64,000 nucleotides of DNA from Antedon mediterranea (lineage: Eukaryota; Animalia; Echinodermata), in assembly GCF_964355755.1 (NCBI RefSeq), contig NC_092677.1:5044101-5108100 (forward strand), read 5' to 3'. Under the pieces are notes generated by a model that was not told the DNA's origin, ran no database searches, and worked only from the letters and a program-made list of their open reading frames with translations. Both the position numbers and the translations under genes were made by a program. This document shows positions 1 to 64,000 of this stretch, piece by piece (the stretch's first letter is position 1; every line of letters starts with the position of its first letter).

Positions 1-34
1 AAAAAAAATTTTCAGGGGGACAATACATCTTTAA
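1..34. mobile_element. End of TTAA-flanked MITE (Kolobok-like family)
   Basis: GGGGACAATACATCT-TTAA terminus identical to other copies in the window. Confidence 0.6.
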
Positions 35-533
35 CAACGAACTTTTAAATGGGTTGTCTGTACAACACAGAGTAGACCTCGTATCTTGTATCATCATAAA
101 GGTACGATAAACAAAACAATTATTGTTTTCATTTGCATAAGATGTTTTCAGTGTGACTTTCTATACAGTTTGCAGTATACTTTCTATTACTAACTTTCTA
201 TTATTTTATATTTACATAAGTTGTTTTAAACGTTAGCAATATAACAGATCTTCATTTGAAAATGGTTTTTTTGTGTATTAATTAACAGTAGGCCTAGGCC
301 TACTATTTAATGCAATAACCCAAGTTAATGCTGTTACATATTGTACTAAAAAATGTACATTACAAATAAGAATAGGCCTACTATGAGAAGGATATAATAT
401 GCTGCTGATTCTTAAAAACATTTCTCCAAAATATTTCTTTCACGATTATGTATCTAAATATCTCTGTGTATAACATTATCCATATATTGTAAATTAACAA
501 AAAGTTCCCCTCTCCTATGAAATATCCGAAAAG

Positions 534-1386
534 TATGGAACGCCGTTTACGTAACATTTCGATGATATGAATTTTATGACGCGATATGTGAATGAAATGC
601 ATCGATATGAATTGAATGGCGCGATAGATGAATGAAATGTTTTGAATTGAATGCTTTGAATGAAATGTTTTGAATTGAATGTTTTAATGAAATATTTTGA
701 ATGAAATGTTTTGAATTGAATGTTTTGAATTGAATGTTTTGAATGAAATGTTTTGAATGAAATGTTTTGAATGAAATGTTTTGAACGAAATGTTTTGAAC
801 GAAATGTTTTGAATGAAATGTTTTGAATGAAATGAAAAGTCAAACTATTGGCGGCGTATGTCATTCCCGTTCGCGATTTTTTCTCAACCTCTTAGGCCTA
901 AGTCTGGGTACCCTCATCTCCTTTCCACGCTGTCATCAATATGGATCCTTTACAGAGAATCCTAACAGACTTGAAACAGTGGAATACATATTTCCAAACC
1001 CAGGTCTGTTCGGATTCTCTGTAAAGGCAGCGTGGAAAAGAGATGAGGGTACCCAGGCTTAGGCCTAAGAGGTTGAGAAAAAAATCGCGAGCGGGAATGA
1101 CATACGCCACCAATAGTTTGACTTTTCAATTCAATTCAAACATTTCATTCAAAACATTTCATTCAAAACATTTCATTCAAAACATTTCATTCAAAACATT
1201 TCATTTAAAACATTTCATTTAAAACATTGCATTCAAAACATTTCATTCAAAACATTCAATTAAAAGCATTCAATTCAAAACATTTCATTCATATATCGCG
1301 CCATTCAATTCATATCGATGCATTTCATTCACATATCGCGTCATACAATTCATATCATCGAAATGTTGCGTAAACGGCGTTCCATA
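534..1386. mobile_element. Foldback/palindromic non-autonomous DNA element with 6-bp TSD
   Basis: Starts TATGGAACGCCGTTTAC and ends GTAAACGGCGTTCCATA. ~400-bp inverted arms contain (GAATGAAATGTTTT)n repeats. GAAAAG direct repeat at 528-533 and 1387-1392. Confidence 0.85.
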
Positions 1387-1683
1387 GAAAAGCATCGGAG
1401 CAGTATGCTTTTTATAACGCGATAGTAAACATTTGTTTTTAATTTTTTAAAAGAGGGCGTTGCGTTTCTCCGAGTAATAATATGCCTAATGGCTACAACG
1501 AAATAAACATGACAGAACAGAGAAGATGGAAAATGTTTATATCGCTCACCTCTTCCAAATTACGAATTTAAAATTCAACGTTTTATTTCTACCAACTGTA
1601 CTTAATCATGGTTATCTTAGCTTAGACCCTAATTTTACTTTTCATAAATGTGTAACTTAAACATATTGATTCGGGATGAACGT

Positions 1684-4647
1684 TTAGTCGTATAACTGTT
1701 CACAATAATGTGGTTCTGCAACCTTTTCTTTCTGTGACGTAATACAATCACGAGGCTCTTCGTAAATGACCTCTTGACTTGACGAAATAAGACTTTCGGC
1801 AGTTTTACATTCGATTTTAATCTCTTTTCTTTCCTACAAAACAAAAAGTAAAACAAAAAATAAAAACAATAGCAATAATTGATTGTTACTATTAATTGTT
1901 ATAAAACAAAATATTGTTTGTTGGTTATCAATGTATGTACCGTGTCGTAGAAAAGATGGTTTATTAGTCACTAAAAATAATAGAAATATTATATACTGGC
2001 TATATTTATTAATGTCAACATAATCTTGCCTACACTGCTGAACGATATGTTTTGTTCGGTTGCTCGTTTGCCACTTGGATGCAACGTAATGAATTGTTGA
2101 TTTTTTTTCCCGCTCTTCAGTTTGTCAAATTGAAAAAACTTCGGTGTTTATTGAGTACAACCATAGGGGAATTTCTCCATGGTATAACAATTTAAGTTTC
2201 TTTGTTAAGCAATCAAGATCAATTAAAATACTGTACACAAATTTCAAAATAAAACTTAAATAGAAAAACATTTGCGCAAAGGAACAGACATTGATGACAA
2301 GAAAAGTTTCCATTATTTCCACTTTGGTCCTGTAAAAACAGTTAACTGAACAGAGTTGTCAAAGTTGATTGTAAATCGGATTTTTCTGTTATTAACATTT
2401 TTACCTGTGTTCTTGTCCTAAATTGGCCTCTGTTGAGCTCACTGTAAACGTCCACATTGGATTGAGATTTCACTTGGCATTGAAGATTTTGATATTTTGA
2501 ATGGACTTCTCTTAATCGTCTTTGCTAAAGAAACAATTTTAATAAAAAGTATTAGTTAATTGGGCGAGTAAAGGAATGTTTATTTATCATCTTGACTTAA
2601 AACTGTAAACAAAAAGTACTTACATCAATACAACGTGCAAGAACAGAACCAAGAATGAATGCAATGATGATAGCCACAGCCACTGTACCCATTTGAAATG
2701 AATCATCTCCTGTAGAAAAAATTAACCGTTGTTTGGTTGTGAAATCATTGAAAATATTATCTTCAATACTGGGCTAAAAATGGTGAATGATCAAGTGGAA
2801 ATGTATAATTCAGACACTAAACTACTACTTGGTAAATACAGTATGGTGACTTACCTTTCAAATTGTCTGTAGGCCCATCTGTAGGCCTACCTGCTTTGGG
2901 CCTACAGTTGTCAAGTGATGTAGAGGCATTAAGTTTTTTATTCTCTGCATAACATGTAAGATTTGATTGACATATCTCATCAGTAATTTCTATAATTGCT
3001 GTACTTTCTCCTTTCTTAACCATTTCTCCATCTTGTAATATCAGTACTGATGATGGCTTGGGATGGCCATCTGCTGTACATGTTGCAAAACAATCTTCAG
3101 GATTGAATGTTGCGATAATATCTATTGAGAGAAGATAAGGCTTAAAGCTCAAGAAGATTTAGAAATATTGTTTTGAATCGATATGGGCCTAACAGCAAGA
3201 CAAATTACGCTTGTTATTGCAGATTCAGTTCATCACACGTTTATTTAGTTATGAATGTAACTGGGGCAAAGGCAGAAAAAATAATAAGGATATTCAAAAT
3301 TTAAATATTCAGAATATAGATACAGACATTTTATTTTTACAAGAAACAAAACAGTGGAACGTTTTCTAATTAATTCAACTTATCGAAAATTCAGATCACT
3401 ACCGTATTACATAAAAAACATATTTTGTATTGCCTCATATATTTAATAGTAGGCTATCATATATATATTTCTTTTTTTTCTACATACAAAATATTTCCAA
3501 CTGTTTTCCGGCACTGGTTTTAGCATCAATTCCCTTAAACTGATCACTCTCTGCTTTACATGTATAAATACCAATGTCGCCCATAGTGGCTGCTTCAATC
3601 TTAAGGACATTGCCGTTGATATTTATCTTCTGTCCATCTTTATACCAAGTAATGTAAGGAGTCGGGTCCCCATCAGGTTTACTACAAGTAAATGTGACTG
3701 TGTCACCTTCATATGCAGTGATTGCTGAGGCATTAAGACGTGGCTGATCCAAATCTGAGAAAAGGTATAAAACAAATTAGACAGCAGATAAATAAAGATG
3801 TGGTCAACACAAATTACAACAACAAGAAGTGTATAGATATGCCTTTTGGTACTCAAGAAAATGTCAATTTAATTCTGGAGTTTTACTATTGGCGTGGCGT
3901 GAGAACATTCACAATTATAGACCTTATACTATTTAGTAAAAAAACATTAAGAATGTCGGTTTATGATAGCTTTTTTTTTTCAGGCTACATCATGATTATC
4001 TGGTATACTCACAATATACAGTTAGCATAGATGGACTTAATAATGTAATCATTCCAGTTGCTGTTTGTATCTGGCATCTAAATATTCTTTGAGAATCATA
4101 TCTCAAGGGCTGTAAGATCACCAGACTAGCTTCACCAGGAGCAGTGTGTAACCGGAAACGTCCATTTTCCATCTTTTTATCATTCACAATTCCTGGGTTG
4201 ATGACTACTTCATCTTCATTTAGTTCATCCCATTGTAGTGAAGTAGGAGTAGAAGTAAATTGTGAATAATCACAAGTTATCACCACTTCTGCATCGTCTT
4301 CTTTAGCTGTCTGGTTAAAGCTCGTTTGACCATGTGCTTTAAAATATCAAGCATATCCTATTGTTTATATTTAACTAATGATAATTTAAAATTAAATGTG
4401 TCAACCTAAAAATATATATATATTCTACATACAAACAAGGAAAAGAATAAAACTGCCCTCAACCAGCTGCTGCTGTTTTTAGTTTTACGCGTTCGTAATC
4501 TGGTTATTGAAAAATAGTTCAATATTAACTGACTGACTAAAAAGTGTATGGTCGTTTAGTTGTTGATTATCATATTTAATTTATTTTTATTATCTTACCG
4601 ACTAAAGATTGTATATATACAATAAATAAAATTCGCTTCAAACCCAT
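1684..4647 (-). CDS. Gene A: type I Ig-superfamily receptor (SP-V-I/C2-C2-TM-Tyr-motif tail), ~420 aa
   Basis: Exons (minus): 4647-4599 SP (MGLKRILFIVYIQSLV), 4336-4013 V (ITC..LQW..IFRCQI), 3754-3488 I/C2 (FTC..ITWYKDG..DIGIYTC), 3121-2855 short C2, 2709-2624 TM (GTVAVAIIIAFILGSVLA), 2524-2405 tail (SKYQNL..DVYSEL), 1833-1684 last exon (EVIYEEP..HYCEQLYD*). All GT/AG with compatible phases; total 1263 nt. Confidence 0.8.
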
Positions 4648-4845
4648 CTGAAAAAAAAAAAAAATAGAGAAAAAAACTTTTTATTAATATTGGTTTACAG
4701 CATTGAGGAAATCTATGTTATTTCGTCCATGAATATATAAAGTTTATATTATCTATAATGAAATCCTCATCGTAAATAATCGTTAACAACCAACAAACTA
4801 GAACAGAAGGAGAATCTATTTCAAAAGAATAAAAGCTATTATACA

Positions 4846-4966
4846 TTCACGCTTGTTTCGTTTCACGGAACCGGAGACGGTGCCGTTCAATTCTGTATAC
4901 ATTTTCCATTGTTTTAATAACAACACGGCGCCGTCTTCCTTTCCCTGAAACGGAACAAGTGTGAAT
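4846..4966. mobile_element. Small hairpin/MITE-like element
   Basis: ATTCACGCTTGTTTCGTTTCACGGAA ... TTCCCTGAAACGGAACAAGTGTGAAT inverted ends. Confidence 0.55.
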
Positions 4967-5700
4967 TTAGCTTTTTCAATGCCCAGCATAAATAAAGTTA
5001 TATATCTCTTACAAGATTCTTCTTCGCTATCTCAGTCAATTATGAGTTTTGTTTTCGTCGCTGTCGGCTCGTTTCATTTAGTTATCTTTATTATCATAAT
5101 GTCATCTTCACAATCAATGAAAAAATTATATAATATTTTTTCAATCTCTCCTTCGTCTTCTTTTTTTTAAATTTATAATTAGTTATGGTTAAGCTACTTA
5201 CCTTTGTCTTCTCTGTCAAGAAAGTAACACTGTGTCGATTATTAGTATTCGTTATCATTTTAATAAAATTGTACTTTTTTGTTTCATTTTCGATCGCATT
5301 CAAGGACGTAATCACCATGACATTGATATTTAAACTGATGATTGGTTGATTTTTGATATAATATAGTGCCTTTATTTATAGATTAATCAATTACATGTTC
5401 TGTTAATAATACTATTGCATGCCGCTGGTCACTACAACCAGGGAAGAGTTAAATTGTTAACTCTTCCCTGCTACAACGATCTTGTGTCAACTCATGTATT
5501 CAAATTCAATTTAGGCTTAAATATATTGTATTCTTACAGGCAGCCATCACTCGACTCAGCTTATTCTTTATTAAAATCAATTAACTATAGTAGGTTATAG
5601 AGGATTACGTCGGCATAAACTGTAGGCCTAATTCCCGTTCGATGTTATATACAAAATATCATCTTCCAGAAAATAGTGTACATCTTCATAGCAAATACCG

Positions 5701-6074
5701 TTAAAGATGTAGGCTATCATGTCTCCCTGGAAAAATTAATTTTAACATTTTTGTTGTTGAATATGCCATTTTAATTTCAATGTTCCATAATACTTATTCA
5801 CTTTGATCAAAAAATTTATCGGAAAAAACAATTATTTACCTGCAGAGCCTGTTATTTAAAGCAAGAAAGTAGTGAATTTGGCTGCCAGACAATAATGGGT
5901 GTTGGGTTGAATTTAACCGCGTTATGTCGTCTTTATATAAAATTATAAGTGAAAACATTATTTGTTTTCGTTTTTTTCATGCGGGTGACTTTATCAAAAC
6001 TACAAAATGGCCTATTCAAAATTTGATTTTATTAATCTTAATTTGTCATGTTTTTTGGGGTACTATACATCTTA
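5701..6074. mobile_element. Degenerate TTAA-flanked MITE (Kolobok-like)
   Basis: TTAAAGATGT... to ...GGGGTACTATACATCTTA; interior similar to the 34782 and 52748 copies. Confidence 0.6.
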
Positions 6075-6672
6075 TTATTACGGTGTATCATTACCGGCCG
6101 AAGCCTGGCTTAACGTGACTGTTGGACTTTTTAGCCTAGGGCATAAACCAATTACCCAAATGTGTTTATAATGACTTAGGCCTTCAGGTTGATCATAAAT
6201 TTGCTAATTAAATGACAACATCATCTTGTATATAGGCGGGTCACTATCAGGTAATACACCAATCAGAAGCTTACAATTTAGAAGCTCTGATTTCATCAAT
6301 GGTGTTTGATAATTTCCCCTATGTTTATAATGGAACATGCTAAATTTATTGTTTTAACATTCTTGGGTTTCAGATGTCAAGGTAACACATGGATTAAACA
6401 TAGCAGTTAATTATGAATCCTTGTTACTTTTGTATACTGTATCTTTAGTTACAATCAATATTCAAATGTTTATAACTAACTAAAAGAGTTTTAAAACTTT
6501 AATTTTCATTCACTGTACATTTTTCTATTCTCAATAAATGCAGTCGTATAAAATGTTGATGGGTCGCAAACATGTTATTACCTATAGACATTACACTGAT
6601 AAACAAAATAACTGATAGATTAACATCTACAGATTTTTTTACTTGCATAAAAAACCTTTGTTGTTTTTTGGG

Positions 6673-6811
6673 TAGTCTAGGTTCCAGACGGAGTTTTGTC
6701 TTAATATTAGTAAAAAGATAAATAATTGATTTTGGAGTTTCAGACAAAAATCAAAATAAAAACAAATAAATAAAAATAAAAGACTATGAATACAGACTTG
6801 CGGCAAGTCTA
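6673..6811. mobile_element. Short copy of hairpin-ended element (same family as 57101-58061)
   Basis: TAGTCTAGGTTCCAGACGGAGTTTT ... TACAGACTTGCGGCAAGTCTA; degenerate 9-bp TSD (TTTTTTGGG/CTTTTAGGG). Confidence 0.6.
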
Positions 6812-7383
6812 CTTTTAGGGTAGATGCAAACAAATACACAATTGGAAAATATCCTCATTATCTATATGGATATTTTGAAAAAAGAGAGACCCAACAAAAA
6901 CTTTAAATATTTACGTTATTGGGGGTCTCTGTTTTCGAGATTTTTCAAAAACACAGACTTCAACAAAAACTTGTTTTTTTGTTCCTTACAAACTTGGATA
7001 TGCTTTACAATTTTTTGTAAATCATCAAAGTGATGAATAAAATGTGGTTCCAATTTTAACCATACAGAATAAGATGTAGGCCTATCACTTTTAGATTTAT
7101 CCAATTTTATTTTCCCAGCCGCCGACTCATTATTTATAATCAACCAATTATTCATCTATATACACCAATCGCCAAAACATTTTTATTGAACAGCTCACAG
7201 ACTACTGTAGGCATATACATATATTTAGTAGACTCTCTTTAAATTCCTTTCCTTGGTTTGGGGGTTTGCGCATGCCCAGTCCAAGTTTCCAAATACCCAT
7301 TTTTTTCATACGTTAATTAGTACGCTTCCGCGTGATACAGTCTCCTCCGTCCTCCTAAAGGCACTGCGTGAAAATAACTAAGT

Positions 7384-9065
7384 ACCGATATAAATATGTT
7401 ACACATTAATAATATTGCACATTAAGTCTTGCTACCCATTATAGATATTGGGTAGCAAAACAAACAAACAAATCACAGATATAAATATGTTACACATTAA
7501 TAAAAAGGATAGTATTTTGGTATGACATGCACATAAGTGTGTGCTACCCATTATAAATATTGGGTAGCACAACTAATTACCAATATAAATATGTTACACA
7601 TTATAAAAAAAAGGATAGTATTTGGTATGGCATGCACGTATGCATGTGCTACCCATTATAGATATTGGGTAGCACAACTTATACCGATATAAATATGTTA
7701 CATATTGATAAAAAGGATAGTATTTTGGTATGAAATGCACATTAAGGCTGTGCTACCCATTATAGATATTGGTAGCACAACAAATCACAGATATAAATAT
7801 GTTACACATTATAAAAAGGATAGTATTTTTGTATGAAATTCACGTATGTATGTGCTACCCATTATAAATATTGGGTAGCACAACTAATTACCAATATAAA
7901 TATATGTTACACATTAAAAAAAAGGATAGTATTTGGTATGGCATGCACGTATGCATGTGCTACCCATTATAGATATTGGGTAGCACAACTTATACCGATA
8001 TAAATATGTTACATATTAATAAAAAAGGATAGTGTTTTGGTATGACATGCACATAAGTGTGTGCTACCCATTATACATATTGGGTAGCACAACTAATTAC
8101 TAATATAAATGTGTTACACATTAATAAAAAGGATAGTATTTGGTATTGCATGCACGTATGTATGTGCTACCTATTATAGATATTGGGTAGCACAACTTAT
8201 ACCGATATAAATATGTTACATATTAATAAAAAAGGATAGTATTTTGGTATGAAATGCACATAAGTGTGTGCTACCCATTATATTTATTGGGTAGCACAAC
8301 TAATTACTTATATAAATATGTTACATATTGATAAAAAGGATAGTATTTTGGTATGAAATGCACATAAGTGTGTGCTACCCATTATATTTATTGGGTAGCA
8401 CAACTAATTACTTATATAAATATGTTACATATTGATAAAAAGGATAGTATTTGGTATGGCATGCACGTGTGTATGTGCTACCCATTATAGATATTGGGTA
8501 GCACAACTTATACCGATATAAATATGTTACACATTAATAAAAAGGATAGTATTTGGTATGGCATGCACGTGTGTATGTGCTACCCATTATTAATATTGGG
8601 TAGCACAACTTATACAGAATGATATAAATATGTTACACATTAATAAAAAGTATAGTATTTGGTATGACATGTACATAAGCGTGTGCTACCCATTATAAAT
8701 ATTGGGTAGCACAACTTATACCGATATAAATATGTTACATATTGATTAAAAAAAAGTATAGTATTTTGGTATGAAATGCACATTAAGTCTGTGCTACCCA
8801 TTATAAATATTGGATAGCACAACTTATACCGATATACTGTAAATATGTTACACATTAATAAAAAGGATAGTATTTTGGTATGCAATGCACATTAAGTCTG
8901 TGCATGCTACCCATTATAAATATTGGGTAGCACAACTAATTGCCGAAATAAATATGTTACACATAATAAAAAGGAGAGTATTTGGTATAGCATGCACGTG
9001 TGTATGTGCTACCCATTATTAATATTGGGTAGCACAAATTATACCGATAAAAATATGTCACATAT
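7384..9065. repeat. ~105-bp minisatellite, ~16 copies, each with an internal palindrome
   Basis: GTGCTACCCA-N10-TGGGTAGCAC recurs every ~105 bp within otherwise similar units. Confidence 0.95.
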
Positions 9066-10133
9066 TCGAATAATGTGCATAAGTGTACTGTGATGTCGGA
9101 TACACATAAAGTATATAGTTTGCAGGGTAGGTCTACCATAAGGATGGATTACTATTGCCATTTGTTTCCTATTTAAACTTACTATATAATAGAATAGATA
9201 ATAGAGGAAACGATTTTTTTTATTAATTAATTTGGCTTTCTACTACTAGTACTAGTAGATAGTCAAAATAATGAAAACCCATCTAAAATTTGGTTAAGCT
9301 GCATGCAACCTTGAGAAGGTCACATTGTTGAGAACTAATTACTTATTCAGAAACATACCAAAGTAGGCGTGTCTTCTGGTGTCACTACCTTTCAGTGACA
9401 AGTTAGAAATATCAATAAACCAGAGCTAACAAGACAGATCAGGGCTAATCCTATTAAACTATACCCATGATTCGTGGGGTAGCCAATGCTCACGTTTAGC
9501 CAGGCTCCGGCCGGTAATGTGCATTATTAATGATAAGAACAATCTACACTGTATATGCTAACAAATATATAAAAACAAGAGTCACGTAATTACCCTTTTT
9601 GGCACTTCAGGCGTTCCATAACATTTTATTTTTGCAGTTCAGGGATGTTTAAAAAAAGTGGGCGTATCCGATTTCCCACATAGAAGCTCCAGTTTATTTT
9701 AGCAGAAGGAATTGAACATGTTCGGAAGAGGAGAGGTAACTATAGCCCAATTCTACTTAATTTTAAGGAGATTAGATTTAGCCTTTACAACCAGCAGCTA
9801 ACGAAATGGGGGCCAGTAGTGCTTTTGGCCTAGTTTTTAGTGGGTTTTATTTAGGCTAGTTAGAGAGTTTTAGGCTAGTTAGCTAAGCGTCTACCACCCA
9901 CGCTAATTTTGTCGGGGGAAAACCCAGAGACAGTGATTTTCATTTTGTGTGGGTTTTTTTATTGATTTGTCCAAAATTATTTTGTTTTGCAAATTGTGTT
10001 TAGCCAGACAGGGATTTCCCATAATTTTATTCTCAACTTGAAAAAATGAAATATCGGGAGGTTTAAAAAGCTATAGAGGGCGCTAAAATAATATCTCAAA
10101 CCATAGAGGGTGCTATGGAAAACCTAAAAATAT

Positions 10134-10333
10134 TTGTCGTATTCGAGTGAACCGTTGAGTAGTTTTTCCATTGAGTACTTCTTTAACGGAGTATTTTGAG
10201 CGTTGAGATTGTTCTTAACGAAAAAGCTTTCGTTGTCAACGTTTTCTATTCCAATGACTTTCTGTTGAGCACAAATTTACAATTCGAATACAAAAAGTAC
10301 TCAACGAATCTTTACGTTCGATCGAATACGACA
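10134..10333. mobile_element. Hairpin MITE-like element
   Basis: TTGTCGTATTCGA ... TCGAATACGACAA inverted termini. Confidence 0.5.
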
Positions 10334-11546
10334 ATTGTCATCTGCAATTGTTAATGTGTTTATTTCAGGCGTCCAGAAGGCGGAAAATAGGGTGCCAGCT
10401 CATTATTTCAATATTCATGTATAAAACTCATGAATGGATTAGGCTATATAAATATCTTATATCGAATGATAGTGATTAGTATCTTTTATATTCTTTTATC
10501 AATATCTAAAGTAATATAAATCATTGCTACATACATATCGGGAGAATTTTTTGGTTTATCCAAAATTTGAGAAAGACTACGAATTGCATTTTAACAGGAG
10601 ACTTGAAATATATCGTGAGACTCCCATCATCCCTATTGGGAAAGTTGAGAGGTCATGCTAGTACTGTATAAATTATGTATATTTTTATATGATTGATACC
10701 GAATATATATTTATATCTTTAATTTCTGTAGTAATTAAGAATGTTTCATAGTACAAAACACTCTCATGTGCAATGTACACATTGTTTTTTTTTTTGGTAA
10801 AAAATATGCTACAATTATATACTGTAAAATGAAAAACAACTAGCAACTACTGATTGCTTTTGAAATGTAAATCAAATTTCATTGCATTTTCACATGACTG
10901 AACACCAGTAGGCCTAACTAACTGTTCAAACAACAATCGTAGGAAGGCCTCTGTAGTTTGGAAGCTTAATAGTCAATTTACACAGACATGGGGTAATAGT
11001 AGGGAGTTGTTAATCGCTGGTAACAGTAAGCTGAAAACCATGTAGGTTGTCTCACGTAGAATCTTACTGAATCTATCCTGAAAACCGCCTGTTTGCTCTG
11101 TGTTGTGTGTAAGTGGTCATAAGGAATGACATAGATTCTATATTTGTATTACCGTTACCGCTCTTCTGTGTAAATTGGCCTGTAGTACTACAGTAGTGTG
11201 TTTACTATTGTGGAATTTAGTTTCGCTTTTCATTGACATTTTCATTCCAAAGAATAGAACAATACAGAGCAAAACTGGGAAAATGGAATGGGATACAATT
11301 AAAGCTTTGTTTGTCAATCAGAAAACCGTTTTTGTCAGTACAGTAAATGGGCCATTTCTAATCTCAAAGACAAAATATATTTTTAAGATCAGTTTTTCTT
11401 GCCAGCAGAAACATACTGTGAACCCTAACGAATAAATAACAGTTATAAAATCACAAGAATTTTGCCCATGTCAGAATACCCAGGGTACATAAATATGTAT
11501 CTCTTGACATGATTAAATCAATTTTTTATATTATTTTAATACAGAG

Positions 11547-14500
11547 ATGCATTTACTAGTAGGTGTAGTCATATTCCTGGTTTTTACTAATGGTAAGTAC
11601 CTTGTATTTCATTTCAATACAGTTTTATACTTCATGCTTATTATGCGATTGAAAGTATCATTTTCTGTGATAGTTTCTAAGCAATATTCAAAATCCTGAA
11701 GGATGAAAGCCACACAAAAAGACAAATAAAAAAGCATAAATATATTTTCTTTACTTTAGACCTAATAATATATTCTTTCATTTTAGAGGCCCATTGCCAG
11801 TTGGTGACAACATCTGACCAGGAAGCCAATGAAGGTGATGCTGAAGTGGGGATAACTTGTGATTATTCACAATTTACTTCAACTGCACCTTATGCAATAC
11901 AATGGGATGAACTAAATGATGGTGGAGTAATTATCAACCCAGGAATTGTGAATACTAATAAGGTGCAAAGTGAACGTTTCAGGTTAGAAACTTCTCCTGG
12001 TAAAGCTAATCTGGTGATGTCACAACCGCTGAGAAAAGATTCTCAAAGAATATTTCAATGTCAGATAAAAACACTAAGTGGAGATATTCAGTTATCAAAT
12101 CCATCTATTCTAACTGTATATTGTGAGTAAAGTAGATTTAATATTCTGTTATTATACCACTATTTCTGATGTAATACAATATTGCACCTCAGTAGAAGTT
12201 AACCTTTTTAGTAGATAGAGTCCTGGAGCATCAGTTTGGTAGTAGGGGTGTGAGAGACCGAGGTGAACACATTTTAGACAATAGACCTTTAGCTGCACCT
12301 AGAAATTTCATTTAAACTTGGAATTTATTGACTTTATTTATTATTATTTTTCTGTTCTATCAATGTTTTATCTGAAAAATATAGAACACTAACAATGAAA
12401 GTGCTAAAAGTATAATGAATAAAAATATCCAATCTGCAGACAGTACTATTTTGATCTTAGATCTTGTCAGTGCAGCTCAGGTTTCACAATTATTATATAG
12501 CTTGAGCTATGTTGGATATGGTACAATGATTATGAACACAAAGAGTGCACAAACTCAACGAGCGTGAAATGAAAAATTCTATTAAATAATAAATTATTCT
12601 AACAAAAATGCATGGTGTGGATTTGAAGAGTGCTAGTCTAGAAAACAACATGCTTTTGTATATAGCAGAATGTAGAGAAGTGTAATATCTTATCTGCATA
12701 AAGAATAAATATAAATAAAAAAAATTATTTAACAACATTAATGATCTTTACTCTAGAAAATGTATTCTTAAAAAATACATTTATATTTTCTTTCTTTTGA
12801 TAATCAGACTTAAATCAACCACTTCTTGATGCCTCAGCAAGTACTGTCTATGAAGGTCAATCAGTGACCTTTACCTGTAGTAAACCTGATGGTTATCCTA
12901 TTCCTGACATTATTTGGTATAGAGATGGACAGACAGTCAACACCGACAACCCTTCTAGATATGAGATTGCAAATAGCAGTACAGAGTTAGTTCTTAAGAT
13001 TAGATCTGCTACTGATGAAGATGGTGGGAGATATACATGTAAAGCAGGAAGTGATCAGTTTAAAGGAGATGATGCTAGAACAAGTGAAGGAAAACAGTTG
13101 ATTGTAATTGGATATTGTATGTACACATTACTTTTAACATTACTATTAATAATTGTCTTGTTAAAAGTATGATTTATGTGATTTAAATTTGATTTTAGTT
13201 TTAGTTTAAATCTAGAGATAGACAGCATTAACATGAGCTAAATTTGTCTTTTTAGATATTTCCATTAATTTTACATCTGATGGTAGTTTTGCAACCTGTT
13301 CAGCAGATGGCTATCCCAGACCATTATCAGTATTGATATTACAAGATGGAGAAGTGGTTAAGAAAAGAGAAAATACAGCAACTATAGAAATTAATGATGA
13401 GATATGTCAATCAAGTCTTACCTGTAATGCAGAAAATGGAAAACTTAATCAAACAGCAGCATTAGAGAACTGTGGTCCAGGTCATACAGTATTCAAAATA
13501 CAATTATTACAAAGCTATACATACAAGTTTTAAAACAATATTTTAAGAAATTTAAAAATGATGTTATAAAATAGGTCTTCCTGGTTGATAGTATATACCA
13601 TTCACCAGAAAGAATAATACATTGCTTGAATGTTAGACCTACAGATAAAATTAATTTACATTGACATCTGAGCTGATCTTGTACTCCTTTTTCAGATATC
13701 ACTGTTGAGTTTACATCTGAAGGTGGTTTAGCGACATGTATAGCGGAGGGCCATCCCAAGCCATTATCGGTATTGATATTAAAAGATGGGGAAGTGGTTG
13801 AGAAAGAAGAAAATACAGCAACTATAAAAATAGATGACGAGATATGTCAATCAAGTCTTACATGTTTTGCAGAGAATGGAAACCTTAATGACACAGCCAC
13901 ACTGGAGAACTGTAGGCCCAAAGCTGGTAGACCTACAGATGGGCCTACAGGCAATATGAAAGGTACGTCACCATACTGTATTTACCAAGTTAGGTTAGTG
14001 ACTGAGCAATACATGTTGGTGGTATTTAGTTTAATGTAAAATGCAACCAACCATTGTTAAAAGATGATTTAATCATCGTAGTGATGTCTCAAAAGAGAAA
14101 GAAAGTTAAGAGAAAAAACAAAATGATTAAACAAATGTGTCAATATGAGTTAACAAATTAGAAAATAGTATAAAACAATGTTAATGTGTAGAAGAAAATG
14201 AATGTTAAAAGAAAATTTTTTTTGATTTTATTTATTACGTGCAATGTATTTCAATATTTTAAAAGATGATAAAATAAAAGTGGGATATACCAAGTAGATC
14301 ACCAAAATACATCAGGCCCGTAGCCAGGGGGGGTTTTTATGGTTCGGGCAAACCCCCCCTTTACAGCGAACCCCCCTTAACCGACTGCGAACCCCCATCC
14401 CCGACATGCCCAATACCTCACCCTCATCTCCAAAAATCCTCCAAATACGTGCCCCACAGTACAAAAAGTTGTTTGTAAATTGAAAAATTCGTAAACTTGT

Positions 14501-15877
14501 TCGTGAACCTTCTTCTCTGTATGAGCGTCAACTAGCGATACGTGTCTGTAAATTTCTAAAAGCTGCAAATGAATTGCCGATTTTAACCTGAAAAATAAAT
14601 GTTTGGTCCCTGCATGTAACATGATATTGACGCGTCTCATAGCGAACTGGGGCACGAACGATTCGTACAAAGGACACCGCCAGACAACTGCGTACCTATA
14701 ATTGTTTAGATCACTGGCAGTCAGGCAGCATGCATAAAGTATAATGTATCATAGAGGATTATAGTGAATATTAATATTTTACACTATAATAGTTCACATT
14801 ATGGCATCCGATTATTTTTTTCTAGACCACCAGCCGATACGTACTAAAATGTATCAATATCACCTATTTAAATATTTATATTCCTCAACAAATTGCTGTA
14901 AATAAATATTATAGATAGAGCTAGCAAATAGCATTTGCCTTCAACCAGTGTGCTTTTTTCGGGGCTGCTCCTAGATGTACGTTCGCATTGAACTTGAACG
15001 CAAAACAAAATACGGAGTAAATGATCAAGCAATCGGCGGTTCCGCACAGAGCACGATCTAACATACGGCAACAAATAGTTATCGTCCTTTAAATTATCGA
15101 CGTGTTTGAGAAGGAGGAAAAAAGTACGATCTTTTTGCTCATTGGTAGCATACTGCACGAGAGTGTCTTTTCCGGCCATCTAGGGGTGACATTTAACAAA
15201 ATTCGCTTCGCATCAGGCCCCACCCCCAGGGGGAGGGGCGGGTTGACCCAAATATTTAGTGTCCGAACCCCCCCTTGACAGATCCTGGCTACGGCCCTGT
15301 ACATTGCTCTTTAAACACTCCTTTTTGTTAAAACACAATTTGAAACAATGCAACTGTCAGACATTAATAACATGATGATTAACATCGCAAAATATTGCTT
15401 TATTTCATGTTCATCAAGACAACAACTACCGTACTAAAGTAACTACCATATCACAACATATTCTGCCTTTTCCATCTTCCCCATGAAACATCCAACCTTC
15501 CTCATTAGCAGTTAACACAATATCGCAAAGCAGAACACCAATAAGACTGGAAATTGGCACAGCCATTCTTCTTAACCAGAAATAGAAACATTTTTATAAA
15601 ATTGTGGTCAGTTGAAGAATTCACTAATTGCATTTTTAAAAATCACAGTAAATACTGCTGCAGGATATTTAACTGTAATGTATATTCATTAAAACATTGA
15701 TAGAGGTTTTTCAACGATAAGATGTATTTCCATTGAAATAACTTTGTTTTGATAATTGTTTATAATTGAAAATAAATTTGTTGTTAACAGTTATTTCAGA
15801 AGATTCAGGATCATCATACGCCATAATTCTGATTATTTTGTTTGTTGGTTTATTGACATGGTTACTTCTTCTTGTTT
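11547..15877 (+). CDS. Gene B N-terminal ectodomain and TM exons (V, I, two short C2 domains)
   Basis: Signal peptide MHLLVGVVIFLVFTN. ORFs 11801-12130, 12864-13172, 13333-13533 and 13773-14039 carry Ig Cys/Trp motifs paralogous to genes A and C. TM YAIILIILFVGLLTWLLLLV. Confidence 0.85.
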
Positions 15878-18800
15878 GTAAGTATCATGTACTGTATTAC
15901 TTAATGTCACTTTTGAATATCATAAGCCCTTTTTATTTCAGTGAATTTTAATAACAGTATTCACAAATTTGAAACCCTCAACTATGTTAGGGTTACATGG
16001 AGTACTATTAGAATGTTTTTATTTAGAATTTTTTATTTAGAATTTTTTATTTTTGGGATTTTGATTATTAATTGTAGTTTGATGAGTAATGAAACGAAAT
16101 AAATACTGCATGGACATAGATTACATAATATTTCATAATGATATTGATACAAAGATTGCTTTTACAGTATATTGGTAGACCAATAGGATTTATTTTAATT
16201 TAAAAAAATTTATTTTGTTTTAGATTTTATTTTTTACAAGAACATTGAGTGGAGCAATCAAGATAATGATATAGTGAGAGTTGAAGGTGGTAATCCAGTT
16301 GTGATGAGTTTTAAATACCGTCCAAGTATTGCAAGGTTCAAGACTTTTGAAATAAAGAAAGACAACAAGGTGCTTGGTTCAAATCAAAAGCAATTCATTA
16401 GTTGTAAAACAGTCTGTCAGTTTGTCTGTTATTGCTGTCTTTACTTTTTTGGATTTTTTTGTATTGAATACTGCATAAATAAAGGTAAGTTACATATTTT
16501 AATTTTGTTAGTAGGTCATTGTTTCTCAAGTCATCATTTCTGACAGTTCTAAAAGTTAGTAGTCTGATGTTGTTATTATTGATATATAAAAGTTTTTAAA
16601 TACAGCACTTTTTTACTTTATTCTGCTGGGAGAATGATACATTGTTTGTATATCATTGTTAATGGCTTACTGTCGATTTCTTTTCATTATACCTGTACAT
16701 TAGATGAATATTTTCTTATTTTTATTTAATAGTTAAATACAACAATAAAGATAAAAAGAAACATGGAAGGAGGTGAGTTGAGTTTGTAACATTGGTGGGA
16801 TTTATTTTGATTATTATATTTTAGCTAATTACAAATTTTATTGAAAGGTTATGGTTAATAAAAGAGAATGTCCTGGTGATGCATAGGTCTTCTTTGTAGT
16901 TTAATATTATTATCTTGTATTGTGTTCCTTATAGCAGTGGCAATAGAGGTGGTGAAGAGTATCAGATGATGGTCATTGAAAGACAAGGTCCTGATGGTGC
17001 AGAGTTACCTGCTGTTGTAATACAATTACCTAACAAGGATACAACAACTGACGAAACTGCTGTACAACAACCAACAGCAGCCACTGAATCTGAACAAAGT
17101 TCAGAGGTATTGTGAAAATACTAAATCCTTCATTCCTTGAATTGAAAGTACAAAGATACAAAAAGAAAAAAGACATGTTTGTTTAATAAAGTATTGTGTG
17201 TTTTGTGGTGTTTCGAAAAGGAAATTTTGACTCCTCCAATTTGATTCCTCTTTGGTACTTGAATTCTGTTTTTTAACAATAAAATGTTATCCTTTTTTTT
17301 CTAATTAGAGTAAAACCTATTCTTTGGGACACCTCTGTTCAAGGGCCACCCCAATTAAGGGGATACTTATCTGTGAAATAAATGAGACGCAATTTATTAT
17401 ATTGTAGCACTATGGCCAACCTTATTATGAGCCAAATGTGACCCTTATGGGTTTTACTATATTAACAAAATATAATTGTTTTTTTTCAAAGACAAATCCT
17501 GATGATGAAGATACTGAACTTTTAGCACAACATCAAGCAACATCTGATGTTAATACTGAAATTTCTGAAGAGGAAGGTAAACTTTTATATTATTTTCTAG
17601 AATACTTTTTTAGTATTTGGTAGGGGAAATGTTAACATTTGTTGTCACTATAATGTATTCTCAAAGCTGAGGTTTCCATTTTGAAAAAGTAAATTCGATA
17701 TTACCTGATACTTTTATTGTCAATATGAACAGATTGACTTTAGAATTCTTTTTCAGATGTAATAAAAACATGATGACATTAAAATGTTAAACACATGAGC
17801 AAATCAAAAGATATATAATCCTATTTGCACTATATATTGTGTATATTGAATTATGGGTAGAATTTTAACAAACTTGACCACCTCCAACCGACAATACAAA
17901 ATAGATTAATTAGCTGTAGATGGCAAGATTTATTGAATATGAGTTCATGATGTGGGATGGTAAATTTTTCTGATATTAAAATTCAATTCTTTCTCTCTGC
18001 TCTATTTTTAAAAGTCTGAAATCAAAATCCTATATCTGTAATAATATTTTATTAATCAATTAATCAATTTTGTTTACGTTTTGCTTGATAAATCTCAAAC
18101 TCAATACTACTGATCAGTAAAGTATTTTTTATGTTTTTTGTTTAAAAGGATGACATTTCGGCAACAATCATACAGTAAGAATTTATTAACATAAAAGCTT
18201 TAGAATGAGGCGTCCTCATTTTTGAAAATAATTTCTCACTTCCAATTCTAATCCTATAAATCCTAACGATGCATAGGATATTATTTGATAATGTTTCTTG
18301 GGTTTTTTAATTCATTGGCTTTTAACAATCATCAAAAAATTAACACGTGAAAGATAAGTACAGGCTCTTTTTAATTTATAGACAAACCCTTTTTGCAAAT
18401 AGAATATTCTCTAGGTTTGGTCAATTGAATAAACAAACAAACATAGAGCAGAGGGTATGCATGTAGCAGCATCATTCAACAAGATTTTGTTTGTTATTTG
18501 TTTTTAAAAACTGGTATTCCAATTCAGTGGTTCTTTGTTATATACAGTTTATTTCTGGCTAAATATTTTAATGAAATGTTAGTTTCTAGGTTTATATATA
18601 TAAATCCAAAGGCAAATTACTGAGAAAAATGACAATGCTGTGGGTATCAGTGGCTGGATCTCAATGGAGATACAAAAATAAAAAAGCGAAAAGCTAAATC
18701 AAAACGATAAAGTAAACAGCCAGAAAAGTTAGCAGAGCTTTCGGGCAACACTAGCCCTTCATCAGTGCAAGTGAAGGAATTTGGATAACATCATAGTATA

Positions 18801-21800
18801 AAGCTGGCAAGTGCTGCCTGGGTGGACATGAATAAAAGAAATATAACAAAGGGAGCCAGGGTGGAGTCTGAATAAGAGTGGAAAACAAAGAAGGTAGCTT
18901 GGTAGAGATATAAACAATTTTGGAATGAGACTAAAAAACAGCTAAAATGGTGGTTAATATTGAAACTTAAATTTTGGTAGTCAATGGAATAATTTTACTG
19001 ATCTGGGAGTATGTTATATATATATATATATTACCTCTTACATTCTATAACATTTGCAACCATTAATTAAGTACTCTAACACTGCCTTTGATTTTTAAGA
19101 TCTACCTTATTTTTTTCCTTTGTTTCTTTGTACTTTTTCATGTAAAAGTCGGGGATACTCATTTCCCTTGTATTACCATATTGTCTACTGTGTGTAACCT
19201 TTACTTATGAAAAAGTAGAAATAAAGATTACCGAACCTGACTGAAGCTGAAACTACAAGAAAAAAAGGCTAGAGGACATCTACATGCAATTTATATTAAG
19301 ATTTTATTTATGTACAATTTGTTGCTACTACTCAATTGGATTTTATTTTTAAAAAGCATGTTTCCTATAATATTTTTGCCCTTCAACAGATTCTGTATAT
19401 TTTTCTAAGACTAAGTTGTATTGTTGTTGTTTTTATGTTGTTTTAGCAAAAGACTCAAATGAAAGGTAACGGTTTGTGGTACTATAGCCAGAAAAGCTTA
19501 TTTAATGTTTTGCTTTAATTGCTTAGATTATTTATGTTGACAATTTAAAACATCAGAATATTATCTATCATCTTATTTATCTAATCATTTTCTACTTTTA
19601 TTCTTTTGTTTATTAGTTACTGTGTAGTACAGCTGTATCTGCCAATATTTGTTTGTTAACTGAATTCTAAATAAAATACACTATGTACATCAAGCACCTT
19701 TAAACCACAAGCTTCTATTTTGTGTGCTACATCTACAAACACCAACAATGTATTTTGGTTTATAAACATAACTGATTTTGATCTGAATTCTGATTCTTAA
19801 CTTTTTTTCCCTGCTCTAAAGTTACAATCTTCGTCGCATACTTTGTGATCTTCAATATGCTTAATTTAGTGAATATCACTATGTGTTTGTTGGAATCTTT
19901 GCTGCGCTTATTTGTAAATCTTTGGTGAACTTACTTTTCGTAGTATATTGCTTTTTTTATACCACTGTATTTTATACTCCCACTTTGTGTGGTATAAGAT
20001 GAATAAATTCCCTTACAATAACCTTTAAATTTTACATTCAATGGTTTAGTAAATTACCTTGTGTTATTGTTTGTTTTAAATTCTAATTCTTTCTTCATTC
20101 TTTCTTTTTTTTTAGATCTGATAAGCACTCAAGTAAGTAAAAACCATGATATTTTCTTTTAATATGACATTTACAAAGTGACATTACATTTATTTAAAGC
20201 TGATTCCTTCATAAAAGATGAAGTTTGTTTTAAGTAGAATAGGAACTTTCGTGTATATCAACATACCAGTATTTTATTCATTGATCTATATACAAAAGCC
20301 CATTTTATTATTGAATGGTGGATATCAAATTAATATTTTACTTTCAACTTGAAGGTAAATCATCTGCAATTAATATATATTTACTTTTCAGTGTTTACAA
20401 ATGGAAGAGGAAAAATCGGTCTAACGGTTTCAAATCTCGTGATATCTGATTCAGGAGAGTACAACTGCAACATAGAGGGCAATAGACAGCCAGGTCAAGG
20501 TGTCAAAAATTTAACTGTTTATTGTGAGTTTTATAAAAGATTTATTTTATTATTTTTATTATTTTTTTAATCACTTCACTCTACCATGTCAGATAAGATT
20601 ACAATTAAATAATGTATTAAATAATTGTTTAAGTTAAATCAGTTCCATGTGTTAAGTTCATAATTTTTATCTATCTAGTGGATAAGTAGTGGCCACCATT
20701 CCTTCATCTATGTAAAATGAATTATAACAATGTAACTTAGCTCTGTTTACACTATAAAACTAGTTTGACAAAAAAGTGTGATGTTCCAAAATATGGTAGT
20801 GATGCTCAAATACGGTAGTGATATGACATCATCATGTCCATATATGGGCACATCACATTATTTTGTAAAGTTTGATGGTGTAGACAAAGCTTAAGAGCAA
20901 ATTTCATCAGCTTATATATTTCTTGAAGGGATTGAGAGGAAAAATCATGGGTACTCAACAGAAGAAGGTATCAATAATTTTGAAATGAAGTGCAGATATG
21001 GACCATCAGATATGCCATTAACAGGTTACAAGTGGAAGAAGATTAAGGAAGATGGCACAACAGAGATTGAGGATTGTTCTCAAGATTCTAGATTTGAAGT
21101 AACAAGTTACCAAAATAGCATTCTGTCTTTGAAGATAAAGAATGTTATACTTGGTGATGCTGGGATGTATCAATGTGAAGTGAAGCCAGTTGATGGAGAA
21201 AAAATACTGAAAGATACTACACATCTGACAGTGAAGGAAGGTAACTTTATAGAATTAAATGAGAACCTGTTTATTTTTTTTTGTCTGGTTTAGAAAATGT
21301 GTGTGATAGTAAAGTATATGGTACAGTTGAGAAAATGTTGATGTTTATAATGCTTGATAAAGTGAAGTTAAGGGAATTTATCAACCTTAGGCTTGTGCAT
21401 GTTTAAGCTTGCCAAGAGATTGCCTACTGTAGTATTTCCAGAAGTTCATTGAAAAAGAAATTTAAATACAAAGTACACATTTTATCTTTTTTTCTTTAAA
21501 AGGCCTATAACATGGAATGTTTGTTTATCCTGTGTAATAATATGCATATTGATAATCTATTATTTACTAGCAAAATATAATGTAAATTTTGTATTAAGCT
21601 GATGAATATATTTTTGTTTAAAAACATTTTTTCCTGGAAATGTCTTTTATAGATGTTATCAAAATGGAGATTTCTGATGTTACTATCTATGAGGGTTTCA
21701 AGAGTGCTACATTGTTGTTAAACATAAGATATGTTGATGATTCTGCTAACATATCCAAAATCACATGGTGTATTAAGTATGTTGAAGGTGATGCAAAGAT

Positions 21801-24800
21801 GTTGTTAACATCACCTGATTCACGCTATGAATGTGAATATTTGGATTCAAAGAACAGTGTATGTTTTAATATCAACAATGTTGAACCTGAAGATGAAGGA
21901 GAGTACATATGTGAAGTAGAAGTTAAAGGAAGACAGAAAATATACAGATGTTCTGGAAGGCTAACGGTTAAAGGTAATGTATATGCTGCCAAATTAAAAT
22001 ACCTGGAATACCAGAGGTTGCAAATTCTTATTGTGAATCCAAATCAAACATACTGTAAATTTGAAGATGTAAACAACATTTTCCCACACACTTGCTTATA
22101 GCAATACTCATCAACAAAAGCATTTCTTAGGTAGTTTTGTTGTTGTTTGAATTCCAATATTTGGTTCATTCTGTCATTAATATCTACTGTTTTGAAACTG
22201 TGTTCATATTGTCGTCGTTCGGGTTCTATTCTACTTATGTCTTGTCAGGACGCACACACCAGAAGTAACGACGATACAATAAAAAGATTGGTTGCAATTT
22301 GGTATTCTTTATTTGTGAATATCCGTACCTCAAGGTGAAGAACACAACAGCAATGAAACAAAAATACAAAAAAACAAAACCCCTAAAAAACAATTAGAGA
22401 AATTCTTTAACAAAAAGTATAAAAGTTGACAATACATTATCTATCTCAACTATATAAATATCTCAAAACAAACAACAAGTTCTTAACATTTCTTTATATC
22501 GCATTAAGAATATTTCTGATAAAATCATTAACTAGGCCTCAATCAGTAGCATTGTACCCATAATAATACATGATATCAACAATCTAGCACTTGGCCATTC
22601 TGACTTACCCAACTAGAGATAAACTATCTTAAATCCTCAACTCAAAAAAATGACGGTAATCCTCCAATTTTGTGGTCAAATCTCACTTGTGCAAAACACT
22701 AAAAACAATAATCAATATAAGCCACAATAGTATAAACTAACCAACCTAATTATCTATTACTCTTCTATACTACTTATAACTAGCTCAAAACTCTAAAATA
22801 TTCATTTAAAATCTGACGCTAGATCCACATGGGCGCAGCCATCTTGAATCTTTGTTTACAACTATAGCGCCACCAATCATAAAATAAATCTTAATCAACT
22901 ACAGCATGACGCCCTCATCGGTCAAAAACTAGTTTACAAATCCACCATTTTATCGATAAAACTCATGTTCCGTGAACATAATCCTCGCAACATAATAAAT
23001 ACTCATAATCCAATAATTATACTCTTCCCTCAATAATATAATTATTTATAGGTCAATCACTGACACACAACTAGCCTGAGAAACAATATCTCCAATGTAA
23101 TTATTAACTCAATTTGTACCACTCTATGACTGATTTGACAGCGAGGTACACTAGCTGATTCTGTTGGCACAAAGCGAACATTTCCAACATAACTCGGTTG
23201 CGAATAACATTCATTCGAGCCTAGCCTAAAGTTACTTAATATATCGTGCAAACTACTTTTATCATCTACTGTAACTAACGTACCTTAGAACAAAATAATA
23301 TCAATCTAAAATTTGAAGTTTAACAGGTTTAATCAATCAGATGCATAAAGATAAATAACGGATGTTATTAACCTCAATCTCAGTTATCGGCGCTCCAAAA
23401 ACATGTCCTCTCGCAGTCGCGGTAACAGCCTCATTACACCGAACCATCATCAAAAATTATTACTCCTATAATCGTTTTCTTAATTCTCACTATTGCATTC
23501 AAAGTTTGTAATGTAAAGTATAACAAAATTGTATTAATGTATAAATCGTAATTTAACAACCAAGCTCTAAAATTGAACATCGTCAAATAACACTTAATTT
23601 GATGAACTATATTATTACACTGTTCTAGTTAGTTTGAATGAATTCAGTCTACGACAATATTATGGTATCATTACATGAGTTGATTCTTTTTTTATATATA
23701 GAAACAAGGGCCTACTCCCAAAAAAAGTAAGCAACTCTTACAAGTTGCAGTTACTGTATAATGGTGACAAAAATGTTTGTTTTTAATTAAATTTTGTTTG
23801 AACCATTTGTATTTGTAGGTCCTATAAAAATGGATATTCCTGATGTTATAACCAATAAAGGTGTGGAATGTGATAAGTTGTTGTTGAAACTTACATATTT
23901 TGATAAGTCTGCTGAAATATCTAATATCACATGGTATAAGCAGGTTGAAGGTGAAGCAAAAGAGCTGACATCATGGCAGTCACCTAATCCAACATCCGTA
24001 CAGTCACCTGATCCAACATCCATACAGTCACCTGATCCAACATCTGTACAGTCACCTGATCCAACATCCGTACAGTCACCTGATCCAACATCCGTACAGT
24101 CACCTGATCCAACATCCGTACAGTCACCTGATCCAACATCCGTACAGTCACCTGATCCAACATCATCACAGTCACCTGAGCCAACATCACGCTATGAAAT
24201 TGGATTTGTGGGTCAGAGCAATGTATATCTCAACATCAGCAATGTTGAATTTGAAGATGCAGGAGAGTACATATGTGAAGTGAAAATTGCAGGAAGACAG
24301 AAAACATACAGTTGTTCTGGAACTTTAACAGTTCAAGGTAATATATCTAAAAACATTTCTTTGCTGGAATTAAATACTACACTACTAATATACAACCTTG
24401 GAAGTAATATGTTTAGAAATGGCAAATGTGGTGTTTTATTAACAATAATAGTGAAAAATAATTGTATATTCCTACTTTCAGATATGACACTAAATGACTG
24501 TCTTGTGACAGTTGAAGATAAAGCTGTTTTAACTTGCAGGTATCAAATTAAGAATCCAGTAAAATCTATCAATTGGTATAAGAAGACTTGTGGTGAATAC
24601 AAGATGATATTTACTTCTGATACATTCAATCAGAAGATAGCAAATGTACCAGAAAGATATAAAGCAACTTTTAAGGATAATGAAACAAGCTTAGAGTTTG
24701 AGCAAGTGTCGGTAACTGATGCTGGAGAGTACATGTGTAAACTTGAGATTGAGCACTGTACACCAATGACCAAATTAGCAAACTTGTCTGTACAATGTAA

Positions 24801-27800
24801 GTAGATTTTAAAATATTTAATTTTCCATAAAAACTGATATTAATGTTGACTGTATTGTATTATTTTATACCTATAGACTGGCTATTATAATCAATCAAAT
24901 AGTATGTAAACCATGTGATTGAAATGTATTTATAGTACTTGTTAATAATAAATTTCTCTTCTGCCATTTGGCCATTTATTCACAATAGTAAACAATCAGT
25001 TCAATACATAAAATTAAGAATATAGATATTTTTTAAAATGTTTGCTCCATTTACGTTTAGTTGCTTCTTTTTGTAATATAATTGAAATATTATTAATAAC
25101 GTTGATTTCAAATATACCCAATTAAAAGGACAAATCAGTTTGAAATTTAATGGTTTGACTTGTTATTTTAAAGTATGTAAGTAAGTCAAGTTTGCTGACA
25201 CCTATACATTAATATATTTTGTTTTTGTAGTTGATGTGTTTACTGGAGTTGATGAACTAGGTAACACATACAGGTAATTGCCTTAATATTTATTACCACC
25301 ATGATTCTAAAAATCAAAACATTTAAAACTGCATGATTGGTTTGTTGATATCCATTCATAATTGTAAATTGTTTGGTTTTGTTTCCCATTTCCTTTTTTT
25401 TTCTTGGTTTATAGACATCCTGCGGTAGTCTTTTTGAATTCCCATTTACTTGTCTTTTGTGTGAAAAACAACTCGGATGTAATAATGAGAAGAGGAAAGA
25501 TGAACAAGAAGAGTTTTATTGAATGGGAAGAATCAAGAGTTATTTTACATGAAAAAGATACAAGGTATTAGAGAATGAAAATATTAATCTAATTTTGTAT
25601 TGCATAAAAGATTATTAAAGTTTATTTTAAAAATTCACATACAAAATTAGATTCTAATTCTTAAGTACAATCCTTTAATGAAATGTATTTGCTTAAAAAA
25701 AGGGGGATACAATTACAAATCTTATTTTAAAGCACTAATTATTATAAAATTACCATGACTATTTTTTAACTTAAAAATTGTTTAATATTTACTGTACAGC
25801 TATCATAATCCAGTACCAATTGTAACAAATAATGGAAAAGTGATTCTAATGTGTGTTAAAAATGAAAACAACACAAAAGAGAGGAAGATGATAAGGCTGA
25901 ACTCTGATGATAATGGAGAGAATTGGATTGAAGCATGTAATGTAGAAAACTCTCCAGGCGATATTCAAAGTAAGTTATTTTCAAATATTAAAGCTGAGAT
26001 TAATGCACTTTTCAGGGTTTGTATCCATGATTTATTTTGTCTAATATATGGTTTGATGTGTATTTTCTCGGTTTTTATGTGAAATCTTTTGCCAACAACT
26101 TTCTATTTTTCAGGCCTAGGTCATGGTGTATGTTTAGATTCAGGGAAATTAATTATTGCAGGAGTTGAAAATCTGGACAATAACGAGAGTAAGAAAAGTA
26201 ACACAATTAATAAACTTTTGTAAAATTATGGATGTGCTTAAATATTAATATTCAATCAAAAATCAATAATCTTTTGTAAGTTCAACATACTGTAATTTAA
26301 CATAACATAATTGTAAATCACTAATTGTATTGTGTATCATTAAAAATAAATATAACAGTGACATTGTTTTTTTTGTGTGGAATTTGGAGAATTGTGTTTG
26401 TGTTGTTTTTGCAGGAAAACTATTTGTAATGACCAGTACTGATAATGGTGACACCTGGGATATTGTATATGCTGGAGAGAACACTGGTATGCATCTCATA
26501 GGTCTATATTTAAAGAAGCATTGATTTTCCTCCTTTACAAACACCTTAAAGATTTTATCTGACAAATTTTATTTTTAGAAAATTGTGAGAAAAGTATGAA
26601 TTCTGCAAATCTTTTGTTTGTGTAGAAAATCTTTGGAGTACTGATAACCTTAACAGTTGGGAACTTCTAAATACTGTTAAACCACAATATGCTACCTTAG
26701 GAGAACACATACAAGTAAGATTAAAGAAGCATTGCTTGAAGAGACTGAGTTTCATTCAAAGAATTATAAGAACTAGACTGTCAACTGTAACGCATTCAAA
26801 AATAATTCCACAATGGAAAGAGACCATTTTGATATGGCTGCATTAATTGCATGGCGACTCAGATAAGCCAGTTATTCTTATTTTATAAGATAATATTCTT
26901 TTTTTTCATTAATTCATTCATAAAGGTATATTTATTAAAAATAATCTTCACATTAAAATTGAATTGCAATTGATTTTTACATGATAAAGTTTGCATGTTA
27001 TGTATAAAAATGTAATAATATTTTTATATATTTTAACTTGACTATACATTGTTTGCAGAATTCTTTAGCCTTTTGCTACCTACTGTATGTACCAGAATGT
27101 CTTTAATAAGTAAATAAATATACCTGATTATAAATATGTTTACTGCCATGTTTGCATAACTACACTGTTGCTCAGTTGACACTCTATTAGTTTAATAGTA
27201 TCTCTATGGTTTAGTTTGAGATTGGATTATTTTTGTCAAACACAAACTTTAGTTTACTGCTTTAAGTGCCATTTTGGCATAATATCTCATGTGTTTATTA
27301 GGTTCTTGAATATGCAAATGACAAAGTTTACATCAGCTGTTCATTGTACAATAGTAAGCAACGTTTGACTGCATACAGCAATGATGGATGTGAAACATTT
27401 GAAATTGACAATGAATTGTTAGAGACAAATCCAAAATGTCAGGTAATCTACATGCAAGAAGTCTTGTATATCTAATGTATTGTCTAGATAGATCAGATCT
27501 AGAAAGATCTACATAACTAAAAATGCTTTTTCTTGTTGAATAGAACATGTTGTAATAATTTAATTAAAATGTTATTATTACCTAGGGTGGTATTGTATGT
27601 TTACCAACCAAGACAGATGAGTTCAACCAAATAGCAATGGCAAGTCATGGAAATGAAACAAATAAGGATCTTACACTTTACTTAAGTGAAGATGGTTGTA
27701 AAACATGGTCTCAGTTTAACACACTAGGTGCAGTGAATGCAGAAGAATCTGACCTAGCTTACTACAGTGTAAAAGAAGGGAAAGAAGAAGCAAAGGGAAT

Positions 27801-27882
27801 AGTGTGTGTTTACAGTTATGGTTCAGAAACAAAGGGTTATAATATTGGAATGCAGTTGATTTCTAACCAAGAAATTATGTAA
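11547..27882 (+). CDS. Gene B: large Ig-superfamily membrane protein (SP-V-I-C2-C2-TM-split Ig with Cys-rich/acidic insert-4 Ig-sialidase-like propeller), ~1499 aa
   Basis: 25 phase-compatible GT/AG exons totalling 4500 nt: 11547-11592, 11787-12122, 12808-13116, 13256-13480, 13696-13962, 15791-15877 (TM), 16224-16484, 16733-16772, 16935-17106, 17492-17576, 19447-19465, 20116-20132, 20392-20523, 20929-21240, 21653-21973, 23819-24337, 24482-24796, 25231-25273, 25415-25564, 25800-25969, 26114-26188, 26415-26486, 26626-26714, 27302-27442, 27586-27882. AATAAA near 27998. Confidence 0.65.
14313..15299. mobile_element. Non-autonomous DNA transposon with TIRs and 5-bp TSD, in a gene B intron
   Basis: CAGGCCCGTAGCCAGG ... 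CCTGGCTACGGCCCTG with TACAT on both sides; partial related copy near 46773. Confidence 0.75.
18732..18768 (-). ncRNA. Minimal type I hammerhead ribozyme (Penelope-like element remnant)
   Basis: Minus strand GCA-CTGATGA-A-GGGC-TAGTGTT-GCCC-GAAA-GCTC-TGC: intact core, stem II, palindromic AGCT stem III, and a 3-bp stem I. Confidence 0.7.
20392..24796 (+). CDS. Gene B post-TM Ig-domain exons (half Ig plus four V/I-like Ig domains)
   Basis: DxGxYxC motifs (DSGEYNC, DAGMYQC, DEGEYIC, DAGEYIC, DAGEYMC); all are phase 1-1 exons. Confidence 0.85.
20739..20891. mobile_element. Hairpin MITE-like element
   Basis: AGCTCTGTTTACAC..GTGTGATG ... CATCACA..GTGTAGACAAAGCT inverted arms. Confidence 0.5.
22243..23427 (-). 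mobile_element. Possible solo LTR
   Basis: TGTCA...TAACA ends, imperfect 4-bp TSD (GTCT/GCCT), minus-strand AATAAA near 22310; composition differs from the surrounding intron. Confidence 0.3.
23977..24189 (+). repeat. Coding 24-bp tandem repeat (QSPDPTSV)x~9 inside an Ig exon
   Basis: CAGTCACCTGATCCAACATCCGTA units, in frame. Confidence 0.95.
25231..27882 (+). CDS. Sialidase (GH33, NEU2/3/4-like) six-blade propeller exons, predicted catalytically inactive
   Basis: YRHPAV (RIP motif), LLVFC..VIMRRG..IEW, HNPVP, LGHGVCLDSGKLII, CQGGIV, SDL. Asp-boxes SDDNGENW, STDNGDTW, SNDGCETF, SEDGCKTW. Confidence 0.8.
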
Positions 27883-29487
27883 AAAAAAAGATAAAACATT
27901 ATACAGTAAATAGCATCTACACTATTTTATTGTCTTGTTTTTAGATTTAACATTGTTGTCTTATTTATACAGATAATAATTTGTTTTGTATGTAGGAAAT
28001 AAAATGATTTATAACAATATAATAGGTTGTAGTATGAAATGGTAATTTGTTTTATTAGTATAAGTCGTTATTATCTTTTATGTATTTCCACCTAGCTTAA
28101 TGGCATAACCAAAAGTTGCTACCTACTTCAAAATAATAAGGTTGAAATGTGAATAGTGAGATTACAGAAGAGGAAAAGGTATAGTAATTAGCAATGTCAT
28201 CAACAGCACTAACATCAACATTAGACCTGTTTAACTTTATTAACATATATATATATGATAATTATAATAATATAAATATAAGATAATTTGTATCACTAAC
28301 GTTATTATTGTAATCATCTAGCATTTGTATTTGTGAACCCAGTACTAAAATGTAAATACTCAATAAGTAAGTTTTTAATATTACAATAACAAGAGCACAA
28401 CGTGATTATTGCATGATTGTGTATCTTGTCAATAGAGTATCGTACAATAAAATTTAATACATTTTCGGTGTGAGTTTAATTTTATAGTTTATTTACAGGT
28501 TTACAAAAACAGTTTTCTAAACGTCTGCATTTCAATCCATTCATTTAATCTATTAACTGTACATATTGTTGCGAACTTGTGCATGGATTGATTGATTGAT
28601 TGATATGATACCACAATCGTGTGCTATCGTTTACAATATAAAGCTCTATAGGTAGGCCTACCGATATTATTTATACTTGAGTACTACCACGGTAGTACTA
28701 TGTAGGCTCTAATGCTGATCTAATCTAAACTTCCTCTCCAGTTGGCGCGCAATTTCAACTGTCCCTAGCATCCCGTGAAATATAATATGTAATGTACAGA
28801 GTAGGCTGTTTCTACCGCAAAACTTTGGTTTTAAATAATTAGTTTTTTTAAACTAGCAATCAGCACCGCTTACTTTGAGTAACAGGCAAATGTTAAAATG
28901 TAAAAATACCATGGGAAAGTATTTCATTTCCAAATTCTCTAGAATTCATGCTTTTTAAATTCTTCGCGTGTATTCTTAAAAAGTGATTTTTTTGTTTAAC
29001 TAACTACTTCACTTAATTTACCTTAATCTTGTTGATCACGAATATTTATTCATAGAACTGTTTAGAGTAATACGGTTCTACAACCTTTCCTTTTTGTGAC
29101 GCACTACTAATTACATCATGATGTTTTTCATAAACCTCCACTTCCATTTTAATTTCTACTCTTTCCTAAAGGAGTAAAAAAAATATTATTATTATAATTT
29201 GTGTGAGACAATTAATATTCTTTTTAACTTTTCAGTTGATAAAAATTTTATTGATGAATGTGCCATGTTTAAAAATTTAGTTATTTGCCCGCCAGTCGAT
29301 CCAAAAAACAACGCTGCTTTTGCACTGTCGGATTGTTAATGTATGATATAAAGTAGGACTCAATTGCAATGTAAATTAAAAAGTACAAGTATTAAGTATA
29401 CCGCACTGAAACTTCCAACACATTTGATAGGCCTCGCGCTTCTTTGTACTGAGCATTTTGTGCATTCTATTTCTATCGTCAGGCTTC

Positions 29488-32400
29488 TCATCCGATGGTG
29501 CAAGAAATGGTGATACACAATATGAAATGTATTTTAAAAGATTTTACCTCTACCTTTGCAATGCATGCTTCGTTAGACGTAGGCTTCACATATCCCTCAT
29601 CATCAGAGCTTGTCGAAAGTTGCAGACTTTGGTCCTGAAGATTTTGACTTTTAATTTCTTCTTCTCTCTGTAAAGCAGGCAATAGATAATTATGTTTTGT
29701 CGATTTTGTGATACTTGGTGTTGAATGTCAACAACCAAATGGTAATTCCAATTTGTAAATTGATAATAGTAGGTTAAACTCTATTCTGAAACCTTTTGAA
29801 TCAGTTCGCAAATGTCGCAATGGGAAAAGTTGAAATTTCGTTCAGGTCAGGTTTATTAATTTTAATATTAGTTTTCCTAATACAAAATATTTACCTGTAT
29901 TCTTGTTCTAGACAAGCTTGCTTTATTTGACGTCCTGGTATCACCAGCGTCCACAGTCGGATCTGTGTTTATCTCGTTGTAATCTCCAACATTTGAAGGA
30001 AATTGTAATGTTTGATATTGAGGATTTTGATAATTAAAATGGATTTCTTTTATTCGTCTTACCTTAAAGAAACAATACTGATAACAGTAGATATAATATC
30101 TATTTCAATTGCATTTTTAGGCCTATTTTCATTTTTTTTTAAATCTTTTGTAGTTACCAGTATAAATACGTTTTAGCGAAAGTCAATATTGTATATTGAT
30201 TTAAAAGTACTTACATAAATATAACGAGTTAGTATAAACGTCGGGACGGAGCAAAGGATTGCAGTTAGGCCTACGGTTATCACTGCACCTAAAGAATAAC
30301 CTAAACAATTCGCAATGTCAAAATGTTGATATATACACTATTGAACAGGCTACAACGGTTAAAAATGAAAAACGTGTACAATAAAGTATAACTTATTTTA
30401 CTCAGTTAAATAAAATAAACTCAGCATGTGGCCTACATTATAATATTTAAATTGGTTACTTAATGATGACCTAGATTGTTTTGTAAAAACTGACGAAGCA
30501 ACCGTGAAATCAGGAGAGATCCAAATCGCAGTATGCGCTAATTATTCATCATTTTCATAATCATCATTAAACAATGTTAATGCAGTTGTATACATTTGGA
30601 AATATTTTCCCTTTTAGTAAACTTACCTGCATTGCAGTTCTTCGGTGTTATTGTGTGATTAAGACTTTCATTATCTGCATAACTTGTAAGATTTGATTCA
30701 CATGTTATATCATCAGTTTCTATAATTTCTGAATGATTTTCTTTCTTAATCACTTCTCCGTTTTGCAATATCAATAGGCCTACTGATGACGTTTTTGGGT
30801 ATCCCTCTACTGTAAAAGTTGCAAGTCCATCTTCAGTTTTAAATTTTACAATGATATCTAAACAAAATATAAACTTAAATTGTAACTATTGTAATTAACA
30901 CATTGTAACACTAGTTTACAAGAATTTTTAGAAATTATTTAAACACTGCTTGTTTAAACTAAAAACTTGATAATTTTACATTTGAATCAATGTATGTATA
31001 AAATGATGAGATATTGTAAACAAATTTAACATGAATGTTGTGCCACCCAATAGTAGGCCTACACTCAACCACTAATGTATCATTTTCTAATCACGTAACA
31101 AAACAGTAATGTAAAGAACAGTTGAAAATGGTATTTTTTGTGGAAAATGTATTGACTTGATATATTGAACTTTCAAGAATTTTTACACAAGAATGTTTTC
31201 CAAACCAAAATACCCTTTAACATGTTCTACTTTTTAAGTTTTTGTAATAAATGCAACAGTTTAGTGATTGATTGTTTGTTTACATACAATATGTGTTCAA
31301 CTGTTGCCCAATACTTGTTTTAGCATCATCTCCTTTAAACTGATCACTTTCTGCTTTACATGTATATCTCCCATCATCGCGTTCAGTAGCTGATTTAATC
31401 TTAAGAACTGACTCTGTACTGTTATTTGAAATCTCATATCTAGAAGGGTTGTTGACTGTCTGTCCATCTTTATACCAAGTAATGTGAGGAATAGGATATC
31501 CATCGGGTTTACTACAGATAAAGGTCACTGATTGACCTTTAAAGACAGTGCTTTCTGTTGCACGAAAAAGTGGTTGATCCAAATCTGATAATAAAAAGTA
31601 TTGTTTACTCAAAACAGGTACGTTACAAAGTTACAAAGGGTAGATCATAATTATGTAAATTAACTTTCTGTTTAATTGATATTAAAATAGTTATTACATA
31701 TCAAGTGTAACTTGAATTTTCATAGATCTGATATTTAATATGCCCTTTTATTTCTATTTGAACGGAAATACTTGAATTACTAATTACTAGAAATACAGAT
31801 GTTACTCACAATATACAGTTAGTATAGATGTGTTTGATCTTTCAATATCTCCATTTGTTGTCGCTACCTCACACTGAAATCTTCGCTGAGAATCAGATCT
31901 CGTTGGCTGTGACATCACCAAGTCAGCTTTCCCAGGTGTTATGTTTAATGTAAAACGGTCATTCTCTGGCTTATTATCATTCACAACGTTAATGGTAGAT
32001 CCATCTTCATATTTTTCATCCCATTGTATTCCAGAAGTAACTTTTGAATAATTACAAGTTATAACCACTTCTGCATCTCCTTCCTTGGCTTCCTGGTCAG
32101 ATGTTGTCACCAGTTGACCATGTGTTTCTAACAAATAAAAACGCGAATACAAATGTTACTCTCTATTAATCATAAAATGATTAATTAAAACTATTTATAT
32201 ACTATTTTCATTGTTAGTTTTGCCACAAACACAACTGAAATTTCATCTGAATGATTTACAACCATTTTTATTTGCAATTGCTTTTACATTAAACACGCAA
32301 GTGAAAGATAGTTTAAAAAGCATCCGACGTAAGTCTACTTCTATTATTCGTCGAACATAGAAGACAACAACTTCAACATAAATATCTATATAATAATAAA

Positions 32401-32923
32401 GTGTTACCAATTAATGAATGTATAACAATTAGCAGCGCCAACCATATCTGAGAGAAAAATATATTAGTAAACGATTTATTGAACTTTGACAAAATAGTAA
32501 TAATATTCAACTTCACTAAATTTATTTTAAAGTTTACATACAATGACATTAGACCTACTACTCCCCCGCTCTGGCCCTAGCCTACTCTTCATCTTATTGT
32601 CAACATAATGAGAATGAATTTTGGGCCCGGAGGCAATTACACCTAAACTCCTTATAAACATTTTAATGCAATTTGTACATCGACTTAGAGTAATACCTGC
32701 AATAGACAAGAGTACCTAAAAATAATTTATCGAGCACATCGTAACGGTGTATCACATTTGCTGTCATCATCACTGTTCACCACACAACTTCAATAGACCA
32801 ATCAGCATTAAATCACACGTACGTTATTATCGCTATAATCATTTTCATTTTCTCTCGCTCATTGCTTCATCATATTATTACTTTCATCATTTTATCAAAT
32901 CAAAGTACTTAACTTACCGCCAT
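29488..32923 (-). CDS. Gene C: type I Ig-superfamily receptor with canonical ITAM (SP-V-I-C2-TM-tail), ~441 aa
   Basis: Exons (minus): 32923-32918 (MA), 32447-32408 (IWLALLIVIHSLI), 32127-31810 V, 31584-31288 I, 30857-30627 C2-like, 30300-30215 TM (LGAVITVGLTAILCSVPTFILT), 30062-29895 (YQTLQFPSNVGDYNEI), 29667-29488 (3' end uncertain). Same exon phases as gene A. Confidence 0.8.
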
Positions 32924-33912
32924 CTCTACAGTAGGCCTACCACCTTAAACACGCATGTTAAAATGATTACGATAAGCTGTAAGCTTATAAGCTGTAATTT
33001 GTTGTTTTGCTTTCGTGGAAAGACATCCTACTAAACAGTCGTAAGGTAGTGATTACGTTGTTGGATTACATTTTTATTACTGATTATATCGTTTAATTTG
33101 ATTTAATTTGTTAGATACCACGTGACAATATAAAGACAGTATAGACTAATAGAACTAATAGGACAAACAACGACAACAAATAATTTGAGGCATTTTAATT
33201 TCACTGTTCAATGAATTACAATAATATAATTATTATTGATTTAAAAAAAAAAACAATGATAGATATAATGAAAAGATATAAAAATTAATTAGGCCCTATT
33301 TATTTAAACATTTACTACTACTACTTAAGGCCTATGCCTACTTAAACCATTATAGAGGCGATTATGTTAATTTGAGACAAGCTTTAGGTTTATGCGCTTT
33401 TCAACCAAATTAATTGTGAATTCAAAGTGACTGCGGCAATAAAAATCAAGATCAAGGTAAATCAAGGACTGTAGGCCTAGTGTTAGATACGACACTATAG
33501 TGCCAAACTAATTAATGCCAAAATATCAAATATCATTTGGTATTTTATTATATGTAGTCAAGATCCTTTATAATACACAAATAGATATATTTTATTTTTG
33601 GGTAAGTGTAAATAAGAGAATAATAAACAAAACTTATTTCATAATACAATTTTTATACAGAGTGTTATAGCCCATTATGTTTTGTGCTGTATCAGATCAG
33701 TAGGTAAAATAAAGGGCAGCATCCAAAGTATCGTCCTATAGATTCCAAGATTTCTGTACTATTTTAGTCATAAAGCACGTGCGGTGTAGTAGTAGACAGC
33801 GTGAGTTGCTGTAGTATAATGTTTGAATAGCCTTAGTTTTACAGCCGTCTAATAAACGTCACGTGATATTCGATTTTGTCGATAGGTGGCGGTATAAATT
33901 ACGCAATATTTG

Positions 33913-34228
33913 ACTGCATGACGATTGGTGTGTACTGCATGCCGATTGGTGTGTACTGCATGACCATTGATGTGTACTGCATGACGATTGGTGTGTACTG
34001 CATGACGATTGGTGTGTACTGCATGACGATTGGTGTGTACTGCATGATGTTTGGTGTGTACTGCATGACGATTGGTGTGTACTGCATGATGTTTGGTGTG
34101 TACTGCATGACGATTGGTGTGTACTGCATGACCATTGGTGTGTACTGCATGACGATTGGTGTGTACTGCATGATTATTGGTGTGTACTGCATGATAAATG
34201 TGAACTGAAGGCAGAGGAGGCGTTCCAT
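33913..34228. repeat. 21-bp tandem repeat (~13 copies) ending in a GGCGTTCCATA transposon terminus
   Basis: ACTGCATGACGATTGGTGTGT units; terminus shared with element 534-1386. Confidence 0.85.
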
Positions 34229-34324
34229 ATTCCAGAAGATTTAAAATCATCATACATTATTCTGATTGTGGTTGGTGGCAGTAGTTTGTTTATTTTTTAA
34301 TTAATTGAAGACATTTTTTTACAG

Positions 34325-37300
34325 CTATTCCAGCAGATTCATATGTTATTTTGATTGTGGTGGTGGTGGTGGTTTTTTGCCTTTTGTTTATTGTGTGGAT
34401 AATGCTTCTTGTTTGTAAGTAAAATATATTCCTGATTTTACTGAACTTAAATTCCTTATTTGAATGGCATATTTTTATTCTTTATTTCTAATTATTTTTT
34501 TTAATTAGAATTCTCACAGGCACATTTAAAAATAGAATAGAAAAATTTATAAATATATCATGAAGAAGACACAGAGGCATACATAGAACAAAAAATAAAT
34601 TTTAAAAAGAAGCCGATGGTGTAAGTACTTCTAGAGCAGTCAGAACCCAATTACAATTAATATGTTTATTTTAATTTCAAAATTTAGTCATATATATTTT
34701 TAAAAATATAAATATGTATATCAAAAGCGACATTTGGCATTGGCAACAAGTTACCAAGAAACATTTGTATGTTAGTTAGCCTTAAAGATATATTGTCCCC
34801 CTAAAAAAATATTTTTTTGTTGAATATGTTATTTTAATGTCACATAATAGTTATTCACTTTCACAAAAAATTGGGTCTGAAAAAAATTTATTTACCTGAG
34901 AAAAATGTAATTTAAAGCAAAAAATGGTCAAATTATCTGGAAGACAATGAGTTTTTGGGTAATTTAACTGTTTATTTTGTCTTTTTATAGGTGAAATAAT
35001 TTTTTTCCTCGTTTTTTTTTCTTATGGAAGTGAACAACTTCATTAAAACTGCAAAATGGCCTATTCAAAGTCCGATTTTAAAAATCTTTATTTTTCATGA
35101 TTTTGGGGGACAATATATCTTTAACATTTTCATAAATATTTAACAATTTTATAGATATTATAATTTACCTACAGTAATTATAACACACACATGAGTGTAT
35201 CCTACCAAATGGTAAAGTGATATTTGATAATGATCAAACAATCAATGATTGTTGAGGTTTTGTAAACGCAAGTTCTGTATACATTTTTAAAATTCCAACA
35301 CTGGTTTTAGTGTGCTTCCTCAACATTAGGATTTTTGTTGTTAATTCTTAGTACAATTTTTAATATGAATAATTATTAGGTTTCTTTTATAAACATTATT
35401 ACCTAAATGCTATTGCATGTTTTGTAATTTTACAACATAGTAGATGAATATTTTTTACCGTAGCTAAATTGTTTATTTTAGATTTTATGAAATGCAAGAA
35501 TATTGAGTGGAGCAATACAGATATTGATACAGTGACAGTTGAAGGTGGTGAACCAATTATAATGAGTTGGAAATACCGTCCACGTATTGCAAGGTTCAAG
35601 ACTTTTGAAATAAAGAAAGACAACAAGGTGCTTGGTTCAAATCAACAGCAATCCAGTAGTTGTAAAACAGTCTGTCAGTTTGTCTGTTATTGCTGTATTT
35701 ACTTTTGTGGATTTTTTTGTATTGAATACTGTGACAAATCATGTAAGTTATTTTTAGATTATAATTTTATCAGTCTAATACATTTTATGTTTAGTGATTG
35801 CTATATAAAGTTTTACTGTAAGAAAAGTTAATATTTACTGTAGTCTGTACATACATTCAGTATCTATATATTAATGCTACTAAATTGGTCATTGAATGGA
35901 ACAGGCTTACATTTGGCACACTCATGTTTCTTGATGAGCCGCACACGATAGGCTAAAAAAAAAGGACTTTTATCAGGGAAAAGTGCGCTTTTATACTTAC
36001 TCCTCTCATACGAATTAGTATATAATCAGATATTAAGGCAGAAAAAGACCGTGCTAACTGCTAGTATGAGATAATTATTCAATTTTAATCAAATCATTTT
36101 TATTTCATAGTTGAAAACCGCAATGAAGACCAACCGAATGCAAGCAGGTGAGTTTTATATTTGCATACTGTATTTTGATTATCATAATTGAGTACATGAC
36201 ACTTGTAATTAAACATTGAATTGATGATATAAATGTGGTGGTATATCAATGACCAAAAGTTAAAAGAAACATTTGATTGTGTTAACTACAGAAGTGAAGG
36301 CGAAGAACATGATGGTACAGCTGTTCCTCTTCTTGAATCAAATTTACCTAACCAGGCTGCAGAAACTGATGCACAACCACAGGTTGGCTATAATGTTAAT
36401 TTATGATTTAAAATGTGAACCTGAAATGGATTTTCGATTTTAAGAACTTCACAATGGTTATTTGAATGTATCCAAGTAACACATTTCAGAAATAAAAACA
36501 ACATTTTTTGAAAAAATGAAATATTAAGATACCTTGGTAAGTTAGCGAAAAATACTCCTGCCATTAAAATTTTTTATTTAAATAGAAACTGGAGCATAGC
36601 TAGGCCTACTATTCCACGCGGTGAATGATCAACGGCTGGGGAAGGTGCGTGAAACGTTGCTGCTAATAATTCATTCAATACCAAATGCTGTTGAAATGCC
36701 AGGATTATTATATTGCCCTACAATTTCCTAGGCCGTACGTACCAACTATATAGACTAGTTGATCCACCACCCATACTCGCGAGGCTCCGTTTCATGCAGC
36801 AAAAGCGATATTAAGTTGCTGATCATATGTCATTGTGTGTAGGCCTCTAGCCAAAGTAAAATGTGAATCAAATTCGTTTTTGAACTGCCTGATTCATGAC
36901 AAATAAATTATCATCTTGTATTACTATATGTCTAATTCTGCTATACTAAAATAGAACATTTTAGAAGTATAAACTACGAACAATGCACAAAAATACAGGA
37001 ACAGAAAAATATGGATACGCATCACTGCACACAGCTCTGTATCAAGGAAAATGTTACTAGGCTTATGTCAGTTTTGCCAGAAAAACCTGTTGATTTGGAG
37101 ATTTTAAATCGTCATTTACTCGATAAATATTACCGTTATCGGAAAAAAATGTAAATACATTTTTGCAATAGTACATGCATTTAAAAAAATTTATTCCATA
37201 GATTTCAAAAGTTATCAAAAATTTCATAAAACAGCATTTTGTATACAGGGATTTGTACCTCTTAGTAACACCTAATAGAACCATCATCATTGTAAAATGA

Positions 37301-40300
37301 AAAAAATCAAAAATCCATTTCAGGTCCACAATATACAGTAAACAAGACATGCTGATAGTTAGTTTTGTGATTTAGTTGGGTTTCACATTAAAAGTAAATT
37401 ATTTTACTATTATTAGAAGTACAATTTTCCTATGGTAAAGTTGGGTTTCACATTAAAAGTAAATATGCCAATATCCAGTTTTGTTACTTTTGGATGTAAC
37501 TTCTGTTGTCTCCAATTCTTTATAGTTGTTTAATTGTTAGAGCTGATTGAATTAGTATAGTCAATGATTTTACTTTACTTTTACTTCTTAAAAACATCAT
37601 GCCTTAAATTATACAAAAAGTACAATAACTCCAGTAAAAAAGAACTGCACATAGAATTTGTGAAAGTGTTTACATTATTTGAAAACACCATTCTTTAATA
37701 CAAATGTTGTCTCTTAATTGCCTTTTTTCAGACAAGTTCTGATGATAGTGAAACCAGCCCTTTAACAAAACACCAAGAAGAACAAGGTAAACTTTGACAT
37801 TCTTTATACTTTAAATGTCAAGATTCTATCAAAATGCATTCCAAAGTAAAAAAGTACAAATTCTTGTGTTTACTTTTGGCTTATTTGAGTGTACTATATT
37901 TTTTAATGTGTTTTTTTATAAACATTTTCAATTTAATGAGGGAACAGTGGCAGATCCATCCTGGCAGAGCCTGGCCCAAAAAAGTAAATTCGTCATTTGA
38001 CAACCTTTTCTTAGTGTCATTCGTTACAACACATCAGTTTTTCATATTTACCCTTCCAATAATGAGTAAGACTTAAAGAGGTAAAGAGCGCTATAATAAG
38101 TACTTTTTATATTGTTATAAAAAATCCATCTATTTGTTTTTCGTAGAGCGCCATAATATGCGACGCGCTGGATCTGCCCCTGGGGAAAACTGTATTTTAT
38201 TGAGCCAATTATTTTACTATTATTAGATAGAAGTACAATTGAATTTTCCTATGTATTAGACATAACTACAGTAAGAATTTGTTTTAACATAGGAAAGCTT
38301 TTAAATTGTTATACCTGAACTAAAATGCAATACTAAACTATGACATGTCATTTTTTGTGATTGATTGTATTTTTTTTAGTTTATATTTTATTATTCCAAT
38401 TCACAGTGTGTGTACTGTGTGGCGCTGATACAAAGGTTTATATTATATTATATAGGGTTTAATTTTAAAGTCTAATAACATTATCATAGTCCTATACCTG
38501 TTTTAAGACTGTACTATGTATTTTTTAATTTTTTGTTTGTTTATAGCAAACGACTTGAATGAAAGGTATATTGTTTTTCGATAAGATACACATATTTTGC
38601 TTACACCTATGGCTTAATGCAATGCTATTACTTTTATAATAAATGTTGATTTATTAGACAAAGTACAGTATTACATACATTACATGTGTTGTTTTCTGTA
38701 TCAAGACCATCGCTACCAGCCAATCAAAGTATAATACATGATCCAAATATAAAAACAGGGCTAGGTTCACTATCACACAAAATAATTTCCAAGTATAAAA
38801 TTCAATCTCAAATTTACATCAGTGTTCAGTATTTATACACACAAAATAATACTGATTTTTACTTTCAGTATCTTAACAAAATACATCATTATAATACGTG
38901 TCATTACGTTTTTTGCTGTGAGCATTATTTACATTCATTTTAACACACAAGCCATTTAAGGTTTTGTTTGTTAAAACTGCTTTACTCTGCATCCAAATTG
39001 GAGCTCTTCCTTTATTAACAGTTTAGCCTTAGCCTCTTAGCCTTTGAAAAAATGTATTATTAAATGCCATGATAAACTAAATATTGATTGCAACAACATT
39101 AACATGTTTACAAAATGAATATTTCAATGCTAAAAACACTTGATAGGATGATTTTTCGGCTTTAAATAGAACAGTTATGAAATGAAAAATTCTCACCATT
39201 CAACTCATATGTAGTAGTAAAAACGTATACTGTAGTGTTGTTTAAAAAATATGTCTCTGTACTCCCTCCTGATATTAAGATTACAATAATTCCCACTTAT
39301 TCATCGCAAATAACTTTACATACTCATAGCATTTTGCCTTCTAATCACTAAAGTAGTTGTTTTTGCTTTATTACACATTTTTAGCGAATATTTATTATAA
39401 ACATATAGCTGGATGCAATTTATGTTAGCAAGAGATCAATACGAAGTTTAATTGAAACACAATGCTTCTCTTTTAATGATAATTATTATTATATTGTTAT
39501 TTGTAAAGGAAATAAGTCATATTAAAACATGAATTATTTTTCTATAGAAAAGCTGTCTAAGTTTAAGATATTAGAACTCCTAACATTTTAGCAACCTCTT
39601 CCTAAACTTATTTATTTATAGTTATTTTTCTGAATAATAATTTTATGTTAATTTTTTTTTTCTCTAGATCTGAAATCTCAAGTAAGTAAACACCAATACT
39701 ATTTCCTTTTAATTTGAAAATTGCATTATGTACGTTGATTTATATTTTAGAAATGGTAAAGTTATATCGTAAGTATTATAAATATATACGTGCGGGTGTG
39801 TAATTTTACTAAATGGAAAAGTTTAAAATTGTACTATGGACGTCCAGCTTTTTGTAAACATTTGGAAAATAGAGGCTGAGATTCGTGGATCTAACCAACC
39901 ATTTAGTGTAGTGGACTCCGTCGATTCTCCTCTTCCAAAATTAAAGTGCTGCCTTTTTAAATAACCTTGTTTAATAAAACAATCAACTCATAAACGTTCA
40001 TTACTGTATTAGTTTATTATCCGTTGCTTTCTGCTTGCTTATAAATGTACAGGGTACTGTATGTTGATCAGTAAGCATAATCATGGAGGTCTCCATGGCA
40101 TATAGTATATAAAGTGTATAGCAATATGCATTTAGTGAATTAGTAATCTGTTGCATAGAAACAAAATGCATCAAATTATTTATTTAACTTTGAGCTAAAA
40201 TGTTTATTTTGTACTTTTGTTTTAGTGTCTACAAACGGTAGAGGAAGAATCAACCTAAAATTTCCAAAGCCTAAGAAATCTGATTCAGGGAAGTACAACT

Positions 40301-43300
40301 GCAGTATAGAGGGCAGTAGACAGCAGTATCCAGGTGTCAACAATATGACTGTTTATTGTGAGTTTTAGTGAATTAAATATTGTATAATTGGGAAAATATA
40401 GTTCCGCAGGAAAAATATCGTTCCCTCTGGGATTTCAATTGTTATATCACCTTTCAATGGCAATATTTGTATATTATTATAACACACCTAAAGTGTATCC
40501 TTGCAAATTGATTGGTTAATTACACATCACAAGCTGTTTGGTGCTATAGTTCTCCTAATGGAAAAGTGATATCTAATGGTGATAGGCCTGATGGTTGGAA
40601 TGCATGTTCATGTGTACAAAAAAAAATGTTCTTGTGTACAAAAAAAAAATCTTTGTGGTAGTGAACAATAGCATTCAAAGTGGAACTCAATTAGAATTAA
40701 CATTTTTGAAGAGCAATATGTACTAATTTAGACAAAAGATAATATTTATTGGTCCATTATAAAAAATGTTGGAAAGTCTTTTTCCAAATGGCGTACACAT
40801 ACAAAAATACATATAAAAATTACAAATATAAATATATAAAAAGAAAACATGTACTTAAAATAGGTGAACTGGAATATTATTCAATAAAAGTTTTTTATAA
40901 TACTGTATATATTTAATATACAGATATTGCCTGCTTAGAGGTTAAATATAAGATTTGACATCCCCGAGGAAATGATATTTTGTTCGATGTGAATAGCGAA
41001 GCGCTAATGGAAATATATTCCATCGAACAAAATACCATTCCCAAGGGGTTGTAAAATCTTATATTTTACCGATATAAAAGGCGATATCTGTTATATTACA
41101 ACAAGTAGAATATCTGCTGGGTTGGGGAGCTAGGCTAGGCCTTCTTTTTGTATTGTATGTAAACAAGCTGCCTAGACACCTTACCTTGCGATGAATAATA
41201 TACAGATCATTACTAATGATTCCTTGGCAATAAAATTAAAATATTCACTAGCCTAGGTTGTTTAAATAATAACAGAAGAATTTCCATCAATAAGCCTACA
41301 TTAATAATAATATTATTATCAGGTAGGCCGAATAAATAATAATTCGTCTTCTTCGAGCCGAATCACCGGATGTTCGCTGCATCGCGAGTGTACCGGTTAC
41401 TACTGCGAGTATTAACCAATCACAAACGGTCTTTCATCACATCTAGGGAAGACTAATAACAAATGAGGGCGCTATGTATGCATAGTTTAAATAGTTTAGT
41501 TGATTAATTTATTCAAGCATTTTCTGTGGCGCAGCGCATGCAGCGTTGTCTTGTGATGGAGTGACAATTTCATCGCAAGTTCAAGACCCAGTAGATGACT
41601 TATTATTATTATTATTATTTATCGCCAAACGCAAGTATTGCCACACGAAAATTACACAGTCAATATCATCGTACTCGAGAATTTGCTGGATTTTTTATGT
41701 TTAATGACAGGGACACGATAATTATGCGAAAATTACTCAGTCAATATCATCGTACTCAAGGATATATACGATTTACGATCCTCGCAGCGGTAGTCATGTG
41801 ATGCAGTTTCAACCAATCGCGTTCACGTATTTACATAGGCTATGTAATATATATATTACTATTAATTATTACTGAATATTAAAATTAACATTATATTATT
41901 GCACACTGATTATATAATCGTAACCTAAGACCAGAATGCATAAATATATATTTACTATGTAGTGGATGGGATTCGTCTAACATAATTGCATTTATTTTTT
42001 TCCTAACATTCTCTTCATACAGAGTGTTTGTTGTGGTAATATTACAGCTAATACATCGTTCAGCTAAGCATCTTACTTTCTCAAACTAATTTTTATTTTC
42101 TTTACTAAAATTCCCAAAAGTGCAGATTAAACAAAAATTAAGTATACTCTGGGTGACTGACCTATAAAATAATAGCATAATGGATTTGTCAAAAAACACA
42201 CTTTATAGCTTTATGTTGCCTTGCTGGCCATTTATTCAGTATGTGCATTCCAGCTTAATTGTGATTCCAAGGTAACAATATGTCACCGCCAAAGACGAAA
42301 ATCTCCGTCTTTCTATGCCCAGCGCCAGACGGAAATTTCCATCTTTGGCTTTTCATTGCACAATTTGTTAGAGCAGGTATACCGCCTATAGAAATTTCAA
42401 CATCCAAATTGATCTGTACCGCAAATATTTTGATACTTTATTAACCCTGAGTGACATTGACCCCAGCTGGCCTACATCGCGTCCTATGATCCGTAAACAA
42501 CATAATGTGCTTACTGCGGATGAAGCAATTGCAGAAATACTTGCTGAATCTGACTCTGAAAATGAGTATTTATTATCCCCAGATGATGTAGGTATATTTT
42601 TACCTAAATCTGATTTATGAACTGTAAAAAAATAATTGAAGATGATTTAGCTAGCTAGGCCTCATAGGCTAGTTTGTAGAATAGGTTGAGAATCGTATGT
42701 GTCAGTCAGTGACACTGACAGACGGTGCAGTCCAGACTAAAATCCTCATTATCTCTGCTTTGTTCTCTGATTGAGGCTAAAGTGCTAAAAGTGAGTCAAG
42801 TTCTTTGTACAGTTATGTGGTATTACAGTTTTATTTCAATAAAGTGTTTGGTACCATAGGAAAGCTTATTCCTATCTCATTATTTGAGTGTATATTACAT
42901 GTCTTTCTGATTACAAACACCTTTGCTATGAGCTAAACAGGTAAAACAGGTTAAATTAGTTAAAAAGGCTGGCGGTGAGGGGTACTTCCTTTATTAAATG
43001 CCTGGCGGTGAAAGTGTTAAATGACATTATACTATGCGAACAATTTAGGAACTGCAGGAAAACTTCATAACTGTGCTAGTTAGTTAGCAACAGGGCGGTA
43101 GACATAGTTTAGGAACAACCCCTTCATTTATTGACAATTGGAAATTTGACAAAAAATTGCAGCCATTTTGTCACAACAGTATTCAAGGACTTTGTTGGGG
43201 ACATGATCTGGACCAGATGGTTTGTTAACTTTAGGTTGCTTAAATACCCTACGAACTACATTTTCAGATATATTAATTTCCTCACACCCCTTTTTATTCA

Positions 43301-46300
43301 TTCATATCAAGGGTCAACTTTCTGTGGAGTAAACATGGCGTGTTTCATAAAAAGTTACGCGCACACACGCATTTAAAGTTTTAATATCATTCAAATTTCT
43401 GTATGTTTCAGAATATTTTTGCATTTCAACATTTCAATTTTCGTTCTGTTACGCACATGCATTTTTGCGCATAGTGACCCACCATTTATGAAAGCTAATG
43501 AGTTGTAGATAATAATAATATAATAATGCAGATTTCTAGAGCGCACTTCGCCACCAAAGGTGCTTATGGCGCTTGATTGATTGATATAATTTATTTGATT
43601 ATACATGTTACCATATTACACCCAAAAAATAAACGCCTTCCCGAATAAACTCCCTAGGGCATTTATTCGTATAAATACAGTATTTAGATCATAAAATGAA
43701 GTTACATTTTAAAATACATTCAACATTTAAGTGAATTTTAAGATTTTTTCTAGCGATAGAAACAGTTTCACAGTTTAATCTCAAAGATATTTCAATTTAT
43801 TGTTATCCTTATTATTTATTTATGTTTTTTTCTCAGGTCAGGCTATTTTGTTTTGTATTTATTTATTTAATTATCTTAGTGCAAAAAGGTGCTATTTGTT
43901 TTTATTATTATTTTTTTTTATATATATTCAGGGATTGAGATGGAAAATCCAAAGTACTCAATATACCATGGTATCAGTAATGTTGAAATGAAGTGCAGCT
44001 ATGGACCATCACATATGTCATTAACAGGTTACAAGTGGAAGAAGATTAAGGAAGATGGCACAACAGAGATTGAGGATTGTTCTAAAGATGACAGATTTGA
44101 AGTAACAAGTTACCAAAATAGCATTCTGTCTTTGAAGATAAAAAATGTTGAACTTGGTGATGTTGGGATATATCAATGTGAAGTGAAGCCAGTTGATGGA
44201 GAAATGAAGCTGAGAGATACTACAGAGCTAAAAAAATGTAATTTTTATGTTTTATTTATAATTTTAAAAGTTAATGGCCCAATTCAACATCTATGACAAT
44301 CTTTACTTTAAAAAAAGTAAGATTAACATATTTAAGAAACAAATTCTATCAATTGTGTAATTCAAAAGATGTAAATTTATATGTTTCAAGGGATTAAGAT
44401 GGAACATCCTGAGTACTCAACAGAAGAAGGAATCAGTAATGTTAAAATGAAGTGCAGATATGAACCAGCAGATATGCCAATAACAGGTTACAAGTGGAAG
44501 AAGATTAGGGAAAATGGCACAACAGAGATTGAGGATTGTTCCAAATATTCTAGATTTGAAGTAACATGTAATCAAAATAGCATTCTGTCTTTGAAGATAA
44601 AGAATGTTAAACTTAAAGATGCTGGCAAGTATCAATGTGAAGTGAAGCCAGTTGAAGGAGAACAAATACTGAAGGATACTACACAACTGACAGTTAAAAA
44701 ATGTAATTTTTATTTTATTTATCATAATAAAAAGTTAATGGCCCAATACAAAATCTAAATAACAATTGTTATTTTAAAAGGTAAGATTAACATTTTTAAA
44801 AAGCAAGATACTACACAACTGACAGTTAAAAGATGTAATTTTTATTTTATTTATAATTTTAAAAGTTAATGGGCCAATTCAACATCTATGACAATCTTTA
44901 CTTTAAAAAAAGAAAGATTAATATATTTAAGAAACAAATTCTATCAATTGTGTAATTCAAAAGATGTAAATTTATATGTTTCAAGGGATTAAGATGGAAC
45001 ATCCTGAGTACTCAATAGACCATGGTATCGCTAATTTCAAAATGAAGTGCAGCTATGGACCATCAGATATGCCATTAAAAGGTTACAAGTGGAAGAAGAT
45101 TAAGGAAGATGGCACAACAGAGGAATGTGACAAAGGTTCTAGATTTGAATTAGGCCCAACAAGCCAAGAACACAACATTCTGTCTTTGACGATAAATAAT
45201 GTTTTACTTGGTGATGCTGGCAAGTATAAATGTGAAGTTACGCTAGTTGATGGAGAACAAATACTGAAAGATACTACACAGCTGACAGTTAAAAGATGTA
45301 ATTTTTATTTTATTTATAATTTTAAAAGTTATTGGCCCAATTCAAGATCTAAATGACAATCTTTATCAAAAGTAAGATTAACATTTTTAAGAAGCAAATT
45401 CTATAAAAATTTGTGAATTCAAAATCTAAATGACAATCTTTACTTTAAAAAAATTAAGATTAACATTTTTAAGAAGCAAATTCTATACAAATTTGTGAAT
45501 TCAAAATATGTAAATTTATTTGTTTGAAGGGATTGAGATGGAACAGCCAGTGTACTCAACAGAAGGTGGTATCAGTAATTTTGAAATGAAGTGCAGATAT
45601 GGCCCATATATGCCATTAAAGTGGAAGAAGATTATGGAAGATGGCACAACAGAGATTGAGGATTGTTCTAAAGATTCTAGATTTGAAGTAACATGTAACC
45701 AAAATAACATTCTGTCTTTGAAGATAAAGAATGTTTTACTTAGTGATGCTGGCAAGTATCAATGTGTTGATGGAGAAAACATACTGAAAGATACTACAGA
45801 GCTGATAGTTGGAAAATGTAATTTTTATGTTTTATTCATAATTTTAAAAGTTAATGGCCCAATACAAAATCTAAATAACAATCGTTATTTTAAAAAGTAA
45901 GATTAACATTTTTAAGAAGCAAATTCTATCAAAATTTGTGAATTCAAAATATGTAAATTTATATGTTTGAAGGGATTAAGATGGAAAATCCTGAGTACTC
46001 AACAGAAGAAGGTATTCATGTTGAAATGAAGTGCAGCTATGGACCATCAGATATGTCATTAAAAGGTTACAAGTGGAAGAAGATTAGGGAAGATGGCACA
46101 ACAGAGATTAAGGATTGTTCCAAAGATTCTAGATTTGAAGTAACATGTAATCAAAATAGCATTCTGTCTTTGAAGATAAATGATGTTGTACTTGGTGATG
46201 CTGGCAAGTATCAATGTGAAATTACACCAGTTGATTTAGAACAAATACTGAAAGATACTACACAGCTAACAGTTAAGAAAGGTAATGTTTACATTTTATT

Positions 46301-49300
46301 TACAATTCGTCTAAAGGAGATTGGCTTAAAGATGATCACGTATTAATTGTTGGTAATTTCCATTTATAAACTCATCCTGATTGTTATATATATTATAGTG
46401 ATTTGTAGTCATCCTAATGTACCATATTTGTTTGAATAAATTCCCCGCTTTGAATAAACACGCCCCTTGAATAAACTCTGCCCATAGAACATCATTTTAA
46501 ATAAATGCCCCCTACCTCGAATAACAACAGTAACTACCCAATCAGATATCCTTAAACAGTGAGGTACAGCTCTGTGATTTTACTTAGAATTAAATACATG
46601 TTTTTCTCGCTACGGAGTGATGTAGAAGCAAGATGTCTTCAGGGAAAAAAGCTGTTATTGCAGTAATAAATCCATTTAACTAAAAGGTCCAGTAATAAAA
46701 TATTATAACGCACCTAAATAGATTCTTGTTATTCGATAAGACGAATGTGGGTCACATGGTGTTTGATAGACGCAGGCCGTAGTCAGTGGGTGGGGGGGAT
46801 GTTATGGTTCAGACGAACCCCCCTTTCACAGCAAATCTCCCCCCCCCCTTAATCTACAGCGAGCCCCCACCCACAAACAAGCTTGTCGTAAGAACTTGAA
46901 ATTAGTCTCAAATTGTTTAAAATATACATATTTACATTTAATCTAAGAACCTTAGTTAAAAGATGACTGGAAATATCATTACAGAACAACATACCTCCAC
47001 AAAAACATGTCATACTTGATACTTGATATAAAAGGTATCCAAGACAACTACAATATACCACTACATTGTTTACATGAATCATCATTCCATATGACACTGT
47101 TGCATAATATTTTTGAATGTCACCTACATATTTATTCGAATAAGCCCCCCTCGATTTAAACTTCCTCAAATAAATTCCCTGCCTCATGCACATTTACACA
47201 ATATTGTATCACAACACACTTCATTGACTGCCATAATCTACAATTTACCAAGCATTTTGATACAATTTTATCACATTTTGATAGTGGGTATCAAATAAAC
47301 ATCCCCTCCCCATCCCACTTAAAAACCCTTATGAACAATAAATATGATAATCTAAATTTTGTTTAGTACTGTGCACGTACTATACAATATAGGAACACTC
47401 TACGTGTGGCGCAGTGTGTTGGACTTTGGATTACTGATAATGAGATTGTGGTTCGAATCCAACTCTCGCCGCATTGCTTGTATCCTTAGACAAGACACAC
47501 CCAGGTGTATAAAATGGGTACTGGGTTAGATCAAGACACAACTTTGCACTGATTACTAGCTGCACTATGGGAGTATGTTTGATCCAAAAAATGACCGCGG
47601 TAATAATGTTCAGCGCATTGAGTGCTTGTTTATGCGCTATATAATAATGAACTATTATTATTATAACATTTAGTGACAGCAATGTTTCAAAATCTTTCTA
47701 TTCAGTCCTAAAAATGTCTTCCCCAATTACCCAAGACTGGGCTCAAGACACTAGACCAGATTAATGAATGTCTATAGGATAAGTTGTGGAGAGATATGTT
47801 TTTTGTTTGAAACATTAAAAATAGTATTTCCGGTCATCTTTGAACCAATGTTCTATTAAAAATGTAAATATGTATATTTCGAACAATTTGATACCAAATT
47901 TAAGTTTCTACGACCAGTACTTACAGAGATACAGTATGAAGATGCCCTGGTATGTGGGTCAAAGGTCAGAAATGACATTTCTGATCATTTTTGACTAAAA
48001 TGCCACATTACACTGAATATGAATGTATACCTTCTGATCAATTTGAGACCAAAATTACCTCACTGTGATCAGTGGTTTTCGAGATTTAAGGACATATTGG
48101 TGTTTGAACTTATAACCTTTCACCCTGACCTTTTGACCTTTCACCACATTTTCAAAATGTGTAACCAAGCTAAAAATGATTGCTTGACAACCCTAAACTA
48201 ATGTCTGAAGTCAAATTCTCTGGACCTCAAAGTGCATACGAAAGTTGATCTAGCTACTATAGAACGTCTGAGAGCCTATAAACATAAAAAATAAAATTTT
48301 AAAAATTGAAGACTTAATGTTCTTAAAAAAATCACATAACTGTTCTTTATTTAAATGTCAATTTAAACTATTATTGGTTGAAGGTTATTTGTAATTTCTT
48401 TTATTATTGATATATTTGGATTCATCTTAAATAATTTATATAATCTATACTTAAATTATGTGTTAGAGAAAACATGTTAGCATTAAAAAAAAATCTTCAT
48501 TATTATATGAAGTCTGTTGTTGTGTTTGGAGTTCCTAATTTTGTAATATTATTTATATTTTTGTTTTGAGGAGTCTATTCACTATAAGCTATGCTTTCAT
48601 TAATAGACTAAGTTATTAGTAAAGTGAAATGAAATGATTCCACCCAGAAGTTTTGACCCCTTAATTTTGTAATATCACTGAAAACGGTTTGTCAGTCTGA
48701 CCCCGGGGTTGAGTCTAGCCTCCCGACCCCTTGAAAACCCCCCAAAAACGGGTTATTTCACCACATTTCACCCATGGACCAAAATTGGTACAAACATAGT
48801 AGTGTGTCAGTACATAACAAAAACTGACAAAATATCTGGTCGGAAAGGTTATGTCAGCCTCCGTTATGACATTGAGGATTTGAAGCCAGTTTAGCTATTG
48901 TAAATATCTTACTCTGAGATCACAAGTGTTATCTTCTAGGCATCTTGGTTCATACCACAGCCAATAGTACCAATTTATTTGTATTATATAAAATTATTGT
49001 TATTATTATGGAATTAACAATATTAAAACCATTTTGTTTAAAACATTGATTGTTTAATAATTGTATAAAAAAGTCCTCTTTAGTCTTTGTGTGAAAGTAT
49101 AGGGGAATGTTATGTTTATTTTTATAATTTGCATTAAAAATGGCATTGTCTCTTTTTTTTGTTTAATAGATGCAATAGAAATGAATATTCCTAATGTTAC
49201 TGCCAACTGTTCTACCGAAGCAAAATTGGCCTTAAACCTTACATGGCACGAAGATTCTACTAAAAGTAAAATAGAAAGAGTCACATGGTGTAAGGGTGAT

Positions 49301-49507
49301 AAACCATTGCTAATGAAAGTTCCTCAACCAAAATTTCCACGCTATAGATGTGAGGAAAAGAGCAAAAATGTTATATATCTGCATTTCAGGAATGTTCAAC
49401 CTAAATTTGAAGCAGAATACAAATGTGAAGTGAAAGTTGAAGGAAGACAGAAAATATATAAAAGTTCTGGATGGTTAAAAGTTATTGCTCCTCAATCTTC
49501 ACGGTAA
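34325..49507 (+). CDS. Gene D: paralog of gene B's TM/post-TM region with 5 tandem Ig exons; 5' end not found (truncated gene or recent pseudogene)
   Basis: Exons 34325-34414 (TM), 35482-35742, 36111-36147, 36292-36382, 37732-37786, 38547-38565, 39668-39681, 40226-40357, 43932-44237, 44391-44702, 44986-45297, 45530-45817, 45973-46281, 49170-49507. Same order and phases as gene B, with no in-frame stops. Confidence 0.6.
34782..35124. mobile_element. TTAA-flanked MITE (Kolobok-like)
   Basis: TTAA-AGATATATTGTCCCCC ... GGGGGACAATATATCT-TTAA. Confidence 0.8.
36415..37329. mobile_element. ~0.9-kb TIR element
   Basis: GTGAACCTGAAATGGATTTTCGATTTT ... AAAATCAAAAATCCATTTCAGGTCCAC. Confidence 0.65.
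42283..43020 (+). mobile_element. piggyBac-like non-autonomous remnant
   Basis: TCACCGCCA... left end and ...TGGCGGTGAAAGTG-TTAA right end. Internal MIRKQHNVLTADEAIAEILAESDSENE resembles the acidic N-terminus of piggyBac transposases. Confidence 0.45.
43932..46281 (+). repeat. Tandem array of five Ig exon+intron units (~450-600 bp period)
   Basis: Five similar ORFs GI(E/K)ME..MKC.Y.P...KWKKI...DxGxYxC with conserved introns; partial duplicate at ~44806-44880. Confidence 0.9.
47403..47663 (+). mobile_element. tRNA-derived SINE
   Basis: A-box TGGCGCAGTGTG, B-box GGTTCGAATCC, core CCCAGGTGTATAAAATGGGTAC, (ATT)n tail. Confidence 0.7.
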
Positions 49508-52199
49508 TTTACTAATTTACAGCCAAACTAATACTGTATCTTTATGGTAATTTACTTCAGAACTATGTCGATTGAGGTATCTCTAAAATAACAAGGGCTT
49601 AATTTTTACACTAAATGAATATTCATTTTCATTAAAATTTTTATGTGTTTGATATTTCGTATTAGCATGCTGTCAGAGTGTGCAAATCCTGTGCATCAAA
49701 ACATAATTATTACTCTTGTTAGATTAAAATCAAATAATACATTTTGCAATGCATTTTTATGGTAAGCTTAAATTTGAAATTCGAATTAAACCCAACCGAA
49801 ATTATTATTTCTCAACATTTGAGATCCCCCTCGGAAAATGTTTTTTTCTCGATGGATTATATGTTCCCAAAGCACATTGCCCTGAGCGAAAATGGGTGTC
49901 TAGAAAACTCAGATCTCAGATATATCTGAGTTTTCTAGATCTAGAAAAGTCAGATATCTGAGTTTTCTAGATCTTTATCATGCATATAACCTCTTGATTC
50001 ACAATCTTTATTTGTTTATTTATTCTTTCCTTAGCACTATTTTGTCCGTCAATTATCTTGATATCAGTTTCATCTAGCTAAGTCAATTTTTCAGAGTATA
50101 TTCCTTATGGCCAGGAATCGATGGTTATGTTTTCAAGGTGAGCAATCAAAAATTACGCTGGTCTACGCATGTTTTAACGTAATCACATTTGTAATCATAT
50201 CTTCACAAGCATGAATTACAATTAAACAAAATTTGGTACTCATAAATTTCAGGTCATATTTCATCATTTGGCAATACAATGACGTGCGTAGCGCATATAA
50301 CGCATGCGTACGCACGCTTAAAATTATCAAAATTTTCAAAATTTATTTTCGATGAAATTAGAGTACGTTTCAGGCAATTTTAAGCGTTTAAAAAATTGCC
50401 ACGAGTGCGCAGATTTTTGCACGTGCACTGCGCGTTAAACGTTAATATGCACTATTTTTGTCCGATTTCTGTTGTACAACCTTTCTTTAATAATATCATT
50501 ATATTTTATTCACTTTTCAACGCGAAATTGCGTTATACGAGCACGTCAAAAGTGACAGGCTACGCACGTGTAAGTTAACAAAATGGTGAAAATATGCTAA
50601 ATTTTAAAATTAATATAGATCCGAGATCGAGTCTCACTTTTGGAAATGAAACGAAATAAGATTTTTTTTAATATCCGTATTGTTTGTTCAATTTTATTTC
50701 TTAGTGTATAAATTATACACATTTATAATGAAATCTAGATAAAATGTAACTTATGTCTTTATTATTATGTAACAAATGGTTACGCAGAGGGATCTTTGAT
50801 GGGATTGTGATACCGGCTATTGTATTTGCATTAGCAAGATCCTATCATATATTATAAATAATTAAAGATTCTGAGAAAATCAATCAATCAATATATCTTT
50901 TAAAAATCATTTATCTTTATTTAAATCAATGCATATAACCTATAATTCGTCATAGTGACGGATTAAATCTAGTTATTGATTATATCTCTAGATGAGGTCA
51001 AAGTTCAAAAAGCCATAAATGGTAGTATGAGCCACTTTTGGACAAAATGTTTTATTAGACTGACACTAAATATATGTTTTGAATAATTTGACATTAAAGT
51101 GAACCCTGCCAATTGGATTTTTTTCATACCGGTCGGTTATCATTTATAACTTACCGTTTACTCCGTTATAACGAACGCTAGTGATGTGATGCTATTTCAA
51201 CCAATCGAACTATATCATTTATATTTTATTTACGAATACTGGTACATAATCTTGCGCACTCTAATTCCATCTCAGTCTTACTTTTTATTTTTAAAGTGTC
51301 CAACTTTTTTGACAGGCAGGTATTTAAATATTTCCATCGATACATAAAAAACAAAACGTTGTACACAGTGGAAAGACTGCACACAGACCTACTTGTTTGT
51401 CTTTTACATTAAATCTGTATATCGGAAATTGACCAGATTTATGTTTGTAAACCGATTGAAATAACCTAATTGCTCTGGTAAAGCCGTCGACATCCAATGT
51501 ATCATTAATAGTGGCATAATTCATGTAGTACGGCTTCTCAGATTATTTGTTGCAATACACTGACAGAATTGAATGAGTTGTAACAATCTTTTAAATTTAT
51601 ATATTTACAAAAAATTTTATACTTGGTTTTTTTTCATTTGCAAATTGTTAATTATGATACCAATAGTACCAAGTAACACCTTGTGAGAAACATTAACATG
51701 GCGTACAGTATATGGATTGTTTGCTGTATGCCATGAATTCTAATCCCATGAGACCGATATATACAGAGTAAAAAGAACTAAAAAACTATTAAATAGAATA
51801 GGTTGCCAAAGGTAATACGTCTAAGACATCCAGTTTTGTAACACTACTACGGACTGAGTCACTGTCCAATATTGGTCTGCATTAATTTAAATGTTTGAGA
51901 ATCAAAAGGAAAGAGTTCAATTTATTTTGAAAATGTGTATGTATACACAGAAAAATAGCTTAATCTATCTTACCCATAGTAAACTGTTATTACTGAGCAC
52001 AGACACAGCACATAAAAAAAACACACGGCCAAACAACATTGAGATCTTAACTCCATGCCAGCCATGACAGAACATACAGAGACTGCACCCTGGCTCGTTC
52101 ATCACACATACAGTTTAGCTATGAACTTTGGAATACATCAAAGAAAATGAAATTAGGGTGTAAAATTAAACTCATTTAATTCTCAATCAAACAGTTTTG

Positions 52200-53195
52200 G
52201 TTTTAGATCAGTGCATACACATTCTATTCGAATTGTGAACAAAAATGCTCATCATTTTAAATGTTTTTAGATAAAATTGTGTGTCTACATATGTTTTGTT
52301 TAGTTAATATAGTATAGATACCAATTCTTTTGTTTGCTGTGTTTTTATCTTGCTATATTATATTATATATATATTATATGAATATCTTTGAAATAAAAAA
52401 TGATTGAAAAATAATATATATCTCAATTACAATATACACATATACAATTACACACAAGTCTTACATTAGTGAATAATACTAACGAAAATACTTTATCATT
52501 TAAAATGTTTTTATATAAAGTTTGTGTCTACATAATCTTTATTTACAGGTACAGTAATAGTATAGATACCAATTATTGTGTTTGCTGTGTTTTTATCTTG
52601 CTTATATTCTATATTATATGAACACTATTTTGAAATAAAAATGAATGAAAAATAGGATACATCTCGACTACAGTAGTGCACACAGTGTGTTCTTACATTA
52701 GTTAATACACATTCTGTTTGAATTGTAACAAAGAAATACTGTATCATTTAAAGATGTATTGTCCCCCTAAAAAAATAATTTTTTCAAAATGTTGTTTGTT
52801 GAATATGCCATTTTATTCTCACATAATAGTTATCCAGTTGACTAAAAATTGGATCTAAACAAAATGTATTTACCTGAAAAACTGTAATTTAAAGCAAAAA
52901 AGGTCAATTTTTGGTTGCATTTACCCATTTATTATGTTATTTTATAAGTGAAAACATTTTATTTCGCTTTTTTTTTCTACGGAAGTGATTAACTTTATTA
53001 AAACTACAAAATAACCTGATTTATGTCTTCTTCATTTTTCATGTTTTTGGGGGACAATACATCTTTAAATTTGTCTTGGATAAAAGTTTGTGTTTACATA
53101 ATTTGTGTTTAAAGTAAATAGTAGTATAGATACCAATGCTTGTGTTTGTTGTGTTTTATCTTTTATTATTACTGAAATAAAAGAATGGATGAAAT
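52200..53195. repeat. ~240-bp tandem repeat (~3 copies), third copy interrupted by a MITE
   Basis: TGTCTACATA..AGTATAGATACCAAT..TGTGTTTTTATCTT recurs at ~52280, ~52525 and ~53090. Confidence 0.6.
52748..53068. mobile_element. TTAA-flanked MITE (Kolobok-like)
   Basis: TTAA-AGATGTATTGTCCCCC ... GGGGGACAATACATCT-TTAA. Confidence 0.8.
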
Positions 53196-53217
53196 ATAGT
53201 TTTTCTAGTGCACCAAC

Positions 53218-53818
53218 TTGATTGTGTTCTGTACTCCAGCCACTATGCTGCCATTCTTCAAGATCAATACACAGTGCCAACACTGCTCCATGAGTTGCTA
53301 AAATCTGATTACATGACATGCCATCCTCACTCTTTACGTAAAAAAACAGTAAAGTAAATTAAAAAAATTGTAACATATCAATTAAAACATGCACTACTAC
53401 TTTTCATAGTATATAGCGGTTGGAGATGATACATACAAAAGCCAAGAACAAAACTCTGACTTTAGAGTGAAAAGCTGTTCCTCTTTAATTAAAGTATACC
53501 ATGTAGGTCACCCAATCATCATTGTACTGTTCATTCCATGTATAAATAAGATCATGTTCTATTTGTACAGTTAATATTGTTAATTATTGATTTAAATACA
53601 GTACAGTAAATATAAATTACTGTTTACAGTAGGTAATAATATTCCATTTGACAATTTATAGAGACTATTTTAAAGTTAATGTGTTTGCATGTATTGAATT
53701 TAATATTTACCCAAATCCTAATTGTGCCATCTTCAGAGCCTGTGATCCATTTCTATTCCATCTAACTTTAGTGCTCTCTGCATCATGACCTTGAATGGTA
53801 TTGCACAAGGTGATTTCA
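53218..53818 (-). pseudogene. Two frameshifted WD40-repeat exon remnants
   Basis: 53818-53711 reads EITLCNTIQGHDAESTKVRWNR/fs/WITGSEDGTIRIW (GH...IRIW WD40 signature). 53331-53218 reads SEDGMSCNQILATHGAVLALCID/fs/LKNGSIVAGVQNTI. AG/GT boundaries present. Confidence 0.55.
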
Positions 53819-56800
53819 CTGATACAGTATACACAATACTATCTCACAATACTATCTCACAATACATCACTACTACTGTTTATTTATCAAAGGTATTCAT
53901 TCCAAAACGTTTTACTAAGTTACTGGGAATTATGAGTAGCTAACATTATCTAGCATTGTTTTATTATATTGTTTTTATTATGAATGTGTGGATAATTGAC
54001 GATGCTTTAAAACTTTTCTGTCGGCAAATTAAACGATCCTCTCTGTCTTGATTGTAAACTGCCATTAATTATTTTAAGCTTGGTGTTTCTTTTGAAGTCA
54101 TGATTGCGTGTGCTAATAGCGAAACAAAATGATTAAACCAACACAGTGTACATCGTTATATACCATTAAAAAAACTTTTATTGTGTTTGCATACTATTGT
54201 TTTCCGCGTGACTTTCATATACAAAAACTTCTTTATTATACTTGTAAGTTACTTTATTATTACTTTACAGACAGGAGTTTTCTTGCAATATACGGATGTA
54301 ACATACAGTATGTTTACGTTTAAAGATCGGCTATACGCATGATTTCAGATATTATATTCGGTTAAATCTTTGACCTATGGATATAGGAAAATAGGACTAC
54401 ATAAATTAAAAGCGTTTAAAAAAATCACAACAAAAAAATATAAATTTCTCTTAAAATACTTGGCAGAATTCTTCTAAACAAAACCAGTAAGACTTTTTTG
54501 TTAGTACAGTAGATTGGTTTTTTGTGGTTATGATCAATATAACTTTTGCCCGCATCTGGTATGTTGCAGAATCACTCTAGCACAAATAAAAAAAAACAAC
54601 AACCTGTAAGTATTAGCTACAACATAAGCACCTCATTAATTTTATCAAGCATTGTCTGGTTTTGTTTGACGGTATTAGGCCTACAGTATTCTAATGTTTA
54701 TGAGTTTATATAGTACAAATAACAAGTACACACTTTCACAAACGTTTTTGATTACTACTTGTAAATAATAACATGAGTTATCGTTCTAACGAGTAGTTAC
54801 TTACTTTCAATACAACATTAATGACAAAAAGATAGATTGACTTTTCTATTTTTAGACCATCATGAAACTATTCAAGTTCAAGTAAAAAAACGTAATTACA
54901 ATAATAAACTGTACATACATTATAGACGTAGGCCTAAACAACATTATTATTGTGGTGTGGTGCAGCTGACCCCTTATAAAACAGTTGGTCATTAGGGCTA
55001 CTCGGCACTGATTATCTGCATTTAACTGTAGGCTTTAATTTTAGTTTTTCTCTAAGTTTTTTTGAGAGCCATAGTACATAATACAAGCAGGTCCCTGATA
55101 CAAGTATATATGTATCAATGTGTCGACCGATTCACTGTTTATATTAGACATTAAATTGCTTAAAAATGAAGGGTCCATAGTGGATACAAGTGTGCCCTTT
55201 GGCATGTTGATAGAACATGATATGGAGATGCCAAAACAAAGTTACTGAAAATCTGATTTGACCTCTGTGACCTCTGACCTCAGTTTCGGCAGCGGGTTTG
55301 ACAATTGAAATGATATTGGTGTCAAATAGATCAGAGGGTACATATTTATATTCGCTATAATAGAACTTTTTTTTTAAAAACGACAGGAAATGAAATTTTT
55401 GAATATTTTGACCTTTCACCTTGGCTTACTGTATCTCAATAACTACTGGTCAAAATTTCTTGAAATTTGTTTTAAATTGTTAACAGCATACATATTTATA
55501 TATACTCTAATTAAACATGTTCTTCCAAATTCACAGGAAATGTCATTTACTGACCTTTGACCTTTAATGTTTGAATATGTCTGTATCTCTTTAACCAAAT
55601 GTCATAAAAAGTTCAGTTTGGTGTCAAATTGTTCAGAATGTAAACATTTATATTAGCTCTAATAGAAGATGTTATCATATTTTTACTGGAAATGCCAGTT
55701 ATCAAAGTTTGAGGTATGACCAGGATATACTGTTACATATCACTTTCTGATCAGTGGTTGATGAGATATTCATATGGCCAATTTCTTGACCAGTGGTGTG
55801 GTCAGAAGGGGTTTCTGTCCACTTTTGGCAAAAGTTTCCCATTAGATTGAATAGAAATATAGGTCTTCTGAGTAGTTTTGCACAAACAATTATAATCCAA
55901 TACACCCAGAAATTATCAAGTTACGCACAGTTCTAACTTTGACCATATTGACTGACAGTACTGACCAAGTATCCCAATTTTTTATCGACCAATAGCAAAA
56001 AATTGATTTGTATTGATAAAGGAAGCAAAAACATAGTTTGCTAGAGGGTGCAGGTGAACCCTTTATTGCTCCCCAACTATGTATACTAAATATATATAAA
56101 CAAGAGTCACGTAGTTACGCTTATTTGACAATTCAGGCGTTCCATAATACCCTATTGGAAAAAATGGATTGCTATAAAACAGTCTTAACTCCCGGATTAA
56201 AGCCGGCTTTATCAGATAGACGGTCTTACTAAAGTCACCCCTTTTAGACCATTGCTATAAAACAGTCTTAAAGTAACAAATTGAGGGCGTACTTTGCGCG
56301 TAGAAAACCAAATGATGTTCGTCACGCTTGTTCAATTCACAATCATAACTTACAGTACGTACATTTCTACGCCAGAAAATCTATTTCTAGGCTTATATAA
56401 GAATAAAATCACCGTTATTATTAGATTTAACACTTAAAACTCGTTCAATTGGTTGTCTTTGACGATAAATAATACGTAAAAGAACAAAAAGAGAGGTTTA
56501 AGACTGTTTTAAGACTCATTCGAGTAGGCTTTAATTTTAAAGACCGCTTACAGGTTAGACCGCGGTATTATAGCATGCAATGGTCTATAAATAAAGACTA
56601 CTTGCTACGTCACGAAAATTATAGCCGGCTAAGCGCTAAGACCGGTTATAGACCGCTTATACTCCGCCCCTGAAGTAGTACGTAGAGGCGCGGCTCTAGG
56701 CCTATTTTTTTTTAGCAGCAGAAGTAATTAAACCTGTACTGTAACTATGGATAGGCTATAACCCCATTCTATTTCCAATTGTAAGGAAATCTTTTCTCAA

Positions 56801-56979
56801 GAGAGGTGAGTCAACGACATTGCCTAATCGGCCTAGGCAAGCTAGATACGTCGGATACTTAGTACTAGGCCGCTGAAAATAGGGATCCAGTCAAGTCGCC
56901 CCATCGCAAAGTCGCCCCATATAAAGTCGCCCAATACAAAGTCGCCCCATCCCAAAGTCGCCCCATCGTCGCAAAGTCG

Positions 56980-59900
56980 TCTCAACAACTCAATACTAAA
57001 GATCAGAAAAAGATATGGGAAAATATTAAATTAATTATTCCTGGCAAAATTAAAAGCATGAATATAACAAGTATTAAAACCACAAATGATGAAGAAAATG
57101 TAGTCTGGGCTCCAGACGGAGTTTTGTAAAAATATAAATATTTTTGCACATATGGCGTTTCATACGTGTATTACTTGAGTTTGGATACTCCGTCTGGGGA
57201 AACACGCATAAGTCACGTGGTTTGACACCAAGAATTCTTGGTGCATAAATTATCCAGTTGACTAGTTTCAGCCGCATGCCATTGGCTACTCACTCGTACG
57301 TCGTTTTAATATTCATATTTCAGACTTTCAAAGACTCAACATCTAAGACGATGCGCATGCGCTATGTTACGTTTAGACAATGTGTACTTGGCCTGGTTGG
57401 GTACATTGATGAAAGTTTCTGAAGGCTAGAAATGATTTTATATGCCTAGTAGTCTGGTAAACATTTGATGAGATTTTTCCCAAGAACATGAAAACTCGTC
57501 TTGATATGATAGGATAGCTTCTCCGCCAAATCAAACTTTGAATGGATCATTTATTATGCGGAGAAAATTTGATTTAATTCCAACCCAGACCCTGTCCTGT
57601 TCTGTGTGGTGGTGTAGCCCTGTTGTGTGCCGGTCGATAGTGGTATGTACCTTATTGGCGTTTTATTTGGCAGGTCATACGTACGAGTTGAGTAGCCCTA
57701 CGAAGGAGGCCTAGGCCAGGACTAAACAATTAATAAACAAAACAACTTGGCAACACGATTTTATATTTCAACAGTTGTTCAGTCTCGATCGTACATTCAG
57801 CACTGTACGTACGTACTCGATATTTTTCATTTTGAAACAAAATGATCATTGGTTGATTCGAAATCCATATTTACATACCGCCCGCCCCATATAGCCAAAT
57901 ACGGTATGATAACCTACGTCATTCTTATTGGATATTTGCGGTCTGCAAATCGATTTCTATACGTGTTTCACAAGTCTGTATTTTCAGACAAAAATCGCGG
58001 TCGAAATAAAAACAAATAAATAAAAAAAAAAGACAAAAAATACAGACTTGGGGCAAGTCTAAAGAAAATGATGAAACTATTAACTCTAACTAATTCTAAA
58101 GATATTGCAAATGTATTAAATAAATATTTTGCCAATGTGGGTCCAACATTAGCTCAAAGTATTCAATCTACTAATCAACTCTCTAACTTTACTAATGATT
58201 TAAATAATACTAACGACAAATTAACTTTTAAATATGTTAATAAACAAGACATACATAAACTTCTTAACTCACTTTCATCAAAAAAAGCAACTGGAACTGA
58301 TGAAATACCAGCTAATCTTCTAAAAATCGCTATCGATGAAATTGTTTACCCAATAACATATATAATTAATTTATCTTTAAAAAATTTAACCTTTCCAAAC
58401 CAATGGAAAAGGGCCAAGATCTGCCCTCTTCATAAAGGTGGAAATAAAAATGAATGTAATAACTATAGGCCAATTTCAATTCTCCCAGTATAATCTAATG
58501 TTCTTGAAAAAGTTGTATTTGAACAAGTTTATGATTTCCTAAATCTAAACAAAATGCTATATGAAAATCAGTCTGGGTTTAGACCAGGCTACTCAACTAC
58601 GACTGCATTGCTTAATATCACAGAGACCTGGCTAGAAGCCATTGACAAAGGAAATTATATTGGGTTAGTAATGATAGACTTGAAAAAGGCTTTTGATACA
58701 GTAAATCACAGTATTCTTATCAATAAACTAAGATCTTTCAATTTTTATTCAAATGTTATTCAGTGGTTTGAAAACTACCTGCATAATCGTGTACATATAA
58801 CCATGGTGATTTTTCTGATGAAAGTCACAGTATATGTGGAATTCCTCAGGGGTCCATCCTTGGACCATTATTGTTTCTCCTTTATGTTAATGACTTGCCT
58901 AATGCTGTAAATAAATGCTCTGTTTCTATGTATGCTGATGACACTGCCATATACTACACTTCCAATAATATTAATAACCTTACTGAAACAATAAATTCTG
59001 ACTTATTGTGTCTTAAAAGATGGCTCATATGCAACAAACTTAGCCTAAATGTTAAAAAAACTGAATTTATGTTAATTGGAACGAGTCAGAGGTTAAGTAA
59101 ACTATCTGACTTACAAGTCAACATTAACATAGATGGAGAACCAATCTCTTGTGTAAATAAATGTAAACACCTTGGTGTGATATTAGATAATAATCTTTCT
59201 TGGTGCTCACAAATCGATAATGTAAAATCTAAGGTTTTGCAGAGCTTGTACTACTTAAAAAAGACTAATAATATATTTCCAAAAGAAATTCAATGCAAAC
59301 TATACAAATCACTTATGGCTCCTCATCTTGAGTATTGCCATGTTGTTTGGGGACGTTCGATATAACTCAAAGTAAAACACTACAAGTTCTTCAAAATCGC
59401 GCAGCCAAAAGTTATTACAAACAAATCTCAAACCGACTCTAGTACTCAGCTCTACAAAGTCTAAATTGGATGAACTTAGATGAAAGATTATATATAAATG
59501 AAGCTATTGTTATGTTTAAGATTATGAACAACCTTGCACCTCCATATTTATTAAATAAGTTCAATATCAAAAACAATTACTATAATATTAGAACTAAGCC
59601 AAATTTAATAGTACCAAAACCAAACACAAACTACAAAAAACGTAGCTTATCATATAGAGGTGCCAAGGTTTGGAATGAGCTACATGAAGATATTAAAAAT
59701 GTGAACTCTGTCTCTCTTTTTAAGAAACTGTTAACTGCTAATTTCATGTAGCTTTATTTAAATGTAGTGTATTATTTAATTTTATAGTTAGTAAGTGTAT
59801 CCTTGTTTTATTTCATTGTAATTGTTTTATTATCTGCTTTTGTTTTTTTTGCTTCTGTAATTGTTTTATTATTTTTGATTTGATATCTGCTTTTTACATT

Positions 59901-60007
59901 TATTTTTGTTGGTGTTTTCCTTTGAGCACGGTCTTACTGAAAAACAACTTTTAGTTGAGTTAAGTATCCGTGATTAAATAAAGCTTATTATTATTATTAT
60001 TATTATT
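56980..60007 (+). mobile_element. 5'-truncated non-LTR retrotransposon (CR1/L2-group LINE) with disrupted ORF2 reverse transcriptase
   Basis: RT motifs NYRPISILP, QSGFRPGYST, IDLKKAFDTVNH, YADDT, KHLGV with stops and frameshifts. (TTA)n tail. 15-bp TSD ATCGTCGCAAAGTCG at 56965-56979 and 60008-60022. Confidence 0.92.
57101..58061. mobile_element. Hairpin-ended DNA element inserted in the LINE, 9-bp TSD
   Basis: TAGTCTGGGCTCCAGAC... / ...AGACTTGGGGCAAGTCTA; AAGAAAATG duplicated at 57092-57100 and 58062-58070. Confidence 0.8.
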
Positions 60008-61960
60008 ATCGTCGCAAAGTCGCCCCATCGCAAAGTCGCCCCCGGTTTTATTTCAGTAAGCGCCGCCGGTAGTAGTACGCTGTTTTAATCATATCGGTTG
60101 CGTTTGATGCCGATCGCGTTGTTACTAGACTTTGGTCGCGCTAACTGTCATATACATTATAATGTTTATCCTATTTAATATACATAATTTGTGTTTTAAT
60201 TTCTATTTTACAGGTTTTAATGGAGTAATGTGCTTTTTTAAAATCACTAAAAAAAACAGTTCCTTGTTTGAAAGTTCTAACAAGTTTATCCCTGATTTAT
60301 AGTTTCGAAAATGTTAATATAATATGATTTTAAAATTAGTTACCAGAGCCACATCTTTCTTCAACCTACAAGTGGATACCAGCTCATTTTTTTAGGATCA
60401 TATTTAAATAAATGTGTAAATGTGTAGTAGGCCTTCGTACAGGCCTAAATTAGTTAAAACAAACAGCGTTGTAATGAGTGTTATAGGCTACTTATTGATC
60501 ATTTTGCATTTATTGACGTTATTGAAGTTATATATATTACTGTATGTCTATTGTTATTTAATTTTATTATGACTTTTTAAAATGAAGAAATAAAAAATAC
60601 TAAAAAAAAGGATTTCATCGCTGATATGATCGTTTTACATGCGGGTATTTGAGTAAAATTAAAACGCTACATTTTGACCATGGAAAAACCATCGTGTCGT
60701 GTGCGTGTTTTTTAAAAAGGGGAATCCCTGACGGTCGCAGAAAGACGTAGCAGCTGTGAGGAAACAGATTGGTTTCAAATTGTGAGTCGCCTTTTAATCA
60801 ACAGCACAATGGTCATTTTACTGAAGAAATTCCTTTCAACCCTTTTGGTTATAGAACATTCTAATTATCATACCTAATAAATATCCTCATATCGGGTGTT
60901 TTAAATTAAACAAGACAGTGAAGAGGCACGGAATAATACGTACACGGACGTACGACGAATACGCACACGCATGTCATCATTTACGACATATACTTATAGT
61001 GGTGATATATATAATGGATAATGATGGGATTGCCTTTCCAGGCTTATAATCAAATGTTCATTGTAATACTAATAGTAAACTGAATGTTTATAAATAAACG
61101 TAGCAGACGTAGCCTACGTTCCCTATAAAATATTTCACGTTTAAATAAGTACATGTACTGTTAAATGACATTATGCCGAATTATACTATAATCTTAAACT
61201 ATTTTTACAAATTGTCATTTTTTAAGGCACACATCTTTCTCATAGATCTGTAAAATAAAAAAAAAATCAATTATTAATATAATAATAATAAATGTTCATC
61301 GACCAAAGTAAAAATAATCTAGATCGTAACATCATTTTATCGTGACCAAAATAAACGCGACCGATTTCGAACGTGACTGATATCATCGTAAAATGTCGGA
61401 GTGACTCCGGCGGGGTTTCCCCTTCTTCAGATGGTGCGTAATTACGGGGGTTTCCCTCTGGTGAGCTAGCGCGTTAGTGCGACCGCGGAGTGATTAGTCA
61501 GGGGGCCTTCCTCTTATGGGAGCGTGCCGATCGTGTGAGATGAGACTACATGGCGGGGCTTACCCTTTTATGCCTACACGTTCTGTGTTATTTTAATAAT
61601 TTTATGGATCATTGCGATATTTTACGCACTTGTTCTAAGAAATCCAACCCCCCCATAATTCTCAACCCCCCCTTAACAACGCATGCGCGAAAAGGGAGTT
61701 TTTCATGTTTATTCAACGATTACACGCTTCACTGATCTTCGCTGGCTTGGAGGGGAGGTTGAAAATTTTAGCTAAGCTAAAACTTTCAACCCCCCCGTGA
61801 AAGTTAACCCCCCCGCCCACCTCCCTTCTCTTTTGACTGACCCTCCCCCATCTCTTATAGCAGAACCATATAGTTACCTAAAAAATAAAAAATAAATAAA
61901 CATGGATATTACGAGGGCCTTTTTATAATCATAATTTTATTTTTTTATGGCCCCAAAACG

Positions 61961-62482
61961 TTAAAGATGTATTGTCCCTTTGACTAATTCCAAAAAAATA
62001 AAAAATAACAGATTTCGAAAAAAGGTGGGTCATTTTGAAGTATCACAAAAATTTGTCGAAAAAAAAATCATTTAACTGAAATACAGACGTTTTTTTGTTA
62101 AAAAAATAACTTTGACTTCCAGTCAAAGTTTTCAATCAAAACATATCCCATAATAAAACGCGCTTGTTTGGCTACTCTGTATGTATAATCATAGAAGTTC
62201 CTCACAATCTGTGTGAAAATACCTTCTCAACCGTGACGAGTTGTAAACAATCATAATTAGCATATGCATAATGCGTACTCGTGGTTTGAAATCTTTGTTT
62301 ACTTTCGCTCATGACGATTTTCCAGACGAAATGTAATCAAACTAATTTACCTGTTAATTACGTAATCTTGTTGCTTTTGGCTCGAATTTTCAACTTAAAG
62401 TGAATAACTTTAATATTACTTTGATATGGCCAATTTAAATTTAGAATATTTTTTTGTGTTTCAAGGGACAATACATCTTTAA
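61961..62482. mobile_element. TTAA-flanked MITE in the foldback spacer
   Basis: TTAA-AGATGTATTGTCCCTT ... AAGGGACAATACATCT-TTAA. Confidence 0.8.
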
Positions 62483-64000
62483 AATATTTTACAAGTGCGT
62501 AAAATATCGCAATGATCCATAAAATTATTAAAATAACACAGAACGTGTAGGCATAAAAGGGTAAGCCCCGCCATGTAGTCTCATCTCACACGATCGGCAC
62601 GCTCCCATAAGAGGAAGGCCCCCTGACTAATCACTCCGCGGTCGCACTAACGCGCTAGCTCACCAGAGGGAAACCCCCGTAATTACGCACCATCTGAAGA
62701 AGGGGAAACCCCGCCGGAGTCACTCCGACATTTTACGATGATATCAGTCACGTTCGAAATCGGTCGCGTTTATTTTGGTCACGATAAAATGATGTTACGA
62801 TCTAGATTATTTTTACTTTGGTCGATGAACATTTATTATTATTATATTAATAATTGATTTTTTTTTTATTTTACAGATCTATGAGAAAGATGTGTGCCTT
62901 AAAAAATGACAATTTGTAAAAATAGTTTAAGATTATAGTATAATTCGGCATAATGTCATTTAACAGTACATGTACTTATTTAAACGTGAAATATTTTATA
63001 GGGAACGTAGGCTACGTCTGCTACGTTTATTTATAAACATTCAGTTTACTATTAGTATTACAATGAACATTTGATTATAAGCCTGGAAAGGCAATCCCAT
63101 CATTATCCATTATATATATCACCACTATAAGTATATGTCGTAAATGATGACATGCGTGTGCGTATTCGTCGTACGTCCGTGTACGTATTATTCCGTGCCT
63201 CTTCACTGTCTTGTTTAATTTAAAACACCCGATATGAGGATATTTATTAGGTATGATAATTAGAATGTTCTATAACCAAAAGGGTTGAAAGGAATTTCTT
63301 CAGTAAAATGACCATTGTGCTGTTGATTAAAAGGCGACTCACAATTTGAAACCAATCTGTTTCCTCACAGCTGCTACGTCTTTCTGCGACCGTCAGGGAT
63401 TCCCCTTTTTAAAAAACACGCACACGACACGATGGTTTTTCCATGGTCAAAATGTAGCGTTTTAATTTTACTCAAATACCCGCATGTAAAACGATCATAT
63501 CAGCGATGAAATCCTTTTTTTTAGTATTTTTTATTTCTTCATTTTAAAAAGTCATAATAAAATTAAATAACAATAGACATACAGTAATATATAACTTCAA
63601 TAACGTCAATAAATGCAAAATGATCAATAAGTAGCCTATAACACTCATTACAACGCTGTTTGTTTTAACTAATTTAGGCCTGTACGAAGGCCTACTACAC
63701 ATTTACACATTTATTTAAATATGATCCTAAAAAAATGAGCTGGTATCCACTTGTAGGTTGAAGAAAGATGTGGCTCTGGTAACTAATTTTAAAATCATAT
63801 TATATTAACATTTTCGAAACTATAAATCAGGGATAAACTTGTTAGAACTTTCAAACAAGGAACTGTTTTTTTTAGTGATTTTAAAAAAGCACATTACTCC
63901 ATTAAAACCTGTAAAATAGAAATTAAAACACAAATTATGTATATTAAATAGGATAAACATTATAATGTATATGACAGTTAGCGCGACCAAAGTCTAGTAA

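Follow-up and report, generated by a model that had tools for sequence, protein, structure and literature searches.

Gene models at the locus

The 64,000-nt stretch of Antedon mediterranea DNA analyzed here (the window) holds four genes in the order A(-) B(+) C(-) D(+). This order, claimed in the initial annotation, was borne out. All four models are free of internal stops, and their 54 modeled exons are all open and joined by GT-AG junctions throughout.

4647..1684, minus strand: gene A, 7 exons, 420 aa
11547..27882, plus strand: gene B, 25 exons, 1499 aa
32923..29488, minus strand: gene C, 8 exons, 437 aa, with the end of the last exon uncertain
34325..49507, plus strand: gene D, 14 exons, 853 aa

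RefSeq annotates B as two models. One of these, P0008 (XP_071958912), equals B over B's first 305 aa and reads through the C2a donor. The other, P0013 (XP_071957667), is identical to B's tail from P0013 residue 12 onward. Protein searches recovered no database proteins matching A, C, or D, which is weak evidence. A sequencing run (X1), whose nature was guessed to be RNA, covers introns and repeats, with no splice joints among the matches listed. B introns are thinly covered and the unique parts of C almost uncovered, and this run was not used as evidence.

As had also been claimed, A, B, and C have V-I-C2 ectodomain exons in common. In the two short genes these exons precede a single transmembrane (TM) exon and tyrosine-containing tail exons.

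4647-4599, minus strand: A signal exon
4336-4013, minus strand: A V exon
3754-3488, minus strand: A I exon
3121-2855, minus strand: A C2 exon
2709-2624, minus strand: A TM exon
2524-2405, minus strand: A tyrosine tail exon, YxxL-x12-YxxL
1833-1684, minus strand: A last exon, YxxP
32923-32918, minus strand: C start exon
32447-32408, minus strand: C signal exon
32127-31810, minus strand: C V exon
31584-31288, minus strand: C I exon
30857-30627, minus strand: C degenerate C2 exon, both cysteines gone
30288-30215, minus strand: C TM exon
30062-29895, minus strand: C ITAM exon, YxxL-x8-YxxI
29667-29488, minus strand: C last exon

The proposal that A and C share their exon structure and ITAM-type tails was correct in that the exon phases are the same and the tyrosine exons are homologous, but an ITAM at 6-9 spacing is found in C only. 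By the consensus YxxL/I x6-9 YxxL/I, as defined in the accessible part of the Hydractinia Alr report (10.1101/2022.03.04.482883), the motif of C is canonical (spacing 8); the tyrosine pair of A lies at spacing 12. Because shuffled tails yield the motif of A or of C in 1.5-1.9% of cases, per motif, better support comes from the tyrosines flanking these motifs, which are conserved between both tails at a dS of about 0.77.

The long genes and their tails

Gene B carries about 1075 residues beyond its TM segment.

11547-11592, plus strand: B signal exon
11787-12122, plus strand: B V exon
12808-13116, plus strand: B I exon
13256-13480, plus strand: B C2a exon, weak donor
13696-13962, plus strand: B C2b exon
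15791..15877, plus strand: B transmembrane exon, hydropathy 3.13
16224-16484, plus strand: B split Ig, N-half, and Cys-rich hydrophobic segment
16733-16772, 16935-17106 (YxxM), 17492-17576, 19447-19465, 20116-20132, plus strand: B small linker exons
20392-20523, plus strand: B split Ig, C-half
20929-21240, 21653-21973, 23819-24337, 24482-24796, plus strand: four further V-set-like Ig exons of B
25231-25273, 25415-25564, 25800-25969, 26114-26188, plus strand: B sialidase-like propeller, exons 1-4 of 8
26415-26486, 26626-26714, 27302-27442, 27586-27882, plus strand: B sialidase-like propeller, exons 5-8 of 8

The halves of the split Ig domain align to opposite ends of one Ig profile in all seven proteins (7/7). 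The Cys-rich segment reaches a hydropathy of 1.75-2.0 over 19 residues in 7/7 carriers, which is sufficient for a second TM helix, and it has basic residues at both flanks. P0165 and P0009 have homologous Ig domains behind a single TM, without the Cys segment. Several tail Ig domains retain both canonical cysteines, and the B exon at 23819-24337 includes a 24-bp coding repeat. The linkers of B and D have no ITIM, since each match to the consensus falls inside a folded domain, in the Cys segment, or at the edge of the TM; the ITIM insert of the paralog P0005 has no match in the introns of either gene. A YxxM motif is present in the B linker exon and absent from D, P0002, P0016, and P0009. Sequons show no post-TM enrichment in any of the eight long proteins whose TM could be assigned (P0016 was left out because its TM was mis-assigned). 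Among ectodomains, those of C, P0003, and P0006 show sequon enrichment, and those of A and B do not.

A structural model of P0004 built from 10 sequences resolved the V and I domains and left the split Ig unresolved (pLDDT < 50). Fold searches with this model gave generic Ig/adhesion matches, including Necl-4, at 12-22% identity. When the long proteins were compared with the PDB by profile search, Ig proteins alone were found in the best 60 of 224 matches. In a plasmid search, a proline-rich repeat was the sole match.

The sialidase-like propeller was assigned by sequence, through a Pfam BNR_2 match of P0013 above the cut-off (E=5.8e-21), an atlas score of 0.95, and an alignment in which the YRxP motif and Asp boxes are present. 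Folding P0006 from its sequence alone gave a model too poor to use (mean pLDDT 33). An active sialidase needs an Arg triad, a Tyr/Glu pair, and an Asp acid/base, according to the accessible part of an earlier study (PMC3431349). With the catalytic columns fixed on the Antedon protein P0033 from motif context, the first Arg alone is retained in 9/9 copies of the propeller; the other two Arg, the Tyr, the Glu, and the Asp are missing from every copy and are all intact in P0033. With 5 of 6 essential residues gone, an active sialidase is ruled out at the level of sequence.

In a quick tree (no clade test, with 19 outgroup rows hand-picked among 150 listed), the propeller clusters with sialidase-2/3/4-like proteins of Antedon, hemichordate, amphioxus, and brittle star, and groups with a crinoid sialidase-3-like protein. 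This grouping with deuterostome enzymes argues against a bacterial origin. Like the deuterostome NEU5/sialidase-3-like enzymes, as far as these are covered in the accessible text (PMC3431349), it has a BNR_2 propeller with a YRxP motif and Asp boxes; unlike them, it is fused after Ig arrays on a receptor and has lost the catalytic set. The same tail module of split Ig, Ig array, and dead propeller also occurs in the crinoid Anneissia. Being common to two crinoid species, the module is therefore old and maintained. No description of this receptor tail was found in the literature searched, which lay mostly outside subscription journals. The dead sialidase and split Ig domain of B are the main novelty of the locus, and the initial annotation had missed them.

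The long post-TM architecture that had been assigned to both B and D applies to the TM, Cys-rich, small linker, half-Ig, and Ig exons, but not to the sialidase exons, which D lacks.

33913-34194, plus strand: 21-bp tandem array, at the expected site of D's ectodomain
about 34229-34300, plus strand: partial duplicate of a TM exon, at the expected site of D's ectodomain
34325-34414, plus strand: D TM exon
35482-35742, plus strand: D Cys-rich half-Ig
next, plus strand: five D linker exons
40226-40357, plus strand: D half-Ig
43932-46281, plus strand: five tandem D Ig exons
49170-49507, plus strand: D last Ig exon, stop at end

Searches by tblastn with seven full-length paralogs gave no match at 32200-34300 or past 49600, and D therefore lacks signal, V, I, C2, and sialidase exons. 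Its five Ig copies contain no stops versus 7.2 expected (0/3000 neutral runs were as low), and their length differences are always multiples of three. D is likely a long gene that was for some time under selection to keep its frame open and then lost its ectodomain exons. The idea that the ectodomain of C is that of D in inverted form was provisionally set aside, as flanking inverted repeats were not found.

Ectodomain exons and the paralog family

The locus had originally been described as a duplicated cassette, a description that does not hold. The A-B and C-D spacers have no real homology (local scores of 35 and 40 against shuffled maxima of 34 and 33), D has no ectodomain, and the ectodomains of A and C (58.4% identity) are less alike than either is to that of B (A-B 65.0%, C-B 64.3%). 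Between A and B, dS is 0.24 in V and 0.54 in I, and between B and C it is 0.58 in V and 0.15 in I; for the A-C tail it is 0.77. Site patterns differ between ectodomain exons (p=3.9e-5, from three sequences), and A and B have the C2 3' end plus about 50 intron bases in common. Judged from these sequences, short and long genes have traded ectodomain exons, by conversion or by shuffling from other paralogs, and the resulting ectodomains are mosaics.

The V domain diverges faster than the tail or the I domain, with 79.5% identity in V versus 92.7% in the tail for close paralogs, and 56-73% in V versus 65-84% in I for non-sister paralogs. V-exon dN/dS, which had been proposed as a check, is 0.39-0.91, and across comparisons no value is significantly above 1. 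Positive selection was rejected as a demonstrated result because no dN/dS interval excludes 1 from above.

The family sits on one 28.6 Mb contig and has at least four tail types. The Ig array and sialidase-like tail is found in P0002, P0003, P0006, and P0165, the last being a single RefSeq model from V through sialidase with 89.8% identity to B. P0005 has an isoform with an ITIM-consensus linker (two linker matches), P0009 combines the Ig array with TRADD-like_N/DED (atlas score 0.85, a lead only), and P0011 ends in a short acidic tail. The V and I cores are canonical (Cys-Trp-Cys), the third domain is C2-like, and domain searches of family proteins gave no Fn3 match. In the Siglec V-set, the sialic-acid-binding arginine lies on strand F; the residue after the F-strand Cys is Gln or Glu in 12/12 V domains of this family, as read by eye.

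Some members are named JAM-like or neogenin-like in RefSeq. No orthology to a known adhesion family was found. A V-domain search matched Antedon proteins alone (9 of 85 candidates; word-based and blind to distant relatives), and identity to solved Ig proteins is 12-22%. Alr proteins were not among the matches of this search.

Interpretation and comparison with known systems

Taken at the level of sequence, the four genes seem somewhat more probably than otherwise to be part of a larger cluster of crinoid immune receptors, active in telling self from non-self, with swappable tails that give different outputs. The initial annotation had placed them among paired receptors, and one ectodomain family on divergent signaling tails is indeed present. 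They are not textbook paired receptors, however, because B and D have no linker ITIM and the ectodomains of A and B are only 65% identical; D has no ectodomain at all. In the favored scheme, the fast-evolving V domain would bind a microbial or cell-surface ligand, and the tyrosines of A and C would recruit a Syk/Shark-type kinase to trigger a response such as phagocytosis. The tail of B is likely cytoplasmic and may be pinned to the membrane through a lipid-modified Cys-rich segment looped out from the first Ig domain. A cytoplasmic position is favored by the two split-Ig halves fitting one profile, the single-TM Ig tails of P0165 and P0009, the lack of sequon enrichment after the TM, and the grouping of the dead propeller with a crinoid sialidase-3-like protein. 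It could act as a modulating scaffold, with YxxM for PI3K and the non-catalytic propeller as a binding platform, and the ITIM-like motifs of a paralog isoform may add to this modulating role of long tails. Weighing against the scheme are the spacing of 12 in A, the splitting of B in RefSeq, dN/dS values not significantly above 1, the unenriched sequons in the ectodomains of A and B, the hydropathy of the Cys segment, the low model confidence at the split Ig, and long tails that lack YxxM.

If this is right, ITAM-bearing, exon-swapping IgSF receptor clusters would occur in echinoderms too, taking a place between Alr in cnidarians and FcoR in tunicates, and would offer a concrete locus for ITAM/ITIM self/non-self signaling in a solitary invertebrate deuterostome. 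The surprise is the tail, in which a split Ig pinned to the membrane, an Ig array, and a pseudo-sialidase would form the end of a type I receptor. A bolder and rather unlikely version is a mix-and-match system, in which a recombining V-I-C2 ectodomain is combined with interchangeable effectors (ITAM, ITIM/YxxM, death-effector). The intracellular Ig arrays and dead sialidase of the long tails would serve as built-in decoys or sensors, as integrated domains do in plant NLRs, but here on animal surface receptors, and D would be an ectodomain-less helper driven by C's promoter.

The same genes might instead form a lineage-specific family for adhesion or for recognition during development (JAM/nectin/CTX-like), whose tyrosines serve ordinary Src/PI3K signaling and whose mosaicism arose as a side effect when genes were duplicated in tandem. 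The RefSeq names, the generic adhesion Ig proteins (Necl-4 among them) in the fold search, and several dN/dS values below 1 agree with this reading, but the low identity to matched structures and the Antedon-only V search do not. Moreover, a single ectodomain joined to ITAM, ITIM-like, and death-effector-like tails is what immune expansions typically show, as far as the accessible part of one survey describes them (PMC8195603), and we regard an adhesion family as unlikely. It is less probable still that the Cys-rich segment crosses the membrane a second time, so that the Ig array and dead sialidase lie outside as a sialic-acid-sensing lectin, a Siglec-like function derived from an enzyme. The hydropathy of the segment in every carrier, the cysteine pairs kept in several tail Ig domains, and the diverse sialic acids used by echinoderms (PMC3431349, accessible part) would suit such a lectin. 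Against it, halves of one Ig domain would face opposite membrane sides, the segment is flanked by basic residues at both ends and is missing from the P0165 model, and 2/3 of the carboxylate-binding arginines are lost.

Decay at a cluster edge, with A, C, and D as silent remnants and B reduced to two fragments, one of them secreted and the other a tail, would account for the missing 5' exons of D, the cysteine-free C2 of C, the weak C2a donor and split annotation of B, and a dN/dS near 1 in the B-D tail exons. The open state and GT-AG junctions of all modeled exons, together with the stop-free, in-frame Ig copies of D, make such decay quite improbable. Equally slight is the chance that the locus serves allorecognition or gamete recognition, with polymorphic V domains that pair with matching alleles carried by another individual, in the manner of Alr1/Alr2. 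The locus resembles the Alr family in that its V-I genes are clustered and carry ITAMs. Exact-match contig depth over C is about half that over B, and a contig with roughly 10% divergence tracks the 5' part of C; both hint at variation among haplotypes, but these contigs do not separate alleles from paralogs. The canonical Ig cores and absence of an Fn3-like region are unlike Alr, however, and feather stars are solitary animals.

The favored immune-receptor family has partial likenesses in several systems, each compared through the accessible part of the source. Hydractinia Alr genes are likewise clustered V-I genes with ITAMs, and ITAM/ITIM motifs occur across the family. The Ig domains of Alr proteins lack the disulfide or the tryptophan, and an Fn3-like region is present; the V/I cores of Antedon are canonical, and its tails bear arrays of folded Ig domains and an enzyme domain without its catalytic residues (10.1101/2022.03.04.482883). 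Siglec-11/16 (PMC5701461), in which gene conversion occurs, and CEACAM1/3 (PMC5112662) similarly combine a common ectodomain family with opposite-type tyrosine motifs and ectodomain-exon exchange; the Antedon pairs differ from these vertebrate receptors in their ~65% ectodomain identity and in a long partner that has no linker ITIM and extends some 1075 residues past its TM. Botryllus fester/FcoR genes (10.1101/2024.10.16.618699) also form head-to-head pairs in variable clusters with tyrosine motifs, and their presence/absence variation is merely hinted at in Antedon. Fester is Sushi-based and pairs two co-expressed gene types, whereas the Antedon ectodomains are one Ig family. The accessible account of TRADD-N/DED expansions in marine invertebrates (PMC8195603) mentions no receptor in which V-I-C2 domains are joined to a sialidase-like tail. 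These expansions are nonetheless alike in being lineage-specific and in joining a constant module to variable effectors, and the C-terminal part of P0009 looks like TRADD-like_N followed by DED.

Four genes and an exchanged ectodomain

The window consists of animal DNA and is rich in AT. Gene models assembled from exon coordinates bear out the layout A(-) B(+) C(-) D(+) claimed in the initial annotation, and all four have an open frame and GT-AG junctions:

Gene A, 4647..1684 (-), 7 exons, 420 aa; short, tyrosine-tailed
Gene B, 11547..27882 (+), 25 exons, 1499 aa; long
Gene C, 32923..29488 (-), 8 exons, 437 aa; short, tyrosine-tailed
Gene D, 34325..49507 (+), 14 exons, 853 aa; begins with a TM exon

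The further claim of a duplicated cassette did not hold. The A-B and C-D spacers are without real homology, the ectodomains of A and C (58.4% identical) are less alike than those of A-B (65.0%) or C-B (64.3%), and D has no ectodomain before its TM exon. We therefore rejected one cassette copied twice.

RefSeq breaks gene B at a weak C2a donor into two models, P0008 (XP_071958912) and P0013 (XP_071957667), both of which are identical to our exon model across the parts in common. Its Cys-rich exon has a 100% match in an NCBI protein from the feather star Antedon mediterranea. Several Antedon paralogs speak against such a break: P0165 is one model running from V to the propeller (89.8% identical to B), P0014 joins V-I-C2-C2-TM in one model (96% identity), and P0002, P0003 and P0006 are complete long models. 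These five are annotation models rather than observed transcripts.

Different ectodomain exons of A, B and C have different histories. Synonymous distances are 0.24 (A-B), 0.47 (A-C) and 0.58 (B-C) for the V exon, and 0.54, 0.72 and 0.15, respectively, for the I exon. At informative sites V and C2 group A with B, I groups B with C, and an A+C grouping is never favored; this incongruence among exons has p=3.9e-5 at third positions. Additionally, the 3' end of C2 and ~50 intron bases are common to A and B. Together these patterns indicate that ectodomain exons have been exchanged between short and long genes, and an excerpt of PMC5701461 describes the same kind of exchange between Siglec-11/16 members. 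Protein trees for the three domains V, I and C2 resolve few branches and so do not identify the donors. Variability is higher in V: B is 79.5% identical to its close paralog P0165 there, versus 92.7% in the post-TM part. No dN/dS comparison gave an interval lying wholly above 1.

For gene D, tblastn with seven full-length paralogs as queries gave no match at 32200-34300 or past 49600, and the site expected for its ectodomain is occupied by a 21-bp array together with an incomplete copy of a TM exon. Its five tandem Ig exons contain 0 stops against 7.2 expected (0/3000 runs) under a neutral model whose substitution spectrum was derived from the surviving copies themselves, and every length difference is divisible by three. 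Open frames and lengths of this kind suggest that translation of D either continues today or ceased only recently.

Short tails, a long tail and a dead sialidase

Genes A and C share the architecture signal-V-I-C2-TM and have homologous tails, with YxxL-x12-YxxL in A and YxxL-x8-YxxI in C. The C motif agrees with the definition of an ITAM that an excerpt of 10.1101/2022.03.04.482883 applies to Hydractinia Alr, taken here as the criterion. Each of the two motifs appeared in 1.5-1.9% of 10,000 tail shuffles, taken alone modest support; stronger evidence is that the outer tail tyrosines are conserved between A and C despite a dS of ~0.77. A search with the B V domain recovered 9 proteins from 85 candidates, neither A nor C among them. 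Other contigs from sequencing runs X2 and X3 partly match the TM exon (30201-30288) and ITAM exon (29954-30066) of C, which suggests that more ITAM-type genes are present elsewhere.

Behind the TM, the tail of B has the N-half of an Ig domain and then a hydrophobic segment of 19 residues, which together with its flanks contains 7 cysteines. An acidic linker carrying EEYQMM (YxxM) follows, then the Ig C-half, four more Ig domains, and a sialidase-like BNR_2 domain. YxxM is a PI3K binding motif. In 7/7 proteins the split halves align to opposite ends of one Ig profile, built from intact tail Ig domains of B's receptor family, and score higher joined than separately; the N-half outscored all 100 shuffles in six of the seven. 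Two halves of one Ig domain would have to share the same membrane side, and the Cys segment would then be a looped-out anchor.

Two points count against a cytoplasmic tail: the hydrophobicity of the Cys segment would suffice for crossing the membrane, and the predicted structure did not resolve the split Ig or the segment. In favor of a cytoplasmic tail, the P0165 model lacks the Cys segment and has a single hydrophobic window, paralog P0009 carries homologous Ig domains behind one TM flanked by basic residues, and the post-TM part shows no sequon enrichment in 8/8 usable long proteins. Judged from sequence, a cytoplasmic B-type tail with a looped-out anchor is favored. Within the third tail Ig exon of B, a Ser/Pro/Thr-rich 24-bp coding repeat (23977-24188, ~9 copies), retained in P0165, is a possible phosphorylation array.

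A search of 1.84 billion representatives with the B-type sialidase-like domain gave 412 matches at E <=0.001, and all 10 below 1e-30 are from Antedon or Anneissia japonica. In Anneissia P0022 and P0026, Ig domains precede the same domain, and P0026 begins within the C-half of the split Ig. Both look like partial models, known with Ig and sialidase-like domains and no ectodomain part. Six essential sialidase residues are given in an excerpt of PMC3431349. When aligned to an intact Antedon sialidase-3-like protein (P0033), the first arginine is retained in 9/9 domains of B's family; all nine lack the remaining two arginines, both residues of the Tyr/Glu pair and the Asp that serves as acid/base. 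A quick tree unites these domains in a single clade at support 100, with P0033 as its sister (support 97, long branch), among deuterostome sialidase-2/3/4-like proteins, a group that we ourselves assign to the NEU5 of that excerpt. By its sequence, the B tail domain is a predicted pseudo-enzyme that derives from a sialidase family of the animal itself. A 21-residue propeller insertion spanning an intron (26415-26714) is present in B and P0165 and missing from P0002, P0003 and P0006.

The wider family and its proposed function

The same ectodomain also occurs on the same 28.6 Mb contig with other tails or with none:

P0005: linker with two ITIM-consensus motifs
P0009: Ig domains and a probable TRADD-like_N/DED module (atlas score 0.85, a lead only; no such match in a Pfam search)
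P0011: short, acidic tail
P0008, P0010: ectodomain without any tail

The linker ITIM is absent in both B and D, and neither holds a trace of the P0005 insert. Further members lie on other contigs of 36.2 and 39.0 Mb (P0007/P0016, XP_071947494; P0020, XP_071944339); in P0007 the ectodomain is reduced to V and the sialidase-like end is missing.

We lean slightly toward a crinoid immune-receptor family, in which the variable V domain would bind ligand and swappable tails would determine output. A and C might activate via Syk/Shark, and B might modulate via a membrane-pinned cytoplasmic scaffold. The initial annotation proposed a paired-receptor or allorecognition-type locus. The family would work in a like manner, yet on the features tested it belongs to neither: unlike paired receptors, it has no ITIM partner in the window, its ectodomain identity of ~65% seems low for such partners, and the Fn3 region of Hydractinia Alr is absent. 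The literature searched listed neither an account of the A/B/C/D family nor one of a receptor whose tail ends in a dead sialidase.

Possible haplotype variation and repeats

In DNA run X3, exact-match contig depth is 295-318 for C versus 540-770 for B, where depth is no copy number, and a 2030-base contig, ~10% diverged, tracks the 5' part of C. This hints that gene C differs between haplotypes, but the X3 sample may be the assembly's own.

Several repeats also occur in the window. A hairpin-like element with mirrored 14-bp arrays (540-1380) lies immediately downstream of gene A, and the A-B spacer holds a 104-bp satellite array of ~15 copies (7416-9066). An interspersed repeat of ~330 bases has three copies (5720-6073, 34782-35129, 52748-53072), and a LINE-type reverse transcriptase remnant (RVT_1; 58020-59751) is broken by a stop and a frameshift. 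Finally, a 1512-base inverted repeat (60122-61633 and 62491-64000; 99.87% identity, 857-base spacer) reaches the window end; it stems either from foldback duplication in the very recent past or from an artefact of assembly.
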